Shown here: positions 1-64,000 of the stretch, in pieces
Layout of the letters: the number at the start of each line of letters is the position of its first letter
Position numbering within the stretch: position 1 is the first letter of the stretch
From: Escherichia phage KIT01
Sequence record: AP019521.1
Length of the DNA stretch: 64,000 bases
Strand: one strand, 5' to 3'
Made by a program: the position numbers and the translations under genes
The notes under the pieces: generated by a model
Seen by the model: the letters and a program-made list of their open reading frames with translations, nothing else
Databases searched by the model: none
What the model was told of the DNA's origin: nothing

Positions 1-103
1 TTACTGAACGAGTTAGAATAGTGTTACCAGGTTTAAGCATGATACCTGGGTTAATACTGGAGAAGTTTTTCAGAATGTTCAGAGTTTCTTTAGAGAATTT
101 CAT
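1..103 (-). CDS. 45: sliding clamp gp45, N-terminal 34 codons only (gene continues beyond window start)
   Basis: ATG at 101-103 (minus); translation MKFSKETLNILKNFSSINPGIMLKPG resembles the T4 gp45 N-terminus; lies downstream of 46 as in T4. Confidence 0.6.
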   Translation of the reverse strand, partial: MKFSKETLNILKNFSSINPGIMLKPGNTILTRSV

Positions 104-131
104 AATGTTTCCTTATCAAGTCAAAAATTAA

Positions 132-545
132 TTAAGCAATAACGATCATTTGTTTACGAATGGATTCAGGCAGAGATTCAATATACTCTGGAATCTGGGA
201 AGCAACAATAGCACCAGCTTCAAGCAGTTGTTCGTCAAAATCTACGCAATAATCATCTTCGAGACGTTCAGAACCATCACGGTCGATAACCAGTTTAGCA
301 CCTGCGGCCAGTGAATCATTATAGTGGCGACGCATAATTTCTACCCACTTATCGGATACGTCGTTATCAATGATACCGTAGAGCATGAACTTAGTTTCTT
401 GTGGAAGAGACTGCAGACGACGTGCAGAGTTGGTATCAATATTCAGTACCCATGATTTACGGATACGGTTTTGATTATGTGGGTTGGAATCAGTACGAAT
501 GGTTTTAACTTGGATATCTTTAACAGTAATAGCGTTAGCAAACAT
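132..545 (-). CDS. hypothetical protein at the position of T4 rpbA
   Basis: ORF track 132..587 begins at a TTG; internal ATG at 545 preceded by GAGAGAAA chosen as start; synteny only. Confidence 0.4.
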   Translation of the reverse strand: MFANAITVKDIQVKTIRTDSNPHNQNRIRKSWVLNIDTNSARRLQSLPQETKFMLYGIIDNDVSDKWVEIMRRHYNDSLAAGAKLVIDRDGSERLEDDYCVDFDEQLLEAGAIVASQIPEYIESLPESIRKQMIVIA

Positions 546-607
546 AATATTTTCTCTCATTTGGTTGGTAGATGTATTATAAATCAATATTTTAAAGCAC
601 TTAACGT

Positions 608-802
608 TTAATCAAAGTATTCATAAACGAACCAGGCAGGGTTCCTGTTCGACATGATTCTATCATACTCTGACTTAAAAGCATTTCGGAGATAATCTTC
701 AGTAACAAGATGTTCGTCTCCAGAGAAGTTATTAACTAAAACATACCGCTTTAGTTCAGGAACGGCCAACAAATGCTGGCCTGTTATAAAATTGGAAGCC
801 AT
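608..802 (-). CDS. hypothetical small protein (position of T4 45.2)
   Basis: 64-aa ORF on the early strand between rpbA-like ORF and gene 46. Confidence 0.4.
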   Translation of the reverse strand: MASNFITGQHLLAVPELKRYVLVNNFSGDEHLVTEDYLRNAFKSEYDRIMSNRNPAWFVYEYFD

Positions 803-839
803 ATAAATATCTTTATCAGTCGCTGTATCAAATAAGGAT

Positions 840-1562
840 TTGATAATGAATTATAAATCAATATACGAAAAGCTTATTCAACGAGCAGTTAATAGAAATT
901 TAACTACCTATAAAGAACGTCATCACATTATACCACAATGCATGGGTGGGACGGATGACGCTTTAAACTTGGTAGACTTAACACCTGAAGAACATTACTT
1001 GGCTCATCAGTTGTTAGTTAAAATCCATCCAGATAACGCATCGTTAGTCTACGCAGCAAGAATGATGACAGTTAGCTCACCAAAAGCTGATAGGTCTAAA
1101 AATAAATTATTTGGATGGCTTCGTCGTAAGAATTCAGAAGCCCAAAAGGATAAAGAATTCTCTGAAGAAACCAGAAAGAAAATGTCAATTTCTGCTTTAA
1201 AAAAGCCTAGAGTTACCTGTCCACACTGCGGCAAAACTGGATTGGTAGGCAATATGAACAGATGGCATTTCGATAACTGCCCTAAAGGCCCTAATAAAGT
1301 GGACCGCTCTATATCTGAAGAGCAAAAATTAAAAATAAAGAAAGGCCTAGAAAACATGGTCTATAAAATTGTGGAATGTGAATTCTGCGGCCTTTCAGGA
1401 AAATCCTGTGTTATTGCCTCTCATAAAGTTTTTTGTAAGAAAAATCCTAACGGGCGCAAAAAAACAGAAAAGAAGGTAGAATGCCCTCATTGTGGTAAAC
1501 AAGGGAATTCCGGTAATATGAATCGTTGGCATTTCGATAACTGTAAAATGAAGCCTCAATAA
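840..1562 (+). CDS. HNH homing endonuclease (Mob-like) with C-terminal Cys/His zinc-ribbon repeats
   Basis: HHIIPQCMGG...N...EEHYLAHQ HNH motif; two CPHCGK...NRWHFDNC repeats; only plus-strand gene inside a minus-strand early block. Confidence 0.75.
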   Translation: MIMNYKSIYEKLIQRAVNRNLTTYKERHHIIPQCMGGTDDALNLVDLTPEEHYLAHQLLVKIHPDNASLVYAARMMTVSSPKADRSKNKLFGWLRRKNSEAQKDKEFSEETRKKMSISALKKPRVTCPHCGKTGLVGNMNRWHFDNCPKGPNKVDRSISEEQKLKIKKGLENMVYKIVECEFCGLSGKSCVIASHKVFCKKNPNGRKKTEKKVECPHCGKQGNSGNMNRWHFDNCKMKPQ

Positions 1563-1567
1563 GAGGC

Positions 1568-3250
1568 TTATTCCATAATTGTAAATCGACCAACCTTTTT
1601 CATTTGTAAATGCTGACCGTACGCTTGAGGGTCATGGTCCCTGTGGCTGATTATAAAAACATTACTGTCTTCAAGACTATTAAGAATACTTGCAATCGCC
1701 TTAACAGCCTCAGCGTCAACTGCTCCGTCAAAAACTTCATCCAACACTAATGTACTGATGTGGACTCCACTGACTTTTTCAGCAATATCACGCCATGTAA
1801 AAAGTAGTGCGATATCAATACGTGCTTTCTCACCCTGTGAAAATGAAGCATAACTAAAGTCTTCACGTCCACGTGATTTAATCGTCTCATTGAATTCTTC
1901 GTCTAGGGTAAAGACGTAGTCGGCTTCCATAATCTTCAAATAAGAATTTATCTGCTTATTAAAGATAGGAATGTATTTCTTAATAATGGAACCTTTAATA
2001 CCGGTATCCTTCAACATTTCTGTTAGAATTCCACGATGATATTTTTCCATTACCAATGTGGATTTGGTAGAGACGATTTTATCAAGTTCTGCTTGAAGCG
2101 CTGCAATCTCTTCGGCGTTACTTACGAACTCAGCAGCGGCCTGGTCAATTAATACTTTAACCTTTTTAGCTTTCTCTACGGCAGTAATGGCTTGTTGCTT
2201 ATGAGTAGCTATCTGGGATTTAATAGCCAGAGCTTTATTACGTTGTTCGGTTACTTGGTCCTTAATGAGCTTGAGTTCTTGATACTGCTCATTAATCTTA
2301 TCCAAAGATTTTTGAAGCTCAAAGTTCTTATCCTTAATTTTAGTAAGGATATTTCCGTGCTCTTCCAATCCTTGCATACACGTAGGACAGCTGCCGCCAG
2401 TTTCGTATAATTTCACGACCTTAGTAAAGGTTGCCATATCATTCTTGATTGCAAACCCTTTATTGCTCAGGTCACTCATGGAGTTGCTAGGGTCATCATC
2501 GACGATAACATTGAGTAATTCATCAGTTAGTTTTTCTATATTGCCCTTCGCAGTCCTGGCTTCTTTAACGAGCTCGTCATACATTACTTGTAGACGTGCT
2601 GCGTTCTCGCCAGATAATTTACGTTGACGTTCTTCGTTGTCATTATAAATTTTAATCTGTTGGGTAATAGAATCCTGTTTAACGTCGATTACTTGGATTT
2701 GGCTATTAGTCTCACGAATCAAAGATTTGTTCAACTTATCCATATCCGCTAATACAGAAACCTCTAAGAGGTCTTCGACGAGTTTTCTTCTTGCAGGAGT
2801 GGATAGGCCCATAAAAGGGGTATATCCAGCTGTCCCGAGTACGACAATCTGTTTGAAGCTTGTGTAGGACATTCCGATAAGCTGTTCAAATTCTGCTTGG
2901 AAGTCCTTACTGCTGGCAGATTCATCAAGACGTTCACCGCCACAAGAGATTTCAAAAACGTTGGGTTTTTGCCCACGTTTGATGTAGTATTCTTTGCCAT
3001 CATATTCCATCCACAGTTCGACCAAAAGGTCTTTCTTATTACTTGAGTTAATCAACTGCCCTTTCTTAACATCACGAAAAGGCTTACCAAACAGAGCAAA
3101 TGTAACAGCTTCAAGGAACGTAGATTTCCCAGCGCCATTTTTACCGGTGACTAAGGTCTTTTGGACCTTATCAAGTTGGATTGTAATAGGTTGCTGGCCT
3201 ACCGACATAATATTTTTATACGTTACTTTCTTTAACTTAAAAGTCTTCAT
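1568..3250 (-). CDS. 46: recombination endonuclease subunit gp46 (Rad50/SbcC-like ATPase)
   Basis: MKTFKLKKVTYKNIMSVGQ...GKNGAGKST Walker A and overall match to T4 gp46; ATG at 3250 chosen (track start 3262). Confidence 0.9.
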   Translation of the reverse strand: MKTFKLKKVTYKNIMSVGQQPITIQLDKVQKTLVTGKNGAGKSTFLEAVTFALFGKPFRDVKKGQLINSSNKKDLLVELWMEYDGKEYYIKRGQKPNVFEISCGGERLDESASSKDFQAEFEQLIGMSYTSFKQIVVLGTAGYTPFMGLSTPARRKLVEDLLEVSVLADMDKLNKSLIRETNSQIQVIDVKQDSITQQIKIYNDNEERQRKLSGENAARLQVMYDELVKEARTAKGNIEKLTDELLNVIVDDDPSNSMSDLSNKGFAIKNDMATFTKVVKLYETGGSCPTCMQGLEEHGNILTKIKDKNFELQKSLDKINEQYQELKLIKDQVTEQRNKALAIKSQIATHKQQAITAVEKAKKVKVLIDQAAAEFVSNAEEIAALQAELDKIVSTKSTLVMEKYHRGILTEMLKDTGIKGSIIKKYIPIFNKQINSYLKIMEADYVFTLDEEFNETIKSRGREDFSYASFSQGEKARIDIALLFTWRDIAEKVSGVHISTLVLDEVFDGAVDAEAVKAIASILNSLEDSNVFIISHRDHDPQAYGQHLQMKKVGRFTIME

Positions 3251-3500
3251 CGTTATAAGCATCCTTGATGCATGATTCAGCCATATGAATTAATGTTTCT
3301 GGAGTATCATCTACCATTACATTAAAGCTAAATTCCACAGCCCAATCGGTAGCAACATAAACTTTAATAAGCTCGTTGGTATCGCGAGTGCTCACGGCTT
3401 CAAACCAGAACTTAATTGTATTAGGTTGTCCGTCGTCATCAATAACGATACAGTCGTGTTCTAGTTCAAGGCCTGATTTTTTGAATTCATCTAAAGTCAT
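3237..3500 (-). CDS. hypothetical protein (46.1-like)
   Basis: 87-aa ORF coupled between 47 and 46 with ATGA overlap to gp47 stop. Confidence 0.5.
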   Translation of the reverse strand: MTLDEFKKSGLELEHDCIVIDDDGQPNTIKFWFEAVSTRDTNELIKVYVATDWAVEFSFNVMVDDTPETLIHMAESCIKDAYNDEDF

Positions 3501-4519
3501 CGTGTAACCTCATTATAAAGTTGCGCGGCCATAGTCTTAAGGGCTTTAACATCATCTTCAGTGTGGCCGTCAGGAAGGGCATCGATATAATCATACATCA
3601 TATCCAAGAGGGACTTAACTTCATCTTCCTCTTCAGAATCATCGATATCAACACTGTTATCTACCTTAGACACAATACGTAAAGAATGGACAACCTTTTC
3701 AAGCTCTGATTCGAACTTAGTAAGTCCATCATCGATTTTATCGACTATAACACGAACTGCGATATTTGTAAAATCTTTGTAATCGATAGTCGCATTTGGA
3801 TAATGAATCTTACGGTGCCAACAGGTTTCATTGATGATGAAATCCATCTTATGAGTTTCTGTATCGAAAATCCAGAAGCCGCGAGGGTCATTCTCATCAC
3901 CTGCAGTTAGGGTCCAGGGCGTACCAATATACTTAACGTTTGCTGCATCAGAAATAGTGTGGAAGTGGCCTGACCAAACCTGCTTATATCTCTTAAGGAA
4001 ATCAGGTTCTAAACCATGGGATTTCATTCCTTTATAGAAATAGAAACCATTTAATTCCCAGTGACCTATACAGAAATCTGCCGTGGTATTTTTGATATGG
4101 TCCATGATATCAGTCGTGTTTTCTTCACACATCCATGGAATCAAATCAATTTCGGTGCCATCAAAATTAACAGTAGTAGGTTTCTCGTAAACAGTAAAAT
4201 TTTCATACTGAGTAAGAAGTTCAGAAACTGCATTAGGAGTTATGCTATTTTTAAACGTTGCATCATGGTTACCAATTATAACATGGACTTTAATACCTGC
4301 ATCGCTGATAATTTCCACCAGACCACGATTAAATTCCATACATTTATGGGTGATAGCCTTGCGTACATCGAACCAATCACCATATTGAATCCATGTATCA
4401 ATATTGTTTGCTTTAGAATATTCTACAGCCTGTTTAATACCGTTAAGCTGGATTTTCTGAATCCAAGGGTCATCGGCTTTTACTCCGATATGCAAATCAC
4501 CTATATTCAAAATTTTCAT
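3497..4519 (-). CDS. 47: recombination endonuclease subunit gp47 (Mre11/SbcD-like phosphoesterase)
   Basis: MKILNIGDLHIG...GNHD metallophosphatase motifs; upstream partner of gp46. Confidence 0.9.
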   Translation of the reverse strand: MKILNIGDLHIGVKADDPWIQKIQLNGIKQAVEYSKANNIDTWIQYGDWFDVRKAITHKCMEFNRGLVEIISDAGIKVHVIIGNHDATFKNSITPNAVSELLTQYENFTVYEKPTTVNFDGTEIDLIPWMCEENTTDIMDHIKNTTADFCIGHWELNGFYFYKGMKSHGLEPDFLKRYKQVWSGHFHTISDAANVKYIGTPWTLTAGDENDPRGFWIFDTETHKMDFIINETCWHRKIHYPNATIDYKDFTNIAVRVIVDKIDDGLTKFESELEKVVHSLRIVSKVDNSVDIDDSEEEDEVKSLLDMMYDYIDALPDGHTEDDVKALKTMAAQLYNEVTR

Positions 4520-5370
4520 AATCTACCTTTATAATGTATTTCACTATTAAATTCTATCTCAGAAATCATAAAGCTTTTTATGCCGTCATTAGCCCAGATT
4601 TTCTTAGGTCTAGTAATTGTAACTGTAGGCTTAAAAATTTTATAAACCAAATTGTGATAATTACCATCCATAAAACCTTTAGCTAAAGCTATTTCTCTAA
4701 ATTTATACGGTGGCAAAAATCCAGTAGAAATCCAAAGCTCTTTTAATTCTTTTTGAATATCAGGGTCATATATCCCATCGGTCTTTTTCAAGTTTTTCTT
4801 ATGTTCATCGGTTAGAAAACTGCCAAGGACCCAAGATTCAGGTTGTTTTCCTTCTACAAATAATCCTTTATCAACGCCATTGTTATACCACTTCTTACCC
4901 TTATTATGACTAGATGCTTTATAATTAGGAGAACGACCTTCTACGTATCCTTCGGGGACTGTAGGTGCAAAGGTTTGTTCTAATGTAACAGGATTATAGG
5001 AATGAATATATCCTTTGGCATTATGAGAGCCATAAAGAGGGTGTTGCTCTTTAGGTAGCGAAAGCCCAAAGAATCCTTTAGGAGCGGCGACAGCCCTATT
5101 AAAGAATAGAGGATTTTGGGCTGCGTCAGTTCTTAACTGGTACATTCTTTCAGCTTCTAAAGCCTCTTCTCTTGTAGGGTGTTCGCTTACAATACACGAG
5201 TCGAATAATTCAGGATGCTCTAAAAGCTCATTTTTATATATTTCTTTATATGCTTTAGAAAGGACACTCCCGTGATACCCTTTCAAATGCTTCTCCAAAG
5301 TGGTAGACCCTATATAAAACGGTGGAAGCTTAGTCCCGGAATATATTGTCAGGTATGTGATGTATTTCAT
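4516..5370 (-). CDS. putative GIY-YIG-like endonuclease (Seg-like)
   Basis: N-terminal YLTIYSGTKLPPFYIGST...LEKHLKGYH resembles a degenerate GIY-(10)-YIG module; occupies the position of T4 a-gt; weak RBS. Confidence 0.4.
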   Translation of the reverse strand: MKYITYLTIYSGTKLPPFYIGSTTLEKHLKGYHGSVLSKAYKEIYKNELLEHPELFDSCIVSEHPTREEALEAERMYQLRTDAAQNPLFFNRAVAAPKGFFGLSLPKEQHPLYGSHNAKGYIHSYNPVTLEQTFAPTVPEGYVEGRSPNYKASSHNKGKKWYNNGVDKGLFVEGKQPESWVLGSFLTDEHKKNLKKTDGIYDPDIQKELKELWISTGFLPPYKFREIALAKGFMDGNYHNLVYKIFKPTVTITRPKKIWANDGIKSFMISEIEFNSEIHYKGRL

Positions 5371-5396
5371 AGATTTATTTTATCATCCATTCAGAA

Positions 5397-5421
5397 AGCA
5401 AAAAAGGAGCCTAAGCTCCTT
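5397..5421 (-). terminator. rho-independent terminator (hairpin AAGGAGC-CTAA-GCTCCTT plus T-run on minus strand)
   Basis: perfect 7-bp stem at 5404-5421 followed on the minus strand by TTTTGC. Confidence 0.5.
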
Positions 5422-5584
5422 TACCAACTAATACACCATACAGAGGTTCATGAGAAGACCTGAACTTGATTTTCTTATAGGTAATAGTACCTTCGTTTTC
5501 TGCTTTAATACGAGCGGCTTCAAATTGAAGAATCATCTCGTTTTTGTCAGATTTAATCTTATCAAAATCCATCGAATTCGTCAT
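5411..5584 (-). CDS. hypothetical small protein (57 aa)
   Basis: ATG at 5584 preceded by AAGAGG; below ORF-track size cut-off; stop inside terminator hairpin. Confidence 0.35.
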   Translation of the reverse strand: MTNSMDFDKIKSDKNEMILQFEAARIKAENEGTITYKKIKFRSSHEPLYGVLVGKGA

Positions 5585-5642
5585 TCATACGACCTCTTAA
5601 ACTTTTTCGTATTCGTCTTTCATTAGCCACCTGTCCACGTTA

Positions 5643-5843
5643 TCATCGTTGCCACCATTTCTTAAGTTGATGAGAATCTACCCAAACCTTGGCTACGGGC
5701 TCAATCTTAAAAATACCATCAGAATATTGGCCCATCATTTTGTATTCGGTTTCGGACTGCTTAATACAGATATTACCGTATGAGCGAAGTCTAAAGGCGG
5801 CTCCAATAAGAAGCCGTTTAAAGGGTTTATTTACTAGAGCCAT
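5643..5843 (-). CDS. hypothetical protein
   Basis: 66-aa ORF on early strand. Confidence 0.35.
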   Translation of the reverse strand: MALVNKPFKRLLIGAAFRLRSYGNICIKQSETEYKMMGQYSDGIFKIEPVAKVWVDSHQLKKWWQR

Positions 5844-6138
5844 TGACGATTTCCCAAATTTGTTTGCGGGTAGATTCCCACATCAATTGAACAAGTTCAT
5901 CAGTAACAGGTTGACGGTAAATACCACGTAATTTAATTAAAGCGTACTTATATGCTTCAAAGTTGTTTTCAAGTACAGCGCCTTGGGCATGGAGATTTAA
6001 ACGACGGATTTCACGAGCGTTCTTCTTAAGAATCTTAGCCGCTTGCGAATTAGCTTCTTTAATATTGTGCTCTTCTAAACGTTGCTGGGCTTCTTCAATT
6101 TGCTCATCAGTCAATTGAGAAATGACATGGCTTTGCAT
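5827..6138 (-). CDS. hypothetical protein
   Basis: 103-aa ORF; AAGGA 8 nt upstream of ATG at 6138. Confidence 0.45.
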   Translation of the reverse strand: MQSHVISQLTDEQIEEAQQRLEEHNIKEANSQAAKILKKNAREIRRLNLHAQGAVLENNFEAYKYALIKLRGIYRQPVTDELVQLMWESTRKQIWEIVNGSSK

Positions 6139-6139
6139 A

Positions 6140-6370
6140 TTAATCCTTTGGAGTCAATTCAATAGTGAAGTAGAAATTAGCGTTCTCAACATGATAACGA
6201 TAATCTACGTTATTGTCAGGAGAAGTGAATTCAATATTCCTGACGTTAAGTGGGTCAATATCAATAGGAAGGCCTTTAACATCCCGTAATATCAATTTAA
6301 TAAAATAAGGGAGTGCTTCGAAGTCTTCCATTCCATCTAAAAGTGGAGTGATATTAATCTGATGTTCCAT
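6140..6370 (-). CDS. hypothetical small protein
   Basis: ORF track 6140..6406 starts at GTG and overlaps gene 55; ATG at 6370 used; no clear RBS. Confidence 0.3.
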
Positions 6371-6911
6371 ATAAAAAATCCAGTTCACCAACTTTAGGTT
6401 CGGCACTCTTATCAGACCCTGGTGCTTTAGTTAAAGAGGTTTCATACTGAGTCATTTTGTCGTAGATATCTTGGATAAAGGTTTCATCTGCAATACCTAC
6501 CATGTCGTCATCATTACTGTCATAGACATTATGGACGAAGTAGCTATATTTCTTTGCCATTTCTTTACGTTCTTTTTTGATACGCTGAACGAAGGCATTA
6601 AAACAAGCCATAGTGATATATGCATGTGGGTTGTCGTATTTTGTTTCGTCGAAGTTGTGAAGACCTTTAATCGAAGCTTCGATTCCATCAGCAATCATTT
6701 CTTGCTTCCAAGATTGGGTATATCCTGAGAAGTTGAAACGTTTACTTAGTCCTTCAGCAATGAGCATAATAGCCAAGCCAATAACGTCGTTCTGGCGAAC
6801 TATTTTATTAGGATCGGTATTTTCTCTGAGCTCTGTTTTCCATTGGGTGATAGCTTTCAGAAGCTCCTTATTATTTACATAGTTATTTTTAGTCAGTTTA
6901 ATTTCGGTCAT
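6354..6911 (-). CDS. 55: late-transcription sigma factor gp55
   Basis: 185 aa; NYVNNKELL...[41 protein letters not shown] matches T4 gp55 closely. Confidence 0.9.
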
Positions 6912-6977
6912 TGTTACCTCGGATAACTCAAATCATAGGTCTATTATATCATGGTATTTGAAGACCCTTTTAAAGCA

Positions 6978-7241
6978 TCAACGGAGTAAGCAATAAGCCT
7001 GAAATACTGTTTCAAGGATTTGTGTGAACTCGGAATAAGAAATTGTATCAGTACATCCATGTTCAGACATATATCCACAAAATTCTTTAAAAAGACCTGG
7101 ATATTCACGATGGTTGTATTTGGAAATATGAGACTTCCATACTAAAGAAGTCTCACCACAAACAAACTCAACATCCATACGGTTATCTATTAAGAAAAAT
7201 CCGAGACCTTCGTAGGCGAGGGTGGTGGATATGGGTTTCAT
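6978..7241 (-). CDS. hypothetical protein
   Basis: 87-aa ORF, coupled to neighbours. Confidence 0.4.
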   Translation of the reverse strand: MKPISTTLAYEGLGFFLIDNRMDVEFVCGETSLVWKSHISKYNHREYPGLFKEFCGYMSEHGCTDTISYSEFTQILETVFQAYCLLR

Positions 7242-7504
7242 TGTAGGAATCGGGCTCCTTCCAAGGCATCATCTAGGTTATCGAACTCGTCGACATAATC
7301 AACACCGCCAACTTCGTCCTTCGCATAAAGCCAATACTGTTTAAATTCATATTCAATAATAAAGTGGTCGCCTTCAATTTGAAGAGCCCCATCACCATTA
7401 AATTGAACTGCATAACCTGTAAAGCGGACATCATTCAAGAGTTCTTCTTTCATAGCAATCATTTCCAAGTTTTTATCGTAATTAGAGAGTTTTATTTTAA
7501 TCAT
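7238..7504 (-). CDS. hypothetical protein
   Basis: 88-aa ORF, ATGA overlap with downstream gene. Confidence 0.45.
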   Translation of the reverse strand: MIKIKLSNYDKNLEMIAMKEELLNDVRFTGYAVQFNGDGALQIEGDHFIIEYEFKQYWLYAKDEVGGVDYVDEFDNLDDALEGARFLQ

Positions 7505-7830
7505 TTCGCTGCCTTAACAATTTTCAGGTCAACGAATTTTTTCTTACGTTGGTTTTTCATACGACGGATAGTTTTATCCGTGATTTCACCAGGGGCCCAA
7601 GCTTTAGATTCAACACCAAATGCAGCGACATCGAATTCATCAAGGATATATTGAACCAGGATTTCACGAATACCGTTCTTACCAATTTTCTGGTCTTTAG
7701 AGTGCATGATTGGTAATAGTTCAGCAACCCATTGGTCAAGAACCTGAGGAGTTACAAAACCGGTTTTCATCAGTTCGTTTACTTTATCGAAAGCGAAAGA
7801 GTTCAGTACGTTTTTAATAGCTTGTGACAT
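7501..7830 (-). CDS. hypothetical protein
   Basis: ATG at 7830 preceded by GAGGAAA; track ORF 7501..7926 has an N-terminal extension. Confidence 0.5.
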   Translation of the reverse strand: MSQAIKNVLNSFAFDKVNELMKTGFVTPQVLDQWVAELLPIMHSKDQKIGKNGIREILVQYILDEFDVAAFGVESKAWAPGEITDKTIRRMKNQRKKKFVDLKIVKAAK

Positions 7831-7864
7831 AATAATTTCCTCAGTTTTAAAGTTATAATCCGTA

Positions 7865-7899
7865 GGACCATTATACTCTGGTCCCAAGAGTTTGTAAAC
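7865..7899 (-). promoter_or_regulatory. early sigma70-type promoter with inverted repeat flanking the -10 (PeSL-like)
   Basis: minus strand GTTTAC(7894-7899)-17 nt-GTATAA(7871-7876); GGACCA/TGGTCC arms. Confidence 0.5.
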
Positions 7900-8099
7900 T
7901 ATTTTTGTGCTTTGGCGCCTTTCCAACCTTCATACATCATTCCGGCGGAAATTAACAAAGCACCCGAGCAACTTGAATACTTGTGATTCCAAAACCAGTT
8001 TAGAAAAACTTCGTCATCAATACCTTGAGCTATCATATTTTCAAAGAACTGACGACGAGCTTCAGCAATTCGCTGTGATAATTTAGATTCAGGATTCAT
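7899..8099 (-). CDS. hypothetical protein
   Basis: 66-aa ORF. Confidence 0.4.
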   Translation of the reverse strand: MNPESKLSQRIAEARRQFFENMIAQGIDDEVFLNWFWNHKYSSCSGALLISAGMMYEGWKGAKAQK

Positions 8100-8231
8100 T
8101 TAAATTTTCCAATTGCCATTTTCATCAATGAATTTAACCCAGTCATTTACTGACCACTTGGTTGTATCGCCTTTTGGACTAACATTTAAAGTGTATAGTC
8201 CTTGCTTAAAAAGCATTCGTTTGATATTCAT
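8100..8231 (-). CDS. hypothetical small protein
   Basis: ATG at 8231 preceded by GAGGAAAA; track ORF 8100..8324 overlaps neighbour out of frame. Confidence 0.3.
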   Translation of the reverse strand: MNIKRMLFKQGLYTLNVSPKGDTTKWSVNDWVKFIDENGNWKI

Positions 8232-8238
8232 ATTTTCC

Positions 8239-8532
8239 TCAGCTGTAACGATAACACTCGTTTGATTTACGTTTTGCAACTTGATGAGAAGTATTGTAAT
8301 CAGGTTCATCGTCGTTGTAAACATCTTTTTTCAGCTTTCTCACTTCTTTACGAAGTTGGCGATTCATTTCATTCTTAACTTCAGAGTCAACGCCTCTCAT
8401 ACGTTTCCACTTGTCGGAACGGAAGATATTTTCTTCAACCAAATCCTGACTTACGCCGACCGGTGCTTTACGACGTCCGGAATAATAAAAATCTTTTACA
8501 GACAATTCTTTACGACGAATAGTTTTACCCAT
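8239..8532 (-). CDS. hypothetical basic protein
   Basis: 97-aa Lys/Arg-rich ORF. Confidence 0.45.
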   Translation of the reverse strand: MGKTIRRKELSVKDFYYSGRRKAPVGVSQDLVEENIFRSDKWKRMRGVDSEVKNEMNRQLRKEVRKLKKDVYNDDEPDYNTSHQVAKRKSNECYRYS

Positions 8533-8534
8533 AG

Positions 8535-8789
8535 TTACCTCAGCAGTTTGTATCCAATAAGATTTTTAATGTATTGGACATCTTTGACATCCAAATCTAA
8601 CTTAATATCTTTCAGGCGTTCAGCCAGAGTAAGAAATGTTACACGTTTCCAATTCTTAACAGGGCAGCAATAAGTTTTCGGGCCGTTAGCGATTTCAATA
8701 TTTTTATCAGTGATGGTGAGAAAAATCAGGCGCTCATCATCCAGATTAAGTGTGACGATATTTTTCATTGAATGTAATTTCAGGCTCAT
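8535..8789 (-). CDS. hypothetical protein
   Basis: 84-aa ORF. Confidence 0.45.
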   Translation of the reverse strand: MSLKLHSMKNIVTLNLDDERLIFLTITDKNIEIANGPKTYCCPVKNWKRVTFLTLAERLKDIKLDLDVKDVQYIKNLIGYKLLR

Positions 8790-8968
8790 AATTTGATTTC
8801 CTTAGCTATTGAACAAAACACGCTACGGTCACATACCATCATTGGAATATTTCTATGGTCTAGTACACGATACCATACGTCTGAATCGCTAGCAGCAATT
8901 ACACGAACCGCACGCCCATTTACCAAATAATACTGGTCGGCTTTAATTTCTTTATCTTGGATAGTCAT
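8786..8968 (-). CDS. hypothetical protein
   Basis: 60-aa ORF with GAGGAGAA RBS; first gene after a PeSL-like promoter. Confidence 0.45.
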   Translation of the reverse strand: MTIQDKEIKADQYYLVNGRAVRVIAASDSDVWYRVLDHRNIPMMVCDRSVFCSIAKEIKL

Positions 8969-8974
8969 AATGTT

Positions 8975-9026
8975 CTCCTCATGTGTTGGTAGGATAGACT
9001 ATAACACGTGAGGAGAGGAAGTAAAC
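8975..9026 (-). promoter_or_regulatory. early promoter with SD-pairing inverted repeat (PeSL-like)
   Basis: GTTTAC(9021-9026)-17 nt-TATAGT(8998-9003); arms CTCCTCATGTG(8975-8985)/CACGTGAGGAG(9005-9015). Confidence 0.5.
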
Positions 9027-9027
9027 A

Positions 9028-9345
9028 CTAATCTTCAATTAAATCTCGGTCATAACCAAGTTCAATCAAAAGTGATTTGAAGGTAGGAATATTTTCTATT
9101 TTCTTATTATCGACAAATATGACAGGATAGCGTATCGCTAAGCTCTTGAAGCCGGCACGTTTGGCCAATGATACTATAAGAGGCTTGTCATATACTGCGC
9201 CTGACGGCGTCTGGTTAATCACGGGATAGAAAGTATGTGGGATAGAAAGGGAATTTAGGAGCGATAGAACTGCAATGCACCCTGGACAGCGCATGACTGT
9301 CTCAGGGATGCCGTAGATTTCGATTTTAGTTAACTTTTGGTCCAC
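9028..9345 (-). CDS. thioredoxin-fold protein (glutaredoxin/NrdH-like)
   Basis: IEIYG...RCPGC active-site-like CxxC and YPVIFVDNKKI motif typical of glutaredoxins. Confidence 0.5.
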   Translation of the reverse strand: MDQKLTKIEIYGIPETVMRCPGCIAVLSLLNSLSIPHTFYPVINQTPSGAVYDKPLIVSLAKRAGFKSLAIRYPVIFVDNKKIENIPTFKSLLIELGYDRDLIED

Positions 9346-9622
9346 AGGAAATAACTCCTTGGTAGTCCCATGTTTTTAGAACTTCGTCTTCATTAGTTCC
9401 GTATGGGACGTAAACCTGTACAAGAAAACCTGTGTCATCGAAAGAGAAATAAACTGTCGGTTTGATTCCGTGAATCTCTGATAGAGCATAGATGTCTTTA
9501 AGGTCTTCTTCCTTACCGACAAAGAATTCCGGGTTCAGGTCACAGTCATGGAAGTACCAATCATCACCGAACTTGTCCCATGCGGTCCAATTCAAAGCTA
9601 CATATTCTTCAAAACGTTTCAT
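9326..9622 (-). CDS. hypothetical protein
   Basis: 98-aa ORF. Confidence 0.45.
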   Translation of the reverse strand: MKRFEEYVALNWTAWDKFGDDWYFHDCDLNPEFFVGKEEDLKDIYALSEIHGIKPTVYFSFDDTGFLVQVYVPYGTNEDEVLKTWDYQGVISCGPKVN

Positions 9623-9846
9623 TCTTTCACCTTCATCATTTTAGAAATAACACTATGAACAGACTGGATTCGTTTTTCGAACTCAGACGCTTCAAGACCT
9701 TTTTCAGTACTCAGGGCGCCAATAATCACAAACAGCAATCCAAATGGGATGACCAGGATTAAAAGGCACACGATAAACAGGACAAATGTAATATTGGCCA
9801 GGATATCAGAAACAGCATTACGAAATTTGTTCATTAAAGAACCCAC
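9619..9846 (-). CDS. small membrane protein
   Basis: 75 aa with hydrophobic stretch FVLFIVCLLILVIPFGLLFVIIGAL. Confidence 0.45.
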   Translation of the reverse strand: MGSLMNKFRNAVSDILANITFVLFIVCLLILVIPFGLLFVIIGALSTEKGLEASEFEKRIQSVHSVISKMMKVKE

Positions 9847-9955
9847 ATGTTAGTTACAACAAATAACCATTGAGCAGGATACTCAACACCCATAATACGT
9901 ACCACATCGTTCAGAGATTCGGCTAAAGCATAAAATGTGTAGCCATAAAAATTAA

Positions 9956-10429
9956 TCATTTAAGCGATTTCCTCAGTTGTTTTTTGAATGAATCCACCAT
10001 TTGTTTCTTAGTGGCAGATTCATTATAAGTCATTCCATGTGAAAGCATTTCAGCAATCATTTCTTCCTTACCCAACCTGCTGAACTCTTTGGTTTTATCA
10101 GGAACGAAATTAGGATGAATATTGTTTTCAGTATAATCAGCTTTCAGATAGACCAGCAAATTCTCTAACCATTCGAGGTAGTCAACGTTTTGACCTTTAA
10201 GACCAGAACGGTTGAACTTATGCTTCATTTGTCCTTCTGCAGCATTGCACAGGTTACATAGTAAACCACGAACCTTACCGGCTTTTGGCCCGTTCAATTC
10301 ATGGTCGTGGTCAAGGTGGTTACTTTGAACATCAGGGTTTAATTCACGTTTACAAATCAAACACTTACCACATTGTACATCATAAAGTTTTTGTTTTTCT
10401 TCTTTGTATAATTTGCCGGTCAACAACAT
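9956..10429 (-). CDS. 49: endonuclease VII (Holliday junction resolvase) gp49
   Basis: 157 aa; MLLTGKLYKEEKQK...HLDHDHELNGPKAGKVRGLLCNLCN nearly identical in pattern to T4 endo VII. Confidence 0.9.
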   Translation of the reverse strand: MLLTGKLYKEEKQKLYDVQCGKCLICKRELNPDVQSNHLDHDHELNGPKAGKVRGLLCNLCNAAEGQMKHKFNRSGLKGQNVDYLEWLENLLVYLKADYTENNIHPNFVPDKTKEFSRLGKEEMIAEMLSHGMTYNESATKKQMVDSFKKQLRKSLK

Positions 10430-10464
10430 AATAAACCCTTACCATTATTAGATAAGGGTATTTA

Positions 10465-10650
10465 TTATTTTTCAAATGTACTATAAAACGAGCGATGCAA
10501 CCGTTTAAATTGACGAATCATCTTTTTAGTAGGACGGGTGTATAATCCTACACAAGTGGCCATAAACTGGTCAGTTGGACTTCCTTTGATAAGAAGTTTC
10601 CAGACCTTGTCACCGTTTAACTTTTCGGTATAGACTAATACAGTTTTCAT
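10465..10650 (-). CDS. hypothetical protein
   Basis: 61-aa ORF. Confidence 0.35.
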   Translation of the reverse strand: MKTVLVYTEKLNGDKVWKLLIKGSPTDQFMATCVGLYTRPTKKMIRQFKRLHRSFYSTFEK

Positions 10651-10949
10651 GCGACCTCAAATTCATTATCATCGTTAGTCCAAAAACACCAGAATGCAGA
10701 TTTGGTGCCTTCATACATTTCTTTGGTGTATTCATATACCTTACCATTGAACTCAATAGCAGTCACACCAATGATTTCAGGATTACCCCAGGGAGAAATC
10801 TCCACCTTCAAGATTTTAACTTCAGCACCTTCACAGAGCTTACCGGATTCAAAGCCGCGATTGCCGTTTAATTCAGGCCAGTCAACATAATGGTCAACGG
10901 TTTCTTCAGTAATACGAACAGTTTTACCTTCAAATTCAAATAAATTCAT
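10647..10949 (-). CDS. hypothetical protein
   Basis: 100-aa ORF. Confidence 0.45.
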   Translation of the reverse strand: MNLFEFEGKTVRITEETVDHYVDWPELNGNRGFESGKLCEGAEVKILKVEISPWGNPEIIGVTAIEFNGKVYEYTKEMYEGTKSAFWCFWTNDDNEFEVA

Positions 10950-11238
10950 CAGAATACCTCATCAGAAAAGCGAAGTTGAGCTTCAAGCCAATGGATATAG
11001 TCAGCGGCAGCTTTAATCAAATCGGATTCTAGGTCAGGTAAAGAACCTGAATCCGACAACTCGTAAAGCGAATGTTCAATCAGACGGCCCTTATGACGGC
11101 CAACTTCAATTTTGGTACTCATATCCAAACTCCATATCGATTAAATCATTGTTTGAAGGTTCATTATACTCTATTTCGGAATCATTGTAAACCGGTTCCT
11201 CTGGCTCGGTAGTTTCCCACCGAGCGACATACCATGGC

Positions 11239-11547
11239 TTAACGGTCACACCACCAACTCGATACTTCAAAATCGGGTTCGCCGTGTTCCCAGTACCAAG
11301 GGCCGACTGGGTGCCAATCACCGTGTTCATCTTCTTCAAATTCTTCGGATTCAAGCCCAACGTATTGCCATTGAACTTCATAAGCGGTGCCACCTATTAC
11401 AACGGTGTTCTCGCCATATGGGTGAGCTACAGCAAAGTCTATACCTTCTGCTTTAGCCAGCCAAACCATATATTCATATAGTTTATATTCCAGGTCATCT
11501 TCGGTACCATCACCTAGAAAAATGGTTTGTTCGTTTAATTCAATCAT
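11239..11547 (-). CDS. hypothetical acidic protein
   Basis: 102 aa; ATG at 11547 preceded by GGTGGAG; ATGA coupling to upstream gene. Confidence 0.45.
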   Translation of the reverse strand: MIELNEQTIFLGDGTEDDLEYKLYEYMVWLAKAEGIDFAVAHPYGENTVVIGGTAYEVQWQYVGLESEEFEEDEHGDWHPVGPWYWEHGEPDFEVSSWWCDR

Positions 11548-11732
11548 AACTCCACCATAAATTCAAATAGCTGGTCACGTACACAGGTATCAGTCCAACC
11601 CCATTCGTTGGCTTCTTCTTTTAACCAATCAGGGAGACTTGCCAATACGGTTTCTTTACTAGGGGCAGGAGTATAAAACTCACTTGCAAAATCTCTTGCG
11701 CAGGTTTCATAAGCCGTATCAAATTCAGTCAT
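11544..11732 (-). CDS. hypothetical protein
   Basis: 62-aa ORF. Confidence 0.45.
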   Translation of the reverse strand: MTEFDTAYETCARDFASEFYTPAPSKETVLASLPDWLKEEANEWGWTDTCVRDQLFEFMVEL

Positions 11733-11892
11733 TTAAAGTTCCAGAATGAAGCACCAACCAGAAATAAAGGCCAACAAATCATAGACGTCAGCCACCAACA
11801 AAAGTCACCTATACCAGAATCATCTAATTTAGCTAGGGTCTTAGCATAACCAATACCGATGATAAGATACAAAATACCCAACAATAATTCAA

Positions 11893-12156
11893 TCATTTGA
11901 AGTATGCTCGCAGTTGGTCAAAGCCGCCAATATGACTTCCATCCGGAGCAAATACTTGAGGCATAGTCAAACCCACCTGAGATTCACGTCCAAGGGCAGC
12001 CAGGAGTTCGGCAATCTTCTCATCATCAAATACACCTTTTTCCGGCATCACGTTAATGAATTCGTAAGGTTGTTTCTTAACATCAAGCAGACGTTTGGCA
12101 TTATCACAGAAAACACAACGGTGAATATTTGAATCATAACCATAAACTTTAAACAT
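11893..12156 (-). CDS. nrdC: thioredoxin/glutaredoxin NrdC
   Basis: 87 aa; MFKVYGYDSNIHRCVFCDNAKRLL...GLTMPQVFAPDGSHIGGFDQL matches T4 NrdC. Confidence 0.85.
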   Translation of the reverse strand: MFKVYGYDSNIHRCVFCDNAKRLLDVKKQPYEFINVMPEKGVFDDEKIAELLAALGRESQVGLTMPQVFAPDGSHIGGFDQLRAYFK

Positions 12157-12157
12157 T

Positions 12158-12394
12158 TTAAATTCCTAATATTTGTTTGAATGCTTCAGAACGGTCGAGT
12201 TCTGTTCCATATTTTTCCATGTGCTCATATTTTAAATTATACACATCAGATAGTATATTATTATACGAACGAGTTAAAGCAGATTTTAAAACTGAATAAC
12301 TGTCTGGGAATTTACCATGCTCTTTATAATAAGCTAGGGTAAGTTCGCGGACTGCCTTATCGGCAGCCTCTACATATTCTTTACGCTTTGCCAT
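12158..12394 (-). CDS. hypothetical protein
   Basis: ATG at 12394 (MAKRKEY...); track ORF 12158..12508 overlaps upstream gene. Confidence 0.4.
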
Positions 12395-12689
12395 TTTCGT
12401 CTCGCTCAAATCGGTGTTTGCAATGGCGGCATTTGTAACGAAGATTACTAGTCTGCCAATGGACCAATTGGACCTGTTCTGTACCGCACTCAGGACAGTT
12501 AGGAACATTCTTAGAAGATTGTTCTCGTCGTGCGACCATAGCCATTACGGCATCCCAATTAACAGGGCTATAATCATCACAGCCATGAATCTTACCAACC
12601 AATTCAGCTTCAACATCCTCGGCTTTAATAAATTTCAATAAACCGGTATTAGATGCCGAAGCAATATCTTCAGCTAAACGTTGTTTCAT
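12381..12689 (-). CDS. zinc-ribbon protein
   Basis: 102 aa with CPECG...CRHCKH Cys pairs. Confidence 0.45.
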
Positions 12690-13696
12690 TTCAGCAGCTC
12701 CAGAGCCTGTTCAAGACGGTCTAAACGATTGGTAGACTCTTCCCAAAGTTTCTTGGCAGCAGTATATTGCCCGGTCAGTTTTTTGTTGATAGCAAGGGCA
12801 TCTTTATACGCTTTTTCTAAGGCAACGACTTCTGGTAACTTGGATTTAGTAATTGGTGTAGGGGCCATGATAGGGCTGTTCAAGTCGTTAATCAAGTCTT
12901 CTAATGTAGCAGGCTCTTTATCAGTGTTCACAATTTCCTCACATTTTTCTTGGTAAATTTCAGCATCAGTTTTTGGAACGGTATATTTGATTTCACGGAC
13001 TGTTACTAAAACTTCATATCCTTTCCAGCCTAAGTGGTGTTTAACTTCTTGGGTCTCATATTTCTCTACGGTATCCATCAGAGCTAAAGCTTGTTCGATA
13101 GTATTCAAGGTATCGTAAGCAATATCTTGATACTTTACAACTTCCGCATCATCTTTAGGTTTCCTATTAGGTGACCAAATAACAGAAATAATAGCTTTTC
13201 CTTTATAACTATTTGTTTTAATCATGCAATTAGCCAGCGGGTGAATAGTACGACAATCACCGGAAACTATAGTTTTAGAGGCCGCTTTGAGAATTAATGC
13301 AGAGTTAGCCTTGAATTCGCTAACCCAACGTTGCGGAAATAAACTACTAGGGTCCATACCTTTAATTTTGACATAATCTTTTATGGTATCACCAAACCAT
13401 TTGTAGCTAACAACATGGCTAGAACCCGGATATTTCTCTTTACCGAACTCAGAAAGGATGTCCTTATTGACCAGACGCGAAAGAAGTCGAGAACCTTTAA
13501 ATGTATCTACGATATCAGAAATAAACAAACGGCCTGCGATCTTTTCGATTTCAGCTTTGAAACAGCGCGATAATGCATCATCAATTTGGTCGACCCATTT
13601 ATTGATATTAGAAACTATTACCACATATGGGGTTAATGGAGGGGTGTTGGCAGTGATATACGTAGTAAAGGCATTGATGTATTCAGTACGAGTCAT
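12686..13696 (-). CDS. hypothetical protein with C-terminal coiled coil
   Basis: 336 aa; GAGGAGAA RBS; C-terminal [13 protein letters not shown]. Confidence 0.55.
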   Translation of the reverse strand: MTRTEYINAFTTYITANTPPLTPYVVIVSNINKWVDQIDDALSRCFKAEIEKIAGRLFISDIVDTFKGSRLLSRLVNKDILSEFGKEKYPGSSHVVSYKWFGDTIKDYVKIKGMDPSSLFPQRWVSEFKANSALILKAASKTIVSGDCRTIHPLANCMIKTNSYKGKAIISVIWSPNRKPKDDAEVVKYQDIAYDTLNTIEQALALMDTVEKYETQEVKHHLGWKGYEVLVTVREIKYTVPKTDAEIYQEKCEEIVNTDKEPATLEDLINDLNSPIMAPTPITKSKLPEVVALEKAYKDALAINKKLTGQYTAAKKLWEESTNRLDRLEQALELLK

Positions 13697-13723
13697 GATA
13701 TTCTCCTCAAGTTGATAGAAAGA

Positions 13724-13752
13724 TTATACTCCATCCATCCTTGGATGTAAAC
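13724..13752 (-). promoter_or_regulatory. early sigma70-type promoter
   Basis: GTTTAC(13747-13752)-17 nt-GTATAA(13724-13729) upstream of 12686..13696. Confidence 0.5.
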
Positions 13753-13753
13753 A

Positions 13754-14659
13754 TTATTTTAGAGCTAATACTGCCGCGCGGAGCTTGTCACGCTGGAGTT
13801 CCATGTTCTTGATGCGAATCAATACGTCTTGGATACTCTTTTTCTCATCTTCGATTTGACCGTTTAAACGGTGGATTGATTCCTGGAGGTGGTCCTCATG
13901 ATACTTCTCGATAGGTTTCATCGTAGGGTTAGTAACAACCAAAGAATTATCAGGTTTAATTTTCCAATGATACGGTTCGGAATTGAATGGGCTTGGTACA
14001 GCCGTGGTTTTGAATTTGTCATAGGCTGCATACTGGCCTACGCTATCACATGATACGGCAGAGGTAGAGATAGATATACGACGTTCCATTTGTGCGTCCT
14101 TTTGTTGGGATTGATAAGGGGCATAAGACAAAAGATATTCACTAGTTAGTTTAACGTTGATATACACTGCATCAGCCCGTCCAGAACAATCAGCGTATTC
14201 ATCGGTTGTAACTTTATATGATTCTACAGCCTTAATACGGGTCATTGCTTCCCTGAATAAGGTTTCAAATGCTTCACGAAGAGCCTTATTACCTTTTGAG
14301 GTAGGACGGAAACGAACTTGAATGCCGTCATTCAGAATATTAATGACTAGGTTACGAGCCGTAAAATTAATATTTTTGATATTGACAGGAACCGTAGAAA
14401 TACGTCCTGCGGTAGCCAAGAGGTCTTTGATATTAGCTCGCAATGTTGCACCGAACAGGTGGGCCGGGCAACGGCAATAATCGTTCAAAGAACCAATATA
14501 AGTTCCTTTACGGCCTACACCATAAGTATAATTACCATTACAAATATGGCCAAAGTCTGCCAGCCGATCGATAGCGATACGACGAGTCGTGTCATGGTCA
14601 TAGATGGAATATTCTTTACGTGTTTTAATGTTCATATCAGAGTCCAAATAATTTTTCAT
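13754..14659 (-). CDS. hypothetical protein with C-terminal coiled coil
   Basis: 301 aa; C-terminal LQRDKLRAAVLALK; start uncertain (ATG 14659 or 14635). Confidence 0.5.
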   Translation of the reverse strand: MKNYLDSDMNIKTRKEYSIYDHDTTRRIAIDRLADFGHICNGNYTYGVGRKGTYIGSLNDYCRCPAHLFGATLRANIKDLLATAGRISTVPVNIKNINFTARNLVINILNDGIQVRFRPTSKGNKALREAFETLFREAMTRIKAVESYKVTTDEYADCSGRADAVYINVKLTSEYLLSYAPYQSQQKDAQMERRISISTSAVSCDSVGQYAAYDKFKTTAVPSPFNSEPYHWKIKPDNSLVVTNPTMKPIEKYHEDHLQESIHRLNGQIEDEKKSIQDVLIRIKNMELQRDKLRAAVLALK

Positions 14660-14852
14660 AGAATTTAGCGATAGGCCACAGAATTAGCATACATAACCAA
14701 GCAAAGCAAAATACTGGCCATACAAATGTAATGAATACTGCATCATAGCTTGATTCAATTTTAACCGGGTTCCATGCGCCTGTTTTATGCGCAATCAAAG
14801 CAGTAATAAATCCTATCACAAGATATCCAAGAATAAAACTAATAATTTCCAT
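14637..14852 (-). CDS. small membrane protein
   Basis: 71 aa, two hydrophobic helices. Confidence 0.45.
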   Translation of the reverse strand: MEIISFILGYLVIGFITALIAHKTGAWNPVKIESSYDAVFITFVWPVFCFAWLCMLILWPIAKFYEKLFGL

Positions 14853-14854
14853 GA

Positions 14855-15697
14855 TTAATCCTTAAGAAGATTTAGGATATCGATATATTTTTGTCGTTCA
14901 GCCTTAGCTTTAGCGTTCAGACTAGAGAGTCGGAAAATCTCATCATCTTGTTGCTGAATTGTAACATTCAAGCAAGTAAGCAAATTGCTAAAATACTCGA
15001 TTTGAGATTGATGCTTCTCATTGCTGCGCACTGGTACAGGTTCCGGTTTAGGAGCTTCTGGGTGCTCTTCAGCCAGGTCTTTAATTTTATAAAGTTTAAT
15101 ACGCTGACCCGCGCCAGTTTCGGCATCACCAAAACTAAGAACACCGTGCTGTTCTAATTCAGACAAGGCCAGTCGGAGATGGAACTTCCAGTTGTCGTAT
15201 TGACAACCACTGTAATGGGAAATGGTATACTCATTTTCATTTCTGGGGTGGTTAACAATACTAAAGATAATCCAATCACCTGAACCATTGGTCTTAAAGG
15301 TCATTTGTTTATCAAGACCTTTTGCAAGGCGAGCGCCAAGAGCCAGTAGACGTCGTTGGTTGGCATGAAGGTCTTGAACAACTTCGTCAAATGACATCGC
15401 CGGGATTAAACGACCATAAAGGTCGTAGCCTTTGTTATAATTTTTAAGAATAATTTTGGCATTAGCACGAGACAACATACCTGTTTTACGAAGAGTTTTC
15501 ATGACCCGGTCTTCTAAGGTAAAAGACCCTTTGGTCTTGTCAAAGATTTTAGTGAAGTCATCTTTAACAGTACAAACATTGAACTTGTCCCACATCATAT
15601 ATAGAACCTTTTCAACCACTTCTTTAGTACTCGGAATACGACCAAATTTAATAACTTTTTTAACTTCAGAACGAATTTGATTAATTGCCTGTGACAT
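14855..15697 (-). CDS. hypothetical protein with C-terminal coiled coil
   Basis: 280 aa; C-terminal RQKYIDILNLLKD. Confidence 0.5.
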   Translation of the reverse strand: MSQAINQIRSEVKKVIKFGRIPSTKEVVEKVLYMMWDKFNVCTVKDDFTKIFDKTKGSFTLEDRVMKTLRKTGMLSRANAKIILKNYNKGYDLYGRLIPAMSFDEVVQDLHANQRRLLALGARLAKGLDKQMTFKTNGSGDWIIFSIVNHPRNENEYTISHYSGCQYDNWKFHLRLALSELEQHGVLSFGDAETGAGQRIKLYKIKDLAEEHPEAPKPEPVPVRSNEKHQSQIEYFSNLLTCLNVTIQQQDDEIFRLSSLNAKAKAERQKYIDILNLLKD

Positions 15698-15763
15698 AAT
15701 AATAATTTCCTCAGTAAGTAATTAAGAACCTAGAACCATTATACCATCCTTGGTATAAAGCGT

Positions 15764-16288
15764 TTATGCGAGAACCGTCTTTAAACGCTCTTCAAATTTC
15801 TGAAGCAGAGCTTGGCGTTCAGCTCGTTGTGATTTGTACTGCTCGATACGACCTGAAGTGAGGGCGTACTGTTCGTTTACTGATTCCCGCATGAATTCAG
15901 GAATCTCTTTACAAGCTTTGATTTCGTCAAACTTATCAATAACAGCTTGTTGTTCAGCAATCAGATTATCGAAATAAGCGATATCAGATTTAACGTTTGC
16001 CAGGTCGGATTCGGTAGGCATTAAACGTTTGTTACGTTCAGCTTGATAAGCCTGATTGGTTTCACGACTCCAGTGAAGAGTACGTTTTTTGTTAGTGTTT
16101 TTATAGAGCTCTACAATACCAACTGAATCGATGACTGCAATCCAGTTCCAACGGCTTTTGTAAATCTCTCCTCCGGATACGGTAATCTCATTACCACAAG
16201 CAACATCGTTAAAGAACTTGCTTTGTTTTTCAGATTTGAAATTACCGTTGTTGAAATTAATCAGTGAAAAAATATCTTTAGCGTTCAT
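15764..16288 (-). CDS. hypothetical protein with C-terminal coiled coil
   Basis: 174 aa; GGAGG RBS; C-terminal RQALLQKFEERLKTVLA. Confidence 0.5.
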   Translation of the reverse strand: MNAKDIFSLINFNNGNFKSEKQSKFFNDVACGNEITVSGGEIYKSRWNWIAVIDSVGIVELYKNTNKKRTLHWSRETNQAYQAERNKRLMPTESDLANVKSDIAYFDNLIAEQQAVIDKFDEIKACKEIPEFMRESVNEQYALTSGRIEQYKSQRAERQALLQKFEERLKTVLA

Positions 16289-16294
16289 GATAAC

Positions 16295-16343
16295 CTCCAG
16301 TAGTTGATAGGTCTATAGTATCATTTCTACTGGAGATGTAAAC
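16295..16343 (-). promoter_or_regulatory. early promoter with SD-pairing inverted repeat (PeSL-like)
   Basis: GTTTAC(16338-16343)-17 nt-TACTAT(16315-16320); arms CTCCAGTAG(16295-16303)/CTACTGGAG(16327-16335). Confidence 0.55.
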
Positions 16344-16345
16344 AA

Positions 16346-16687
16346 CTAATAGAAACTTTTTTCACCTGATTGTCCACTAAACCATGCGGATTGGGTATTC
16401 TCTTTCCGTTGGTGTTCGATACGAATGCGATATTCATTCCTGATGGCGCAGAGTTCACCTCGGAAGTCGCCTACCAACTTTACCTGCTTATGGTCTAGAT
16501 TTATTAAGGCTTGGGTCTTCGCTGCCAAGAGCAGTCTCCTGTAGTCTCCTTCTTCACAATCAGTTTTATAAACTCTATTAGTATATCCGTCGACAACTTC
16601 TTTATCATAGTCCTCGACAGACTGTTTCATGGCTTTAGAAAAAGTCTGACCTGCGTTAAAAAGATTGTAAATAAATTGTTCAAACAT
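16346..16687 (-). CDS. hypothetical protein
   Basis: 113-aa ORF. Confidence 0.45.
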   Translation of the reverse strand: MFEQFIYNLFNAGQTFSKAMKQSVEDYDKEVVDGYTNRVYKTDCEEGDYRRLLLAAKTQALINLDHKQVKLVGDFRGELCAIRNEYRIRIEHQRKENTQSAWFSGQSGEKSFY

Positions 16688-16696
16688 AATTCACCT

Positions 16697-17677
16697 TTAT
16701 TTCAGAAGGGTAACTTCAGCGATTTCGCTCCAGTCATTTTTATCGGTGGCAATGAAGTCCGCCAGATAAAGAGCTGTACGTAATGATACGTTACGAAGAC
16801 GAGATACATTAGCCTTCATCCATGCTAAAGCTTGATAAGTCTCAGCATCAGTCAGACCTCGATTTTGCATCATATCAGTGGACAGGATAACGTCTTCAAC
16901 ACGAACCATAATCTCTTCGTTAGAGTGAACTCCGAGGTCTAAGTAAACTGAACGAGATACTAAAGCCTGGAGGTGTGGAGCAAGTTTAGTTCCACGCTCT
17001 AATTCACGGTCGATATCAACGTTGGTGATGAACACGATGGTGCCTTCGTATTCAAATTCTTTATCGATATTTTTATCATCGAGGTAAGAACTTGAAGTGC
17101 TCCAGCACACCTTACGTTTTTCACCTGTATCCAATGCCGCTTTTAACAGGTTCAGGATATCCATATCAGAGAATACATCAACATCATCAATAAGAAGAAC
17201 ACTATTAGGGCCGCGGTTATTCCAAAGCTGCTCGTAAAGACCGATTCCACTAATCTTTCCGTTGATTGATTTATATTCGATAGTTTCATTTTCGTGGGCA
17301 TTTTGTAATGCTTTATCCAAAGAATACGTTTTACCAATACCTGCGGCACCAGAGATGATAAGGGAACGAATTTTACCATCGATGATTCCGTTGGTCATCA
17401 TGTTCATTACTTTAAAACGTTTGTTAATGCGATGTTTCATTTCTTCAGCGGATTCAGTAACCATTGCAGGAGCTTCAGCACCTTCCATTTCAACGTCACA
17501 TTTGAACACCCATACACCACGTTCAACACCATCAATCTGTACGAATACCTTGCCATCACCGAGGTGAGCTTCGGATTCATGAATTTTGTTAGGGAACCAG
17601 GTTTTACCTGAACTCATGAACGTACCAGAGATTTCATTACCGCGATAGATGCCTTTGTTGATTTTGATAGTTAACAT
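16697..17677 (-). CDS. AAA+ ATPase of unknown function
   Basis: Walker A ISGAAGIGKTYSL, Walker B VLLIDDVD, sensor FITNVD; ATG at 17677 after GGAGAA (track ORF starts further upstream). Confidence 0.65.
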   Translation of the reverse strand: MLTIKINKGIYRGNEISGTFMSSGKTWFPNKIHESEAHLGDGKVFVQIDGVERGVWVFKCDVEMEGAEAPAMVTESAEEMKHRINKRFKVMNMMTNGIIDGKIRSLIISGAAGIGKTYSLDKALQNAHENETIEYKSINGKISGIGLYEQLWNNRGPNSVLLIDDVDVFSDMDILNLLKAALDTGEKRKVCWSTSSSYLDDKNIDKEFEYEGTIVFITNVDIDRELERGTKLAPHLQALVSRSVYLDLGVHSNEEIMVRVEDVILSTDMMQNRGLTDAETYQALAWMKANVSRLRNVSLRTALYLADFIATDKNDWSEIAEVTLLK

Positions 17678-17714
17678 TATATTCTCCATTTCACTCAGTA
17701 GATTTGATAGGTCC

Positions 17715-17743
17715 ATAATAACATGCTCTACGAGAGTGTAAAC
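17715..17743 (-). promoter_or_regulatory. early sigma70-type promoter
   Basis: GTTTAC(17738-17743)-17 nt-TATTAT(17715-17720) upstream of the AAA+ ATPase gene. Confidence 0.5.
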
Positions 17744-17762
17744 TCTTTTTTGCACTAAACCC

Positions 17763-17784
17763 AAAAAGGCCCGAAGGCCTTTTA
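17763..17784 (-). terminator. rho-independent terminator (structurally bidirectional)
   Basis: AAAGGCC-CGAA-GGCCTTT hairpin flanked by A/T runs immediately after the nucleotidyltransferase stop. Confidence 0.55.
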
Positions 17785-18795
17785 TCATTTATAATACGAG
17801 TTGTGGTTGTCGAGGTATACCTCTTCAACGAACTTGTCCCAGAACTTCATGTCTACCTTCTCAGGCATACCGTTCTTAGCGGCCCAGATAGCATTAGTTT
17901 CGACTTCATCAACGATGGCTTCAAGTTCGGCCTGCACATCTTTAAAAGCATGAAGCCCTTGTTTGATTTCAAGGATAAACGGTGCCGTACGTAAAGGATA
18001 TTGGAGGTCACCTGTTTGATAGATTTCCTTCAACTGATAACCAGCACGATAAGCATGGCTCAGAGCTTTCCAGTCAATACCTTCGTTAGCTTCAGCCTTA
18101 CGAGCACGTTCACCATATTCCGCATCGAGCTTATTCAGAGATTGCTTGAGCTCGATTAATGACAGGGTGGTTTGGTATTTACGCCCGAGAACAGTATAGA
18201 ACGTTTGAGGGCCTGTTTTCTCATGGTTATGGAATACCCATTCACAGAATTCGTTTTCAGGGAGTCGATGTTTGATATCTTCTACCTTAGTACGACGTTG
18301 CTTAGTCGAACCATCTTCTTGATAATCGACCCACTGTTCAGGAATCTGGTTAACAATAGCCAGTACACCACGCAGAGCAGCCAGTCGAGAACCCTTAACA
18401 CCATATTTAGAAGCTTGCTTACGGACATACCCTAAATAGGCTTTCATGTTAGTTGTATAGAACCGAGAACGGTTATCTTGGATAAATTTCCATACATCAG
18501 GTAAATCAGATTTAACCACCAGTTCAGGTGGGGTGTGGAGCATATCCAGAGCAACGGTTTCGCCTTCAGCCGCTAGTTTAAAGAAATATTTCAGGCTGTA
18601 AAGCTCATGGTCAACATCATCTTTAGTGTTTTTGGAAGCAGTGTTATTCGTATTCAGGTTGGTATGGTTCATAGCCGTACCTAACAGAATATCACGCGGA
18701 TGTGGAACAAAGATTTCTTTAAAATCGACATCAGATTCCGGAGTACTTGTTCCATAAAGGTGGCTACCGAAGTAGCCTTTCATAACTGTTCTCAT
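17785..18795 (-). CDS. Pol-beta-superfamily nucleotidyltransferase of unknown specificity
   Basis: N-terminal GSHLYGTSTPESDVDF (GS-x9-DxD) motif; ATG at 18795 overlaps upstream stop (ATGA); track ORF begins at GTG 18825. Confidence 0.6.
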   Translation of the reverse strand: MRTVMKGYFGSHLYGTSTPESDVDFKEIFVPHPRDILLGTAMNHTNLNTNNTASKNTKDDVDHELYSLKYFFKLAAEGETVALDMLHTPPELVVKSDLPDVWKFIQDNRSRFYTTNMKAYLGYVRKQASKYGVKGSRLAALRGVLAIVNQIPEQWVDYQEDGSTKQRRTKVEDIKHRLPENEFCEWVFHNHEKTGPQTFYTVLGRKYQTTLSLIELKQSLNKLDAEYGERARKAEANEGIDWKALSHAYRAGYQLKEIYQTGDLQYPLRTAPFILEIKQGLHAFKDVQAELEAIVDEVETNAIWAAKNGMPEKVDMKFWDKFVEEVYLDNHNSYYK

Positions 18796-19244
18796 TCTTT
18801 GTTCTCGAAGTGGATTACAGGACACATCTTAGATTTACGAGCTTTAATGTATTGAATAACGATATTTTCTTTAGTTTCTCGGCCTTCACGCTCAGCTTGA
18901 ATACGTTGCCATTCCTTTTCTTCTCTACGGGCATCATACCATGCGTGTAAATTCATCGCACCGAATGCCAAACCAATGGATAGCGCAATAATAAGAGCTA
19001 TTGCAACCAACCCTAAAACAAACCCAAGGCTCAACAGAACAGGAGTACTTAATACAAAGAAATGCTCTAATACGCCAGCGCCCGCGACAGTTAATCCAAA
19101 AAGCGTACTACCTGCAACAACAGCACAAGCAAAACAAGCCCAAATCATTTTCCAGAAATAAGCGCACAGAGAGTGTGGTCGAGAATGACGGTCGTAAAAA
19201 CGGTCATGTAGTTTAACGTGCCAAGAGTTCGCATTGATAATCAT
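18792..19244 (-). CDS. membrane protein
   Basis: 150 aa; AAGGAAA RBS; two long hydrophobic helices. Confidence 0.5.
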   Translation of the reverse strand: MIINANSWHVKLHDRFYDRHSRPHSLCAYFWKMIWACFACAVVAGSTLFGLTVAGAGVLEHFFVLSTPVLLSLGFVLGLVAIALIIALSIGLAFGAMNLHAWYDARREEKEWQRIQAEREGRETKENIVIQYIKARKSKMCPVIHFENKE

Positions 19245-19254
19245 AATATTTTCC

Positions 19255-19815
19255 TTAAGAGTTCATAGTTGGGATAACAGAGTTCAGATAAGAGACTAAA
19301 ACTTTTAGCTCGTCTTTAGTAAATACCACTTCATTTTCACCGTCGTGTCTTTGGGTCAAGGATAGTAAATCACGGCCCTGATATTGATACACGGTTAATT
19401 CGGTATCATAATCCAGTTCTTCTTCATCACCTTCAAATGTTTCACTAGAACGAATCACCGCATCTTGACCTGGGACTTTCCATTCAACTTCCGGATGGCA
19501 TTCTTCCTGGAACAGTTTAAAAATACATTTAAAGAAATTAGCAGAATCACTAATGCTTAGGCATTCTTTGTCAGTTTCGATATTAAACCCAACTTCATGT
19601 TTATAAATTTTGGCCCATACATCGCTGTTAATATCAATCGAGGCACTATGGCGTCCATCAAGATAATCCTGTTTGTCCAAAACCTTTAAATCGTAAAGTG
19701 GTTTGATATCTTGGATAGTCAGTACGATTTTATCGTCTTCTTGTGAAAGCACAATTGCATTATCAACTACTTCAGCGGTCAGTTCGCCAAACAATTCAGT
19801 TGTTTCAATAATCAT
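19255..19815 (-). CDS. hypothetical acidic protein
   Basis: 186-aa ORF. Confidence 0.5.
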   Translation of the reverse strand: MIIETTELFGELTAEVVDNAIVLSQEDDKIVLTIQDIKPLYDLKVLDKQDYLDGRHSASIDINSDVWAKIYKHEVGFNIETDKECLSISDSANFFKCIFKLFQEECHPEVEWKVPGQDAVIRSSETFEGDEEELDYDTELTVYQYQGRDLLSLTQRHDGENEVVFTKDELKVLVSYLNSVIPTMNS

Positions 19816-19825
19816 TTTCTGTTCC

Positions 19826-20098
19826 TCAACGGTTATGTTTTAAAATACTATAAAGCTCTTCAACTTGGCTTGCGTTCAGACAAATCATATCATTTTCTTG
19901 TTGGAGCGTAATTCCACCTTTTTCTTCCCAATCTTTAACAAAGACATCATCGTCAGATTCTTCAACATCTGCCAAAAGGACAATAATACCATCTTCAGAA
20001 TTACCACTCGGATCATATAACATTACAGTTTCCTCGCTAACCGTGAAAAGAATAAACCAATTAAAACAGGCCCTACAACCATTGTTAACCAAGCCCAA
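19826..20098 (-). CDS. hypothetical protein
   Basis: 90-aa ORF. Confidence 0.4.
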   Translation of the reverse strand: MGLVNNGCRACFNWFILFTVSEETVMLYDPSGNSEDGIIVLLADVEESDDDVFVKDWEEKGGITLQQENDMICLNASQVEELYSILKHNR

Positions 20099-20143
20099 GG
20101 TTCAAGATAGTAAATCATCTTCAGGCTCCTGTGCCATCAGCCA

Positions 20144-20326
20144 TTATGCTTTCAACTCATTAAGATACTCAACCAAGGCCGCTTTAGAGTTAGCCAAATC
20201 TCGTTTACACTGCTCTATTCCGGAATATGAATAACCTTCGCAATATTCAACAGCCAGGTCATTGGATGCGTTTTCAATGTGCCGGGCGAGTTTGATAATT
20301 TTCTCAATCTGTTCAGTAGTTAACAT
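20144..20326 (-). CDS. hypothetical protein
   Basis: 60-aa ORF. Confidence 0.35.
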   Translation of the reverse strand: MLTTEQIEKIIKLARHIENASNDLAVEYCEGYSYSGIEQCKRDLANSKAALVEYLNELKA

Positions 20327-20330
20327 AATA

Positions 20331-20567
20331 TCACCAGTATTTGTTGATAGTAGAAATTAATTCTTGGGCTTGGGTAGTCTTCAGTTTACATCCACAACCC
20401 TTTAATGTGTCTTTAAGGAGCCACGGTTCCTTGAGCTCGTCCTTTTCTAGACGAATTCTGTATCCTCGATAATCGGCGAAGATACTTCGGTCGTCGAATA
20501 TCTTAATCTCAAGGATACGGCCATTGATTTCGTATTCTAATGAAACCGTAGTACTCGTAAGTTTCAT
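20331..20567 (-). CDS. hypothetical protein
   Basis: 78 aa; GAGGAGAA RBS; first gene after PeSL-like promoter. Confidence 0.45.
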   Translation of the reverse strand: MKLTSTTVSLEYEINGRILEIKIFDDRSIFADYRGYRIRLEKDELKEPWLLKDTLKGCGCKLKTTQAQELISTINKYW

Positions 20568-20595
20568 ATTGTTCTCCTCATTAGTTGATAGGTCT

Positions 20596-20624
20596 ATAGT
20601 ATCATGTTCCTAGAGGATGTAAAC
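20596..20624 (-). promoter_or_regulatory. early promoter (PeSL-like)
   Basis: GTTTAC(20619-20624)-17 nt-TACTAT(20596-20601); TCCTC/GAGGA arms pairing SD region. Confidence 0.5.
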
Positions 20625-20664
20625 ACCTAAACGAAAAAAGGTCCCACCGAAGTGAGACCTTTGA

Positions 20665-21048
20665 TTATTCTAACGTTAGCAAATACTTAGTCTGGTAAAA
20701 GACACCAGTGATATCGTCCAAAGTCGACTGGATGGCCTTAGGAAGGGTATCATAGATTTTATCAGATGCTTTAAGAAGCTCGTCAAGAAAATCTACCGGG
20801 TCCTTAGGCAAGTCTGAAGCAGACGGTAATGATGCTTTATATTCTTTGCCACTGAATCCAAGATATTGCTCACTAAATTGGTCCAGAGGTCCTTGAACTT
20901 CTACATAATAGAAGTCATACGCTTTGTGTCTTGCATAGCTTTTGGTTTCTAAATGGGCTGACTTAAAATAGGCTAAAGAAACCAGTAGCCAACCAATATA
21001 AGAATCCACTTCAGACCCTCGACCGGGTACGAAATCATTGAACTTCAT
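20665..21048 (-). CDS. hypothetical protein
   Basis: 127-aa ORF. Confidence 0.45.
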   Translation of the reverse strand: MKFNDFVPGRGSEVDSYIGWLLVSLAYFKSAHLETKSYARHKAYDFYYVEVQGPLDQFSEQYLGFSGKEYKASLPSASDLPKDPVDFLDELLKASDKIYDTLPKAIQSTLDDITGVFYQTKYLLTLE

Positions 21049-21328
21049 CTTCCACCTTCATTAGTTTTACATAACGCTCTCCGATGGCACGACCTTCAAT
21101 TGAGCATGTTTCTACAGTCTGACAACTTGAAATCTTCCAGGAAGCCGTAACATAAGCCCAATAGTCTTCGGAGGCCTTTACGCTAGGTCTACTCATTTGC
21201 GCATAAACAGGCATCGCACTACTAGCAAATGCATCCATCAATTTACCATTGGTATCATTTGCTAGTGAAACTGTAGGGCTTAAACATCCCGCCATAAGGA
21301 TACAAGCCGCTGTACGGAAAATATCCAT
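21035..21328 (-). CDS. secreted/periplasmic protein (rI-region family)
   Basis: 97 aa with signal-peptide-like N-terminus and Cys pairs; position just below tk. Confidence 0.4.
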   Translation of the reverse strand: MDIFRTAACILMAGCLSPTVSLANDTNGKLMDAFASSAMPVYAQMSRPSVKASEDYWAYVTASWKISSCQTVETCSIEGRAIGERYVKLMKVEDEVQ

Positions 21329-21352
21329 ACAAAAGTCCTTTGTTGTTTTATA

Positions 21353-21700
21353 CTATTTGCCTTTCGGCCTTAACCGATAGCGATTACCAAAAGCTAAAGC
21401 TCTACGGTTAGTATTATTATTTATAGCTTTTTTAAGCTTACGACAATAAGAATAGAACACGTCGTTAAAATTATGCTCAACCCAATTCCTCTGTATAGGC
21501 GAGGTAATGGAAAGCATATAATGCGCTTTAATTAAATCCATCCCATTTTTATTAGGACATTCTTTATTATTAGCATTATATGTCGCTGCTACAACCTCTA
21601 TCTCTCTTTTGTAAGCCACATCATCCATGATAGGCGAAAGAACAATATAAGAAATGGCCACAGCGAACGCTAGAATTAAAATCTTTGAATTTAGGTCCAT
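21353..21700 (-). CDS. putative lysis-inhibition regulator rI-like membrane-anchored protein
   Basis: N-terminal anchor ILILAFAVAISYIVLSPIM and position adjacent to tk resemble T4 rI; from memory only. Confidence 0.35.
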   Translation of the reverse strand: MDLNSKILILAFAVAISYIVLSPIMDDVAYKREIEVVAATYNANNKECPNKNGMDLIKAHYMLSITSPIQRNWVEHNFNDVFYSYCRKLKKAINNNTNRRALAFGNRYRLRPKGK

Positions 21701-21707
21701 AGTACCC

Positions 21708-22280
21708 TCAACTCGTTATTTCTATCCAGTGCTTCCTGCACAATGACACGTAAGAATCGTTGCCACCTATAGAAACTTGGGCGCCGTCCTTAATTGCGAT
21801 ACCATCCTGGACCCTAGCAGTCATAGTAGCTTTACGGCCACAATGGCACACACCTTTGTACTCAACGAGTTTATCTGCTGTAGCGAGTAATTCAGCAGAG
21901 CCAGGAAACAGTTTACCCTGAAAATCAGTTCTTAGCCCGTAGCACATAACCGGGACATTATAATTGTCTACTATCTTTGCCAGTTGTTTTATCTGTGCAG
22001 GTTCTAAGAACTGTGCTTCATCCACAAATACACAGTGGATATCTTTTTGAGATTCAGCCCAACGATAGAACTCGTATAGGTCCATATCCGGAGTCACGGC
22101 ATTAGCCTCTTGACTAATCCCTATACGAGACGAAATGGTATGGCTTGATTCTCTATTGTCTATCGCAGGCTTTAAAAGGAGTACGCCCATACCGCGTTCT
22201 TTGTAGTTATGAGCGGCCGTTAGCAATGAAGCAGTTTTCCCGGAATTCATTGCCGCATAGTGAAAATAAAGTTGAGCCAT
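21708..22280 (-). CDS. tk: thymidine kinase
   Basis: 190 aa; P-loop AAMNSGKTASLL and C-terminal Cys cluster characteristic of type II thymidine kinase. Confidence 0.85.
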   Translation of the reverse strand: MAQLYFHYAAMNSGKTASLLTAAHNYKERGMGVLLLKPAIDNRESSHTISSRIGISQEANAVTPDMDLYEFYRWAESQKDIHCVFVDEAQFLEPAQIKQLAKIVDNYNVPVMCYGLRTDFQGKLFPGSAELLATADKLVEYKGVCHCGRKATMTARVQDGIAIKDGAQVSIGGNDSYVSLCRKHWIEITS

Positions 22281-22289
22281 ATTACCTTC

Positions 22290-22496
22290 TTAAAGACTAT
22301 TTACATAAGCAATTAATTCGTTTTCTTTCTCATCAAATCGATTAGCAAATTCTTCCAAATGGTCGGCATCTATCGGGCCATATTCATCATAAAAGGCATT
22401 TGCTTCCGTATGCTCATCCAAAAGCTCATGGATAAGCTCAAACAATTTATCTTTCTGTTCTTTACTCAGACTCATAACCATTGTACCTTTAAGCAA
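22290..22496 (-). CDS. hypothetical protein
   Basis: 68-aa ORF. Confidence 0.4.
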   Translation of the reverse strand: MLKGTMVMSLSKEQKDKLFELIHELLDEHTEANAFYDEYGPIDADHLEEFANRFDEKENELIAYVNSL

Positions 22497-22684
22497 TATT
22501 CTTCTACGTGCTGTTTACGTTTATTTTTATCTATAAAAGTATATTCAACATATTCGCCAATATACCATTTATCGGTGTTGTGTTGACTTTTTATAGGACA
22601 TTTAGTTACTCGAGTTTCGGTCCAGCGTCGAATAATTTCCGCTTTGTTTTTAGGGTCAAACGGATGTGGGTAATGGGCTTTCAT
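22472..22684 (-). CDS. hypothetical protein
   Basis: 70-aa ORF. Confidence 0.4.
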   Translation of the reverse strand: MKAHYPHPFDPKNKAEIIRRWTETRVTKCPIKSQHNTDKWYIGEYVEYTFIDKNKRKQHVEEYCLKVQWL

Positions 22685-23123
22685 AATCTACCACCACTAA
22701 ATTAATATCAGGAGTAAACAAATTAATCAATTGGTAAACCTTGTCCCAATCACCACCAGCAATACCACAACCAATGCGAGGGATATAAATTCTTGGTTTA
22801 AACAAAAGACCTTTTGCTTGTTGATTTAATTCTATCATACAGTTTACTAAAGCGCCGTAATCAAGATTAGGGCCTGGTTCGTATTGGGTATATAAATTAT
22901 AGCAAATTTGGCCATTATTACCTGTAGCTTGAGTAAACGTGCCAAGTTTTGCCAAATTACCTAAATAAGTAGTTTTATCGATAGCGAGAATAGGCGGATA
23001 AGCCTTAGCCAATTGCCCAGCTACACCTGAACCCATCGTGTGGAAACAGTTACACCCGTGTGCAACATTATTACCTTGAAGAAACAGGGCGACGATATCG
23101 CCCTTAATATAATCAATAATCAT
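22656..23123 (-). CDS. Macro-domain protein (ADP-ribose binding/processing)
   Basis: YIKGDI...NNVAHGCNCFHTMGSGVAGQ and IGCGIAGGDW resemble the Macro-domain diphosphate-binding loops (compare E. coli YmdB). Confidence 0.55.
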   Translation of the reverse strand: MIIDYIKGDIVALFLQGNNVAHGCNCFHTMGSGVAGQLAKAYPPILAIDKTTYLGNLAKLGTFTQATGNNGQICYNLYTQYEPGPNLDYGALVNCMIELNQQAKGLLFKPRIYIPRIGCGIAGGDWDKVYQLINLFTPDINLVVVDYESPLPTSV

Positions 23124-23476
23124 TTAGAGTTTAATCCTCGATTGTATGAGTCAACGAGTCTGTCTACCATAGACGCGCACATTTCTTTGTACTTTTTATC
23201 AGATGGAATACATTCAGTAACGTTTAGACGTTGCTCGTATCTTTTAGAAAGGGTTTTCTCTTTCATTCGGCGATGCTCTACGTCGTTCTGGCCATCTTTA
23301 AAAGCAGCTGTGATTTTTGAACTGAATTCGATAATGCATTCAGTATTACTCGGATGACAATAATCTTTTGCTGTACGGGTAGCATACTCGACAATTGAAT
23401 TATTACTATCATCAACTTGTGACGCTAATACTCCCGGAGCAATCAACATAAGCGCTATAGTCATCTGCTTAATCAT
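23120..23476 (-). CDS. secreted hypothetical protein
   Basis: 118 aa with N-terminal signal peptide MIKQMTIALMLIAPGVLAS. Confidence 0.45.
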   Translation of the reverse strand: MIKQMTIALMLIAPGVLASQVDDSNNSIVEYATRTAKDYCHPSNTECIIEFSSKITAAFKDGQNDVEHRRMKEKTLSKRYEQRLNVTECIPSDKKYKEMCASMVDRLVDSYNRGLNSK

Positions 23477-24016
23477 TTAATACACCGCCTCAAACATCTT
23501 TTTAGATTTTAGGTAATTGGCCTTTTCTAGAACTTCAGAAGCATATTTACTGCCTGCTTTGACGTTCCAGCCTGCATTATAAGAAGCAATCGCTTTTCTC
23601 AGGTCACCTTTGTGAACATCAATCCAATAAGACAGTTCAATGTAGGCCCAAGAGGCACTGTTCTGTCGTTTTTGGACCATACGAATTATTTCTTTGTCTG
23701 ACATCTTCCAACCTACCTGTTGAACACGACTTCTTAACGTAGGCAAGTAATTTTGGAACATGCCATAAGCATGGTGCTTATCTTTATTTAAACCCTGATT
23801 AATTCCGGCGGATGATTCCTGCCATAGTAATCCGGCCATAATATATCCTAATCCTTTTTGATTAGGGTTTTCTTTGAACTTTCCCGACTTTTGGTATTGT
23901 TCACCGAAAGCATACGCATAATGTAAATTATCGAGTTGTTCATTACTGAAAGTAGGCTCTACGCTATAGGCAGACATACTAACTGTCAATAGTAAAGTGG
24001 CTAATACTTTTTTCAT
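23477..24016 (-). CDS. periplasmic lytic transglycosylase-like protein (SLT domain)
   Basis: signal peptide; LLWQESSAGIN...AYGMFQ...ASYNAG resemble SLT catalytic motifs. Confidence 0.55.
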   Translation of the reverse strand: MKKVLATLLLTVSMSAYSVEPTFSNEQLDNLHYAYAFGEQYQKSGKFKENPNQKGLGYIMAGLLWQESSAGINQGLNKDKHHAYGMFQNYLPTLRSRVQQVGWKMSDKEIIRMVQKRQNSASWAYIELSYWIDVHKGDLRKAIASYNAGWNVKAGSKYASEVLEKANYLKSKKMFEAVY

Positions 24017-24028
24017 GAGACCTCATTA

Positions 24029-24487
24029 TTAAAGATAGATTACTTTCGTGCTGGTTTTACCTTCTAAACGTTTAGAGTTAACAAATGCCATACGACATTT
24101 AAGGGAATATCCTTTATCAGGATGTTTACGGTCTACGGTCATACCCAACCATAAGGTTTTATCGGTAATTTCGAGACGCAACGGGCGATACACTTTACCA
24201 GGGACAATTTCGGATTCAACATCAGGCAGAGGTTCCTGGATTAAGAATTCATGAATTTCTTTAACATGGATATGGAGTTGCTTGAATAAAGCAAAAACGT
24301 ATTTTTCGTCGATTTCACGTTGGATAGCACGGTCCAACAAGTGATTAGAGTACTTAATAAAGAAGGCTGGGACTCCGCTCTTAATGGCGGCTTTTTTGAT
24401 GGACGCATTCAGTTCACGGAATTCGGTTTCGAACTGACGACGTAATTTGTTGCGGCGGATGAATACTTCTGAATTAATTTCTGACAT
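24029..24487 (-). CDS. regB: site-specific endoribonuclease RegB
   Basis: 152 aa; EVFIRRNKLRR...KYSNHLLDRAIQREIDEKYVF...LRLEITD matches T4 RegB. Confidence 0.85.
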   Translation of the reverse strand: MSEINSEVFIRRNKLRRQFETEFRELNASIKKAAIKSGVPAFFIKYSNHLLDRAIQREIDEKYVFALFKQLHIHVKEIHEFLIQEPLPDVESEIVPGKVYRPLRLEITDKTLWLGMTVDRKHPDKGYSLKCRMAFVNSKRLEGKTSTKVIYL

Positions 24488-24494
24488 TTTGTAA

Positions 24495-24544
24495 TCTCCT
24501 GTAGATGATAGGTCTATAGTACCACGTCTACAGGAGATGTAAAC
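24495..24544 (-). promoter_or_regulatory. early promoter with 11-bp perfect inverted repeat pairing the regB SD (PeSL-like)
   Basis: GTTTAC(24539-24544)-17 nt-TACTAT(24516-24521); arms TCTCCTGTAGA(24495-24505)/TCTACAGGAGA(24527-24537). Confidence 0.6.
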
Positions 24545-24550
24545 TGCTTT

Positions 24551-24832
24551 TTAGTATTTCTCTTCAGGTCGGAAAACACCGCGACAAGCCCACATAGAAG
24601 CTTCTTTCAAACGGTCTTTGGCCTTAGACAGACAATCAGATGCAAAGAGTACCGGGTCCAACTCTTCTTCTGGGGTGGAAGAGCTGTTGGCTAGTCGATT
24701 ATATTCTTCGATAATCTCGTCTTCAAGCGCTTTAAAGATTAAACCCAATCGAACTTCAGCGTCTTTGATAGCATTCACTTTACTGATTTTATCGTCGGTA
24801 TGTGGTTTATAACCCTTGATATCTTCAATCAT
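24551..24832 (-). CDS. hypothetical protein (vs.3/vs.4 region)
   Basis: 93-aa ORF between regB and denV. Confidence 0.45.
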   Translation of the reverse strand: MIEDIKGYKPHTDDKISKVNAIKDAEVRLGLIFKALEDEIIEEYNRLANSSSTPEEELDPVLFASDCLSKAKDRLKEASMWACRGVFRPEEKY

Positions 24833-25047
24833 TTCACTTCCTCATCAGATGCAATATCATATTCAACTAAATGAAGCCCATCATATCCACCACGAACAGA
24901 GATATATGTGTTTGGATAAACGGTTTCTTTACCATTCCATTGACCACTGTCCCAGCATTCCAGAAAGTCTTGTTCACCTTGGCCATGGAACCAATCAACA
25001 AACACCTTCAAAGCCTCATCAGAACCTTCAATAGTCAATTTAGACAT
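24829..25047 (-). CDS. hypothetical protein
   Basis: 72-aa acidic ORF. Confidence 0.4.
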   Translation of the reverse strand: MSKLTIEGSDEALKVFVDWFHGQGEQDFLECWDSGQWNGKETVYPNTYISVRGGYDGLHLVEYDIASDEEVK

Positions 25048-25336
25048 ATTTTTTCCAGTCAGAAATCATATGAATCTCTTGGTCATAAGTCAAGAGACTG
25101 CGAGTAATAATACCCTTACAAGGCCCTGAGATGAACTCGAGGGTGAAGTAAGGAACCTGTTTCATTAATCGGATGCTTGGGGCATGGCATCTAAAACGAG
25201 AGCCCTTAAAGGGTCCTGTCATGAACACGTATTCTAGTGGATAGAAATAAGCATATTCGAAATTTTTAGTAAGGTCCTCTCTTCGAACCTTACGTGAGAA
25301 ATAACAGAACTCAAAAAGTTCTTCATCAGTCATCAT
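25040..25336 (-). CDS. hypothetical protein
   Basis: start moved to MMTDEELFE (ATG 25336) to remove overlap. Confidence 0.4.
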   Translation of the reverse strand: MMTDEELFEFCYFSRKVRREDLTKNFEYAYFYPLEYVFMTGPFKGSRFRCHAPSIRLMKQVPYFTLEFISGPCKGIITRSLLTYDQEIHMISDWKKYV

Positions 25337-25860
25337 TGCATTCCTATCACAAAGAACAGAGGCAAAGGCTTGTCGCCTTGGCACATAAATTTATTAATCA
25401 TTATCTGGTAAGCTTCGTAGAACTTATCCATCGCTGGAAGGCGCATCGGCTCTTCGATAATAATCAATAATCTAGTAACAGATAGTCCACGATACTTATG
25501 GAAATTGTCTTCATCAAGGAAACTGCGCACAGTATCATAGACAACAAAACCGGGACCTTCGACTTGGAGATGTGGGTGTGCCTTAGAAACCTGTTTTATT
25601 ATATTACAAATTTCTCGCGAGCGATGCGAACTACTTGACATAACAATCACATCATTACCTTTGGAAACCCAATCGGCTGCGAACTGAGCAAGGGCACTTG
25701 TTTTACCTGTTTGTCGACCACCATCAAGACGAAGAGTACCAAACTCTTGCATTCTTGAAGCAGGTTCATACCAGGTATATTGGTCTGAGTCTAAACGTTC
25801 AATGGCGCGTTCAGCGAAGGCGTGCATTAAGGTTAGATAAATAGGGGTTAAAAATTTCAT
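25333..25860 (-). CDS. P-loop NTPase-like protein
   Basis: 175 aa with GGRQTGKTSA Walker A-like motif. Confidence 0.45.
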   Translation of the reverse strand: MKFLTPIYLTLMHAFAERAIERLDSDQYTWYEPASRMQEFGTLRLDGGRQTGKTSALAQFAADWVSKGNDVIVMSSSSHRSREICNIIKQVSKAHPHLQVEGPGFVVYDTVRSFLDEDNFHKYRGLSVTRLLIIIEEPMRLPAMDKFYEAYQIMINKFMCQGDKPLPLFFVIGMQ

Positions 25861-26021
25861 AGGTGTCTCTTAGTTGGTGGGGCCGTTCCTTGGCACATAA
25901 TTCATCCATGTATCCGTATGTAAACCCTTTACCGCACTTGGGCTCGACCTTATTACAGGTAGGGAAAGGTCCATCACTCAGAGGACGCGACGTTCATGAG
26001 GAGAGGGCCGGCTTGCCTTTA

Positions 26022-26321
26022 TTAGAAAGAACCAGAACCTTTAATTGTGTTCTGACGACCTTTATTTTCCAATTCGGAGTGGTCGATTTCATATGCTTGT
26101 GCTACGCCAAAGGCCTTTTTAACTTTAGCTAAAGAACCTTTAGATGTAACAATATTAAAAGTATTACCTTTGGTAAAATCAACCAAATCCACTTGTACAC
26201 CCTGCTTGCCGAGGCTTGCTACAATAGCATCAACATATTGTTGGTCTAAAGTACCTTGGACGCCAATTTGAAATGCTTTAGGAGCTTTGGCTTCTGTAAT
26301 AAATTCTTGATAAGTTTTCAT
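26022..26321 (-). CDS. capsid-targeted internal protein (CTS leader)
   Basis: N-terminus MKTYQEFITE matches the T4 internal-protein capsid-targeting leader ending at Glu10. Confidence 0.55.
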   Translation of the reverse strand: MKTYQEFITEAKAPKAFQIGVQGTLDQQYVDAIVASLGKQGVQVDLVDFTKGNTFNIVTSKGSLAKVKKAFGVAQAYEIDHSELENKGRQNTIKGSGSF

Positions 26322-26329
26322 ATTAAGCC

Positions 26330-26689
26330 TTAAAGATGGTCTAGTGCTGGGTTATGAGGTTTTTCTGCTTTAGTAGTGTTTTTATGCCAATCTGATTTAG
26401 AAACACGGATGGCATCAGCGCCATAAGAACTCTTAAGGAGACCTTTTTTATTGTACACGCTTATTGAAGTAAGAGAATCACCATTCCATGTAGCATGAAT
26501 GAAGTTAGATTTAGATTTAAGTTCTTTAGCCAAGCTCTGGTTAGTGGCCATGGAAGCAAAGTCTTTACCTGTAACTTTAAAAACTTCAGATGGGTTCAGC
26601 CCTTCTTTAGCCTTAGCCAATTGTTCAGGAGACATAGCTTCGTTAATGCGCTGAGTAGATTCAGTAATAAATTGTTGGTAAGTTTTCAT
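26330..26689 (-). CDS. capsid-targeted internal protein (CTS leader)
   Basis: N-terminus MKTYQQFITE; AAGGAA RBS; cotranscribed with the next CTS gene. Confidence 0.55.
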   Translation of the reverse strand: MKTYQQFITESTQRINEAMSPEQLAKAKEGLNPSEVFKVTGKDFASMATNQSLAKELKSKSNFIHATWNGDSLTSISVYNKKGLLKSSYGADAIRVSKSDWHKNTTKAEKPHNPALDHL

Positions 26690-26731
26690 ATTATTCCTTA
26701 AGTTGATAGAAGTATTCTATCACGGATTTAA

Positions 26732-27148
26732 TTAAGCGTAAATAGCCTTGCCGTAATGTTTGTACCAGGTAGGACGCTGTGCAATTTTTTCGTCCAAACG
26801 GGCTTGTGAAATGGCGATAGAAGCTTCGTGTGGAGTATAATCACCACGGAATTCCTGAGGAATATCACTAATGTCCTGGACCGTAGTATCCTTGATATTA
26901 AAACCACGTTTTAAACATTCCGCTATAAGCTCGATTTGACGTTTACGTAAAAACTCAAGCTTATCATAAAAGAAAGTAACATGGCCTGTACCAAGGATAA
27001 AAGTAGAGCTAATTTTAAAATCACGAACACGTTTACCATTAGCAACATGCTTACGAACTGCACCGAAAACACGTGGCAATTCACGATATTCAGCCATTAA
27101 GTGTTGGTCAGCCAATTCAGATACTAAGGTAAGGTTGATACGAGTCAT
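26732..27148 (-). CDS. denV: endonuclease V (pyrimidine-dimer DNA glycosylase) DenV
   Basis: [29 protein letters not shown]... matches T4 DenV; ATG 27148 after GGAG. Confidence 0.85.
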
Positions 27149-27177
27149 TTTAGTGTTCTCCATGTTTGTATGAGAAC

Positions 27178-27206
27178 ACTATATCACAGCTATTGTAAAA
27201 GTAAAC
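27178..27206 (-). promoter_or_regulatory. early promoter upstream of denV
   Basis: GTTTAC(27201-27206)-17 nt-TATAGT(27178-27183); GTGTTCTC/GAGAACAC inverted repeat in leader. Confidence 0.5.
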
Positions 27207-27208
27207 TG

Positions 27209-27511
27209 TTATTTAGCTTTAATTGCTTTAGCTGCTTCGGTAGCCGCTTGCTGAAGGTCATCCATAGACATACCGAACTTAGAAGCAAAGTTATCAATTT
27301 TCTTTTCGACAGAATTCAAAGGCTTGGCCTGTTTACCTTCATTAGCGCCCGGGAGAGCGAGAATACGCTCTTTGTCAATATAAAGGCTTACAAGTTTCTT
27401 ACGGTCTTTATCCGACAAATCATGAAATGAATGGGCCTTTTTATTTACAGCGGCTTCTAATTTACCTGCGGTTACGCGGGCTTCAGTGATAAATTCTTGA
27501 TAGGTTTTCAT
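27209..27511 (-). CDS. ipII: internal protein II-like (CTS leader)
   Basis: 100 aa; MKTYQEFITEARVTAGKLEAAVNKKAHSFHDL... resembles T4 IPII; position between denV and e. Confidence 0.6.
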   Translation of the reverse strand: MKTYQEFITEARVTAGKLEAAVNKKAHSFHDLSDKDRKKLVSLYIDKERILALPGANEGKQAKPLNSVEKKIDNFASKFGMSMDDLQQAATEAAKAIKAK

Positions 27512-27563
27512 ATGTTTCCTTAAAGGTAAATATTTTAATTGGTATGTTCAAGTAACTGTAGAT

Positions 27564-27592
27564 ATACTATCACAATTCTAGGAGATGTAAAC
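27564..27592 (-). promoter_or_regulatory. early promoter upstream of ipII-like gene
   Basis: GTTTAC(27587-27592)-17 nt-TAGTAT(27564-27569). Confidence 0.45.
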
Positions 27593-27991
27593 TTATTTGT
27601 AGGTTTTCATCCAATTCTTGAACAAAGCCGCGACGTCTTTCTCTTTAACGTTCAGTTTAACGTCCAACATTTTACCACCCGCTGCTCTCGTTTGGCGAAT
27701 CTTAGCAGTACCGGTTTCACCATTCCACTCAACATAATACTGTCCAGTGTTCATTGCAATACCATCACCATAGTCTTCATTTTTAGAAGTGGTGAATGCC
27801 AGCTTCATAGTCTTAGATACACGAGCCTGCATGCCTGTCTGAAGGGCATTACGAACTCGAATAACCTGAGGAGTGGCCTGGGTCAGGTTCTCATTCAGTT
27901 CTTCAGTGAACTCTTCGGATTCGAACATCGCCAAAAGTTCTTTAGATGCAGGAATTACATTCTCTGCGATAAATTCATTATAAGTTTTCAT
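27593..27991 (-). CDS. capsid-targeted internal protein (CTS leader; IPIII position)
   Basis: 132 aa; N-terminus [10 protein letters not shown]; directly downstream of e. Confidence 0.55.
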
Positions 27992-28472
27992 ATGCTTTCC
28001 AAGTACCTGTTTTAAATGTAGAAATCACGCGCTTAGCACGATTAGGAGTTTGTTTATACCAACGGGATTGAGCCAGGTTAACTGCCGCATCGTTCCAACG
28101 TTTCTGTCGGAGCATACGTAAAGAGTTAGTGAACCCTGCTACACCTGCTTCACCCATTTGGAAGACCATGTTAATTAAAGCACAACGACGAACTTCGTCC
28201 AATACATCGTAAACAGGTTTCAATTTAGGATTACGCAGAATAGCTCTACGAGCATTTTCAACCGATCGGTTAAAGAGTTGTTCAGCTTCAGCCATAGTAA
28301 TACGTCCATTGCAAACTCGACCCATAAGCTTATCAAGTTCAGCCCGAGCAACATCTTTAGAAGGATTCTTAGTAATCAATTGGCCAATACCAATAGTCCA
28401 ATAACCTTCGGTGTCTTTATAAAGATTTAAATCAAGACCTTCGTCTTGACGTAACATATCAAAAATATCCAT
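27978..28472 (-). CDS. e: lysozyme (endolysin) gp e
   Basis: 164 aa; [35 protein letters not shown]... matches T4 lysozyme. Confidence 0.9.
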
Positions 28473-28474
28473 AA

Positions 28475-28502
28475 TACCTCCTGAGTATAGGAGGTATTTA
28501 TA
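28475..28502 (-). promoter_or_regulatory. SD-sequestering hairpin plus late promoter TATAAATA for gene e
   Basis: palindrome TACCTCCT-GAGTAT-AGGAGGTA (28475-28496) contains the e RBS; minus-strand TATAAATA at 28495-28502. Confidence 0.55.
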
Positions 28503-28952
28503 TCAAAAGAGCGAATCTAAAACCTTAAACATCGACGGGCCCATGACATATTCCCATTGCGGACGTTTAATCAAAGCAAAAGCATCGAATTCAGGAATCG
28601 TGCGACCATCAGGGAACGTATGGTAAGCTGTACATTTGCAATCCTTGAACTGCTCGTGTTCCACAGGCACCGTATATAAGAACAGGTGTAGATTCTTATT
28701 GCTTGAATATTTGAACTCACCTAGGTCTTTCAGGAACGCAGGATCGTATGCTGTGAATCCAATCTCTTCTTCGGTTTCACGCATTGCCGCTTGAATAGGC
28801 TCTTCGCCTGGTTCGACATGACCTTTAGGAATGTCCCATTTATGACGCATATTCTCTGGATTACGAGAGCCTGTTACACGACCCATAACTAGTTCTTTAT
28901 CAACGGTCATGAACAAAATACCTGCCGATAATTCCTTAGCTTTCTTACTCAT
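28503..28952 (-). CDS. nudE: Nudix hydrolase NudE (e.1)
   Basis: 149 aa; Nudix box GHVEPGEEPIQAAMRETEEEIG. Confidence 0.75.
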   Translation of the reverse strand: MSKKAKELSAGILFMTVDKELVMGRVTGSRNPENMRHKWDIPKGHVEPGEEPIQAAMRETEEEIGFTAYDPAFLKDLGEFKYSSNKNLHLFLYTVPVEHEQFKDCKCTAYHTFPDGRTIPEFDAFALIKRPQWEYVMGPSMFKVLDSLF

Positions 28953-28972
28953 CGTCTCGTTCCCATGATTGT

Positions 28973-29182
28973 TTAAAAAATATCTCGTATAATAATTTCA
29001 ACACATGTTTCTGTTGACGGACTTTCACTATCAGATATTTGGACCATATAATCAGAAATAGGTCGGAACATATCCAAGTCGCTTTCTAAATCTTCTTTGA
29101 TTTTCTCTTCTGATGTTCCGGTATCATAGGAATACAGGTAAGAATCACATGACTCAGATTTAATATAAATTGCAATACTCAT
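28973..29182 (-). CDS. hypothetical acidic protein
   Basis: 69-aa ORF. Confidence 0.4.
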   Translation of the reverse strand: MSIAIYIKSESCDSYLYSYDTGTSEEKIKEDLESDLDMFRPISDYMVQISDSESPSTETCVEIIIRDIF

Positions 29183-29766
29183 TTACGGCATTCCTTAATA
29201 AAAGAGTTTAATGTATTTTTCTTGGTGATATCATCATATACCTTTTTAACTTTAGAAATACGAAAAGGTACTTCAATAACGGAGGTCCATAAAAATGATG
29301 CGATAAGACCTAAGATAGCAGCAGACATCGCTGAAGCGAATACACAAATAGGCAGGTCATTATCTGTTGTCAGGAAAAACCCTAGGAGTAGGAAAAATAA
29401 TATACCCATCCAAACATAGAATCTAGAACTCACCAATTTGTCGTATTCATCACTCCAGGCACGGAAGCCGTATTTTTTGCTATAACAAATCAATGGGTCT
29501 GGAGTCTGTTCTTTATGTGGTTCTGGTTGCCAGCCGTTTACGATATAGCCCATTTTATATTCCTCAATTAAAAGCCGTTTCATTTCGGCAGTACAACCTG
29601 ACCAATCTATTGTACTGGCTGAAATTCCTTCATCACCGTCATCGATATTTCGCCAGGACTTTTTAATAATCATAGTCTCACCACTTGGGATAATAATTCC
29701 GGCATTTTCCGACCGACGGATGAAGTTTGCATCAATACCCATACACCCAGGTTCATAAAGGGCCAT
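29179..29766 (-). CDS. membrane protein
   Basis: 195 aa; two C-terminal hydrophobic helices. Confidence 0.5.
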   Translation of the reverse strand: MALYEPGCMGIDANFIRRSENAGIIIPSGETMIIKKSWRNIDDGDEGISASTIDWSGCTAEMKRLLIEEYKMGYIVNGWQPEPHKEQTPDPLICYSKKYGFRAWSDEYDKLVSSRFYVWMGILFFLLLGFFLTTDNDLPICVFASAMSAAILGLIASFLWTSVIEVPFRISKVKKVYDDITKKNTLNSFIKECRK

Positions 29767-30455
29767 TACCAGCCCTCCATAGGGAATTCCAGATATACTT
29801 GAGCATTAACACGGATTTCATTAGTAATCTTTTTAACACGGTCTGTATTACGAGACACACGACCAAACCAGCGCCAACCGTTACTTACTGCACGAGAACC
29901 TGTATGCCATGTCTGCCAATCAAACTGGAGCAACGTGCGGTCAGGAGCATCCCACTTGGTTAATTCATTGGACTCAATTTTTTCCAGAACTTCTTTATGC
30001 CACTGGCGATAGATAAGTTCGCCTTCAGGAATCTGACTGAACTGTGCAGTTCCGGTTGCAAAATGAGTAGGACACACATCAGCGTTAACAAGACCAAGAA
30101 TATGTTCAGAATGGTATCGAGGATTATCATAATCAGGTTGCCCTGCGGTAATAAAGTGTTGACCAACCGGAATATCCGGACGTGGTACATCATCATGGTG
30201 GAAGCCTGGAATTGCAGGGTACCAGCCAGGCATTAACATGTGTACACGGGAATCAAATACAATATCAGGGCCACATTGCCAATCTTCAGGCAGGTTTTCA
30301 ATAAAGCTACGAGTAATAGGACCACCGTGTTTATGAGCAAAATAAGCATCGCAATTAAAGAACATAGGCTCATTTTTAATCATACCATTACTGATATCTT
30401 GAGCAAAATTACCTACTATAGAAGCTTTAGAATTAAAAGTTTTCGGACCGTTCAT
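29766..30455 (-). CDS. 2OG-Fe(II) oxygenase superfamily-like protein (PhyH-like)
   Basis: HxD-like FHHDD and distal WHTGSRAVSNGWRWFGRVS resembling the H-x-G-x-x-N-x-S...R 2-oxoglutarate-binding motif. Confidence 0.4.
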   Translation of the reverse strand: MNGPKTFNSKASIVGNFAQDISNGMIKNEPMFFNCDAYFAHKHGGPITRSFIENLPEDWQCGPDIVFDSRVHMLMPGWYPAIPGFHHDDVPRPDIPVGQHFITAGQPDYDNPRYHSEHILGLVNADVCPTHFATGTAQFSQIPEGELIYRQWHKEVLEKIESNELTKWDAPDRTLLQFDWQTWHTGSRAVSNGWRWFGRVSRNTDRVKKITNEIRVNAQVYLEFPMEGW

Positions 30456-30469
30456 AATATTTTCCTCAC

Positions 30470-30682
30470 TTACTTTTTGTTGAAAAAGTACATTTTACCT
30501 TTAGGAGATAAGGATACACGAAGTGCGTTACCAATACCAACTGAACATTTAACCAGGTCAGCAGATTTCAATTCACCAAATGCTTGACGAAGGTCACCAT
30601 CACGAGTGTTAACCATCAGGCATTTAGCACCAGCTGCACGAACTTCGTTTAACATGTTGATTGCTTGGTTAGAAAGTTTCAT
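30470..30682 (-). CDS. hypothetical protein
   Basis: ATG 30682 (MKLSNQ...) after GGAGAATAAA; the upstream in-frame ATG is part of the SD. Confidence 0.45.
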   Translation of the reverse strand: MKLSNQAINMLNEVRAAGAKCLMVNTRDGDLRQAFGELKSADLVKCSVGIGNALRVSLSPKGKMYFFNKK

Positions 30683-30713
30683 TTTATTCTCCATTTCACT
30701 CTGTTGTTTTGAT

Positions 30714-30748
30714 AGGTCTATAGTATCACACCTATAGACCTTGTACAC
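30714..30748 (-). promoter_or_regulatory. early promoter with 10-bp perfect inverted repeat (PeSL-like)
   Basis: GTGTAC(30743-30748)-17 nt-TACTAT(30720-30725); arms AGGTCTATAG(30714-30723)/CTATAGACCT(30732-30741). Confidence 0.5.
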
Positions 30749-30760
30749 TGTTTTGTGCAA

Positions 30761-31720
30761 TTATTTTTCGAAAGGACGAATTAAATGATGGTTATCTTGG
30801 AAACGCTTGATGTAGTCGTTTTCACCTAAAGTCTTGTACATATTAACCACAGCTTGGTAGTTTTCCCAGGCGTACTCACGGAACCAACCTGAAGTGATTG
30901 AGGTACACACTTTCTCAAGGGCCATATAGAAACTTAATGATGGTGAAATATTGAAGTCATTAGGAACCTGTGAACGTTCTAGGGCAAGGACACAAGTTTC
31001 TTCATACACGCCAGCCAATTTAATAGCTTCAGGCAAAGCCTCGAACTTCTCACGAGAGGTCATGACTTCAGAACCTTCCTTCATATAAAAGGTATATGCA
31101 GGGCGCCCTGCCAATGCTACTGCTTCATGAATAGAGTCATGGTCCAGCGTATAAATGGTATCATTAAAGAATGATGATTTGTTTACGTCCAATTTAGGGT
31201 GGGAATAGCTCAACGTTTCTTTTTGACGCTGCAGCATAATTTCCTGGAGTTCTTCGTTCAGGGTGATACCTTTATTACGAAGGTATTTGATGTGGGACAT
31301 AGTTTTCAGGAAGAACGGAGTATTCTTCAGGAAACGATGAGAGGTTTTGATAGCCAGACAGATATCAGGCGTAGCCCAATAGAAACCTGTAAGACGGTCC
31401 TTTTTAATATGATTTTCGGCATATTTCAAAAGACGATAACTTGAGGTGAAATCTTCGTCTTGAAGCTCACCGGTGATTTCGCGTACATTAGTCAGAGCAC
31501 GAACGATATAAGCTTCAAAATAGGTTTCTTTACCATTATGCATACATTTGAAAGCCTGGACATCAGGATTGTCAACGTGTACATGGGCACCGAACATCCG
31601 AGCTTTAAAGTGATTCCATGAGCCTTGGTCGGCAATGAAATCCCAATCAGAATTTTCGATTTGCTTACTTTCAATCAGGCCAGCGTGGTGCAGTGCACGA
31701 GAACCAATAACTAACATCAT
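30761..31720 (-). CDS. hypothetical protein (319 aa)
   Basis: ATG 31720 after GAGGAAAA; N-terminal VIGSRALHHAGL...NSDWDFIA could be a divergent nucleotidyltransferase-like motif (uncertain). Confidence 0.5.
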   Translation of the reverse strand: MMLVIGSRALHHAGLIESKQIENSDWDFIADQGSWNHFKARMFGAHVHVDNPDVQAFKCMHNGKETYFEAYIVRALTNVREITGELQDEDFTSSYRLLKYAENHIKKDRLTGFYWATPDICLAIKTSHRFLKNTPFFLKTMSHIKYLRNKGITLNEELQEIMLQRQKETLSYSHPKLDVNKSSFFNDTIYTLDHDSIHEAVALAGRPAYTFYMKEGSEVMTSREKFEALPEAIKLAGVYEETCVLALERSQVPNDFNISPSLSFYMALEKVCTSITSGWFREYAWENYQAVVNMYKTLGENDYIKRFQDNHHLIRPFEK

Positions 31721-31739
31721 AATATTTTCCTCATTAAAC

Positions 31740-31979
31740 TTAAATTTCAGCAACGTAATCGTTATGCAATTCCCACATATCATCAGAATTATTCTTAATG
31801 ATAGGAATTATCTCATTAGAGATTTCTTCTGCATAAGGGTCATTGATACAGTGAGCATCTTCAAAACGAACACCGTAATCAGACTTCTTATAGGCAAAGC
31901 CATAAATCTTTTTAAACTTGGCACGGGTAATGCGTACCGGTTCATTAGACTTATCAGACAACGGAGAGTAATACCACAT
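31740..31979 (-). CDS. hypothetical protein
   Basis: 79-aa ORF. Confidence 0.4.
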   Translation of the reverse strand: MWYYSPLSDKSNEPVRITRAKFKKIYGFAYKKSDYGVRFEDAHCINDPYAEEISNEIIPIIKNNSDDMWELHNDYVAEI

Positions 31980-32022
31980 ATGTTCTCCTCATGTTTGTGT
32001 ATGGTAATAGTAACACGATTTT

Positions 32023-32352
32023 CTAGAGTTGTACATCACTTCTGCAATATTCTAAAAATAATTTATCATTGTCTACAGTATCCCAACGACGCCAAGATGG
32101 ATTCCAGACCAGAGCGTTGTCACCACAATCATTGAGCTTAAAATGGTCGTAGTACATAGCTATATGTCTAGTTTCGTCACCAGAGAACCCTAGTATAGGC
32201 TCACCGTGGGTGTGATACATATGATGGTGCATTGAGAGGTCGCATTTGTAAAACATCTCACGTTTACCACGAACGAACAAGAAAGCTTGCCCATTCATAT
32301 AGAATTCTTTATCTGTTTTCAAAAGATATTTGAATACTGAATCTTTGTGCAT
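32023..32352 (-). CDS. His-rich hypothetical protein (possible metal-binding)
   Basis: ATG 32352 after AGGAGG; contains MHHHMYHTHGE cluster. Confidence 0.45.
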   Translation of the reverse strand: MHKDSVFKYLLKTDKEFYMNGQAFLFVRGKREMFYKCDLSMHHHMYHTHGEPILGFSGDETRHIAMYYDHFKLNDCGDNALVWNPSWRRWDTVDNDKLFLEYCRSDVQL

Positions 32353-32382
32353 AAGTCCTCCTACCACATCCGTGTGGTTAAA

Positions 32383-32610
32383 TTATTTTCCTAACGAAAC
32401 ACGAGTAGGTTTTTTACCAAAATAGTCTTCATAAGAACCATCTAAACGTCCCGCTTTAGACCGACAATATGAATCGTACTTTTTATAATAAGTCATCTCA
32501 GTATTATAACGTGGGTGTCTATCAGCCATAATAATACTTAGTGGCCAACCTTTGGCATAATCGCGAAGACCATTTATTTTACGAATGTATCGTTTTTTCA
32601 ATTTTAGCAT
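32383..32610 (-). CDS. hypothetical basic protein
   Basis: 75-aa ORF. Confidence 0.4.
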   Translation of the reverse strand: MLKLKKRYIRKINGLRDYAKGWPLSIIMADRHPRYNTEMTYYKKYDSYCRSKAGRLDGSYEDYFGKKPTRVSLGK

Positions 32611-32828
32611 GAGCTTGGGTACCAGATTTTACCATCGGCCTGAGCAACGAAGGTGCGACCAGCTTCTTCACCATAACAAGAGCTATTCAGCCAATCTTCG
32701 AGACGAACTTCACCGTCATAATCGTCTAGCTCAACACCAAAATCCTGAGCAGAAGCCATATCTTTTACTTTCTTATACAGTGCGGCCAGTTCAAGTGCCG
32801 CTTTTTCTAATTCATTAATATCAGACAT
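32604..32828 (-). CDS. W-x-SS-C-tail paralog family member D
   Basis: 74 aa; helical N-terminus, C-terminus KIWYPSSC. Confidence 0.5.
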   Translation of the reverse strand: MSDINELEKAALELAALYKKVKDMASAQDFGVELDDYDGEVRLEDWLNSSCYGEEAGRTFVAQADGKIWYPSSC

Positions 32829-32839
32829 TTTTTATCACC

Positions 32840-33049
32840 TTAGCAAGACATAGAGGAGCTAAACCAGAAACCTTCACCTTCAGGAATACCGTAGTCATCA
32901 CGGGCCCATTCATAATCATCATATTCCGGACTAGAAGCTGGAATATATTCTTCGCCACCAGCGTGGAAGTGCTGACCTGTTTCGTCAGCCACGGCCTGGC
33001 CTTTACGTACTAATTCGCGGATTTGTTTTTCAATTTCATCAATAGTCAT
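32840..33049 (-). CDS. W-x-SSS-x-x-C-tail paralog family member C
   Basis: 69 aa; C-terminus FWFSSSMSC. Confidence 0.5.
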   Translation of the reverse strand: MTIDEIEKQIRELVRKGQAVADETGQHFHAGGEEYIPASSPEYDDYEWARDDYGIPEGEGFWFSSSMSC

Positions 33050-33058
33050 TTTATTTCC

Positions 33059-33340
33059 TTAGCATTCAGAAGAAGAGGACACCCAACCACCATTTTCTAG
33101 GCTGGTAGTGTAATCATGCTGGTTTACAATAGCGTACTGAGCTTCACCGTATTCTTCCCAGTGGGCAAGGTCGGCTTTCAGGGCGCCAGGAGAATAATAG
33201 TCACCGCCCATACCGCGAGCAGGGTATATATTAAAATGAGTCTCATATTTGTTTGCAATTTCCTCGGCACGACGAATAGCTTTATGGATATCATTTACTG
33301 CATCAGCCAGTTCTTTATTTTTACGGTAATCATTCATCAT
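33059..33340 (-). CDS. W-x-SSS-x-x-C-tail paralog family member B
   Basis: 93 aa; C-terminus GWVSSSSEC. Confidence 0.5.
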   Translation of the reverse strand: MMNDYRKNKELADAVNDIHKAIRRAEEIANKYETHFNIYPARGMGGDYYSPGALKADLAHWEEYGEAQYAIVNQHDYTTSLENGGWVSSSSEC

Positions 33341-33349
33341 AGCGTTTCC

Positions 33350-33640
33350 TTAGCACAATGCCGAAGAGGAGACCCAAGCACCAACGGTAACGACACCGTT
33401 TTCAACTTCACCACCGTTGTTTTCAATTTCATCTTTAAACCACTGGGAGCATTCGTAACCGACAGGATAATATGTACGACCCGAACCATAATCACCAGTG
33501 CCGAATTCAATACCATACTTATCGGCAATAGCTTCACATTCATGTTCGATGGTATTCACTTTATTCAGAAGAGCATAGATAGCCTTTTCTGCAGATTTCT
33601 CGTCGTTGTGTTCCGGGATTTCGATTTCAATTTTATTCAT
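33350..33640 (-). CDS. W-x-SSS-x-x-C-tail paralog family member A
   Basis: 96 aa; C-terminus AWVSSSALC; ATG overlaps upstream stop. Confidence 0.5.
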   Translation of the reverse strand: MNKIEIEIPEHNDEKSAEKAIYALLNKVNTIEHECEAIADKYGIEFGTGDYGSGRTYYPVGYECSQWFKDEIENNGGEVENGVVTVGAWVSSSALC

Positions 33641-33987
33641 GATTTACATTCCTTAATAAAGGTTTCAAGGTCATTACGTTTAGTTTGTTTTACATACTCA
33701 TTATAATTAGCCATCTCTAAAGCATATCTCTTTTTGCTTGGCTTGTTTATCCTATTGGTGTTGATAATATCCAAGACAAGAGGGATAAAGTATCCTATTA
33801 AAGCTGGAACCCAAATCCAGGCAGGGTTCAATTCAAATAGATTTTGTGTCGTATCATTAACGACTCCGCCAGCAATTAGTCCAACAAGCCCGGCAATCAT
33901 ACCAGTGACAAGTCCAGCGAATAAAGAAATAGCGATATCATAATCTGCTAATGCGTAACCAGGGTCGGTTTTACTAGGCTTATACAT
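33637..33987 (-). CDS. membrane protein
   Basis: ATG 33987 after AAGAGG; hydrophobic GLVTGMIAGLVGLIAGG and a second helix. Confidence 0.45.
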   Translation of the reverse strand: MYKPSKTDPGYALADYDIAISLFAGLVTGMIAGLVGLIAGGVVNDTTQNLFELNPAWIWVPALIGYFIPLVLDIINTNRINKPSKKRYALEMANYNEYVKQTKRNDLETFIKECKS

Positions 33988-34516
33988 TACGAACCTCTTT
34001 AGCGTATTCGCGGCATTCAGCAATAAAACGATTAAGCTTCCGTTGCTGTTTTCGAATCTCTGATGTATACTCATTGGCCAAAATAATAAGCTCATCTTTA
34101 TCGTAATTTTTAATATCAGAGTAAGATGGGCGGCGGTCGACCATACCAAAATGGTCACCATTTTCTAACATCAAATAGCATACTAAATGGTAATCATCGT
34201 CGGCATTAGTAAGCTGTTTATAATCGCTTGGTTCATTTAAAGAGTATACTGAATAGCGTAGCCCAGCGAACTCCACTCGTTGAATATCCAGATTTACGTC
34301 AATAATTTCTAAAGCTTCTGCAAAAGAAAGGTCCTCAGCCAAAGCAAAGATAAAAGGTAATTTGGTAGTATGCCCACGGCTACTTGTTCGACTTAAGAAA
34401 TCATTGGAATAACCTAAGTCTTGGCGAATTCTATAAAGAACTGAATTAGTTTCATGTGAAAGACCACTATGTTTAAACCAATCAATATTTGATATCAGGT
34501 CGTCATATAAACTCAT
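33980..34516 (-). CDS. hypothetical protein
   Basis: 178-aa ORF. Confidence 0.5.
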   Translation of the reverse strand: MSLYDDLISNIDWFKHSGLSHETNSVLYRIRQDLGYSNDFLSRTSSRGHTTKLPFIFALAEDLSFAEALEIIDVNLDIQRVEFAGLRYSVYSLNEPSDYKQLTNADDDYHLVCYLMLENGDHFGMVDRRPSYSDIKNYDKDELIILANEYTSEIRKQQRKLNRFIAECREYAKEVRNV

Positions 34517-34564
34517 AATATTCTCCTCTCCTCCAAATAGGGAGACCGAAGTCTCCCAGTAACA

Positions 34565-35158
34565 TTACTTAAGTGAATTAATGTAGTCGTCGATATCGGC
34601 AGAAGTCGTATCCATTCCAACTTGCGGGCCTTTAAACGTTTCTACACGCAGTAGGGTGTCTTCAATATCAATCTTAGTCAGTGCAGCGATTTCAACAACA
34701 TCATCGGCAGTAGCAATACCAAGGGCAGCCATATTACGAGTTTCACGGATATACTCGAGCTTAACGGCCAGTTCCTGACGAGAGTCATCAAGTTCCTTAA
34801 CCTTCAGTTTAATTTCATTACGCATTTCGATATAATCATCAGCTTTCTTACGAAGCTGAGTAGCTGTACGACGATAAAGGAGGCCAAGTTTAGCATGTAC
34901 CTGGACATCAGCGCCTTCGGCAATCAGTTTACGAATTTCACGTTCTTTAGAAGCAGCGAGCTGGTCCTTTTCATTAGCCAATGCACGAATACGTTTTTCT
35001 TCATTCACGGACTTAACATGAGCAGTCTGGAGTTCAGTAATTTTATCAATCAGGGTAGAAGCAGCTTTGGTGTATTGGTCTTCGATTGACAGGTTCTGAG
35101 TCATCGCGGTGCCCAGTTTAGAACGAATGAATTCAACGATTTTCTTTAAAGTGTTCAT
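34565..35158 (-). CDS. coiled-coil protein (PspA/IM30-like architecture, tentative)
   Basis: 197 aa almost entirely heptad-like charged helix; GAAGGAAA RBS; first gene after a PeSL-like promoter. Confidence 0.45.
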
Positions 35159-35195
35159 AGTATTTCCTTCAGTTGGTTAACGTTTTGTAATCCAT

Positions 35196-35231
35196 GAGGA
35201 CATTATACCCTGTCCTCTGAGGGTTGTAAAC
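35196..35231 (-). promoter_or_regulatory. early promoter (PeSL-like)
   Basis: GTTTAC(35226-35231)-17 nt-GTATAA(35203-35208); GAGGACA/TGTCCTC arms. Confidence 0.5.
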
Positions 35232-35234
35232 ATT

Positions 35235-35636
35235 TTATTTCATTTTTGCTAGGCAGATTTCATTGGCTTCCCATTGAGCTTGCTTAATAATAGCTTTGGA
35301 TACAGGAACCCTTTGGCCATAAATTTTTGACGTTGAGAGAACAATATATTTGTTTGCCTCATTATGCCATCCTACTGATTTTTCGCCATGAGTACCTTTA
35401 ACTACAGCAGACACCTCAACAGAGCAGCCATCAGAACTAATCTTGGTGTCTACAATCCATTCATTTCTCTCGGCAGCTTCAATTTCCGATCTCATTTTTT
35501 CTTCATACATGGCTGCCCAATCAGTTTTCGCCAAGTTGAAAGTAAGAGCTTTCTCTAATTCTTTGGCGGCTTTTTGTTGTTCAGGTGTTAATGAATTATA
35601 CAACTCTTGCATTTCTTTATCTTCGATATTCATCAT
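35235..35636 (-). CDS. hypothetical protein
   Basis: 133 aa; GAGGAGA RBS. Confidence 0.5.
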   Translation of the reverse strand: MMNIEDKEMQELYNSLTPEQQKAAKELEKALTFNLAKTDWAAMYEEKMRSEIEAAERNEWIVDTKISSDGCSVEVSAVVKGTHGEKSVGWHNEANKYIVLSTSKIYGQRVPVSKAIIKQAQWEANEICLAKMK

Positions 35637-35653
35637 GCTCTCCTCAAATTATA

Positions 35654-35689
35654 GGGCTCATAATATCTTAATCATGAGCCCATGTAAAC
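35654..35689 (-). promoter_or_regulatory. early promoter (PeSL-like)
   Basis: GTTTAC(35684-35689), -10 near 35660-35666; GGGCTCAT/ATGAGCCC arms. Confidence 0.45.
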
Positions 35690-35692
35690 ATT

Positions 35693-35956
35693 TTATTTCA
35701 TATTATTGAAATAATCTTCTGCATCAAAATCGTTATCATGATAAACTTTGGTAGACGATTTGGCGTAGCCTTCAGCTGAGAACATATTAATCACAACTTT
35801 AATTGTATACCACTGTCCATCTTCATTACCCATTACTGCATAGGTTTCATACACTGGGTGTTCAGGACCGATAACTTTAATATCGTTAACAGTAGCACCA
35901 AATTCTTCAGGAACGCATTTCATAAAGAAATTAAACAATTCACCATAATTATCCAT
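35693..35956 (-). CDS. hypothetical protein
   Basis: ATG 35956 (MDNYGELF...) after AAGGAGAG; track ORF begins at an upstream GTG. Confidence 0.5.
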   Translation of the reverse strand: MDNYGELFNFFMKCVPEEFGATVNDIKVIGPEHPVYETYAVMGNEDGQWYTIKVVINMFSAEGYAKSSTKVYHDNDFDAEDYFNNMK

Positions 35957-35962
35957 TTTACT

Positions 35963-36020
35963 CTCCTTCACACTGTTGTTTTGATAGGTCTATAGTATCA
36001 TGTTTAAAGGAGGTGTAAAC
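35963..36020 (-). promoter_or_regulatory. early promoter (PeSL-like)
   Basis: GTTTAC(36015-36020)-17 nt-TACTAT(35992-35997); CTCCTT/AAGGAG arms. Confidence 0.5.
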
Positions 36021-36079
36021 AACTTTGTGAAATTATTTTTAGTTTAAACCCCCAAAAAGGAGACCGAAGTCTCCTTTCA

Positions 36080-36688
36080 TTATTTACGAGTCTTTTCGAA
36101 CTGTGCTGCGTCACCTGCAAGGCGGCCCGCTTGGCGAAGTTTGTTATTGATTTCTTCGCGCATAGGCTGGGTATACTTAAGGCCTTCAACCGTCAGATAG
36201 AGACGATACAGGTCTGGGGTATCCAGGTTGTTAATGTGTTGACCATTACGAAGAGCGTTGAATTCACGAACAAGGTGTTTAGTTTCAGATTCGATTTCAG
36301 AAACTAAAGAAGCCAGTTGGTTATATTTTTTAACTATAGTGCTGGTGTCAAACTTGATTTTAGATTTAGGAGCTTCTTTTACAGGTTCTGGTTTAGGCGT
36401 CGGTTTCGGTGTTGCAACTTTGGGCTGAGCCGCAGGTTTAGCAACAGGAGCTTTAGCAGGTTTAGCAGCGCCACCAGCTACTATATCTTTAAAAGCTTTG
36501 GAAGCTTTGTAATATTCTTTCTGGCTGCTAGTATCAAAACCATACATATCATAGACGTTTTTAAAGAATTCGGTGGTGGTTTTAGTCCCAGAAATTTTAT
36601 CATAAGCTGCTTGCCACATATCTTTAGTCATGCGGATGCCGGCTTCACTCAGAACGCTTTCGTTCAAAAATTCATTGTAAGTTTTCAT
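36080..36688 (-). CDS. capsid-targeted internal protein with Ala/Pro-rich linker
   Basis: 202 aa; N-terminus MKTYNEFLNE; central AKPAKAPVAKPAAQPKVATPKPTPKPEP; late promoter upstream. Confidence 0.55.
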   Translation of the reverse strand: MKTYNEFLNESVLSEAGIRMTKDMWQAAYDKISGTKTTTEFFKNVYDMYGFDTSSQKEYYKASKAFKDIVAGGAAKPAKAPVAKPAAQPKVATPKPTPKPEPVKEAPKSKIKFDTSTIVKKYNQLASLVSEIESETKHLVREFNALRNGQHINNLDTPDLYRLYLTVEGLKYTQPMREEINNKLRQAGRLAGDAAQFEKTRK

Positions 36689-36716
36689 TGGTATTTCCTA
36701 AGTTAATTAACTTATC

Positions 36717-36752
36717 TATTTATACAAAAAGCCCAACCTTTCGGAAGGGCCG
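36717..36752 (-). promoter_or_regulatory. terminator hairpin fused to late promoter TATAAATA (module copy 1)
   Basis: minus strand: hairpin (36726-36752) then T-run overlapping TATAAATA (36717-36724), 29 nt upstream of ATG 36688. Confidence 0.55.
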
Positions 36753-36756
36753 TGAA

Positions 36757-37311
36757 TCAATTCTTATAGAATCGGAACGGGTTTACGTGGAAGGCTAACA
36801 TAGCCTTAGGGATTTTACGAGACAAAAGACTCTTAAGTTTCCAACCGCAGTATACTCGTAGGTAAAAGGTAATCCCACCAACCTTAAGATATGGAACCGA
36901 AGCAAAGACTCCCCAGGCGTCGTCATTCCACATCCATAGCCACCCATGATGAGCTTTATCAGGAGAACCTGATTCCACATCGGGATTACCACGATAATGG
37001 AATTCTGAGCTACAATCACGGCCGAGTTTATGGTAAGCAAAGTTATAAGCTTTATTTCGCCACAACCAGGCTACTCGTTGAAGGTATATGCCTAAAGGTA
37101 GTTTTCTTATTTTAGCCCAACGTTTAATGTGACCTTTATCACCGTCAATTGGATTATCGTATGTCATCATCCAATCAAAGCCGTACGGCAATTTACCAGT
37201 CTTTTTATTGTGGAAAGGAACTACAAAAGGTGCAAGGATAACAGCCAGAACCATAGAGATAAAATCTAGTGGGACCAACAGAACCCAACTCAAATATTTT
37301 AAAAGTTTCAT
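36757..37311 (-). CDS. late-expressed membrane-anchored protein of unknown function
   Basis: 184 aa; N-terminal TM MKLLKYLSWVLLVPLDFISMVLAVILAPFVVPF; AGGAAATAAT RBS; flanked by the two module copies. Confidence 0.5.
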   Translation of the reverse strand: MKLLKYLSWVLLVPLDFISMVLAVILAPFVVPFHNKKTGKLPYGFDWMMTYDNPIDGDKGHIKRWAKIRKLPLGIYLQRVAWLWRNKAYNFAYHKLGRDCSSEFHYRGNPDVESGSPDKAHHGWLWMWNDDAWGVFASVPYLKVGGITFYLRVYCGWKLKSLLSRKIPKAMLAFHVNPFRFYKN

Positions 37312-37337
37312 ATTATTTCCTAAGTTAGTTTACTACA

Positions 37338-37376
37338 TATTTATACAAAAAAGGCCCAACCTTTCGGAAGGGCCTT
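37338..37376 (-). promoter_or_regulatory. terminator hairpin fused to late promoter TATAAATA (module copy 2)
   Basis: near-identical to copy 1: hairpin 37351-37376, TATAAATA at 37338-37345. Confidence 0.55.
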
Positions 37377-37383
37377 TAACCTA

Positions 37384-37756
37384 GGGTAACCTTGTCGGGG
37401 TTCCACCTGCTAGGCAAGTGTTTGTACGAAACGCCAGGATTCGAACCCGGTTATTAAGTAGTTGACGCTACTCAATATTTTTAAAAGGCCATATCTCGAC
37501 CATATCCGAACGTTCCGTCAAAAACGCTACTCGGCTTACGGCAAAGATATTTCCTCGAATCGATAATTAGGTGCGCCGTTTCTGCTGTGATGTAAGGGGA
37601 CGTTAACAGATCGTAAAGATTTGTTAATGCCAGTCCTTACTCAGGGAACATCAGTCCGACGACTTACCGGTAGCGACCCGGTTTCTTGTTTGTTGCGCCG
37701 GTGAATGCTGGTAATCAGTCTTCATACGACGGCTTGACTATATAATAGTCTTCATT
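37384..37756 (-). ncRNA. structured non-coding RNA region downstream of the tRNAs (possible small stable RNAs, includes a tRNA-like T-arm)
   Basis: no ORF; GGTTCGAATCC T-loop-like element near 37432-37447 with acceptor-like pairing but no standard anticodon arm; bounded by terminator at 37351-37376. Confidence 0.3.
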
Positions 37757-37831
37757 TGGTATCCCGCCCTGGGATCGAACCAGGACCGCAAACTTAGAAG
37801 GATCGTATGCTATCCATTACACCAGCGGGAC
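37757..37831 (-). tRNA. tRNA-Arg (anticodon UCU)
   Basis: hand-folded cloverleaf: acceptor GTCCCGC/GCGGGAT, T-arm CCTGG-TTCGATC-CCAGG, anticodon loop CTTCTAA, encoded ACCA 3' end. Confidence 0.7.
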
Positions 37832-37836
37832 GTAGT

Positions 37837-37913
37837 TGGTGACCCAGACCAGATTTGAACTGGTAACCTTTCCCTTATGAGGGGACTGCTGCTAACCATT
37901 GAGCTACAGGGCC
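37837..37913 (-). tRNA. tRNA with CAU anticodon (Met, or Ile if lysidine-modified)
   Basis: hand-folded: T-arm ACCAG-TTCAAAT-CTGGT, anticodon loop CTCATAA, encoded CCA; 5 nt from tRNA-Arg. Confidence 0.65.
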
Positions 37914-37918
37914 TTAAA

Positions 37919-38185
37919 TCAAACTACAAATCCAGCAGGAGCATTATCATCTTTAGCCATGTGCTGAATTGTATGATAAGTCATTTCTTCAGGAGCAACC
38001 AGATAAGCCGCAGCGTTAACTAGTGGAATTATTTTTGGTTTAGCGAATGTGCTATCGGCAATTGCCATAAAGGGCTCGCCATCAGTCTCAACTTCGCCAA
38101 ATTGACATTCATATGAAATAGAACAACGTTTGGTAGTTGTTGTCTTGGTTTCTGGGTCGTAAAAAGCTAATTTTAATACTAACAT
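37919..38185 (-). CDS. hypothetical protein
   Basis: ATG 38185 after GAGGTG; immediately upstream of the tRNAs. Confidence 0.45.
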   Translation of the reverse strand: MLVLKLAFYDPETKTTTTKRCSISYECQFGEVETDGEPFMAIADSTFAKPKIIPLVNAAAYLVAPEEMTYHTIQHMAKDDNAPAGFVV

Positions 38186-38297
38186 AAACACCTCAAATAA
38201 AATTAAGTAAAGTAAGTTTGATTAATAGACTTTGTCTATTATGAAAGGTTCTTTGAGGGAAGAACCTTTGGTAATAGAGGGTATTAATGATAGAGTA

Positions 38298-38322
38298 ATA
38301 ATAACACATTACTCTTAAAGCA
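38298..38322 (-). promoter_or_regulatory. candidate MotA-dependent middle promoter
   Basis: minus strand TGCTTTA (38316-38322) 12 nt upstream of TATTAT (38298-38303) in a 170-nt ORF-free region with two hairpins. Confidence 0.3.
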
Positions 38323-38359
38323 TATTACTATTTTTAGGAATAGTCTGGTCAAATTTGAT

Positions 38360-38650
38360 TCATTGTGGCCACATATTAATGTAATCAAGTTTAATAGAAG
38401 CAATCTTCAAAGGATTTTTAAAGATGTCGTATTCGATCAATCCGTTTTCAGTTGCGGTGTAGAAAGTAAAGTTAACAGAATTATAACGGCGACCATTAAC
38501 TTTTAGTTTAACGTCGCTTGAACTACGACCAATATTAACCTGTTGGACATCAAGCACAGCACCTTTGCCAAAGTTGCGAATCAGTAGCTCTGCTGCAACC
38601 TGGTCTGAATTATAGCCATTCTCTGGATTAGTAACCTTAACGTATAGCAT
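38360..38650 (-). CDS. hypothetical protein
   Basis: 96-aa ORF. Confidence 0.45.
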   Translation of the reverse strand: MLYVKVTNPENGYNSDQVAAELLIRNFGKGAVLDVQQVNIGRSSSDVKLKVNGRRYNSVNFTFYTATENGLIEYDIFKNPLKIASIKLDYINMWPQ

Positions 38651-39058
38651 TTAACCCTCGTCTACAATAGTATGGGTATTAGCATTAACAATCTGCCACC
38701 AGTCACAGTCAAAACGATTAGAACCGTAACGAGGCTTTTTCTCATTTTCGTTAATAATATCACGTAGTTCGTCTTCAGAAAATGCTTTAGCGATTAAATC
38801 GGTATAGCCGCCACGTGGATAATAGTTATCACCTGCGAACAGAAGGAAATTTACTTTACCAGAAGGAACATATGCTTCCTTAGAGTACTTGTTTCCTGCA
38901 TGGTCTACCACTTCAATATAACGATAAGGGATATCGGTACTTTCAACCCATTGCCAAGCTGCAGCAGGGGATTCAAAAGCATCTACACCTAAACGGTTAT
39001 CTTCATCTTTAGACGGATTATTTTCATAATCCGCATATACATAATATTCAACGTTCAT
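38651..39058 (-). CDS. hypothetical protein
   Basis: 135-aa ORF. Confidence 0.5.
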   Translation of the reverse strand: MNVEYYVYADYENNPSKDEDNRLGVDAFESPAAAWQWVESTDIPYRYIEVVDHAGNKYSKEAYVPSGKVNFLLFAGDNYYPRGGYTDLIAKAFSEDELRDIINENEKKPRYGSNRFDCDWWQIVNANTHTIVDEG

Positions 39059-39243
39059 TATTCACCTTTAGAGATTTTATCCATAACGAAAGAAATTGAA
39101 CCAATTAAGAATGCCACTACTAAAGAGATTATATTCTCTGAAGTTGAAAGCATATCGAGCATGAATCCTGCAAACATACTAAAGCCAAAAGCAGTAACAG
39201 CGGCCAGTGCAGTAACATTTCTAATTAATTCACAACGTTTCAT
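39058..39243 (-). CDS. small membrane protein
   Basis: ATG 39243 (MKRCELIR...) after GGAGAATAAA; hydrophobic helices. Confidence 0.4.
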   Translation of the reverse strand: MKRCELIRNVTALAAVTAFGFSMFAGFMLDMLSTSENIISLVVAFLIGSISFVMDKISKGE

Positions 39244-39279
39244 TTTATTCTCCAATCACTCATTTGTTTTGATAGGGCT

Positions 39280-39309
39280 ATAGTACCATCACTAAAGCCC
39301 GTTGTAAAC
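39280..39309 (-). promoter_or_regulatory. early promoter (PeSL-like)
   Basis: GTTTAC(39304-39309), -10 near 39280-39286; GGGCT/AGCCC arms. Confidence 0.45.
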
Positions 39310-39311
39310 AA

Positions 39312-39584
39312 TTATTTTAAATAAATTGCATATTTTTTATAACCAGCCGTCTCGTGACGCAGTCCTTTTTCATTAGCAAAACGTTCAATATTGTTAATTT
39401 GATTCTGGTCGAGTTCTGAAGTATCAAAAACAAAAAAGTTTCGCTTATTGCCTAAAGTTACGTGATTAGTCAAATCGATGTTATAGAGATGATTTATATC
39501 ATCAATCATAGTCTTAACAGATTTGTTAATTTTTACTTCTTCATTAAGAAGAGATTCAGCGATAAATTCTTGGTATGATTTCAT
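39312..39584 (-). CDS. capsid-targeted internal protein (IPI position)
   Basis: 90 aa; N-terminus MKSYQEFIAE; adjacent to 57B as T4 ipI. Confidence 0.55.
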   Translation of the reverse strand: MKSYQEFIAESLLNEEVKINKSVKTMIDDINHLYNIDLTNHVTLGNKRNFFVFDTSELDQNQINNIERFANEKGLRHETAGYKKYAIYLK

Positions 39585-39585
39585 T

Positions 39586-39810
39586 TTATTCAGCGCCAGC
39601 GGCTTTCAAAAGTTTTTTAAGGTTGGCTATGCCGCCAGCAGAAAACGTGACCTTGCCACCTTTTTCATTGATAGAGCCAGTCAATTTAGCAAGCTTATCA
39701 CTAGGGACTTTTTTAAAATCAGCCAGTGTGCCATCAAAGGTTTTTGTAACAATTGGCAGTTCATCTTCATGTCTTTTAGCTTCGGTGATAAATTCTTGAT
39801 AAGTTTTCAT
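39586..39810 (-). CDS. capsid-targeted internal protein (CTS leader)
   Basis: ATG 39810 gives MKTYQEFITEAKR...; GGAGAATAAA RBS. Confidence 0.55.
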   Translation of the reverse strand: MKTYQEFITEAKRHEDELPIVTKTFDGTLADFKKVPSDKLAKLTGSINEKGGKVTFSAGGIANLKKLLKAAGAE

Positions 39811-39841
39811 TTTATTCTCCATTTCACTCTGTTGTTTTGAT

Positions 39842-39876
39842 AGGTCTATAGTATCATGCCTATAGACCTTGTAAAC
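39842..39876 (-). promoter_or_regulatory. early promoter with 10-bp perfect inverted repeat (PeSL-like)
   Basis: GTTTAC(39871-39876)-17 nt-TACTAT(39848-39853); arms AGGTCTATAG(39842-39851)/CTATAGACCT(39860-39869). Confidence 0.55.
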
Positions 39877-39888
39877 ACCTTTTTTAAA

Positions 39889-40581
<693 letters not shown>

Positions 40582-40589
<8 letters not shown>

Positions 40590-41343
40590 TTTTATTTCCT
40601 AATAATTTATCAATAGTGGTGTATAGTTCAGAAAGAGTGCCGTTATTTTCAACAACAACGTCACCAGGTAAAATTGGTAGACCCGCTTCAGTGATGTGCG
40701 AGTCTTGTACTTGACCGGTTTCAGCGCGAACTACATGAATAATCGTAGCACCCATCGCTCTGAGCGAATCAATTTCGTGTGTTTGACGAACATCAGGTAC
40801 GACATAGTATTTCGCATCAGAGTATATTTTATCAAAATAGTCTAAAGCGAACAACTTAACCCAATACATCTTATCAAATTGGTTAACAATAATATCAGTC
40901 CCAAGGGTCTGCATGAGACGACGTACTGACCAATTGTTATTTTTATTTATTACTTCAAACAGTTGGTCTTTTGTTTCTTCAGACAGATACTGAACTGGGG
41001 TAAGACCATAATGATATGCGGTACGAACGTCCATTCCTGGAATAGGAAGGATATTATTCAGTTTGACAATAGCATTTTCAAAGATATCAATCACATCATA
41101 TGGTTTTAAAGGAAGGATTTCTTCACGGTCGTAACCTATACCTTCAAAACAGTTGAAATCCAGTTTAGGCATATAACTACGGTCGAATACAGGGTCATCA
41201 GAGATGTATTCATAGGCTTCAGCCAGATACTTTTTAATAGGACCTGCGAGCTGAAATTTTACCGAATCCATATTTTCGATTACATAGTTAGCAACGGTAT
41301 CCTTACCGCTACGTTTGATTCCTACAATTGATATTAGTTTCAT
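40582..41343 (-). CDS. 1: deoxynucleoside monophosphate kinase gp1
   Basis: 253 aa; GIKRSGKDT P-loop and WSVRRLMQTLGTDIIVNQFDKMYWVKLFALDY match T4 gp1. Confidence 0.9.
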
Positions 41344-41933
41344 TATTTTCTCATAGATGGATGCATAGACATACGAGCCACACGTTGTTCGGCATACGAA
41401 TCAATTTGTGGACGACCTGTAACTATTGTACCATCTATTTCTACAGCAAACGATTTGAAGTTGAATGTCGCTGTAGCGATAATCGCCGGGTCAGAATCCT
41501 CTTTATAAGAGTACTGGATTTCCGAGAGGTCGGATGGCCAACCACCGTAGTAATGAATGCTCATTACTATTTTCTGTTTGTTGTTATCAAGGATGTGGAG
41601 GGTGATAGCTTCCGGCTGTCCTTTAGGATGCCAGGCTTCTGAATCATGGGTTACGTAGTTGTTTAATGACAACATCCACTTATAAACGTCAAGCCACGAC
41701 TTCAATTCACGGTCTACAAGAAAGTTCACAATCAATGGGTCGAATTCTACCGTAGAACCTGGCAGCTTAGCACGATGTATGCCCTGGGTCGATCCTGGGA
41801 CGTCTGAGACCGGAATATGGATACCCGGTAGTGTTACATCTTGTACGTTCAATTTGAATGCCTGCGTCATTCCTGCGTCACTAACCTCTAAGATAAAGTT
41901 AGTAGTGTTAGTTTGGTTAAATAAACCGTTCAT
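41343..41933 (-). CDS. 3: tail tube terminator / tail completion protein gp3
   Basis: ATG 41933 after AGGAA; track ORF extends upstream into gene 2; synteny 1-3-2-4. Confidence 0.75.
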   Translation of the reverse strand: MNGLFNQTNTTNFILEVSDAGMTQAFKLNVQDVTLPGIHIPVSDVPGSTQGIHRAKLPGSTVEFDPLIVNFLVDRELKSWLDVYKWMLSLNNYVTHDSEAWHPKGQPEAITLHILDNNKQKIVMSIHYYGGWPSDLSEIQYSYKEDSDPAIIATATFNFKSFAVEIDGTIVTGRPQIDSYAEQRVARMSMHPSMRK

Positions 41934-42015
41934 AGGGTTCCTATATTGCTTAAGTCCCAGCCAGTGTATAATGGTCCTAGGTCTGTTCCATTCAATAACT
42001 GGCCGGGATAATAGA

Positions 42016-42852
42016 TTATGAATTCTTCCATACTTTCTGAGCTGAGTAACGCTTACCTTTAGACATGAACTGTTGGAGCGGCAGCATGACCACATTAGCC
42101 CAATCAGATGGTTTTATCTCTACTAAAGGTCCCTTAATATTTCCAGGGATATAAGCCTTAATCATCACGTCGGCTCCGGCGAATCCTTTTACCTTACTCC
42201 AATCGATTTTTAATTTAGTCGAGTTCGTAATGGTAGGCGTACTCGCATATTGCTTCAGCAATTCTTCCAGAAATTGTTGTCGTGCTTTAGGTGGGATATA
42301 GTGTAAGTTCAGCCCGTACATTAAATTATGCTTACCTAACCCAAGATAAATGATTAAAGGATATTTGTCCCAGTACGGTAGGGTATCCTTATGTTTGGCA
42401 TCATAGATATAAGCATAAAGCTTACCAGGAGATGGTTTAGATACCTGGTGTCCACGAATTCCTTTCTTTAATGTTTCTGTAAACCATTTAGCTGATTTAT
42501 TGTTTACAGCAGCGCCTTCGTTAGCAATCTTATCACGAATACTCTTTCTAAAACTATTCACCAAAATTAATTGTCGTTCGGCTTTGGTTAATTTATTGCC
42601 AGGTTTATTCTGAAGTTTTTCAACCTGTACAGCAGTTTTAATTCGACTCGAGTATCGAGACATTGCAGATGTAAAGCTAGAATACTTGATGCCTTTATCT
42701 TCAGCGAATTTCTTAGCCGAGACACCTTTAGCCTTGGCATTGGCATATTCAACGCCTAAAGCTATCCATTGTTGTTCTGAACGAGTAGGCTTAGAACCTT
42801 TTGTAGTTTCAGTAGCCTCGTTTATGTAAGAAAATATACTCATCCTTTCCAT
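42016..42852 (-). CDS. 2: DNA end-protector protein gp2
   Basis: 278 aa, size and position of T4 gp2. Confidence 0.8.
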
Positions 42853-43289
42853 CCTAATTTTTTCAGTGAGTTTTCGGTAATCAATCTGAAATTAATTCCC
42901 ATTTTATCTGCTGTAGCTTTAGCAGCTTTCCATTTATCTTTATTTACACTCCATGTATAATGTTCGTTGATATATCTCTTTTTAGCAGCTGTAGTCATTT
43001 TAGCAGGTGCCGCTGGAGGATGGGTTTCTTTAAAAGGTTTGACTTCGAAAAAGAATTGTTGACCATTATCGAACTTCACCCAGAAGTCCATAAAATACCG
43101 ACGTTTCTTTCCATCAGCGTTACTAAAATATGGAATCACAACCTCTTCCGAGTTCCACTGGACGACATTAGGGTGGTTGTCAAGCCAACGCATAAGCCAT
43201 GCTTCCCAAGAGGAACGATATTGGATTTTCTTCCAGTCACCTTTATATTTTTGTAAGTTTGTAGGTTTAAATTTCCCTGAGTAGGCCAT
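42840..43289 (-). CDS. 4: head completion protein gp4
   Basis: 149 aa; late promoter 26 nt upstream; divergent from gene 53. Confidence 0.8.
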
Positions 43290-43299
43290 AGTGCCTCCT

Positions 43300-43322
43300 T
43301 ATAAATATTAATATTATTTATA
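43300..43322. promoter_or_regulatory. divergent late promoters for genes 53 (plus) and 4 (minus)
   Basis: TATAAATA at 43300-43307 on plus strand and at 43315-43322 on minus strand. Confidence 0.6.
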
Positions 43323-43334
43323 CTCGGAGGCCCT

Positions 43335-43937
43335 ATGCTCTTCTCATTTTTCGATCCTATCGAATACGAATCAAAAACAGTCAAGCCGGATTCGGGCTCA
43401 TTAACCAATACCGATGTACTGAGCGTGCCGATGACTGATATATTTAGAAATTATAAAGAATATTTTGATAAAGTGGCTAAAAATTATACACTAAAGACTT
43501 ATTACATCAACGGGGCCCCTCGTCCAGAAGAATTGGCCAATCAACTTTATGGCAACGTCCAATTATATTGGGTTTTATTGATGTGTAATAATATATACGA
43601 CCCTTATTACGGGTGGATTACAGGTCAAGAAGTTGCATATCAAGCTGCAATCCAAAGATATTCTACCGCAGGCGGTAATCAAGTTCTTTATCATGTTAAT
43701 GAAAAGGGTGAGAAATTCTGGAATCTAGTAAATACTCCGGAAAATCCTTATACTTGGTATGATAAGGGCGATACCGAAAAACGTTATCCTCAATATGAAG
43801 GTCCTTTGGCTGCAGTAGATATTTACGAGGACGCCATTCGTAAAAATGAATATAAGCGCGAAATAAAGATTATAGACCCTAATGACATCGAGTCCTTTGT
43901 TTCGGCATTAATCCGTGAAATGGAAAAGGCACTCTAA
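43335..43937 (+). CDS. 53: baseplate wedge protein gp53
   Basis: 200 aa, position and size of T4 gp53. Confidence 0.8.
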   Translation: MLFSFFDPIEYESKTVKPDSGSLTNTDVLSVPMTDIFRNYKEYFDKVAKNYTLKTYYINGAPRPEELANQLYGNVQLYWVLLMCNNIYDPYYGWITGQEVAYQAAIQRYSTAGGNQVLYHVNEKGEKFWNLVNTPENPYTWYDKGDTEKRYPQYEGPLAAVDIYEDAIRKNEYKREIKIIDPNDIESFVSALIREMEKAL

Positions 43938-44572
43938 TGTTTTATTATGTATATAAAATAACCAATAATATTAACGGCAAATTTTATATCGGGGCGCATA
44001 GTACATCAAATATGGATGATGGATATATGGGCTCAGGTAAATTAATTAAACGTGCCATACTAAAATATGGCATTGAAAATTTCAAAAAAGAAATATTAAA
44101 ATTTGTTGATTCCAAACAAGAAATGTATGAACTTGAAAAGGAACTTGTTGTTCTTAATGAAAACTCATACAATTTAAAACCAGGCGGCTCCGGTGGATTT
44201 TTAAAACATGATAACTTTAAAGGTCGAAAACATAGCCAGAAAACTAAAGATATTATGAGTGCAAATAACTCAGGTAAAAATAATCCCATGTATGGAAAAA
44301 AGCGAGACCAGCATGGAGTAAATGCACCAAATTATGGCAAAAAATGTTCAGAAGAGAAAAAGAAGATTCTTTCTGATAAGCTTAAAAAGCATTTTGAAAA
44401 TGAGCAGACAATAACTAAGAACATGGGGTTTATACCAACGTCGGTTGAAACCCGTTATGTGTCTCGACATATTAAAAAGTTAGGATTTGATTTTTACCAA
44501 TTCAATCGAAATATATGTGAGCATAATATTTCCATAGTTAAAAATATTTTAAAACAGAGGAAAGCGCTATGA
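43937..44572 (+). CDS. GIY-YIG homing endonuclease (Seg-like) inserted between genes 53 and 5
   Basis: YYVYKITNNINGKFYIGAH GIY-YIG module plus DGYMGSGK motif and Lys-rich C-terminal domain. Confidence 0.75.
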   Translation: MFYYVYKITNNINGKFYIGAHSTSNMDDGYMGSGKLIKRAILKYGIENFKKEILKFVDSKQEMYELEKELVVLNENSYNLKPGGSGGFLKHDNFKGRKHSQKTKDIMSANNSGKNNPMYGKKRDQHGVNAPNYGKKCSEEKKKILSDKLKKHFENEQTITKNMGFIPTSVETRYVSRHIKKLGFDFYQFNRNICEHNISIVKNILKQRKAL

Positions 44573-46311
44573 TTAACATGTCTGATAATGTCAGTTGGTT
44601 CGTCGGCGTAGTTGAAGACCGTATGGACCCACTCAAACAAGGCCGAGTACGCGTGCGAGTATGGGGTATGCATCCATATGAAAAAGTGCAAGGTCCAGTA
44701 AAAGGCCTTCGTACAGAAGATTTACCATGGATGTCCGTATTAATGCCTACATCTTCTGCCTCTGTTTCAGGTATTCAAACCGCTATGACTGGTATGGTTC
44801 CTGGTACTCAGGTTTATGGGCACTTTCTTGATAAGTGGAAATTAAACGGACTTGTCCTTGGTACATACGGTTCCGCTTCAAGACAGAAGGCTAATCCTAA
44901 TGAAGGTTTTAGCGACCCGACAGGTCAATATCCGCTTTATTTAGGTAATGATGCTGCAGCACTAAACCGAGGCGGTGAAGTTGGATATGACGCCACTTCT
45001 AACGTAATACAAGATGCAAACACCGATGTAGGTATTAATCCTGACGGGTTAGATTTAAGTCAAGTCAAGCCTGACGATAATCCTAATTTCACAATAGAAA
45101 ACATGCTTCACCGTGATGAAGGGCTTAGACTGAAGGTATATTGGGACACCGAAGGTTATCCTACTATAGGTATAGGCCACCTTATTACGCCACAACCTAT
45201 TAGAGATATGAATCGAATAAACAAAATATTATCTAATCAGGTAGGACGAGAAGTTAAAGGTAACCCAGGTGCAATATCAATGGACGAGGCTTCTAAATTA
45301 TTCCAAGAAGACCTTAAAAAAGTCCAAAACGATATAGGTCGGCATAGTGTTGTAGGTCCTGTTTACAATAAAGAAAACCGTTCAAGACAAATGGCTCTTG
45401 AAAACATGGCTTTCCAAATGGGATTAGGTGGCTTGGCTAAATTCCGTGGAATGCTTAGTGCAATGTTAATAGGCGATTATAAAAAGGCATTTGAGGAAGC
45501 TCGTAATTCAGTATGGTTTAACCAAACTAAAGGCCGTGCATCAAGGGTATCAATGATTATCCTCACAGGTAACATGGAATCATATGGTATTATGGCCCCT
45601 AAAGAAAGGTCATTTAAAGGGCGTTCGTATAGAATGATTCAAACCTTTGCCGCACCTGCAAATTCAGACCCTGCCGATCCGTGGACCCCAGAAGATACAA
45701 GGATTTTGTTTAAAGAACCTGATTCTAGTTATAAAGGTGAATACCCATATGTCCAGACCATGCAAACTGAAGGTGGACACGTCCAAGAATTTGATAACAC
45801 CCCAGGGCAAGAACGTTATCGTTTAATCCATCCTACAGGTAGTTATGAAGAAGTTGCTCCTGATGGTCGCAAAACTTCTAAGACGGTAGCCGATGGGTAT
45901 TATATGACCCAAGGCGATTCTAATACTTATGTTGGTGGTAATAATAAAGTCAACATAGGTGGCGATGAAACCTATTATAATATGGCAAACGTCCGCCGTC
46001 AAACTGACGGGTCTGAAAGCATCCATATTCGTGGTAATGAAACCAAAACAGTAGAAGGTGATGGGACCCTTATTGTTAAAGGAAACGTCACAGTTCTTGT
46101 TGAGGGTAATGCTGATATAACTGTTAAAGGCGATGCCAAAACATTAGTTGAAGGCAACCATGACTATACAGTAAATGGAAACGTTAAATGGTCTGTAAAT
46201 GGAAACGTTGATATGACTGTTGCAGGTAATTGGTCTGAAACTATGTCGACTATGAGTTCAATTGCATCCGGTCAATATACTATTGATGGTTCGAGGATTG
46301 ACATTGGCTAA
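44569..46311 (+). CDS. 5: baseplate hub and tail lysozyme gp5
   Basis: 580 aa; NWFVGVVEDRMDPLKQGRVRVRVWG N-terminus, central lysozyme domain similar to gene e, C-terminal beta-helix VxGNxxV repeats. Confidence 0.9.
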   Translation: MINMSDNVSWFVGVVEDRMDPLKQGRVRVRVWGMHPYEKVQGPVKGLRTEDLPWMSVLMPTSSASVSGIQTAMTGMVPGTQVYGHFLDKWKLNGLVLGTYGSASRQKANPNEGFSDPTGQYPLYLGNDAAALNRGGEVGYDATSNVIQDANTDVGINPDGLDLSQVKPDDNPNFTIENMLHRDEGLRLKVYWDTEGYPTIGIGHLITPQPIRDMNRINKILSNQVGREVKGNPGAISMDEASKLFQEDLKKVQNDIGRHSVVGPVYNKENRSRQMALENMAFQMGLGGLAKFRGMLSAMLIGDYKKAFEEARNSVWFNQTKGRASRVSMIILTGNMESYGIMAPKERSFKGRSYRMIQTFAAPANSDPADPWTPEDTRILFKEPDSSYKGEYPYVQTMQTEGGHVQEFDNTPGQERYRLIHPTGSYEEVAPDGRKTSKTVADGYYMTQGDSNTYVGGNNKVNIGGDETYYNMANVRRQTDGSESIHIRGNETKTVEGDGTLIVKGNVTVLVEGNADITVKGDAKTLVEGNHDYTVNGNVKWSVNGNVDMTVAGNWSETMSTMSSIASGQYTIDGSRIDIG

Positions 46312-46345
46312 TATTTTACCTATGAGCACAGATTTAGGAGACTCC

Positions 46346-46843
46346 ATGGAAGGGGCCTCAATCGATGTTACGTTTACTGCTCAATTAGAAACAAACGAAA
46401 CATTAGTTGAAATAAATATAACAGAATATGAGCCTACAGAAGGCATTATTGTCGATGGAGCTCATTTATATGGAACCTACGAATCGGTATTTGGATTCTC
46501 TGAAGATGCCTTGAAATATCGATTAAACGATGAATTTAAAACAGCCGGTTCATGGAAAGACCTACCGGCCGACAGTAACACTCAATTATACCTCTGGAAA
46601 GCTCCTAGTAATCTTCAGAAGACGTTTTCTTACACAGTCACATTAACCTATGACTTTCAAGAAGAGTCATCAGGAGGTGATACAGGGAACTCAGGCGGTA
46701 GTAACTCTAGAGCTGGCGCAGAAACCGATCCACCTCCGGCTCCTGTAAGAAAAACCCTTACTAAGGTTTATACCAAGGTTATTGTCGGTAATTGGAGCAA
46801 GTGGGCTTCACAATTAAGAGAATACGTATACGCGAGGTCATAA
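46346..46843 (+). CDS. gp5.1-like protein
   Basis: ATG 46346 after AGGAG; between 5 and 5.4. Confidence 0.55.
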   Translation: MEGASIDVTFTAQLETNETLVEINITEYEPTEGIIVDGAHLYGTYESVFGFSEDALKYRLNDEFKTAGSWKDLPADSNTQLYLWKAPSNLQKTFSYTVTLTYDFQEESSGGDTGNSGGSNSRAGAETDPPPAPVRKTLTKVYTKVIVGNWSKWASQLREYVYARS

Positions 46844-47137
46844 ATGTCAGGCTTAAGTTATAACCAATGTGTAACGGCAGGTCATGAAGCATGGCCTCCT
46901 ACAGTAATAAACGCCACCCAAGGTAAAGTATTTACGGGTGGTATTCCTGTATTAGTAGATGGTGACCCTATTACAGAACATACAGAAATTAAAAAACCAT
47001 ATGAAACCCATGGTGGGGTAACCCAACCTAGAACATCAAAGGTATATGTTACAGGCAAAAAGGCTGTCCAGATGGCAGACCCTATTTCGTGCGGAGATAC
47101 AGTCGCACAAGCCTCATCTAAAGTATTCATAAAATAG
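46844..47137 (+). CDS. 5.4: PAAR-repeat spike tip protein gp5.4
   Basis: 97 aa; [26 protein letters not shown]... matches T4 gp5.4. Confidence 0.85.
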
Positions 47138-47145
47138 GAATTAAA

Positions 47146-49104
47146 ATGGCTACTCCTACGAATTACCAATTAACAAGAACCGTTAACGCTATCCCAAAAG
47201 TATTTGTGGGAGCTACGTTTGAAGAGATTAAAAAGAATATTATCGATTGGCTTTCTAGCCAGGATGAATTTAAGGATTATGATTTCGTAGGTTCGCGAAT
47301 GAATATCCTGATTGACATGTTAGCTTACAATACCCTTTATATGCAGCAGTTTGCTAATACTGCGGTATATGAATCTTTCATCGGCACTGCTAACTTGCGT
47401 TCCTCCGTCGTCCAGGCTGCACAGGATAACGGCTATTTGCCAAGTTCTAAATCAGCAGCCAAAACAAGTATCATGTTGACCTGTACTCAAGCCCTGAATG
47501 AAAAGAATATTCGTATCCCACGTGGTACTAAATTCTTGGCCTATGCCCGTGATACTTCAGCGGACCCGTATGCTTTTGTTACCACGGAAAACGTTATTGC
47601 CGTACGTGATGTCAATAACCAATATCTTCCTATTGTATCTTTAGCACAGGGCCGTATTATTCGTACCGAACTTAAGTATGACCCTAAAACCCCTATTCTT
47701 ATTCGTGACCCGGATATCGATAGACAAGAAGTTAAACTTTATGTCGATGGAGCAGAATGGACTAACTGGACTAATAAATCCATGGTTCACGCTGGTAGCA
47801 CATCTACCATTTATTATATGCGCGAAACCGTAGATGGTAATACCGAATTCTTCTTTGGTGAAGGTGTTGCTGAAAAATCAGTTGCGGGTGGTGTATTAGA
47901 AGCCAATTATATCGGTGGTTTAAAACCTGTTAAAGATGCCACTATTGTTATAGAATATCTTCGTACTGATGGCGAAGTTGCTAACGGGGCGGTGGACTTT
48001 AGTTATGCGGATTCTTTGGCATATATTACGGTTGAAAAAATTACAGAAAACTACGATGAAAACCCGGATTATGTAGGTGCTGACGGTGGTGGTGACCCAG
48101 AAGATATTGAACGTATTCGTGAACTTGCCGTAGTTAAACGTGAAGCCCAGATGCGTGCTGTAACCGGTACAGATTACGATACATTCGTTTCAGAGCGATT
48201 TGGTTCTATTGTACAAGCAGTACAAACCTTTACAGACCCAAATAAACCAGGTTATGCCTTTGTTACCATTAAACCTAAATCAGGATTATATTTAACTGCG
48301 GTTCAACGCGAAGATATCCAAAATTATCTTTCAGAATTTAACTTGGCTCCTATTACTCCTTCGGTTATTTCTCCTGACTACTTGTTCTTGAAGCATAAAA
48401 TTAAGGTTTCATATGCACTGAACAAATTACAGGAATCCGAACAATGGCTAACGGCTCAAATCCTTTCCCAAATAGACCGTTATTATATTAACGAAGTTGA
48501 AATATTCAACCACGGATTTGCCAAGTCTAAAATGTTGACTTATATTGATAATGCGGACCACAGTATCCTTGGCTCTTCGGCTACGGTAACAATGGTTCGC
48601 GAGGTATTAAACTTCTTCAAAACACCTGAAGCAGGTATTAAATACTATAATCAATACACCAACCGTTCTGTAACTTCTAGTGAATTTGAGTTCGTCCCAA
48701 CAAACGTATCGGATGTTGTTAAATCTTACAACGTGCGTATTGTTGCTACAGATAAAGACGAACGAGGCGATGGTAAAATGGTTATAGGTCCTTTCCGACC
48801 TGGCGATGTAATTGAAAACCAATACATCCAACCTTATACCGGAGATGACTTTGATAAAATGGTAGCGCCTGCAGACCAATCAGTCTACTATGTTATTGGC
48901 GAAATTGATTATTACTCAGACTTTATTTTCTGGGATATCGCCGCAATAGGCCTTACTTCCGACCGTTTTGAAGTCCAGTCTATTGAACTTTATGCAGGGC
49001 CAGACCAAGACAACATCTTTACCAAAGACGGTTCTTTAATCGTATTTGAAGATGACCTTCGTCCTCAGTACACAACTATAGAGTTGGAACCAATTACAAT
49101 ATAA
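47146..49104 (+). CDS. 6: baseplate wedge protein gp6
   Basis: 652 aa; NYQLTRTVNAIPKVFVG...DYDFVGSRMN resembles T4 gp6. Confidence 0.85.
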   Translation: MATPTNYQLTRTVNAIPKVFVGATFEEIKKNIIDWLSSQDEFKDYDFVGSRMNILIDMLAYNTLYMQQFANTAVYESFIGTANLRSSVVQAAQDNGYLPSSKSAAKTSIMLTCTQALNEKNIRIPRGTKFLAYARDTSADPYAFVTTENVIAVRDVNNQYLPIVSLAQGRIIRTELKYDPKTPILIRDPDIDRQEVKLYVDGAEWTNWTNKSMVHAGSTSTIYYMRETVDGNTEFFFGEGVAEKSVAGGVLEANYIGGLKPVKDATIVIEYLRTDGEVANGAVDFSYADSLAYITVEKITENYDENPDYVGADGGGDPEDIERIRELAVVKREAQMRAVTGTDYDTFVSERFGSIVQAVQTFTDPNKPGYAFVTIKPKSGLYLTAVQREDIQNYLSEFNLAPITPSVISPDYLFLKHKIKVSYALNKLQESEQWLTAQILSQIDRYYINEVEIFNHGFAKSKMLTYIDNADHSILGSSATVTMVREVLNFFKTPEAGIKYYNQYTNRSVTSSEFEFVPTNVSDVVKSYNVRIVATDKDERGDGKMVIGPFRPGDVIENQYIQPYTGDDFDKMVAPADQSVYYVIGEIDYYSDFIFWDIAAIGLTSDRFEVQSIELYAGPDQDNIFTKDGSLIVFEDDLRPQYTTIELEPITI

Positions 49105-49131
49105 GCCTCTTCGGAGGTTTAAGGAGATTTA

Positions 49132-52100
49132 ATGTCTGTACAAGCGCCTTATGTTACTAGTCTGAGAATTGATAAACTCTCGGCTAACCATGTGAGCATT
49201 CTTTGGGATGACGTAGGCGCCAACTTCTATTATTTCGTAGAACTGGCCCAAACGAAGGATGCGGGTGTAGAAATTCCCGACGATAGATTATTTTGGAGAA
49301 ATTTAGGTTACACCCCTAATAACGAATGGTTTGAAGAGGCATTCATTTCTCCTAATTCATTTTATAAAATGCGAGTTGCGGTGGCCGCCCAGGGGTTTGA
49401 GCAGTCTGAATGGGTTTACACTGAAGAATTTGAAACTTTCTCTACCAACGCATATACATTTGAGCATATGCGCGAATTCGCTTTGTCTAGTAAATTTATT
49501 GAAGAAAAATTCACAAAAAATAATCAGAATTATGTGAACTTTAATACTGATGCCATTATGGCTTCCTTAATGACGGAAGATTTCAACTTTACACCAGCGT
49601 ATTCGCATTTGTCATCTATATCAAATTATGTTTTAAAAGCCGACCGATTCCATGAAATCCAAGGAAGCATTCAAGCAGTTTGTAAAGACCCTAAACGTTC
49701 TATTTTAATGGAACTTGGTGGCGTACTTTACCTTTTAGAAAGATTCCAAAGCACTGCTAAGGTTTCTAATGATAAAGGACAGAACTGGCATTATATCCGT
49801 TTGTTTAATGACCGGGTAGGTAACCCTGTTTCACGTACGGTACATTACCAAACTGAAACGACTACTTATGTTCTAGGTTACGACCAAATATTTTACGGAC
49901 GTAAATCAAGTGATATTCGTTGGTCTGCTGATGATGTTAGATTTAGTTCCCAAGATGTAACTTTTGCTAAAATAGGTAGTGATATCGACCTTCCATTTGA
50001 AATCGAGATATTTGGTTCATACGCAAAGCTTCCTTTACCTATTTCTACTATCGCTGAGGCCATGTGCGCATCTGACGATTTCATTTATGTTGCAGGTAGA
50101 GACCGAGTTTATAAAGCAAAAACATCCGAGGCCCCTATAGACACTGACCCTAGTTCTCCGACTTATGGAGAGAAGATATTTGAAAGCGGATATTCGACTA
50201 TCACAGGGAACCCTAAAGCCGTTTGTTATAAATTAGATTCTATCCAAGGCCATACGTTTGCTTTAATTACAGGCGAAGTTAAAGAAGAAAAAATGGACCC
50301 TACAGTCGAATCTAATGTGGTCGATTCTGAATCCAAAGGTGTTTATTGGTTAGACACTTCAACCGATACATGGACCCGTGTATTTGGAAACACCGAAGAA
50401 GAACGTCGTCGTATAGAGCATGGATATACCAGCATGTCCACCGACGGAGAGGAATTATTTTTCAGTTCAAGCAACTTTAGATATGAAGTAGAGGTTGATT
50501 CTGAACTTCCTTTGGAATATCCTGAAATTGTCACTTCAGCCGTTAAATATGTTAAAGATGAACAATGGATTCATGATAAGCATTATTTGATGATGAGTTT
50601 TAGGTCTAACTCTAAATCTGATTTCAAAGAATTTAAACCTGGTCGTATGGCTTATTATGCCGAACCATTCTTTAGTTGGTCTCGACGTGATGGAACCCGT
50701 TCATGGATTACTACTAGCGACCACGCGATGGTTGTTTATAACGATGCTTTATACCAGAAAATTATCGACCTGAACAGTGGTTCTTCACCTGAACGTATTG
50801 TTCATGAGATTTGGAATAAAGGTTTTTGTAAAGTCACGTCTCCTAATATAGAATTTAATGGCTTTAAGAAATATTCTTCCGGAATGATGATTCACAAATC
50901 TACAGGTGAATTGGTTGGATATTTTGAATTTGACTATCGCGTGCGTGATGAAGTCCGTGTTATTTGGAAGCCTAAAGAAGTTATGTTTACGGCTGAATTG
51001 CAAAACCAAGAACATGAAATACCGTGGAAGCCCAAAGAAGAAGTTGGTGAGCAAGACCCGGACCTCCAACCTTTACTGGTTAAAATGATTCCAGATAGTT
51101 ATTTGCTTCAAGATACCAATTTTGAAAAATTCTGCGAATACTATCTCCAATTTATTAGTGATGGCTCAGGTACACACTATAATAATTTGTTGAATCTTAT
51201 TCGTAACCAATACCCACGTGAAGAAGATTCATGGGAATATTTGTGGTCGGAAATCTATAAGCGTAATATCTATTTGTCGAAAGAAAAACGCGATGAAGTT
51301 GTTCGTTTTTTCCAGGCGCGCCAAACTGATTTTTGGTCTACAAAAGGTACTGAAGCTTCATATAAATTCCTGTTTAAATTGCTTTACAACGAAGATGTCG
51401 AAATTGATATCGAGTCCAAGAACTCTATCGAATATGATATCATCGTAGAATCCGATAATATCAGTGAAGATATCGTAGGCCAAACGATTTATACTCCTAC
51501 GGGTCGTAGTAATGTTACTTATATAGAACGAAATTACAAAGATGGTAAACTGCAATGGCGTTTAACCATTCATAATCTTTTAGGTCGTTTTATAGTCGGA
51601 CAGGAAATTAAATCTGAACGTACTTCGTTCAAGGGTATGATTGTTCAGGGCGTACGCGGTAAAGAGCTTTTGAGTAACAATATCGACTATATCAACCGTA
51701 ACCGTTCTTATTATGTGATGACCATTAAGTCTAATCTCCCTACCTCTCGTTATCGCAACGATGTTTTGAGATTTGTCCATCCGGTAGGTTTCGGCTTTGT
51801 AGGTATAACTTTGCTTTCTATGTTTGTTAACGTAGGTTTAACGCTAAAACATACAGAAACTATTATTAATATCCTTAAGAACTATAAATGGGACTCAGGT
51901 TTGCCATCTGAATGGTATGATAGAGTTGCTGTAATAGGTTTTGATGGTAATATAGAACGAGACCCTAGAACAGGACTTCCGGTTTATAACGTAGGACCTA
52001 AAGCAGGAGAACCGTTTGATATTCCTGCTGATTATGATGCAGAAAATGATTTCTCTGTATTCCAAGGTCAATTACCACACGAACGTATTAAAAAGCATAG

Positions 52101-52227
52101 TCCATTGTTTGACCAAAGTGCTGTGACCTTTGCCAATTGGCGTGCACTGGTTGATAAGCGTCTTAAAGACGATATTGGAAATCCTAGAGACCCTAAAGTT
52201 CCAACTCAGGTAAAAATTAATGATTAA
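49132..52227 (+). CDS. 7: baseplate wedge protein gp7
   Basis: 1031 aa, size and position of T4 gp7. Confidence 0.8.
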   Translation: MSVQAPYVTSLRIDKLSANHVSILWDDVGANFYYFVELAQTKDAGVEIPDDRLFWRNLGYTPNNEWFEEAFISPNSFYKMRVAVAAQGFEQSEWVYTEEFETFSTNAYTFEHMREFALSSKFIEEKFTKNNQNYVNFNTDAIMASLMTEDFNFTPAYSHLSSISNYVLKADRFHEIQGSIQAVCKDPKRSILMELGGVLYLLERFQSTAKVSNDKGQNWHYIRLFNDRVGNPVSRTVHYQTETTTYVLGYDQIFYGRKSSDIRWSADDVRFSSQDVTFAKIGSDIDLPFEIEIFGSYAKLPLPISTIAEAMCASDDFIYVAGRDRVYKAKTSEAPIDTDPSSPTYGEKIFESGYSTITGNPKAVCYKLDSIQGHTFALITGEVKEEKMDPTVESNVVDSESKGVYWLDTSTDTWTRVFGNTEEERRRIEHGYTSMSTDGEELFFSSSNFRYEVEVDSELPLEYPEIVTSAVKYVKDEQWIHDKHYLMMSFRSNSKSDFKEFKPGRMAYYAEPFFSWSRRDGTRSWITTSDHAMVVYNDALYQKIIDLNSGSSPERIVHEIWNKGFCKVTSPNIEFNGFKKYSSGMMIHKSTGELVGYFEFDYRVRDEVRVIWKPKEVMFTAELQNQEHEIPWKPKEEVGEQDPDLQPLLVKMIPDSYLLQDTNFEKFCEYYLQFISDGSGTHYNNLLNLIRNQYPREEDSWEYLWSEIYKRNIYLSKEKRDEVVRFFQARQTDFWSTKGTEASYKFLFKLLYNEDVEIDIESKNSIEYDIIVESDNISEDIVGQTIYTPTGRSNVTYIERNYKDGKLQWRLTIHNLLGRFIVGQEIKSERTSFKGMIVQGVRGKELLSNNIDYINRNRSYYVMTIKSNLPTSRYRNDVLRFVHPVGFGFVGITLLSMFVNVGLTLKHTETIINILKNYKWDSGLPSEWYDRVAVIGFDGNIERDPRTGLPVYNVGPKAGEPFDIPADYDAENDFSVFQGQLPHERIKKHSPLFDQSAVTFANWRALVDKRLKDDIGNPRDPKVPTQVKIND

Positions 52228-53224
52228 TTCTACAGTAGTTTATCGTTCTATTGTTACTTCAAAATTTAGAACGGAAAAAATGTACAACTTTTACAGAACA
52301 ATAGGTGATGGTGAAGACCAGAACACTATGTATGTATCTTTCGGAAGGGCCCGACCATGGGCCGATAACGAAAACGACCCAGGTTTTGCCCCGCCATATC
52401 CTGTAGATGATTCTGAGGGCGTAGAAGACGTCTGGACCAACATGATGGGATGCGTTAAGGTTTATAAGAGCATGTTGGATTGTGTTGTTCCTCGCAAAGA
52501 CTGGGGCGATACCTCTTATCCTAATCCGTTTACTTTCCAGATTGGTGAAATTGTAGTGGCGAACAGCCAGCCGCAAAACCGTACTGATGTCGGTGCCGGG
52601 TGGATGGTTTATCGTTGTGTAGATATCCCAGAATCAGGTACATGTTCTATTTTGTCCCTTGATAATAAAACTGAGTGTATTAAACTTGGTGGTAAATGGA
52701 CCTCAAATGTACAGTCGGTTAAAGCCCCTGCAGGACAAGGCGATACGGAAGGTATGGTTGATACAGGTGATGGATATCTCTGGGAATATTTGTATGAGAT
52801 TCCACCTGATGTAAGTATAAACCGTTGCACTAATGAGTATATTGTGGTTCCATGGCCGGAAGAAATTGCCGAAGACCCGGAACGTTGGGGATACGAGAAT
52901 AACCTTACTTGGCAGCAAGACGATTATGGATTGATTTATCGTATTAAAGGCAATACCATTCGTTTTAAAGCATTCTTAGATTCAGTTTACTTCCCTGAAT
53001 TTAGTCTGCCTGGTAACAAAGGGTTTAGACAGCTTTCGATAATTTCTAACCCGTTAGAAGCTAAAGCTCACCCGTCCGATCCGATCATTAAAGCCGAAAA
53101 AGAGTACTATGATGTTATAGACCTCTCCCGCCATTCAGGTGAAATGATTTATATGGAAAACCGTCCTCCGGTTATTCGTTCCATGGACCAAACAGAAGAA
53201 ATTAACATTATCTTCGAATTCTAA
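52220..53224 (+). CDS. 8: baseplate wedge protein gp8
   Basis: 334 aa, same length as T4 gp8; overlaps gene 7 stop. Confidence 0.8.
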   Translation: MINSTVVYRSIVTSKFRTEKMYNFYRTIGDGEDQNTMYVSFGRARPWADNENDPGFAPPYPVDDSEGVEDVWTNMMGCVKVYKSMLDCVVPRKDWGDTSYPNPFTFQIGEIVVANSQPQNRTDVGAGWMVYRCVDIPESGTCSILSLDNKTECIKLGGKWTSNVQSVKAPAGQGDTEGMVDTGDGYLWEYLYEIPPDVSINRCTNEYIVVPWPEEIAEDPERWGYENNLTWQQDDYGLIYRIKGNTIRFKAFLDSVYFPEFSLPGNKGFRQLSIISNPLEAKAHPSDPIIKAEKEYYDVIDLSRHSGEMIYMENRPPVIRSMDQTEEINIIFEF

Positions 53225-53227
53225 TAA

Positions 53228-53250
53228 GGGCCGCAAGGCCCTTTCGGGTT
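53228..53250 (+). terminator. rho-independent terminator after gene 8
   Basis: GGGCC-GCAA-GGCCC hairpin followed by TTTCGGGTTT. Confidence 0.5.
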
Positions 53251-53285
53251 TAATAAATACAGTATATCAATAATGAGGCATACCT

Positions 53286-54146
53286 ATGATTAAGCAAACT
53301 GGTAAAGAACTAATTGACGTCGGTGAAATTGGTAATGCCAGCACCGGCGACATTCTTTATGATGGTGGTGTTAAACTGAACACTGACTTAAACAACATCT
53401 ATAATACTTTCGGCGACCAACGCAAAACTGCTTTAACTGGCGAATTAACCGGTCAGAAATTACACGCTACAGGTTATTATCAAAAATTTGGTGATATGGA
53501 CCAAGCAAGCTCAGTAGATTTAGGCTCCTTGGTAGATATCGATGCTTCTACCGGTTCTATCGTGTTAACCACTGTAAAAGGTGCGGTCGGTGAAGGTATT
53601 GAAATAATTAACTCTAATGGAAGTATTTCAGCTACCAACTATCTTGAAATCCGTATATTAGATACTTTCGCGAGCCATTCATCTTCGTCTTTGCGTATTG
53701 TGACACCTTATACACGAGTTCTTTTATGGTGTGTATCAGATACAAACGGCATTGCAGTATGGGATTATTCAATTGAAAGTATGTTTGGTGATAAACGAAT
53801 TCCATTAAATAAGACATATAATATATCTTCTGTCGCTCGTGATATTCCGGTGGTTTATTCCGGCCAGTATTCATTGGTCAAACTTTTAGTTACGGCAGTG
53901 AATGCCAACGAAACCATTTACAAAGCTTCAGAATACCTTGTGTTTATCGACAACCAAGCTAGAAAGATTTATTCCACCGAATACGCCGTTATTAAACGTG
54001 GACAAACTTCAGATGATGACGAAATTTATTCCCTAGATTTTAAATTCGATACATCAAACTATATTATCGCGACCGCTTCTTCTGTCAATCCTATGAGGCT
54101 TGCAATTAAGGTCGTAGAAACCCAAACTATTGGAGTTCCAGTATAA
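53286..54146 (+). CDS. 9: baseplate wedge / long-tail-fibre socket protein gp9
   Basis: 286 aa, position and size of T4 gp9. Confidence 0.8.
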   Translation: MIKQTGKELIDVGEIGNASTGDILYDGGVKLNTDLNNIYNTFGDQRKTALTGELTGQKLHATGYYQKFGDMDQASSVDLGSLVDIDASTGSIVLTTVKGAVGEGIEIINSNGSISATNYLEIRILDTFASHSSSSLRIVTPYTRVLLWCVSDTNGIAVWDYSIESMFGDKRIPLNKTYNISSVARDIPVVYSGQYSLVKLLVTAVNANETIYKASEYLVFIDNQARKIYSTEYAVIKRGQTSDDDEIYSLDFKFDTSNYIIATASSVNPMRLAIKVVETQTIGVPV

Positions 54147-55957
54147 TGAAACAAGACTTAAAAGTAGGTTCCGCTGTTGATGACGGGTCCGGTGATTACC
54201 TGCGTGCAGGTGGTCTTAAAATTAATAACAACTTCAATGAGCTTTATTACCAATTAGGTGATGGCAACAACCCACATGCAGCAGGTGCTTGGAAACAGCA
54301 TTCTACTGCAGATGGTGCTTTGTTGAACGCTGTAATGGGTCATAGCTATACCCTTAATACTCAAGGTGGGCGTATTAACGTTCAGCTTCCTAAAGGCTCC
54401 CCTGAAGAATATAACTTTGTTATCCGTGTACGTGACGTGTATTCTTCATGGCAAGCTAACCCGGTAACCCTAATCCCTGCCACAGGTGATACCATTAAGG
54501 GTTCAGCTACTCAAGTAGAAATTGCTCGCAACTTCTCTGACCTTGAATTAGTTTATTGTGCCCCAGGACGTTGGGAATACGTTGAAAATAAGCAAGTAAA
54601 CCGTATTCCAAATAACGACCTCGCTACCGTAGCCACCAAGCAATTTATTGCCACCGAAGGTCAAACAGATTTTTTAGACATTTTCCCAGGGCTTTCTTAT
54701 AACGTGGCGAGTTTAAGCGTTTCACAACGTGGTAACAATTTGTTCTACGGTGTTGATGATATTTTTGACGCTGCTACCGCAGAGTTCGGTTCTCCGGGTG
54801 CTCAACCGGGCGAATTGGTAGCTTTGAATGGTAAGGACATCCGTTTAAAATATCCTTGTGAAGCAGGTGATACTGTTATTATCAAATCATATAATGACGG
54901 ACTTGCCCAATGGCGTAGTTCTTATAACCGCCGTGATATAACAATCCAAAGTTCAGAATTGACTAAAAACGTTTCTGTTCCTGGTTCTTCTTTCGTCGGA
55001 GATTTGAATACTTCGCATGTTATATCAGCCGCTGATTTGAATATTTCTGTTAACAGCCCTATCAACCCAAATGCTTGTCAAGTCATGCTTAATAGCACAT
55101 TACTTCATCAAGCTGGTACAGCTGGACTTCCTTCGTTTTATTGTGAAGGTGCCGATGGTCGTACTGCTACCGAGTGTTTTAATGCTGGCGGCCAATGGAC
55201 CCAATCTAAATCAGACTATATTTTTAATTTGACTCCTGAAGACAAGATTGAATCCATCGAATTTGGACGTAACTTTGAACATGGTGATATTCTTACAGTA
55301 ATTTGGTACAATAATGATATCGGTACCACCATGGAAATTGATGAGATTTTAGATTATACCAACAACATCTATATTTCTAAAGGTCCATCGATTGATATAA
55401 CAGGGCAGGTTCGTATTACTGATGTAGATAATCCTTTTGCACCTAACGTTGAACCTGTTGCCGCGTCCAATATTACAATAGATACAGCAGCAACGTTTTT
55501 TGATTTGGTTTATCCAATAGGAACCATCTATGAGAATACGGTGAACCCTAATAACCCTAAAACATATATGGGCTTTGGTTCATGGAAGCGTTTATCTGAT
55601 GTGTTCTTGGTAGGTTGGTCTCCTGACGCTAGTTCTTTGTTTAATGCAAATAACAACGATCTGGATTCTGCTGGTATTCCGCAGTCAACTGCCGGTGGTA
55701 CTGGTGGCGCTCATGTGGCTAATTTGAAATATGAGAATATCCCTGAACTTAACACCGATGATAAAGTCCTTATTGCTGATAACGATGGCCCTATTTTTGT
55801 AGGTGGATGTTTAGTTGACCCTGATTCACAAGGACCAGCTTATACAAAATATCGTGAAGATAAAGCCAGTATTAATAAGGCTCAAGGAACCACTCCTATC
55901 CCGGTTAATACTCTACCACCATACTTAACTGTTCATCGCTGGATGAGGATTGCATAA
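54146..55957 (+). CDS. 10: baseplate wedge protein gp10
   Basis: 603 aa, position and size of T4 gp10. Confidence 0.8.
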   Translation: MKQDLKVGSAVDDGSGDYLRAGGLKINNNFNELYYQLGDGNNPHAAGAWKQHSTADGALLNAVMGHSYTLNTQGGRINVQLPKGSPEEYNFVIRVRDVYSSWQANPVTLIPATGDTIKGSATQVEIARNFSDLELVYCAPGRWEYVENKQVNRIPNNDLATVATKQFIATEGQTDFLDIFPGLSYNVASLSVSQRGNNLFYGVDDIFDAATAEFGSPGAQPGELVALNGKDIRLKYPCEAGDTVIIKSYNDGLAQWRSSYNRRDITIQSSELTKNVSVPGSSFVGDLNTSHVISAADLNISVNSPINPNACQVMLNSTLLHQAGTAGLPSFYCEGADGRTATECFNAGGQWTQSKSDYIFNLTPEDKIESIEFGRNFEHGDILTVIWYNNDIGTTMEIDEILDYTNNIYISKGPSIDITGQVRITDVDNPFAPNVEPVAASNITIDTAATFFDLVYPIGTIYENTVNPNNPKTYMGFGSWKRLSDVFLVGWSPDASSLFNANNNDLDSAGIPQSTAGGTGGAHVANLKYENIPELNTDDKVLIADNDGPIFVGGCLVDPDSQGPAYTKYREDKASINKAQGTTPIPVNTLPPYLTVHRWMRIA

Positions 55958-56622
55958 TGACTTTAACTGAAATGAAAAGCGGGTTAAAATCCCGCTTAGC
56001 CGATTATTTGGAATTATCTTACACTAGTGACAAGCCTACTGCTGTCGCTGACCAACGTCCTATTGGTGGTCCTTCTGCAAACCAAACCCAGAAGGGTGTT
56101 TATTTTCCTACGGTCCAAAGTGCAATAGATGATATTGCATTTAGAACAGAGCTTCCTGTGAACTCTGTTATTATTACCACAGAAAACAGAGCACCTGGAT
56201 TTATCCAGCAATCTGATAAAATTACATTTACCGGTTCTATTTCTTCAGGCGGTGAACTTGGCGACCCGGTTATTATTAAAGTGTTCGGACTTCCTGTAGA
56301 GGTCTTAGTTGGCGATTCATCTGTATTGGTTGCATCTAAAGTAAATGATGTGTTTTTAGACGCTATTGCTAATAGCTATATTTTGGCCGAAACTGCTATT
56401 GATGCCTTAGACCAATCTACCTTGAATATTAAATACAATGACTATCAGAATCATATTTTTTCACCATATAAACAATCGGGTTGTACAATTTCCCATACTA
56501 TAGTCCAACAGCCAAGGGCTGGATACGGTAAGTGGGAATACTTAGGTAACTCTACCCAATCGTTAGCAGGTGGTACAGTTAACGGCACGATTCCTTTATA
56601 TTACTATAAGAGATTATATTAA
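55957..56622 (+). CDS. 11: baseplate wedge protein gp11
   Basis: 221 aa, position and size of T4 gp11. Confidence 0.8.
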   Translation: MTLTEMKSGLKSRLADYLELSYTSDKPTAVADQRPIGGPSANQTQKGVYFPTVQSAIDDIAFRTELPVNSVIITTENRAPGFIQQSDKITFTGSISSGGELGDPVIIKVFGLPVEVLVGDSSVLVASKVNDVFLDAIANSYILAETAIDALDQSTLNIKYNDYQNHIFSPYKQSGCTISHTIVQQPRAGYGKWEYLGNSTQSLAGGTVNGTIPLYYYKRLY

Positions 56623-58148
56623 TGTCAACAAACACACTAAAACACATTAGTGATAAATCGGAATTCAAATCATTCGACCCTACTGGGTCGAATTTCCCGC
56701 CTGATATTACTAATGTTCAAGAAGCATTGGCAACTATTTCATTAATCGGCGTCACAGGTAATGTTCCTTCAGCCACAGAAACGTCCCAAGGCATTATTCG
56801 TCTTGCCACTACACAAGAAGTAATGGATGGATTGGATGCTTATAGTGCAGTGACACCAGCAACTTTAAAAGCTCGTTTAGATATTCCTACTCAGGCAACA
56901 GAAACTTATGTAGGTATCACCCGTTATGCTACTAACGCTGAAGCCATAGCAGGCACAGAGCCCCAGGCAGCAATCGTAGCAACTTCTTTGAAAGCGGTAA
57001 TGGATTATACATTTGAGAACCGTTTATCAACAGAGAACGCTACAGGCGTTATCAAGATTTCAACTACACCTGCTGCATTAGCTGGTACCGATGATACCAC
57101 AGCAATGACCCCACTTAAAGTATCTCAGGCAATTGGTGCAGCGACGGCCGCGTTACCGGTTTATTCTACAGCAACGACTACAAATGAAGGTTTAGTTCGT
57201 TTAGCGACCAATGCCGAGGTTGGTAATGGAAATCTTTCTGTAGGTATCGCTATTTCTCCGGCAGGATTAGCCACATTAACTTCCACCGAAGCCAGAAGTG
57301 GTATTATTAAACTCGCTGGTTGGGATATGGTATCTAATGGTACCGACCATACCGCCGCAGTTACACCGGCTTCTTTGTTAGCTCGTACAGGTAATACTGG
57401 ACGTATTGGGTTGGTTCGTTTATCTACTACTGTAGGCCAAGGCGATGGTAATACGGCACTGGCTTATAATGCTAACGTTATTTCTACTTCAGGCGGCGAA
57501 ATATGGGGTACTTTAAACGTTAATGGCGCATTACGTCGTAATGGTGTTGATGTTGTTACCCATGACCAATTATCAGATAGCGTTCCGGTAGGTACTATTT
57601 GCATGTGGGGTGGCCATGAAGGTAATATACCTGGTAAATGGCGTGCTTGTGTAGGTGGGACTTACACTGGTGGTGCATATTTAAATGCCGTTGGTGGGCG
57701 TTGGGGATGGTGGGGTGCTATTCCAGATTTCCGTGGATTATATCCTCGCGGCGCTAATATGGTTGGTGGATATTCTGAAGGTGAAGTTAACCCACATATT
57801 GCCGGTAACCGAGGACAAGACGGTAAAGGTAAGGCCCGTTTAGGCAACGGTGTTGGTTCGTTCCCGCAATCTTCCGTTCAAGCCCAAGCATTACGTTATC
57901 ATAAACATGCTGGTGGTTTTGGTGAACATGATAACTATGGCGCTTTTGGTAACACCGCTAACTCCGGATATGTTGGTACTCGTAAAGGACTTGACTGGGA
58001 TAACCGTAGTTATTATACCAACGAAGGTTTTGAGACCACCGATCCTTGGAACCGTGATGGACATACCACATTGAATAGTGAAGGTCTTATTGCCAACGAA
58101 ACACGTCCATGGACAATGTCCGTTCTTTTTATTATTAAAGTAGAATAA
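56622..58148 (+). CDS. 12: short tail fibre protein gp12
   Basis: 508 aa with repetitive (V/I)RLAT...E(A/V)xxG segments typical of gp12. Confidence 0.8.
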   Translation: MSTNTLKHISDKSEFKSFDPTGSNFPPDITNVQEALATISLIGVTGNVPSATETSQGIIRLATTQEVMDGLDAYSAVTPATLKARLDIPTQATETYVGITRYATNAEAIAGTEPQAAIVATSLKAVMDYTFENRLSTENATGVIKISTTPAALAGTDDTTAMTPLKVSQAIGAATAALPVYSTATTTNEGLVRLATNAEVGNGNLSVGIAISPAGLATLTSTEARSGIIKLAGWDMVSNGTDHTAAVTPASLLARTGNTGRIGLVRLSTTVGQGDGNTALAYNANVISTSGGEIWGTLNVNGALRRNGVDVVTHDQLSDSVPVGTICMWGGHEGNIPGKWRACVGGTYTGGAYLNAVGGRWGWWGAIPDFRGLYPRGANMVGGYSEGEVNPHIAGNRGQDGKGKARLGNGVGSFPQSSVQAQALRYHKHAGGFGEHDNYGAFGNTANSGYVGTRKGLDWDNRSYYTNEGFETTDPWNRDGHTTLNSEGLIANETRPWTMSVLFIIKVE

Positions 58149-58157
58149 GGGTAAAAA

Positions 58158-59747
58158 ATGATTAACAAATTGGAACTTAGTGAGTTACCATTTGTTGACG
58201 GCGTACCTGATGCTCCTCAAAAGCGTATCCAATGGATACGCGAGGGTGATTGTATGTCTGCAGCAAAAACAAAATACGGCAATGAAGGTAATTTGAACGC
58301 TGCTGCTTTAGGAGTTCAGAAAAACGTTGAAGCTCTTGATGCGAATGATTTGAAAACCGCAGATAAAGTTAACGAACTGGTAGAAAACGTTAATAATATC
58401 AATGATGCCTTAGAAATGGCTACGGATATTTCCGTCATCCAACAAATTGAGAAAAACCGTGTTGATATCGTAGAGCTTAAGAGAGTAGAAGGCGAAACCA
58501 CTACTGGGCTAAACAATTTAACCATAAATTTAGACCACCTAAAAGAAGACGTTGGTTACCATGACCCTTTACAAGATGGCCCATATTTAACTGTACGTGA
58601 AAATATTGTTCTTCTTAAAACCGAAATAGGTCATTATGAAAACCAGGATATAAATGGCAATCCATTGCCTCCTGGTGAAACCAGCGAAGCCACCGGTATG
58701 AAACGTCGCATCATTGATAATACCACTCAATTGGTCGACCATCGTCTTCGCATTGATACCCTTGAAAGGAATTATGAAGATTCTGACGTCGGGCAACTAG
58801 GTATTAAATTAAATGAAATTCGTGCTGAACTTGGGCCTCATTCTGATACTGTAGGTAAACAACCGGCTTATACCCGAATTTCTGTATTAGAAACGGCTGC
58901 AATTAATTTTAATACATCTATTGACGAAATTAAGGCTGATATTGATTTCTCTGGTATGCCTATAAAGGACCGAGTAACTACTTTAGAAAGCAAAACTCTT
59001 ACCCTAGAAAATTCAGTCAACGTTGATTTAAGCCCTCGTGTAACATCAATTGAAACCCAAATAGGTTCTGAATCAACTCCTACTTCTATTAATGGACGTT
59101 TAAGCGGTCTTCGTACTGATGTAAATGACCTTAAAACCATAGTGGGTGTTAGTTCAAGTGATGGCTTACGTTTCCAAGTTACTGATATCAACCGCCGTTT
59201 AGGTAGTGAAGTATCTCCGGCAGCTGGGACCATTAATAAGCGTTTAAATGACGTTATTATCCAAGCAAACCAATCTACTTCATCTATCCAGGATATTCAA
59301 GTAGAAATTGGAAATAACCAATCCGGTATTAAGGGTACTTTACTTAAACTCACCAATAAGGTTGATGGGACAAACCCTAACGGTGCTACTGTAGAAGAAC
59401 GTGGTCTTATTAACGCGGTTACTTCTTTAGAAACCCAGATGTTAGGTAAGTTGAATGATGCCCCTTCCGATGGTAAGCTTTATGCTCGTCGTAATGCTAC
59501 ATGGACCGAAGTTCCTAACGTTTCTACTGAAATAGGGACCGTTAAAGCTGATTTAGTTGTTACCGATGGTAATGTGGCAGCTTTAACTTCTAGAGTTACT
59601 GCAGCAGAAGATAAAATCACTGCATTAGAAACTGAACTTGCTAAACGTCCACCGGTGGCTCCAGTTGCTGATGGACTTCCGTATGTTCTTGTTGATAATG
59701 CATGGGTGTTATTGTCAGATTTTGTGACTTTAAACCCAGCACCATAA
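58158..59747 (+). CDS. wac: fibritin (whisker antigen control) Wac
   Basis: 529-aa coiled coil ending in a foldon-like DGLPYVLVDNAWVLLSDFV. Confidence 0.85.
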   Translation: MINKLELSELPFVDGVPDAPQKRIQWIREGDCMSAAKTKYGNEGNLNAAALGVQKNVEALDANDLKTADKVNELVENVNNINDALEMATDISVIQQIEKNRVDIVELKRVEGETTTGLNNLTINLDHLKEDVGYHDPLQDGPYLTVRENIVLLKTEIGHYENQDINGNPLPPGETSEATGMKRRIIDNTTQLVDHRLRIDTLERNYEDSDVGQLGIKLNEIRAELGPHSDTVGKQPAYTRISVLETAAINFNTSIDEIKADIDFSGMPIKDRVTTLESKTLTLENSVNVDLSPRVTSIETQIGSESTPTSINGRLSGLRTDVNDLKTIVGVSSSDGLRFQVTDINRRLGSEVSPAAGTINKRLNDVIIQANQSTSSIQDIQVEIGNNQSGIKGTLLKLTNKVDGTNPNGATVEERGLINAVTSLETQMLGKLNDAPSDGKLYARRNATWTEVPNVSTEIGTVKADLVVTDGNVAALTSRVTAAEDKITALETELAKRPPVAPVADGLPYVLVDNAWVLLSDFVTLNPAP

Positions 59748-59750
59748 TAA

Positions 59751-59770
59751 AAGGGCTTCGGCCCTTTTTT
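59751..59770 (+). terminator. rho-independent terminator after wac
   Basis: AAGGGC-TTCG-GCCCTT hairpin followed by TTTTTT. Confidence 0.6.
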
Positions 59771-59772
59771 GC

Positions 59773-59780
59773 TATAAATA
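59773..59780 (+). promoter_or_regulatory. late promoter TATAAATA for gene 13
   Basis: exact TATAAATA 22 nt upstream of the gene 13 ATG. Confidence 0.6.
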
Positions 59781-59801
59781 CGGTTATTAGAGGAATAAAC
59801 C

Positions 59802-60737
59802 ATGGCAAGTGAATCATATAACCCTAAGCAACTCAAGGACGCAATCCTGCGCCGCCTGGGTGCACCGATTACGAATATTGAAGTAACTACAGACCAAGTA
59901 TACGATTGCATCCAGCGCGCCCTGGAGCTCTACGGTGAGTATCATTATAACGGCTATAACAAAGGTTATCAGGCTTTTTATATAGGTCATGATGACGAAG
60001 AAAAATTCCGTAACGGCGTATTTGACCTTAAAGGCCGTAATATATTTGCGGTAACACAAATTTTAAGAACTAATGTAGGTTCTTTAACATCTATGGATGG
60101 CCAAGCGACTTATCCATGGTTTACTGATTTTGTATTAGGCCTAGCTGGTATTAATGGTGGTCTTGGAACTTCTTGTAACAGCTTTGGGCCTAATGCCTTC
60201 GGTGCCGACCTTGGGTATTTTACACAATTAATGCAATATCGTTCTATGATGCAAGACCTTTTGGTTCCATTGCCTGATTATTGGTATAACGATGCCACCG
60301 AACAATTGAAGGTAATGGGTAACTTTGTTAAAGGCGATTTTATTGTAATTGAAGTTTATACTCGCTCTTTTAATGGGGTTGATTCTATGGTAGGAAATAC
60401 CGCAGGATATGGATATGCCTCTGGTGGGTGCGACGAAAATGAATGGAGCCCTGGAGCTATTTGGGATAACCCGGCTCGTCGTATTTCAGGTATGAGGGCA
60501 GGTGAAGACCTTGGTTTGCAAGATGGTTCATATAATAACCGCTGGGTCAAAGATTATGCCACGGCATTGGTTAAAGAAGTCAATGGTAATATTTTGGCCA
60601 AACACCAAGGCATGCAACTTGCAGGTGGAACCACCGTAGATGGTATTCGATTGATTGAAGAAGCTCGTTTAGAAAAAGAACGTCTTCGCGAAGAATTAGA
60701 TTTACTCGACCCACCAACACCTATTTTAATTGGATAA
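59802..60737 (+). CDS. 13: neck protein gp13
   Basis: 311 aa, position and size of T4 gp13. Confidence 0.8.
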
Positions 60738-60739
60738 TT

Positions 60740-61513
60740 ATGGCTACTTTCGATTCGAGTTTATTTGCCAAGCTGGAAAATAACACTGGTTATGCTAACA
60801 CGAACGAAACTGAAATAATGAATCCGTTCGTCAACTTCTACAAGCACGAGAATACCCAAACATTGGCTGATGCTTTAGTTGCTGAGTCTATTCAAATGCG
60901 TGGTATTGAGCTTTATTATATACCACGTGAATACGTTAATCCAGACCAGCTATTTGGCGAAGACCTTCAGAACAAATTTACTAAAGCCTGGAAATTTGCA
61001 GGTTATTTGGATTCCTTTGAAGGTTATTCCGGTGACAATACTTATTTCAGTAAGTTCGGTATGATGGTTAATGATGAAGTAACAATCACAATTAACCCTA
61101 ACCTTTTTAAACATCAATGCAATGGCACTGAACCTGTTTCAGGTGATTTGATTTATTTCCCAATGGACAACAGCCTATTCGAAATTAACTGGGTACAACC
61201 TTACGACCCGTTCTATCAAGTAGGAGCTAACGTCCAGCGTCGCATCACCGCTACCAAGTTCATTTACAATGGTGAAGAGCTTCGTCCTGAATTACAGAGA
61301 AATGAAGGTATTAATATTCCTGAGTTTAGTGAGCTTGATTTAATGCCTGTTAAGAATATCGACGGATTGGCTGATATCTCCGACATTCAATATGAAGAGG
61401 TCAATGAGATTAATGCTGAAGCGGCTGAATTCGTACATCCATATGTTGTAATTAATGGGCGAGGAGAGGATGCTCCTCCTACAGCATTTGATGATGCTTT
61501 TTTAGATGATTAA
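60740..61513 (+). CDS. 14: neck protein gp14
   Basis: 257 aa, position and size of T4 gp14. Confidence 0.8.
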
Positions 61514-61522
61514 ATAACTTCT

Positions 61523-62110
61523 ATGATAGAAGAAAAAGTAGGATTATGGCTTGGGGATTTGACAGATGAATATCTGGCGGTGGTCTCCAAGCCACCTAAA
61601 ACAGAATACACCGAAAAACATCATATTCTCCCTAGGTCTTTATTTCCAGAATACGAAAACACGCCGGAAAATATAGTTTCTATAGATGTTTTAGACCATC
61701 TAGAAGCGCATGCAATCTTAGCAAAAACAAAAGACCCTAAAATGATTTTAGCCTTTTGGATTATGTTTAGTAGTTCTGAACGTAGAAATTTAAATTTATC
61801 TGAAGAAGAATTAAAAATAAAATACGAAGAAGCCCGTATAGAAATGAAGAGGGTTAAATCAGCCTGGGGCAAAACTCGTATAGGTGAATTGAATCCATTT
61901 TTTGGTAAACACCACGGAGAGTATGCCAAAAAGAGAGCCAGTGAAACCCACAAAGGCAAAAAGCTTTCAGCAGAACATACCATATCCTTTGGACAAGCCC
62001 AAACAGGTGTACCAAAGAGAAAAGTAGAGTGTCCACATTGCCACAAGATGATAGGATACCATCTTATAAATCGTTGGCATAATGATAATTGTAAAATGAG
62101 AGGTGAGTAA
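61523..62110 (+). CDS. HNH homing endonuclease (Mob-like) inserted between genes 14 and 15
   Basis: EKHHILPRSLF...N...LDHLEAHAIL HNH motif; C-terminal CPHCHK...NRWHNDNC ribbon paralogous to the HNH at 840..1562. Confidence 0.75.
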   Translation: MIEEKVGLWLGDLTDEYLAVVSKPPKTEYTEKHHILPRSLFPEYENTPENIVSIDVLDHLEAHAILAKTKDPKMILAFWIMFSSSERRNLNLSEEELKIKYEEARIEMKRVKSAWGKTRIGELNPFFGKHHGEYAKKRASETHKGKKLSAEHTISFGQAQTGVPKRKVECPHCHKMIGYHLINRWHNDNCKMRGE

Positions 62111-62972
62111 TGTTCGGTCACTTTTATAATAGTTCGCTACGTCGCTATATTGTTTTGATGGGTGATTTATTTTCCCATGTTCAAGTAGCACGTCAAAGAG
62201 AAGATACAGGGCTTAAATTTATTAAGGTTCCTATTACGTATGCTTCTAAAGAAAGATTTATGGCAAATTTAGGTAAATGGACGGCAGTACAGAATATTCC
62301 AAACCCTAATATGTCTCCTAAAGAACGAGCTGAACAAAAGGCTAAAGTGGAAACAGTTCTTCCACGTATGAACCTTCAAATGGTTGATATGCTTTATAAC
62401 TCACAATACAAAACGGCTCTTCAGAACAGAACACAAATTCAATTTGAGAACGGTGACCCGAGAAAACGAGTTAGCCAATATTCTCCTACTCCAGTAAAAA
62501 TGATTTTCGAACTGGGTATTTACACTAGAACCCAAGATGATATGTTCCAAATTGTGGAACAGATTATGCCTTATTTCCAACCTCACTTTAATACAACAAT
62601 CACTGAACTCTATACAAACGAGATTAAATTTGACCGTGATATTCGTATTGTGTTCCAGTCTATTGCAATGGACGAACAATTAGAAGGTGATACCACTTCA
62701 CGTCGTCGCTTAGAATGGTCTATGATGTTTGAGGTTAACGGATGGTTATATCCTCCTGTGAAGGAAATGGAAGGCGAAATTAAAACCATTTATCTTGATT
62801 TCTTTGCTAACTCAAAGGAACTCGCTCCCGAAGGTAATTTTGAATCGGTTGATAGCGAAGTGGTTCCTAGAGGTGTAGAAGAAAAAGAATGGGATGGAAG
62901 TTCCGTTCAAACATATTCACAAGATATTCCAGTGCCTGTCGAGCCAGCGCCTCCAGCACCAAGGAGAAACCC

Positions 62973-62976
<4 letters not shown>
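62110..62976 (+). CDS. 15: tail sheath terminator / tail completion protein gp15
   Basis: 288 aa, synteny 14-15-16-17. Confidence 0.8.

Positions 62977-64000
<1,024 letters not shown>

Follow-up and report, generated by a model that had tools for sequence, protein, structure and literature searches.

The closest described counterparts of the genes analysed here are the internal-protein (Ip) genes of phage T4, whose three small, mostly basic products carry an N-terminal capsid targeting sequence (CTS) with an [I/L]-x-E motif for the gp21 protease. The P1 Dar system and the ejection proteins of SPN3US and phiKZ, whose propeptides are removed by a protease, offer a broader parallel: such proteins enter the head while it is being assembled, are trimmed there by the prohead protease and reach the cell along with the DNA, forestalling host defences. 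Unlike the proteins considered here, which share a short portable tag, those are large, follow an ordered incorporation hierarchy and have unrelated sequences and targeting signals.

For T4 IPIII, mutational work has linked residues 4 and 7 to targeting and residues 8 and 10 to processing (PMC9026906), and the protein remains active in the cytoplasm without its CTS (PMC9391042). Pre-made and co-injected with the modified DNA, T4 Ip1, Ip2 and Ip3 are inhibitors of GmrSD type IV restriction enzymes, each specific for its own enzyme variant (Silas et al. 2025; Bair, Rifat and Black 2007; PMC12373910); the GmrSD of ECOR21 is the target of Ip2, and no new pairs emerged when ten ip genes were tried on additional GmrSD systems (PMC12373910). 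Among T-even phages the ip genes are reported to be polymorphic (Ip7, Ip8, Ip9 and others; Repoila, Tetart, Bouet and Krisch 1994, EMBL Z35082 from RB15), a single conserved leader preceding bodies that are unrelated. An anti-defence role for ip genes was already stated by Rao and Black (2010), citing Repoila et al. (1994).

Seven leader-bearing genes in a Dhakavirus segment

The window, that is, the whole 64,000-nucleotide stretch analysed, is a segment of a JS98/AnYang-like Dhakavirus with T4 gene order. A first-pass annotation had reported seven ORFs beginning with the T4 internal-protein leader, MK[TS]Y[QN][EQ]F[IL]xE, and an ORF check bore out their coordinates and motif. In a six-frame scan of the 64 kb with strict and progressively looser patterns, the leader opened these seven ORFs (W1 to W7; Table 1) and no others, and 50 shuffles returned no leader matches. 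Each ORF is complete and in frame, and all lie on the minus strand, which had previously been left unstated. Tyr4 and Phe7 of the leader are invariant, and across all seven Y4, F7, [IL]8 and E10 show either no change or a conservative substitution; the gp21 motif [L/I]-x-E occupies residues 8–10 in every copy (ITE, ITE, ITE, IAE, LNE, IAE and ITE, from W1 to W7), followed at the P1' position (residue 11) by A, S, A, N, S, S and A. The leader agrees with the capsid targeting sequence that was defined by experiment in T4. The likeness first claimed to the leaders of IPI, IPII and IPIII alike stands for IPII and IPIII and falls for IPI, whose 19-residue leader, MKTFKEFTSTTTPVSTITE, resembles those of W1 to W7 only in MKT[FY]xEF; because the IPI leader is longer and different, the motif is of the IPII/IPIII type. 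Sharing is limited to the N-terminal ~10 residues, as had been proposed: an all-against-all BLAST of the bodies (residue 13 to the end) gave one cluster per protein, the W1 and W7 bodies giving E=0.74 in direct comparison. The mature forms have a pI of 8.8–9.7 in six of the seven proteins, the neutral W6 being the exception.

Table 1 Coordinates of the leader-bearing genes, landmark genes and candidate regulatory elements
Feature	Position	Strand	Details
W1, Ip7-family internal protein gene	26022..26321	-	99 aa; leader MKTYQEFITE
W2, unannotated CTS-bearing gene	26330..26689	-	119 aa; leader MKTYQQFITE; mature pI 9.5
Early-type promoter-like site upstream of W2	26714..26742	-	TTTACG-17-TAGAAT with TG; check covered the promoter-like part only
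denV (endonuclease V), landmark between W1-W2 and W3-W4	26732..27163	-	collinear with annotated denV of JS10, AnYang and T4
W3, IpII (Ip2) orthologue	27209..27511	-	100 aa; leader MKTYQEFITE; mature pI 9.7
Early-type promoter-like site upstream of W3	27564..27591	-	TTTACA-16-TAGTAT with TG; degenerate stem
W4, unannotated CTS-bearing gene	27593..27991	-	132 aa; in T4, IpIII holds the same slot beside e
e (lysozyme), landmark	27978..28472	-	translation matches T4-type lysozyme; collinear with annotated e
Late-promoter consensus before e	28495..28502	-	TATAAATA, 23 nt upstream of e; same motif before e in T4
Terminator-like hairpin past W5	36055..36078	-	10 bp, UUCG loop and U-run, 1 nt past the W5 stop; -13.9 kcal/mol, z=-3.1
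W5, unannotated CTS-bearing gene, third locus	36080..36688	-	202 aa; leader MKTYNEFLNE
Late-promoter consensus before W5	36717..36724	-	TATAAATA, 28 nt ahead of the W5 start
Hairpin with U5 run	36730..36751	-	directly upstream of the W5 late promoter; -12.8 kcal/mol, z=-2.2
W6, Ip9 orthologue	39312..39584	-	90 aa; leader MKSYQEFIAE; mature pI 6.8
W7, Ip8 orthologue	39586..39810	-	74 aa; leader MKTYQEFITE; mature pI 9.6; leads the ipI locus, right after 57B
PeSL-like element upstream of W7	39842..39876	-	-35 GTTTACA, then a perfect 10-bp stem containing TG-n-TACTAT
57B, landmark bounding the ipI locus	39889..40344	-	collinear with annotated 57B of JS10, T4 and AnYang

Six of the seven genes lie in or directly beside the classical T4 ip loci (denV-e and trna.4-57B), W1 and W2 being just past denV, outside the denV-e interval proper; W5 lies elsewhere, in the stretch that separates the e.6-like region from the tRNA genes. 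Four are named internal proteins by orthology. W1 (mature form ~89 aa, pI 9.3; leader MKTYQEFITE|A) matches phrog_2667, "internal head protein" (E=1.7e-42), and is 96% identical to the annotated ip7 of phage VR7 and ~49% identical to T2 ip7. W3 matches phrog_7857 (E=6.9e-54) and is 93% identical to T4 IPII over 100 aa. At the ipI locus, W6 (phrog_7673, E=7.7e-56) is 78% identical to RB15 Ip9 and 97% to the annotated Ip9 of IME08, and W7 (phrog_8765, E=8.1e-27) is 86% identical to RB15 Ip8 and ~90% to the annotated ip8 of VR5; the two are adjacent, and RB15 record Z35082.1 likewise holds both. W7 has an alternative in-frame ATG four codons upstream (39822), and a GGAG Shine-Dalgarno favours the start at 39810. 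The Ip9 body also occurs in a siphophage, as a free-standing, early-looking ORF without a CTS, and in Ackermannviridae, where it makes up the C-terminal domain of a large protein.

The other three, W2, W4 and W5, represent families never before labelled internal proteins among the public records listed, in contrast to the polymorphic T-even ip genes: in those records their relatives are all "hypothetical protein", with no Ip orthology found and no ip name, and one of the three may appear under a different name in Repoila et al. (1994). W2 (phrog_3966, "unknown function", E=3.9e-26) has relatives in 89 phage records, RB69ORF123c among them (34% identity). W4 (phrog_15461, "unknown function", E=1e-91) has relatives in 49; its start overlaps the 3' end of e by 14 nt, and the JS10 copy adjoins denV, a different slot. 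In its AF2 model (mean pLDDT 60), residues 1–32 are disordered and followed by a helix, five strands and a helix. W5 (phrog_2280, "unknown function", E=9.7e-60), identical (100%) to a database protein of the source phage, KIT01, has relatives in 138 phage records, none with an annotated function. Here we recovered the long Ala/Pro-rich linker noted at first pass, an Ala/Pro/Lys-rich segment (residues ~74–108, predicted disordered) between a helical N-domain and a helical C-domain (AF2 model, mean pLDDT 74.7). A PDB search with this model found no match and a BFVD search only its own family; the structure prediction suggested as a check returned no functional or informative match for W4 or W5.

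Compared with T4, which has three internal proteins to the seven found here, this phage lacks orthologues of IPI and IPIII, the slot of IPIII is taken by W4, and W5 stands at a third locus, where a putative late promoter of its own precedes it. To call the repertoire expanded is nonetheless an overstatement: Dhakavirus AnYang holds the same seven plus IpIII, and seven is no record since that phage has eight.

Probable packaging and anti-restriction role

We put at roughly 85% the probability that W1 to W7 are the internal-protein genes of a T4-type Dhakavirus, encoding anti-restriction proteins that are packaged, cleaved by gp21 and injected, an interpretation that is supported and whose underlying idea is already known. 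As proposed, the ~10-residue CTS on each protein would bind the gp22 scaffolding core, and the protein would therefore be built into the prohead. In all seven, the prohead protease gp21 would then cleave behind residue 10, the Glu that ends [I/L]-x-E, and probably also at a second site in some of them, at residues 13–17 in W2, W5 and W6 and at residue 34 in W4. W2 has this second [LI]xE at residues 15–17 and W6 has LNE at residues 13–15, while the two motifs of W5, LNE|S (residues 8–10) and LSE|A (13–15), lie close together. The mature, mostly basic proteins would be kept in the DNA-filled head in many copies and ejected with the DNA, and in the host cell their action would precede the expression of any phage gene. 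The gp21 and gp22 genes fall outside the window, which ends before genes 20–23; in AnYang the head maturation protease gene is ~29 kb to the right of ip8, and, judging from such relatives, this phage presumably encodes both scaffold and protease.

The likeliest role would be stoichiometric inhibition of modification-dependent restriction enzymes (type IV, GmrSD family), one variant per Ip. The anti-defence candidacy put forward at first pass gains support from T4, in which Ip1, Ip2 and Ip3 have each been found experimentally to block one GmrSD enzyme. Because W3 is the Ip2 orthologue, it most likely inhibits an enzyme of the BrxU/GmrSD-ECOR21 type; sequence and fold searches gave no target clues for the other six proteins. 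Dhakavirus DNA may carry arabinosylated 5-hydroxycytosine instead of glucosyl-hmC (PMC13326640), and the relevant restriction enzymes may differ for that reason. This point weighs against the interpretation, as do the neutral pI of mature W6, the confinement of the canonical late promoter to the positions before W5 and e, and the uninformative structure models of W4 and W5.

Basic proteins of this kind could instead be packaged mainly as structural or DNA-condensing head components, acting as counter-ions that aid assembly of the prohead core and packing of the DNA. The pI of six of the seven would suit such a role, as would the ~1000 internal-protein molecules embedded in the DNA of each T4 head, the polyheads that accumulate in IPIII and IP0 mutants and the co-purification of Ips with gp22; in addition, 185 of 197 phage records carry IpII at 90% identity or more, a degree of conservation that is unusual and would not be expected of an arms-race gene. 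We nevertheless consider this improbable, given that presence or absence of the genes differs between very close relatives, that the T4 ip genes are non-essential, that each of the three T4 Ips acts on a specific GmrSD target and that host-expressed IPIII works without the CTS. The bodies, moreover, have no sequence or predicted fold in common, which argues against a shared structural role.

More tentatively, and with greater doubt than belief on our part, W2, W4 and W5 may each stand for a hitherto unrecognised family of injected effectors, directed at targets other than the known GmrSD variants. If so, candidate targets would include other first-response defences and enzymes that recognise the arabinosylated cytosine derivatives suggested for Dhakavirus DNA. 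W5 would then define a third, late-only ip locus and a two-domain design, with interchangeable C-domains mounted on a constant N-domain plus TonB-like spacer, and anti-defence modules would be traded between phage families and joined to the recipient's delivery route (compare the Ip9 body).

Leader conservation and probable cassette exchange

Copies of the 30-nt leader share 82% nucleotide identity, against 29–34% in the flanks, and the ip genes vary in presence and absence among very close relatives. The ipIII gene of AnYang is missing here, the crossover falling just 5' of the CTS within the Shine-Dalgarno segment that is shared; W2 is missing from JS10 and LHE83, and there the crossover maps to the first ~10 nt of the CTS. 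A DNA repeat of ~40–50 nt comprising Shine-Dalgarno and CTS probably doubles, together with flanking PeSL promoter/stem-loops, as a recombination joint through which Ip cassettes would be gained, lost and shifted between slots. PeSL cassettes (Arbiol 2010; Comeau 2014) are similarly associated with indels between close relatives; in contrast to these, both junctions mapped here fall in the Shine-Dalgarno/CTS repeat and not in a PeSL.

The leader is, at the same time, conserved as a peptide. Pairwise codon differences within it number 37 synonymous versus 42 non-synonymous, and synonymous differences occur at T3, Y4, I8 and E10; because synonymous changes fall at invariant residues, the leader peptide is under selection. 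In the W4 family M1, K2, T3, Y4, E6, F7, I8 and E10 are invariant, together with L32, E34 and N35, and the leader is unchanging in W4 orthologues whose next ~20 residues are variable or deleted. An exhaustive profile search with W5 reached 13 clusters only, and the eight of these that were retrieved all open with a degenerate leader; such leaders in distant relatives (e.g. MLKFKEF..ISE, MISFNEFV) still keep the key residues, though nucleotide homology is gone. Among 132 leader-bearing IMG/VR proteins, 93 have Ala or Ser at residue 11 (P1'), a position that the search pattern left unconstrained.

These observations bear on a reading in which the leader is mainly a DNA-level recombination or translation-initiation cassette and some genes, especially W2, W4 and W5, are neither capsid-targeted nor cleaved. 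Indel junctions in or beside the leader, adjoining PeSL-like elements (known shuffling mediators), the fact that W2, W4 and W5 were never annotated as Ips and an Ip9 body that works without a CTS as a stand-alone siphophage ORF would all suit it, yet we regard it as very improbable: synonymous variation with amino-acid conservation at functionally mapped residues counters the nucleotide-level carry-over envisaged at first pass, as do the constancy of the W4 leader, the retention of the leader in W5 relatives and the enrichment of Ala and Ser at P1'.

Candidate promoters and stem-loops

Early-type promoter-like sites precede W7, W3 and W2, as they do the proven T4 ip genes. The PeSL arrangement, TTTACW-N16/17-TAYWAT plus stem-loop, is found upstream of W7, with degenerate versions before W3 and W2. 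In the consensus scan the W7 element reads TTTACA-16-TACTAT with TG, and its stem is stable (-15.4 kcal/mol, z=-4.3); it fits the PST/T4 PeSL consensus TTTACW-N17-TAYWAT (PMC4122927), and T4 ipI shows the same upstream architecture. The site before W3 resembles the region upstream of T4 ipIII, and its stem folds no better than shuffles (z=0).

Among these genes the canonical late promoter stands before W5 and before e only. Its function is deduced from position, since the window as a whole contains no more copies of the motif than chance would give (8 observed vs 8.2 expected). The copy before e could drive late transcription of e, W4, W3 and beyond. The hairpin next to the W5 late promoter is terminator-like and may isolate W5 from upstream transcription; the one just past the W5 stop, being a palindrome, was recorded on the plus strand in the consensus scan.

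Seven leader-bearing genes at three loci

A six-frame scan of the 64-kb window (39% G+C) recovered seven ORFs, here W1 to W7, whose products open with the leader MK[TS]Y[QN][EQ]F[IL]xE. The first-pass annotation had described seven ORFs with the T4 internal-protein leader, and all of them proved to be complete minus-strand ORFs that carry it (see table). Looser six-frame patterns, able to catch leaders of the MLKFKEF- or MKTFKEF- type, returned no further leader-bearing ORF in the window, and 50 shuffles of its sequence gave 0 matches to the leader. Because the scans give seven and the shuffles none, the observation is real and far beyond chance, and a chance origin of the seven leaders is ruled out.

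By megablast against GenBank phages, the region 25800-40400 matched 989 T4-type records, the best being the Dhakavirus phages LHE83, JS10, JS98 and AnYang (91-95% identity), with no single record covering more than 80% of the region. The gene order follows that of T4: vs.8, W1, W2, denV, W3, W4, the lysozyme gene e and nudE come first, then a region that is hyperplastic, and then W5, two tRNA genes, trna.2-4, W6, W7, 57B, 57A and gene 1. Since T4 has ipII and ipIII between denV and e, and ipI between trna.4 and 57B, six of the seven genes are inside one of the two classical ip loci or immediately adjoin it; W5 occupies a third locus, apart from both. The tRNA genes (37757-37913, minus strand) are only Arg(tct) and Met(cat), compared with Arg, Asn and Met in JS10 and eight in T4, and the segB-like homing endonuclease gene of the tRNA region in AnYang and LHE83 was not seen among the window ORFs there.

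Leader-bearing ORFs of the window and related ORFs in other genomes
Feature	Location	Strand	Description	Name	Relatives
W1	26022-26321	minus	complete ORF with leader	Ip7	96% to gene annotated ip7 in VR7; ~49% to T2 ip7
W2	26330-26689	minus	complete ORF with leader	unnamed	89 records, every one "hypothetical protein"
W3	27209-27511	minus	complete ORF with leader	IpII	93% identity to T4 IPII; at least 90% identity in 185 of 197 phage records
W4	27593-27991	minus	complete ORF with leader	unnamed	49 records, every one "hypothetical protein"
W5	36080-36688	minus	complete ORF with leader	unnamed	138 records, 0 with functional annotation
W6	39312-39584	minus	complete ORF with leader	Ip9	78% to Ip9 of RB15 record Z35082.1 (1448 bp; ip8 in same record)
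W7	39586-39810	minus	complete ORF with leader	Ip8	86% to Ip8 of RB15 record Z35082.1
Small leader ORF	L021 2745-2906; L012 226-390; L043 3214-3378		53-54-aa ORF, MKTYKEFVNEDMVAGDAGGNP...KKRKEKSKNE		IMG/VR T4-like contigs
Ip9 body	L125 2507-2725; L127 1-1734; L128 1-1740		Ip9 body outside T4-like phages		

PHROGs is in agreement: it assigns four of the seven to families labelled internal head or virion protein, and W2, W4 and W5 to the unknown-function families phrog_3966, phrog_15461 and phrog_2280, respectively. Searches of the seven against Pfam and NCBIfam gave no match above threshold, the sub-threshold noise comprising NlpA, DUF7412, COMP and a TonB proline spacer, and no orthologue of T4 IPI or IPIII was found in the window. 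A distant paralogy of W1 and W7 was ruled out, their similarity being confined to the leader. The internal-protein interpretation of the first-pass annotation is supported by the leader, the four named Ip orthologues and the classical ip loci, with packaging, cleavage, injection and targets as predictions.

To describe the repertoire as expanded goes too far, as seven is not exceptional: the public Dhakavirus AnYang carries eight Ip genes in the same region, namely all seven plus IpIII, and the corresponding region holds four in JS10, five in LHE83 and three in T4. The leader, written as a degenerate DNA pattern, matches at least 120 IMG/VR loci, and large contigs (≥120 kb) among the matches listed have one to six leader-bearing ORFs each. 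Pooling the leader-bearing proteins from the IMG/VR matches listed, the window and the reference phages gave at least ~60-63 clusters by body, the part after the leader. VR5 and similar relatives encode, at a locus beyond the limits of the window, one more ORF with the leader (53 aa), so the KIT01 genome total may exceed seven. The 53-54-aa ORFs on IMG/VR contigs (see table) are Gly/Ser-rich with a Lys-rich tail and lie at ~17 kb in VR5-type coordinates, a genome position quite different from that of the window.

Conservation, processing and junctions of the leader

The 30-nt leader is 82% identical between the seven copies, and identity in its flanks (30 nt upstream, next 60 nt) is at background (29-34%). 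Residues M1, K2, Y4, F7 and E10 are invariant in all seven. Synonymous codon differences occur at T3, Y4, I8 and E10, and pairwise comparison of leader codons counts 37 synonymous versus 42 non-synonymous differences, the latter being T/S, Q/N, E/Q, I/L and T/A/N changes. This conservation agrees with mutagenesis of the IPIII capsid targeting sequence (CTS), which mapped targeting to residues 4 and 7 and processing to residues 8 and 10 (PMC9026906), and with the L/I-x-E specificity of the prohead protease gp21. Among W4 orthologues the leader is invariant and residues 11-31 are variable or deleted; distant W5 relatives keep only [FY]4, [ED]6, [FI]7, [LV]8 and E10. In 93 of the 132 leader proteins from the IMG/VR matches listed, Ala or Ser occupies residue 11, on which the pattern placed no constraint. 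By this pattern of change, the leader is under selection at the peptide level. The first-pass annotation had named nucleotide-level carry-over of a cassette without gp21 cleavage as a refuting condition; given the synonymous changes and the conservation of the peptide, the similarity is more than carry-over of DNA.

A second cleavage site is predicted close to the first in W2 (INE, residues 15-17), W5 (LSE↓A, residues 13-15) and W6 (LNE, residues 13-15), with E15-A16 nearly invariant in the W5 family. In W4 a later site is predicted at L32-N-E34↓N35, which is invariant and preceded by a variable acidic stretch that is disordered in the AF2 model. The second sites in these four proteins may define longer propeptides, comparable with the 19 residues of T4 IPI. 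The predicted mature forms, that is, the parts after the predicted gp21 cut, are basic in six of seven cases (pI 8.8-9.7) and neutral in Ip9 (W6).

Genome comparison shows shuffling of cassettes via the leader DNA. The window lacks the ipIII of AnYang: two collinear alignments between them share 52 nt at the W3 leader (window 27480-27531), where the sequence upstream of W3, to the Shine-Dalgarno, is that of AnYang ipIII and all downstream is ipII. W2 is missing from JS10 and LHE83 (window segments at the junction, 26292-26333 and 26660-26701), and the region upstream of JS10 ip7 is that of W2 through ATGAAAAC and then becomes ip7 sequence. The indel junctions relative to AnYang and to JS10/LHE83 thus lie inside a ~40-50-nt Shine-Dalgarno-plus-leader repeat. 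The W4 slot adjoins e in the window and AnYang, and denV in JS10. These junctions and the W4 slots show directly that Ip cassettes have been gained, lost and moved by way of the Shine-Dalgarno/CTS repeat. The start codon of W4 lies within the final codons of e (14-nt overlap, 27978-27991; ...AYENL* read against MKTYN...), and the arrangement is the same in AnYang.

Promoters, hairpins and initiation regions

The T4 late-promoter consensus TATAAATA, of which the whole-window count is at chance level, occurs on the gene strand before e (28502-28495), before W5 (36724-36717) and at one further site (37345-37338), with no other gene-strand occurrence. Upstream of the W5 promoter lies a hairpin with a U-run (36751-36730, gene strand, z=-2.2), and a second hairpin, with a UUCG loop and its own U-run, begins 1 nt past the W5 stop codon (z=-3.1). 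W5 resembles a self-contained late unit: read along the gene strand, the order is hairpin/U-run, promoter, Shine-Dalgarno, gene, UUCG hairpin/U-run.

Upstream of W7, W3 and W2 are TTTAC[AG]-16/17-TG-n-TA[CG][TA]AT sites, the one before W7 with a perfect 10-bp stem (z=-4.3). T4 ipI, ipII and ipIII have the same upstream architecture, and the sites match the promoter/stem-loop (PeSL) elements implicated in modular shuffling by Comeau et al. (PMC4122927). Promoter-like TTTAC[AT]-16/17-TG-TA[CT][TA][AG]T sites also occur intergenically on the gene strand, with no adjoining CTS gene, at 35992-36019 (before an ORF at 35971), 39280-39308 (before trna.4) and 27178-27205 (before denV). The picture is consistent with PeSL-type elements dispersed across the hyperplastic region. 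The initiation region ATGGAGAATAAAATGAAA (MENKMK...) is repeated at 39811-39822, 39241-39255 and ~30700, preceding W7, trna.4 and an ORF at 30470-30760; in it, the codons of an upstream in-frame ATG provide the GGAG Shine-Dalgarno for a second ATG.

Protein bodies and anti-restriction function

To our knowledge, no phage counter-defence other than the internal proteins is already in the cell at DNA entry. The internal proteins of T-even phages are described as a diverse defence-countering set with the CTS alone in common (PMC3012670, after Repoila 1994). The inhibition of host restriction by T4 IPI*, noted in the first-pass annotation, concerns the type IV restriction enzyme GmrSD of CT596, and IPIII is required on ECOR17 and functional without its CTS (PMC9391042). 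Silas et al. (2025) found that Ip2 inhibits GmrSD of ECOR21 and Ip3 that of ECOR17, with no cross-protection; all three T4 Ips have been known since 2025 as variant-specific type IV restriction inhibitors; ten ip genes set against five further GmrSD systems yielded no new pairs (PMC12373910). As an orthologue of Ip2, W3 most likely inhibits an ECOR21/BrxU-type enzyme. Dhakavirus DNA may carry an arabinosylated cytosine derivative, not glucosyl-hmC (PMC13326640), and no Dhakavirus virion proteome was found in the literature searched.

The seven genes restate biology known since 1994 and extended by experiment in 2025, and current understanding of the internal-protein system is unchanged. The modest new content lies in the unannotated leader-bearing families W2, W4 and W5, nonetheless present in 49-138 sequenced phages each, the third, late-promoter-driven locus of W5, the mapped leader-mediated indel junctions and the portability of the Ip9 module. 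A phage with seven Ips, and an eighth in AnYang, offers a ready-made panel for discovery of cognate host enzymes, and the leader search a cheap, highly specific route to annotating Ip genes.

Structure prediction, proposed in the first-pass annotation, gave models of W4 and W5 without a functional match. In the W5 AF2 model (mean pLDDT 74.7), residues 17-72 form an N-domain and residues 112-200 a C-domain, both helical, the latter modelled with confidence; between them runs a disordered Ala/Pro/Lys linker (74-108), which accounts for the long Ala/Pro-rich linker reported earlier for one protein. The best PDB hit of the model was at E=1.5, none falling below E=1, and BFVD yielded the W5 family alone. 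An exhaustive HMMER profile search with W5 found 13 clusters among 1.84 billion representatives; all eight retrieved bear a leader, in degenerate form, none being a CTS-less homologue. Two of these eight relatives (P0055 and P0058) have the N-domain and linker, a TonB-like Pro/Lys/Ala spacer, in common and unrelated C-terminal domains, a case of domain swapping within the W5 family. Confidence in the W4 model was low (pLDDT 60), and a fold search with it returned no meaningful match; a helix-sheet-helix likeness to IPI* was dropped, the PDB fold search not having returned IPI*. A PDB sequence search with W3 and W4 gave nothing except a weak match (E=0.011, 19 bits) between W4 residues 5-97 and M.HhaI residues 189-275, the small domain that recognises the target, probably a chance likeness without support from the fold search.

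The search for CTS-less homologues was positive for Ip9; a further search for homologous proteins gave close relatives only. Three settings of the Ip9 body were found (see table): CTS-tagged in T4-like phages, as in W6; in the Kagunavirus siphophage JSSK01, as a stand-alone 72-aa ORF without CTS (JSSK01_64; 53% identity; phrog_7673, E=6.8e-27) that opens a rightward operon; and, in the Ackermannviridae YX22 and Kuttervirus aagejoakim, as the C-terminal ~60 residues of phrog_3867 proteins of 755-972 aa (E=3e-11 and 1.6e-8), whose genes adjoin 'putative structural protein' genes. These settings suggest that the Ip9 body serves as a portable effector module with more than one route of delivery.

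Follow-up and report, generated by a model that had tools for sequence, protein, structure and literature searches.

ORF B, a phage protein in which a Pol-beta-type nucleotidyltransferase domain is joined to a helical domain, forms a conserved two-component phage cassette together with arrays of small proteins encoded upstream of it. We identified this cassette in a 64,000-nucleotide stretch of the Escherichia phage KIT01 genome (AP019521.1; hereafter the window), which represents a T4-like coliphage of the Dhakavirus type (JS98/Bp7-like). A preliminary description of this DNA had grouped ORF B with two neighbours, ORFs A and C, as candidate metal-dependent enzymes (Table 1). Treating the three as parallel, isolated enzymes was right in part: A and B are enzyme-like, an enzyme is not supported for C, and the cassette of B, which extends outside the flagged interval, had been missed. 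With high confidence, ORF A can be assigned to the oxygenases and ORF B to the nucleotidyltransferases. Taken as a whole, the explanation that we favour, and consider reasonably probable, is that A, B and C are three unrelated genes sharing one co-directional early-type string, in which A acts as an oxygenase, B and its partners form a conserved cassette that may work by nucleotidylation of a Ser residue, and C is a genus-specific protein.

All three ORFs correspond to annotated coding sequences of phage Bp7, and lie in a string that runs from e.6 through the small-protein array, C, B, A, e.2 and nudE to e, with gaps of -7 to +48 nt between genes and no convincing internal terminator. The best sigma-70-like match, upstream of e.6, is a candidate start for this string on the strength of its consensus, in a setting where promoter-like matches overall are no more numerous than in shuffled sequences. 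Several short ORFs intervene. The one directly upstream of B (phrog_3723) is found only in T4-like loci and is not part of the conserved cassette, and phrog_7065 occurs at few loci, nearly all of Dhakavirus type. In this sense, T4-like phages have in their e-to-tRNA "accessory" region a mosaic of independent modules, not a single pathway.

Table 1. Features of the e.6-to-e gene string in the window, with domain boundaries of ORF B
Feature	Position	Strand	Description
ORF A	29766..30455	-	229 aa, phrog_1843, no Pfam family; putative Fe(II)/2-oxoglutarate-dependent oxygenase
Small basic ORF	30470..30760	-	phrog_6001; between B and A; Dhakavirus-restricted
ORF B	30761..31720	-	319 aa, phrog_2141; Pol-beta-type nucleotidyltransferase domain plus helical domain
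ORF B, DUF7277 domain	residues ~1-120		nucleotidyltransferase; G6, S7, D25, D27, E69
ORF B, DUF7275 domain	residues ~120-305		very conserved, helical; K125, H128, K139, H194, D195, H198, E240, E241, E248, R249
Small ORF	31740..31979	-	79 aa, phrog_3723; intervening, immediately upstream of B
ORF C	32023..32352	-	109 aa, phrog_9796; Dhakavirus-restricted; His cluster MHHHMYHTH
Basic small ORF	32383..32610	-	75 aa, pI 10, phrog_7065; intervening
Small acidic partner protein 4	32604..32828	-	74 aa; phrog_899, E 4e-10; short-spacing subtype, ends ...KIWYPSSC-stop
Small acidic partner protein 3	32840..33049	-	69 aa; phrog_899, E 2e-13; ends ...GFWFSSSMSC-stop
Small acidic partner protein 2	33059..33340	-	93 aa; phrog_899, E 7e-20; ends ...GGWVSSSSEC-stop
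Small acidic partner protein 1	33350..33640	-	96 aa, pI 4.4; phrog_899, E 9e-23; ends ...GAWVSSSALC-stop
Candidate sigma-70-like promoter (best match)	35202..35230	-	TTTACA-17-TATAAT, 11/12; upstream of e.6

ORF B and its small-protein partners

Structure prediction for ORF B returned an alpha/beta nucleotidyltransferase fold, with MenT1, ANT(2''), TglT, MenT4 and LnuA as best matches. Its N-terminus, MMLVIGSRALHH...IENSDWDFIA, contains exactly the GS...SDWD segment that had been proposed as a divergent nucleotidyltransferase motif; we preferred the start at 31720 over a longer ORF from 31783 because homologues are 305-322 aa long. G6 and S7, which do not vary in 33 B sequences of long and short form and match the motif hG[GS], lie at the junction of a strand (2-5) and a helix (6-12), and D25 and D27, invariant throughout the B family, form the [DE]h[DE] pair at the start of strand 26-31. 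E69, a candidate third carboxylate, lies on strand 64-73 and is invariant in 51 sequences; it is no longer so when the most distant sequences and the short forms are added, for which this variable region cannot be aligned reliably. The fold and the invariant G-S and D-x-D residues bear out the earlier suggestion, and B would be an active nucleotidyltransferase in which G6-S7 and D25-x-D27 bind NTP-Mg. The DUF7275 domain carries a second invariant polar cluster. Its motif resembles the H...HD...D of HD-domain phosphohydrolases, yet both sequence and structure fail to support such an identity, which we rejected.

In searches with 51 members of the B family, Pfam matches were confined to DUF7275 and DUF7277, PADLOC gave no match for the five proteins submitted, and a BFVD structure search with ORF B returned only its own family. 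More generally, PDB sequences gave nothing significant for A, B or C in single-sequence or profile searches (best E 0.12-0.55), and none of these proteins, nor the small proteins, fell into an enzyme family in Pfam, NCBIfam or PADLOC. ORF B is present in 733 sequenced phage genomes, and its family ranges from T4-like phages to 370-kb jumbo phages, with DUF7275 relatives in giant viruses of eukaryotes; in 185,579 species genomes, cellular homologues were limited to 5 MAG contigs. Nearly all occurrences of the cassette are in virulent phages.

Its second component is the phrog_899 family, four copies of which occupy positions 32604-33640 of the window, 0.9-1.9 kb upstream of B, and share the tail G-x-W-x-x-S-S-x-x-C-stop. 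These small proteins are acidic, 45-172 aa long and without a Pfam family, and the Trp, the Ser and the C-terminal Cys are their only invariant residues. B loci carry one to five divergent paralogues with the tail alone in common; S-S-x-x-C-stop dominates (134 of 212 tails), while a subtype ends in S-S-C without a spacer (30/212). Recoding at the terminal Cys was considered and rejected, as TAA comes next in 88% of cases. The association with B was scored in a two-by-two comparison of 161 loci, drawn from the collected loci, T4 and annotated phage genomes: both components were present at 103 and both absent at 55, leaving 3 discordant. At 103 of 104 B loci the small family is co-directional with B and mostly upstream, at a distance of about 0-1.6 kb, and B and the small family are all that is conserved across 51 distant loci. 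The short-form B subfamily shows the same kind of pairing with a second small-protein family, which has no terminal Cys and instead carries the tag G-x-x-x-S-[Y/W]...E-V-x-P; homology between the two partner families was rejected (hhalign probability 0.2%). Taken together, these data make it quite likely that B and the small proteins are functionally coupled. Neither the annotations that we found nor the literature, searched by DUF numbers, RB69 ORF names and related keywords, describe this module.

Models for the action of the cassette

The small proteins are probably targets or regulators of B. As the most likely mechanism, we tentatively infer that B nucleotidylates the conserved Ser of its partners: B would dock the tail (G-x-W-x-x-S-S-x-x-C-COOH) and move an NMP onto the Ser hydroxyl, yielding nucleotidylated small effector proteins. 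More speculatively, DUF7277-DUF7275 enzymes and their multi-copy partners could constitute an undescribed, widespread viral protein-tagging system, in which Ser is nucleotidylated at a short invariant tag and the conjugates act as early-infection effectors, for example as nucleic-acid mimics or decoys against host defences. The main rival, rather unlikely in our judgement, holds that B is a MenT/AbiEii-like nucleotidyltransferase acting on RNA or tRNA 3' ends for host shut-off or tRNA manipulation, with the small proteins as antitoxin-like regulators whose tail places a Ser pseudo-substrate in the active site. The tRNA-modifying toxins MenT1, TglT/MenT3 and MenT4 are indeed among the best structural matches of B. 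The MenT1 gene follows a short antitoxin ORF of 68 aa, and MenT toxins are controlled via an active-site Ser (PMC7450476, PMC11375011); the small ORFs lie upstream of B and are co-directional with it. The occurrence of DUF7275 in giant viruses of eukaryotes would also fit a universal target such as RNA. However, antitoxins are normally single-copy, whereas one to five paralogues sharing a tail look more like one enzyme with many substrates. Furthermore, tRNA genes are not enriched near B (4 of 50 distant loci versus 8 of 52 controls), neither Pfam DUF1814 nor the PADLOC AbiE models recognise the B family, and the cassette resides almost exclusively in virulent phages and not in cellular toxin-antitoxin-type loci.

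A different chemistry was suggested by the geometry of the tail. The kinase folds found in some lanthipeptide synthetases have a nucleotidyl counterpart in ANT-like nucleotidyltransferases, and the small proteins might be RiPP-like precursors whose tail Ser is O-nucleotidylated by B and eliminated to dehydroalanine, to which the Cys thiol adds, giving a C-terminal thioether (lanthionine- or AviCys-like) macrocycle. AviCys formation takes a C-terminal Cys and a dehydrated Ser or Thr as its starting point (PMC8549060). The dominant tail has the corresponding Ser(i)...Cys(i+3) arrangement, and several divergent precursors per enzyme are typical of RiPP loci. We nevertheless regard this as very unlikely. 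The variable Ser-Cys spacing, and the spacer-less S-S-C tails in particular, cannot be reconciled with a single ring size, a terminal Cys is missing altogether from the second partner family, and genes for a dehydratase, a cyclase or a LanD-type decarboxylase are not conserved beside the small proteins at the 51 distant loci, nor is a protease conserved nearby. Unlike leader-core peptides, moreover, the small proteins are large, folded and acidic, with conservation in N-terminal blocks as well as in the "core", which inverts the pattern usual for RiPPs.

Ser nucleotidylation of the partners, if correct, would represent a new class of virus-encoded post-translational modification whose natural substrates are already at hand. 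If the partners are regulators, the cassette would parallel MenAT-type toxin control in a phage-borne form. Both outcomes are relevant to the ways in which large lytic phages gain control of cells or escape defence, and the pairing brings Pfam DUF7275 and DUF7277 and at least five PHROG families of unknown function into one hypothesis.

ORFs A and C

In the case of ORF A, the predicted structure has a double-stranded beta-helix (jelly-roll/cupin) core, and PhyH-type enzymes are its best structural matches. The HxD-like motif noted previously is present in PGFHHDDVPR (H86-H87-D88-D89). The distal pattern had been transcribed loosely, as H-x-G-x-x-N-x-S...R; its residues are all there, but the actual order is H-T-G-S-R-A-V-S-N-G-W-R, in the segment WHTGSRAVSNGWRWFGRVSR, which carries H184, G186, R195, R199 and S201. 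Across 60 representatives that share 30-54% identity with it, only 7 columns are invariant, and H86, D88 and H184 are among them. No positions in the family are better conserved than the HxD...H...R residues, which persist to about 30% identity. H184 falls within a predicted strand; R195, 11 residues further on, is invariant and lies on predicted strand 193-202, and R199 is likewise invariant. A sub-threshold alignment with BesD-type halogenases places H184 and R195 opposite a His and an Arg of the halogenases. ORF A itself gave no 2OG-oxygenase match in Pfam at E values up to 1, nothing in NCBIfam, and no above-threshold match to the Pfam PhyH family sensu stricto; among 60 diverse members, weak Pfam matches were seen to 2OG-FeII_Oxy_5 in one (E 0.045) and to the AraC_binding cupin in three (E 0.003). 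On its structural model, ORF A appears to resemble PhyH-type enzymes in how it works, yet it is not a member of PhyH by sequence. With the double-stranded beta-helix found by structure prediction and the motif conserved in homologues, the earlier proposal of a PhyH-like Fe(II)/2OG oxygenase holds up. The triad of H86, D88 and H184 would hold Fe(II) and R195, on the following strand, would bind the C5-carboxylate of 2OG, in a catalytically competent enzyme that hydroxylates or otherwise oxidises its substrate. The nearest structural relatives of A point to a small molecule, or else an amino-acid side chain, free or peptidyl, as the likeliest substrate. Two "hypothetical proteins", A in 471 sequenced phage genomes and B, thereby become testable enzymes with named catalytic residues.

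As a phage gene, ORF A is autonomous and widely dispersed, and no neighbour is conserved across 52 distant loci. A NamPT-like gene lies near A at 8 of these loci and a PRPP synthetase gene at 3, which probably reflects lineage synteny. One could imagine, as the grouping in the preliminary description implies, a single pathway in which A for example oxidises the small proteins or the product of B: in their shared string A follows B at a distance of 305 nt, and the two co-occur at 24 of 81 A loci and at about 22 of 30 T4-like B loci. This we hold to be extremely improbable, as B is missing from the 52 distant A loci, where small-family ORFs are practically absent too, A is found at just 2 of 50 distant B loci, and it is present by itself in myco-, Gordonia-, Bacillus- and Stenotrophomonas phages. 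A functional link between A and B, which holds only in syntenic T4-like phages, was rejected.

ORF C is a genus-specific small protein. Its dense His cluster is exactly as first reported (SMHHHMYHTHGE), but the suggestion that C is a metal-dependent enzyme is not supported. Only 2 protein clusters among 5.8 billion sequences contain homologues, the 64 phage records are all at least 80% identical, and outside Dhakavirus C is not conserved with the B cassette. A small protein or enzyme binding a metal such as zinc or nickel through the cluster is improbable. The His content is 7.3%, and H43, H47, C37, C76 and C103 are invariant among the few known homologues. However, H42, H44, H49 and H63 vary even between close relatives, and within the cluster three to four His differ among relatives at least 62% identical; the family is limited to one genus; and searches of protein families and PDB sequences gave no similarity, the PDB matches being recombinant His-tags.

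Comparison with known systems

ORF A shares with known dioxygenases of the PhyH, ectoine-hydroxylase and proline-hydroxylase types (ColD 8xpf, EasH 4nao, EctD 4nmi and human PHYH 2a1x) the double-stranded beta-helix, the HxD...H triad and an Arg about 11 residues past the distal His, on the next strand. Cyanophages carry "phytanoyl-CoA dioxygenase-domain" and 2OG-Fe(II) oxygenase genes (Sullivan et al. 2010, PMC3037559), which, like ORF A, are uncharacterised Fe/2OG oxygenases among the accessory or core genes of T4-like phages. Cyanophages are, however, absent from the ten most frequent organism names among the tblastn matches of ORF A in the phage collection, and the rationale of N stress and 2OG that has been proposed for them has no obvious transfer to coliphages.

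MenT/AbiEii (DUF1814) nucleotidyltransferases have motifs I and II, as in Pol-beta, a CCA-enzyme-like motif III and a family-specific motif IV (PMC7450476). ORF B has motifs I and II and, besides these, invariant K125/H128/K139 and H194-D195-H198 clusters of its own. It is not a member at the sequence level, its C-terminal domain is different and far more conserved, its paralogous partners bear an invariant C-terminal tag, and it is found in the genomes of lytic phages and giant viruses instead of cellular toxin-antitoxin loci. ANT(2'')-Ia and LnuA show no sequence similarity to B, and its protein-partner context argues against an antibiotic or another small molecule as its substrate.

Our working model is the type VII toxin-antitoxin system HEPN-MNT (HepT/MntA), in which a minimal Pol-beta nucleotidyltransferase (poly)nucleotidylates a hydroxyl of its adjacent small partner (PMC7641770, PMC11586414). 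There the modified residue is a Tyr and the partner a HEPN RNase containing Rx4-6H, whereas the partners of B are multi-copy, lack Rx4-6H and are not HEPN RNases, the proposed acceptor is a Ser in the C-terminal tail, and B has an extra 190-aa domain. The two systems are alike in that the nucleotidyltransferase gene sits beside the gene for a small partner, an arrangement found at 103 of the 104 B loci.

The ORF B cassette and its distribution

The phage is a T4-type coliphage of the JS98/Bp7/IME08-like group (genus Dhakavirus); a 3.6-kb query spanning the flagged genes showed 92-97% identity to JS98/Bp7/IME08-like genomes, and every target gene is a 'hypothetical protein' in the Bp7 record. 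The three open reading frames singled out in the preliminary description, ORF A (assigned as an Fe(II)/2-oxoglutarate oxygenase), ORF B (a Pol-beta-type nucleotidyltransferase domain, DUF7277, joined to helical DUF7275) and ORF C (a 109-aa frame with a His cluster), were all recovered on the minus strand together with the peptide strings quoted for them, and the start of ORF B at 31720 is backed by homologue lengths and the Bp7 annotation. They lie in a single minus-strand gene string running from lysozyme e to e.6 whose gaps range from -7 to +48 nt, inside which a scan found no convincing terminator; the top sigma-70-like site of a promoter scan falls just upstream of e.6. For the small basic ORF that separates B from A, NCBIfam gave a weak, non-significant match to mCpol (E 0.064, score 13.9 against a cut-off of 40), which is probably noise.

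Upstream of B, all four consecutive small ORFs end in W-x-[S/P]-S-(S)-x-x-C-stop, a tail motif matched by these 4 of the 433 ORFs in the window and no others. We compared 80 B loci from IMG/VR (50 distant, that is outside the T4-likes, and 30 T4-like), with 52 distant A-only loci as control. Tail-motif ORFs were present in 50/50 distant B loci (110 of 6535 ORFs) and in 28/30 T4-like ones, as against 2/52 controls (2 of 5725 ORFs; Fisher p ~1e-27). Of these 110 ORFs, 104 share the orientation of B and 102 are located upstream; there are 1-5 copies per locus, and the median gap to B is 704 nt. When all neighbours were clustered by blast, B and the small family were the only components conserved over the distant loci. 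Using HMMs for both partners, 161 loci divided into 103 with both, 55 with neither, 2 with the motif and no B, and 1 with B alone. This last (L104, IMGVR_UViG_650627040, 165,540 bp) is the sole one of 104 B loci without a detectable small-family ORF within 8 kb. T4 has neither B nor the small family, and five T4-like loci lacking B also lack the small family, at least two of them retaining flanking genes, e and nudE among these. In Acinetobacter phage AM101, two tail-motif ORFs lie upstream of a B homologue annotated 'putative nucleotidyltransferase'; otherwise the database label of these proteins is 'hypothetical'. Separately, a calcineurin-like metallophosphoesterase (GDxHG...GNHE, ~247 aa) is encoded ~0.9 kb downstream of B in 13/51 distant loci, and could be a candidate eraser, an accessory enzyme or mere lineage synteny.

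The small proteins form one homologous family (phrog_899; long variant phrog_23943), for which no Pfam family was matched. They share a layout of N-terminal helix, YG-x-GG-x-Y-x-P block, acidic linker and tail; overall identity is 14-40%, the sole invariant residues are W, S and the terminal C, and the stop codon after this Cys is TAA in 88% of cases. One subtype carries an internal, C-terminal-tag-like W-L/Q-x-S-S/A/D-C-Y-G-E element as well as a terminal short-spacing tag, W-[YH]-x-S-S-C; the internal element may be a duplicate of the recognition motif.

Features of the gene string and of the viral loci (L-numbers) compared
Feature	Location	Detail
Lysozyme e	27978-28472 (-)	
e.2, e.2-like tail	29179-29766	
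ORF A	29766-30455 (-)	phrog_1843
Small basic ORF	30470-30760	
ORF B	30761-31720 (-)	phrog_2141 (long form)
ORF C	32023-32352 (-)	phrog_9796
Four small proteins	32604-33640 (-)	
Subtype with internal element	32604-32828; L122:7074-7313; L146:5551-5775	
e.2-like tail	33637-34161	
e.2-like tail	33980-34516	
e.6	34565-35158 (-)	
Two tRNA genes	37757-37913	
e.2-like tail, T4 (L171)		e.3 FVIDCRKIK
e.2-like tail, T4 (L171)		e.4 FVKESRCK
e.2-like tail, T4 (L171)		e.5 FVKECREYVK
tmRNA calls near ORF A homologues	L041:12881-13525; L063:12270-12658; L052/L053:841-1184	ARAGORN
NamPT-like gene	L063:6490-7962	and 7 other loci
PRPP synthetase	listed with L060:10479-11282	
Metallophosphoesterase	L126:10543-11286	and 12 other loci
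Short-form enzyme loci	L167-L169, L172-L197	e.g. KVP40.0037, Streptomyces phage Wakanda gp195, Gordonia phage Cucurbita gp15

A second enzyme-partner lineage

Neighbours of the phrog_899 family are absent from the loci of short-form enzymes (~250 aa, phrog_6944; KVP40, Streptomyces and Gordonia phages), which keep the G-S and D-x-D motifs and DUF7275. Adjacent to the enzyme, 1-4 co-directional copies of a second small family (phrog_8206, 18295, 13591) occur in 28 of the 29 short-form loci; its 78 ORFs, 73 of them downstream, have the tail consensus ...G-x-x-x-S-[Y/W]-x-G-x-x-[aromatic]-D-G...E-V-x-P.....T-x-Y. An HMM of this family found zero matches in the other 161 loci, and homology between it and phrog_899 was undetectable by hhalign; common to both is a Ser that is invariant and set among Gly and aromatic residues. 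Since two unrelated partner families thus each accompany their own enzyme form, coupling to small-protein arrays characterises the DUF7275 enzyme family as a whole. DUF7275 proteins of 508 and 571 aa are also encoded by two giant viruses of eukaryotes, Sylvanvirus and Satyrvirus (BFVD A0A3G5AJ90, A0A3G5AE53), so the enzyme family extends beyond bacterial viruses.

ORF A, ORF C and the neighbouring genes

ORF A homologues occur in 471 phage records, from entero-, Aeromonas-, myco-, Gordonia-, Bacillus- and Stenotrophomonas phages. Across 52 distant viral loci they have no conserved neighbour; ORF A is therefore an autonomous module, its substrate not readable from context, and a common pathway for A and B was rejected on distribution. 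PhyH-like oxygenases, uncharacterised so far, are a known trait of T4-like cyanophages (PMC3037559). ORF A is a new uncharacterised family inside a well-known kind of enzyme. Among the same distant loci, the gene immediately upstream of the ORF A homologue encodes a NamPT-like nicotinamide phosphoribosyltransferase in 8, and a PRPP synthetase gene is nearby in 3. At several ORF A loci tRNA arrays abut the gene (in L060, tRNA-Gly ends 43 nt before it), and at several distant loci ARAGORN calls phage-borne tmRNA genes, two of them permuted, beside tRNA arrays. Further homologues (P0054, P0055, P0059; ~74% identity) lie on contigs of 108-113 kb whose assigned hosts are Klebsiella pneumoniae, K. 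michiganensis and K. oxytoca; these contigs may represent phage-plasmids, or phage sequence that went unrecognised.

The proposal that ORF C is a metal-dependent enzyme found nothing in its favour: the clustered histidines are partly variable (H42, H44, H49 and H63 vary; H43, H47, C37, C76 and C103 are invariant), and its PDB matches were ruled out as homologues, being His-tags. The family comprises two protein clusters only in a 5.8-billion-sequence database, and its 64 phage records, every one of Dhakavirus type, share 80% identity or more. ORF C is possibly a small metal-binding protein.

Several otherwise dissimilar proteins of the region, some with predicted membrane segments, have in common the tail ...[L/F]-x-x-F-[I/V]-[K/A/E]-[E/D]-C-[R/K]..., with FIKECRK, FIKECKS and FIAECREYAK as examples from the window; this suggests a family of e.2-like proteins that share a C-terminal module. 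In some GenBank records (MK295203, vB_EcoM_005; OM386655, ESCO10; MZ571829, VAC36; PP693301; MW233709), the A, B, C and small-protein homologues bear structural annotations that are evidently wrong: 'tail sheath monomer', 'baseplate hub subunit', 'prohead assembly scaffold protein', 'head outer capsid protein' and 'tail completion protein'.

Proposed mechanism and related systems

The folds, the conservation of catalytic motifs and the gene coupling are the part of the B mechanism that we have shown. From these features, B would bind NTP-Mg via G6-S7 and D25/D27 and transfer NMP onto the Ser conserved in the tails of its partners, and the DUF7275 domain, with its invariant K/H/HD/H/EE/ER cluster, might serve to recognise the tag or to catalyse a second step. 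Many divergent paralogues with only a terminal tag in common resemble a one-enzyme-many-substrates pattern.

The main rival makes B a MenT-like RNA/tRNA nucleotidyltransferase held in check by antitoxin-like small proteins, much as MenT1 has a 68-aa antitoxin upstream and control of MenT toxins acts on a Ser in the active site (PMC7450476, PMC11375011). The multi-copy partners of B, and tRNA genes that are not enriched near it, make this reading less likely. The variable Ser-Cys spacing of the small proteins, and the absence of accessory enzymes from the conserved neighbours of B, weaken a minor rival in which these proteins would carry a RiPP-like Ser-to-Cys thioether (PMC8549060).

In the literature we found no mention of DUF7275, DUF7277 or the names of the RB69 ORFs, nor of a cassette of this kind. 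B and its partners, their chemistry being predicted, are a new variety of NTase-partner system without a described counterpart. Nucleotidylation of a target protein by a minimal Pol-beta NTase encoded beside it is established in MntA/HepT (PMC7641770, PMC11586414).

Follow-up and report, generated by a model that had tools for sequence, protein, structure and literature searches.

What common role could explain four consecutive small genes whose products all end in the same short peptide, with cysteine as the last residue? The 64,000-nt stretch of Escherichia phage KIT01 that we analyzed (AP019521.1; the window) carries four such ORFs on the minus strand: A (33350-33640, 96 aa), B (33059-33340, 93 aa), C (32840-33049, 69 aa), and D (32604-32828, 74 aa). 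The array lies in the e-to-tRNA region, a hypervariable part of this T4-like genome. The four products end in GAWVSSSALC, GGWVSSSSEC, GFWFSSSMSC, and GKIWYPSSC, respectively. The tail codons were mapped to 33353-33376 (AWVSSSALC), 33062-33085 (GWVSSSSEC), 32843-32866 (FWFSSSMSC), and 32607-32624 (WYPSSC), and in all four ORFs a TAA stop directly follows the terminal Cys codon. The ORF list and the sequence confirmed the array and the tails described in the original prediction. Upstream of each ORF, a Shine-Dalgarno-like GGA or GGTG follows immediately on the preceding stop, and the start of A overlaps the gene upstream via ATGA. Only six of the 197 window ORFs of at least 50 aa have a terminal Cys; four of these six are the neighbors A-D, which are also the sole ORFs of this set to match W.{1,2}SS.{0,3}C$, so the clustering of Cys-ended ORFs is not due to chance.

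A-D are true paralogs, and their likeness extends past the tail. Pairwise BLASTP linked A with B, A with C, and B with C (E values of 4e-5, 2e-6, and 8e-7, respectively), D being weak in pairwise comparison, and a family HMM that we built from 114 sequences matched all four ORFs at E values of 1e-13 to 1e-29 (8.5e-29 for C and 1.3e-13 for D). Profile searches with each paralog, as the original prediction had proposed, all matched phrog_899 (E values of 9e-23, 7e-20, 2e-13, and 4e-10 for A to D), and the matches reached the C-terminal end of the profile. The tail likeness also survived a proper multiple alignment: F46, W89, S92, S93, and C96 were invariant among A-D in MAFFT. A, B, and C fit the tail definition G-x-W-x-[S/P/A]-S-S-x-x-C before the stop exactly. 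D is a divergent subtype with a shorter W-x-x-S-S-C variant, also present in many D-type orthologues, and repeats the motif internally as DWLNSSCYGE (WLNSSC, 32676-32693); orthologues of the D type with both copies are found at many T4-like loci. In the family consensus, a central loop Y-G-M-G-G-x-Y-Y-P follows the segment I-A-D-x-x-G-[LVI]-x-F; this loop reads YGSGRTYYP in A, RGMGGDYYSP in B, and a degenerate AGGEEYIP in C, and is missing from D. A candidate fifth copy in the window, at 20144-20326, was rejected as a weak HMM match (E = 0.03) without the tail.

The only catalogued name that covers A-D is phrog_899 (PHROGs v4, "unknown function"), whose entry neither assigns a function nor describes the tail or a linked partner gene. 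The family comprises 494 clusters at 50% identity; B alone was found in 283 phage records by tblastn, and the orthologues of A include P0001-P0009. The family is large, its members are small and acidic, and it appears to be confined to phages; A-D are genuine members. Its usual layout is an amphipathic helix at the N-terminus, followed by a short beta region (mostly with the loop YGMGGTYYP), a linker of acidic character, and the invariant tail. The helical and acidic character ascribed earlier to the N-terminal halves agrees with a long helix in an AlphaFold (AF2) model of A and with isoelectric points of 4.2-5.0. The family had not been recognized from the sequence, and our searches likewise found no relative under another name: A-D gave nothing significant in Pfam, NCBIfam, or PADLOC, no known anti-defense or defense-related model was matched, and comparison with the PDB by sequence or profile and by fold gave no significant match, profiles A1, A3, and A5 yielding chance sequence matches to helical or designed proteins only. 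Our literature search found no relevant paper on this family or on that of the enzyme described below. T4 gp49.3 was considered as a member and rejected (E = 0.009 only, without the tail).

The best-conserved feature of the family is the tail, G-x-W-x-S-S-S-x-x-Cys-COOH. In the 114 sequences, the Trp, one Ser, and the Cys are 100% conserved and the next Ser 98%, and 140 of 148 family representatives have a terminal Cys. Extra internal copies of W-x(1-2)-SS were found in 35 of 140 members, compared with 1.6 +/- 1.3 in shuffled sequences, which is approximately 20 times over chance. The same tail also occurs on proteins that escape the family model or score only marginally with it, some of them 145-155 aa long, and is common to proteins whose bodies are otherwise dissimilar. 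Because the junction TGC-TAA-GG(A/T) recurs at A/B, B/C, and C/D, the tail might instead stem from repetition of DNA, for instance duplication of the junction, within unexpressed ORFs. However, among 155 distinct tails, the Ser positions are coded by both TCN and AGY and both Cys codons are used, which indicates selection on amino acids. Together with the hundreds of orthologue clusters, the well-placed Shine-Dalgarno sites, and the confident AF2 model, this amino-acid-level conservation effectively refutes the DNA-repeat explanation, to which we leave almost no probability.

The AF2 model of A (pLDDT 91) combines a long helix (residues 14-42, approximately 29 residues) with a small sheet and places the tail Trp in a confidently predicted strand. 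The last six residues, SSSALC, have a mean confidence of 76, compared with approximately 96, as would fit an exposed end. As compact folded domains with the Trp in the core are predicted, conservation of the tail may be partly structural, and the single invariant Cys could instead mean metal binding or oligomerization.

A further gene near the array forms a key part of its context and was absent from the original prediction. This gene, here called BIG (30761-31720, minus strand; 319 aa from MMLVIGS), lies approximately 0.9 kb downstream of D. Its product contains the Pfam domains DUF7277 and DUF7275 (96.9 and 259 bits, respectively, against a cut-off of 27), which were its only hmmscan matches at E values up to 1, DUF1814/AbiEii being unmatched; NCBIfam and PADLOC gave no match. 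BIG homologues are approximately 310 aa long and highly conserved, and the enzyme was found in at least 733 sequenced phages. In plasmid sequences, BIG gave three weak matches and the small protein none. A T4 homologue was sought and rejected: the e.2-e.8 region and the first 50 kb of T4 contain neither the small family nor BIG.

The fold of BIG is a bi-lobed nucleotidyltransferase (NTase), with MenT1 as the best structural match, followed by MenT3 and MenT4; ANT(2'') and LnuA are also among the closest folds. A Pol-beta-type hG[GS]...[DE]x[DE] motif is present as an invariant GS...DxD: G6, S7, D25, and D27 are invariant in both the long and the short forms of BIG, and E69, a candidate third carboxylate, in the long forms only. 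Many His, Asp, Glu, Arg, and Cys residues are also invariant. NMP is transferred to the tRNA 3'-OH by MenT1, MenT3, and MenT4 and to a sugar OH by ANT(2'') and LnuA. Judged by its invariant motif residues and by this fold of NMP-to-hydroxyl transferases, BIG looks like an active enzyme. ANT(2'') and LnuA share only 7-12% sequence identity with BIG; they act on small-molecule substrates and have neither a DUF7275 domain nor protein partners. A HEPN reading of the SHR...H stretch of BIG, which resembles R-x(4-6)-H, was rejected, since the second His is not conserved and is F in the window protein.

The new result of this analysis is the linkage of the small genes to BIG. When loci were located through the small protein alone, BIG was present on the same strand in 42 of 45, the three others being truncated contigs, and in all 42 BIG-carrying loci it lay directly downstream of the small genes, one locus having a further copy beyond BIG. 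When loci were located through BIG alone, 71 of 80 contained matches to the family HMM, and 75 of 80 when matches to the tail pattern were added. All 148 HMM matches near BIG were on its strand, 146 were upstream, and 143 were Cys-ended, with a median gap of 377 bp and one to six small genes per BIG. Tail-bearing proteins that the family model overlooks are likewise encoded upstream of BIG. This arrangement was seen in Tevenvirinae, Twarogvirinae, Otagovirus, Phapecoctavirus, and Menderavirus, and also in jumbo phages of 355-389 kb and in contigs of 40-120 kb; no further gene family is common to these unrelated backbones, and an apparent third widespread neighbor cluster proved to be an artifact, made up of ORFs antisense to BIG within that gene. 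BIG is not always accompanied by small genes. A full-length BIG without a tail-bearing gene within 6 kb occurs in approximately five of the 80 loci (L068 and the L105/106/109/117 lineage), and BIG homologues of Streptomyces, Gordonia, and Mycobacterium phages and of Vibrio Schizotequatrovirus have no small-gene neighbors, implying that the enzyme works without the small proteins. One prophage-derived record was examined and contained a BIG homologue and no small genes.

Linkage to a MenT-like NTase gene suggests an undescribed enzyme-and-partner module. We tentatively favor a conserved two-component module in which the small proteins are partners of BIG, encoded downstream on the same strand, and in which the tail would engage the enzyme as an acceptor or pseudo-substrate. 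The tail is proposed as the contact element because it is the sole element common to the divergent paralogs and is sometimes repeated internally. The Trp would anchor the tail, and the Ser hydroxyls and the thiol and carboxylate of the terminal Cys would enter the catalytic or metal center. The tail might then be a true acceptor, undergoing O-nucleotidylylation of Ser, or a pseudo-substrate that gates BIG; the variable bodies and multiple copies may provide different partners or specificities. The nearest analogue for the tail as an acceptor is the type VII HEPN-MNT system (HepT-MntA), in which a minimal Pol-beta-type NTase covalently modifies a Tyr hydroxyl of the product of the adjacent gene. 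In contrast to HepT, the putative partners of BIG are not HEPN proteins, and the proposed acceptor is a Ser in a C-terminal tail.

In a further, rather unlikely version, W-x-SSS-x-x-Cys-COOH would be a portable C-terminal tag, sometimes repeated, that BIG recognizes and to whose Ser or Cys it covalently adds one nucleotide or a nucleotide extension; the variable bodies would direct the resulting protein-nucleotide conjugates to different host targets. If true, this would be an undescribed phage system of post-translational tagging, in hundreds of phage genomes infecting Proteobacteria. The original prediction had offered a modification, lipidation, or recognition tag. Modification or recognition gains indirect support from the conservation of the tail, its internal repeats, the dissimilar bodies, and the coupling to an NTase. 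Lipidation found no footing: signal peptide and lipobox are both missing, the Cys is the last residue and so does not form a CaaX box, and the surroundings contain no lipid-transfer gene. CaaX boxes and the cores of AviCys lanthipeptides likewise have a Cys at or near the C-terminus after small residues; however, in all four proteins the Cys is terminal and not at position -4, and no prenylation genes are nearby.

The AviCys likeness raises the possibility that the small ORFs are RiPP-like precursors, in which a Ser/Cys-rich core is dehydrated and cyclized to a lanthionine or aminovinyl-cysteine ring. The spacing of S-x-x-C-COOH is like that of AviCys precursors and equals that in epidermin, in which AviCys is formed by the pair Ser19...Cys22; moreover, several precursor-like paralogs adjoin one conserved enzyme. 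We nevertheless regard this reading as highly improbable, since no LanB, LanM, LanKC, LanD-like, radical-SAM, protease, or exporter gene was found among the shared neighbors, nor a dehydratase, cyclase, or decarboxylase gene nearby. Furthermore, the enzyme has the fold of an NTase, folded domains of 70-100 aa are predicted for the small proteins (as in the pLDDT 91 model) and not a leader with a disordered core, and the W-x-x-S-S-C tails of the D type lack the Ser at -3 on which the spacing depends.

The layout of a small gene followed by an NTase gene has a precedent in the MenA1-MenT1 pair of M. tuberculosis, in which the upstream gene codes for MenA1, a helical protein of 68 aa, and MenA1 obstructs the active site of MenT1 (PMC10435456). 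By analogy, BIG might be a toxic tRNA-modifying NTase that the N-terminal helix of the small proteins neutralizes, the Cys tail being uninvolved. The ranking of MenT1 above MenT3 and MenT4 among the structural matches, the shared gene order, the long central helix of MenA1, and the helix of approximately 29 residues in the small proteins are all in accord with such a toxin-antitoxin pair. Yet the helix is variable and the tail invariant, the reverse of what a helix interface would lead one to expect, and one to six distinct antitoxins for one enzyme would be unusual. The named carriers are T4-like and other large phages, in which self-neutralization has no obvious use; several lineages keep the enzyme without small genes, as does the only prophage-derived record examined. 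No likeness to MenA1 was detected, the small proteins having no significant match in the PDB searches. BIG is unmatched, even at E values up to 1, by AbiEii/DUF1814, the family that defines the MenT toxins. We therefore consider a toxin-antitoxin function improbable. BIG also differs from MenT1 in its classical GS...DxD motif and in an extra, highly conserved DUF7275 domain, and the BIG module differs from MenAT1 in that the partners form arrays of one to six with an invariant Cys-ended tail, and in that it is found mainly in large phages (T4-like, jumbo, and others) rather than on bacterial chromosomes.

A more serious contender, although one that we judge somewhat unlikely, is that the small proteins act on the host independently of BIG, as inhibitors (such as acidic nucleic-acid mimics, anti-defense proteins, or agents of host takeover), and merely share an early accessory cassette with it, the tail serving in folding, oligomerization, metal binding, or binding of a host target. 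Their small size, low isoelectric points, and hypervariable location, the variable copy number of the arrays, the lineages with BIG and no small genes, and the Trp predicted in the folded core are all consistent with such inhibitors, as is the faster divergence of the small proteins, whose orthologues share 39-98% identity (for A) compared with 62-99% for BIG. Hitch-hiking, however, leaves unexplained why the genes stay adjacent and on one strand in unrelated phages that have no other common neighbor, and why tail-bearing proteins nearly invisible to the family model occupy the same place by BIG; it also lacks any match to an anti-defense or defense-related model.

This difference in divergence also bears on the rapid tandem diversification suggested in the original prediction, which held in that orthologues diverge faster than BIG and failed in its timing. 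Types A-D and a fifth type, missing from the window and present in relatives, are each represented by orthologues in several groups of T4-like phages, which makes the array old and not a recent expansion; in close relatives D is 96-99% identical. Copy number nevertheless varies among arrays.

If the linkage is functional, it would define a widespread, unstudied phage module whose logic is one highly conserved NTase combined with a variable set of small proteins that have one Cys-ended tag in common, and would assign a function to one PHROG and two Pfam DUFs. A new way of gating NTase-fold enzymes or a new protein modification might also come to light. The targets of MenT-like enzymes are tRNA 3' ends, and tRNA is attacked by many bacterial defenses, so the module may bear on the takeover or protection of translation by large phages. 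An ORF ending in W-x-SSS-x-x-C serves as a sequence rule for finding further members.

Within the window, three unrelated ORFs stand between the array and BIG: a 75-aa ORF with an isoelectric point of 10 (32383-32610), a 114-aa ORF (32023-32367), and a 79-aa ORF (31740-31979), all lineage-specific, on the minus strand, and without the tail. They match phrog_7065, phrog_9796, and phrog_3723, all of "unknown function", and are missing from most other lineages, in which the small genes directly adjoin BIG. These three ORFs probably do not belong to the module. No terminator-like site was predicted on the minus strand between BIG and a strong sigma-70-like promoter match at 35202-35230 (minus strand; TTTACA-17-TATAAT, 11/12). 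From its sequence, this match is a possible early promoter of the whole gene run, from which A-D and BIG would be co-transcribed early.

The window comes from a T4-like member of the Dhakavirus group (JS98, IME08, Bp7), and positions 32300-34200 are 91-96% identical to genomes of the JS98/IME08/Bp7 group. These positions belong to a variable stretch, bounded by lysozyme e/nudE and the tRNA genes, in which all genes lie on the minus strand. The original prediction described four consecutive ORFs of 69-96 aa with Cys-ended tails. Our analysis recovered all four just as stated there: A (33350-33640, 96 aa, tail AWVSSSALC), B (33059-33340, 93 aa, GWVSSSSEC), C (32840-33049, 69 aa, FWFSSSMSC), and D (32604-32828, 74 aa, KIWYPSSC), all on the minus strand and each with a TAA directly after the tail. 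A Shine-Dalgarno-like sequence for each gene lies immediately past the preceding stop codon, and the start of A overlaps the upstream gene through ATGA. The window has 197 ORFs of 50 aa or more; just 6 have a terminal Cys, and four of these are A-D. That the four ORFs are non-genes is exceedingly improbable.

The proposed paralogy was also upheld. Pairwise BLASTP among A, B, and C gave E values of 8e-7 to 4e-5, and all four proteins, including the divergent D, matched phrog_899 and the family HMM (E 1e-13 to 1e-29). The proteins are acidic (pI 4.2-5.0). The AlphaFold2 model of A was confident (pLDDT 91) and placed a long helix (residues 14-42) against a small sheet, with Trp89 within a strand and the final residues forming a short turn of lower confidence. 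Their interpretation as RiPP-like precursors is very improbable, since no matching enzymes are encoded nearby and the predictions give folded proteins. The IME08 counterparts, orf120-123, are annotated as 'hypothetical', and two of them carry a note of similarity to RB69 ORF136c and ORF137c. The IME08 annotation gives orf120 (L001 7305-7694) a length of 129 aa; the conserved D-type protein begins at an internal Met and has 74 aa, and the additional N-terminal residues, which overlap C at its end, apparently stem from a mis-called start.

An exhaustive profile search (E ≤1e-3) showed that the family comprises 494 representative clusters at 50% identity. The matches nearly always reached the C-terminal residue, which was Cys in 140 of the 148 listed representatives. 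In the 114-sequence alignment, the consensus was ...EAExIADExG[LV]xFxF..AYGMGGTYYP..(acidic)..W..G-x-W-x-S-S-S-x-x-C. The tail similarity was retained under this proper multiple alignment: the Trp, one Ser, and the Cys were 100% conserved and the next Ser 98%, while the first Ser position was Ser in 67% and Pro or Ala in the remainder. Over 155 distinct tails, both TCN and AGY codons were used at the invariant Ser positions and both TGC and TGT at the Cys; it is therefore the amino acids, and not a DNA repeat, that are under selection. At least one extra W-x(1-2)-SS unit occurred upstream of the tail in 35 of 140 members (e.g., RWESSSEGWESSSEGWVSSSSQC), compared with 1.6 ± 1.3 expected from composition-preserving shuffles; D itself carries an internal copy (DWLNSSCYGE) and a terminal one (WYPSSC). 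Such repetition is how a short recognition motif, as opposed to a purely structural element, would be expected to behave. The tail is real, ancient, constrained at the amino acid level, repeated, and portable.

The named phages carrying family members infect Escherichia, Klebsiella, Enterobacter, Citrobacter, Serratia, Erwinia, Aeromonas, Acinetobacter, Pseudomonas, and Ralstonia; no homologues were found in plasmids. These phage homologues are annotated as 'hypothetical' throughout, apart from some mislabelled records. In MT150133, MW679410, MW250787, MZ571829, and MK295203, homologues of the small proteins or the nucleotidyltransferase are named 'tail completion protein', 'prohead assembly scaffold protein', or 'major capsid protein'; nothing supports these names, which are apparently annotation errors that arose by shifting or propagation. 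A 144-aa protein type found in the same arrays (L087 4595-5035, L089 4615-5055, L110 4248-4682, L119 4457-4897) ends in ...HGWISSSICW and is an exception to the terminal-Cys rule, with Cys penultimate and Trp last, and a few members end in ...CS or ...CN. T4 gp49.3 (L134 47823-48131) matched the small-protein HMM weakly (E 0.009). Its helix is similar and precedes a 'GIDF' strand, but the protein lacks the tail, ending in ...SSWWCEK; the match may reflect remote kinship or chance.

We retrieved 42 IMG/VR loci using the YGMGGTY motif of the small protein alone and clustered all of their ORFs. Only one other family was common to the lineages, a protein of ~300-340 aa found at 42/45 loci, encoded on the same strand as the small genes and directly downstream; the three loci lacking it were contigs that ended too early. 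The next most widespread neighbour families were confined to T4-like phages. An apparent 'third' widespread cluster consisted of antisense ORFs inside the large gene and was rejected as an artefact. In the reverse direction, among 80 loci retrieved via the large protein alone, small genes were detectable by HMM at 71 and, with tail-regex matches added, at 75. All 148 HMM hits were on the strand of the large gene, 146 were upstream of it, and 143 ended in Cys; the median gap was 377 bp, with 1-6 copies per locus. Copies found only by regex, missed or barely detected by the family model, included the E-type, a fifth paralog type (MSRELDCA...SWVSSSYEC), the D-type, and proteins of 145-155 aa ending in VDWDSSSMYC or HAWCSSSMIC. 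The pairing was seen in named phages of different families, for example Acinetobacter fHyAci03, Pseudomonas phiPsa347 (four copies), E. coli ESCO13 (three copies), and Stenotrophomonas Yut3 (L132 5165-5742), where the order is reversed and the Cys-tailed genes are found downstream of the enzyme gene. The strand- and order-preserving linkage of the small genes to a nucleotidyltransferase-fold enzyme holds across unrelated phages. One of the Yut3 small proteins ends in ...WMPSSQEGC, a tail one residue longer.

In the window, three lineage-specific small ORFs separate D from the large gene (30761-31720, minus strand). A basic 75-aa ORF (32383-32610, minus strand; pI 10.0, phrog_7065) begins at an ATG that the final D codons supply (tcATGcTAA), an arrangement suggestive of translational coupling; IME08 has this ORF, and several other relatives lack it. 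No minus-strand terminator-like sites were predicted between the array and the large gene, and upstream of the array, at 35230-35202 (minus strand), there is a strong promoter-like site. From these sequence features, we infer that the array and the large gene are co-transcribed.

The large protein belongs to phrog_2141 (Pfam DUF7277 N-terminal, DUF7275 C-terminal), a family of more than 2000 clusters at 90% identity and 733 phage records for which we found no literature. Its structural matches were the MenT1 toxin (score 10.0), ANT(2'') (8.5), TglT/MenT3 (8.5), MenT4 (7.7), the TM1012 NTase (7.6), LnuA (7.1), and, more weakly, poly(A) and CCA-adding enzymes, which identifies it as a nucleotidyltransferase of the Pol-beta type, and it has the classical GS...DxD motif. 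The enzymes nearest to it in structure transfer NMP to hydroxyls (tRNA 3'-OH or antibiotic sugar OH). Among 40 sequences 43-75% identical to the window protein, 57 columns were invariant; conserved positions include G6 and S7 (both near-invariant), D25-x-D27, E69, K125, H128, K139, T140, R165, E168, H174, D193-H194-D195, H198, YEExCVLALER, and KVCTSITSGWFRE. The helical, His/Asp-rich DUF7275 domain gave no clear structural match. Membership in DUF1814 was rejected by sequence.

We tentatively consider the small proteins to be cognate partners of this enzyme, with the tail as the interface, a reading only slightly short of an even chance. The Ser hydroxyls, terminal carboxylate, and thiol of the tail would enter the active or metal site, where the tail would act either as an NMP acceptor or as a pseudo-substrate gating the enzyme, and the variable bodies would supply diversity. 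In HEPN-MNT systems, the NTase modifies the product of the neighbouring gene, a precedent for the tail as acceptor. The original interpretation was partly supported: a modification or recognition tag is plausible for a tail that is conserved, repeated, and linked to an NTase, lipidation was unsupported, and an anti-defence role is conceivable. In the MenA1-MenT1 system, a small helical protein encoded upstream blocks the MenT active site (PMC10435456), a precedent for the layout. A helix-based antitoxin of this kind, to which the tail would be irrelevant, is unlikely here because the helix varies and the tail does not. As far as the literature and databases searched can show, the module of enzyme plus partners is uncharacterised and undescribed.

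Full-length enzyme genes without a tail-bearing gene within 6 kb were found in L068 and in the L105/106/109/117 lineage. Compared with L066, the related L068 appears to carry a deletion: its small genes are gone and the nucleotidyltransferase is intact. That the small proteins are independent host-directed inhibitors, merely sharing a common cassette with the enzyme, is doubtful but the strongest competitor to the partner reading. The D-type copy of the T4-like contig L066 (5353-5595) has lost the terminal Cys (…WYTSGNIWGD versus …DGSVWYTSSC in relatives; L069 5340-5573); together with the L068 loss, this shows signs of ongoing small-gene decay in some strains. Short-form homologues of about 250-266 aa occur in phages of Streptomyces, Gordonia, and Mycobacterium and in Vibrio Schizotequatrovirus (L126 3878-4633, L127 3818-4600, L133 3812-4612, L128 4001-4762). 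They retain GS...DxD and lack roughly residues 35-100, a ~65-residue beta insert including E69; no small genes were found near them in the four short-form lineages. Since these short forms and some long forms lack small genes, the enzyme is the older and broader component, and the small proteins look like an add-on accompanying the long form in phages of Proteobacteria. We speculate, from four short-form lineages only, that the beta insert may be where the small proteins dock. Neither the small family nor the enzyme was found in the T4 syntenic region or the first 50 kb of T4. In Annadreamy, an RNA ligase gene is located ~1.2 kb upstream of the short-form gene, and in Yvonnetastic a tRNA cluster is located ~1.5 kb downstream of it.

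A search for the same tail in other T4-like genomes found all five types over several T4-like groups. Within these groups of contigs, the order of the recurring tail types A to E varies, and the paralog types are old. The E-type gene (65 aa, MSRELDCAIRTA...TSWVSSSYEC) sits between B and C in IME08 (orf121, L001 7759-7962), JS98, VR5, and others (including L046 4457-4660); it is absent from the window, where the counterpart site is 33049-33059 and the B-C spacing only 9 bp. This extra gene in the relatives explains why alignments of the region fall into 2-3 pieces with 87-95% coverage. Orthologue identity to relatives was 39-98% for A, 32-97% for C, and 62-99% for the enzyme, and D was 96-99% identical among close relatives. 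Of the rapid tandem diversification originally proposed, variability of the array stands, the identities of A and C ranging below those of the enzyme, yet the array does not stem from a recent duplication burst.

Beyond the array and the enzyme gene, the homologue of T4 e.6 (34565-35158, minus strand, 197 aa) is among the few genes of the stretch with a detectable match in most T4-like relatives compared, and one of two gene families present in 12 loci in the neighbour clustering. It is very well conserved with T4, sharing the N-terminus, and its predicted structure is mostly helix or coiled coil. Only two tRNA genes, Arg-TCT and Met-CAT, lie at 37757-37913 (minus strand), a site for which the IME08 annotation lists three (Arg, Asn, Met).
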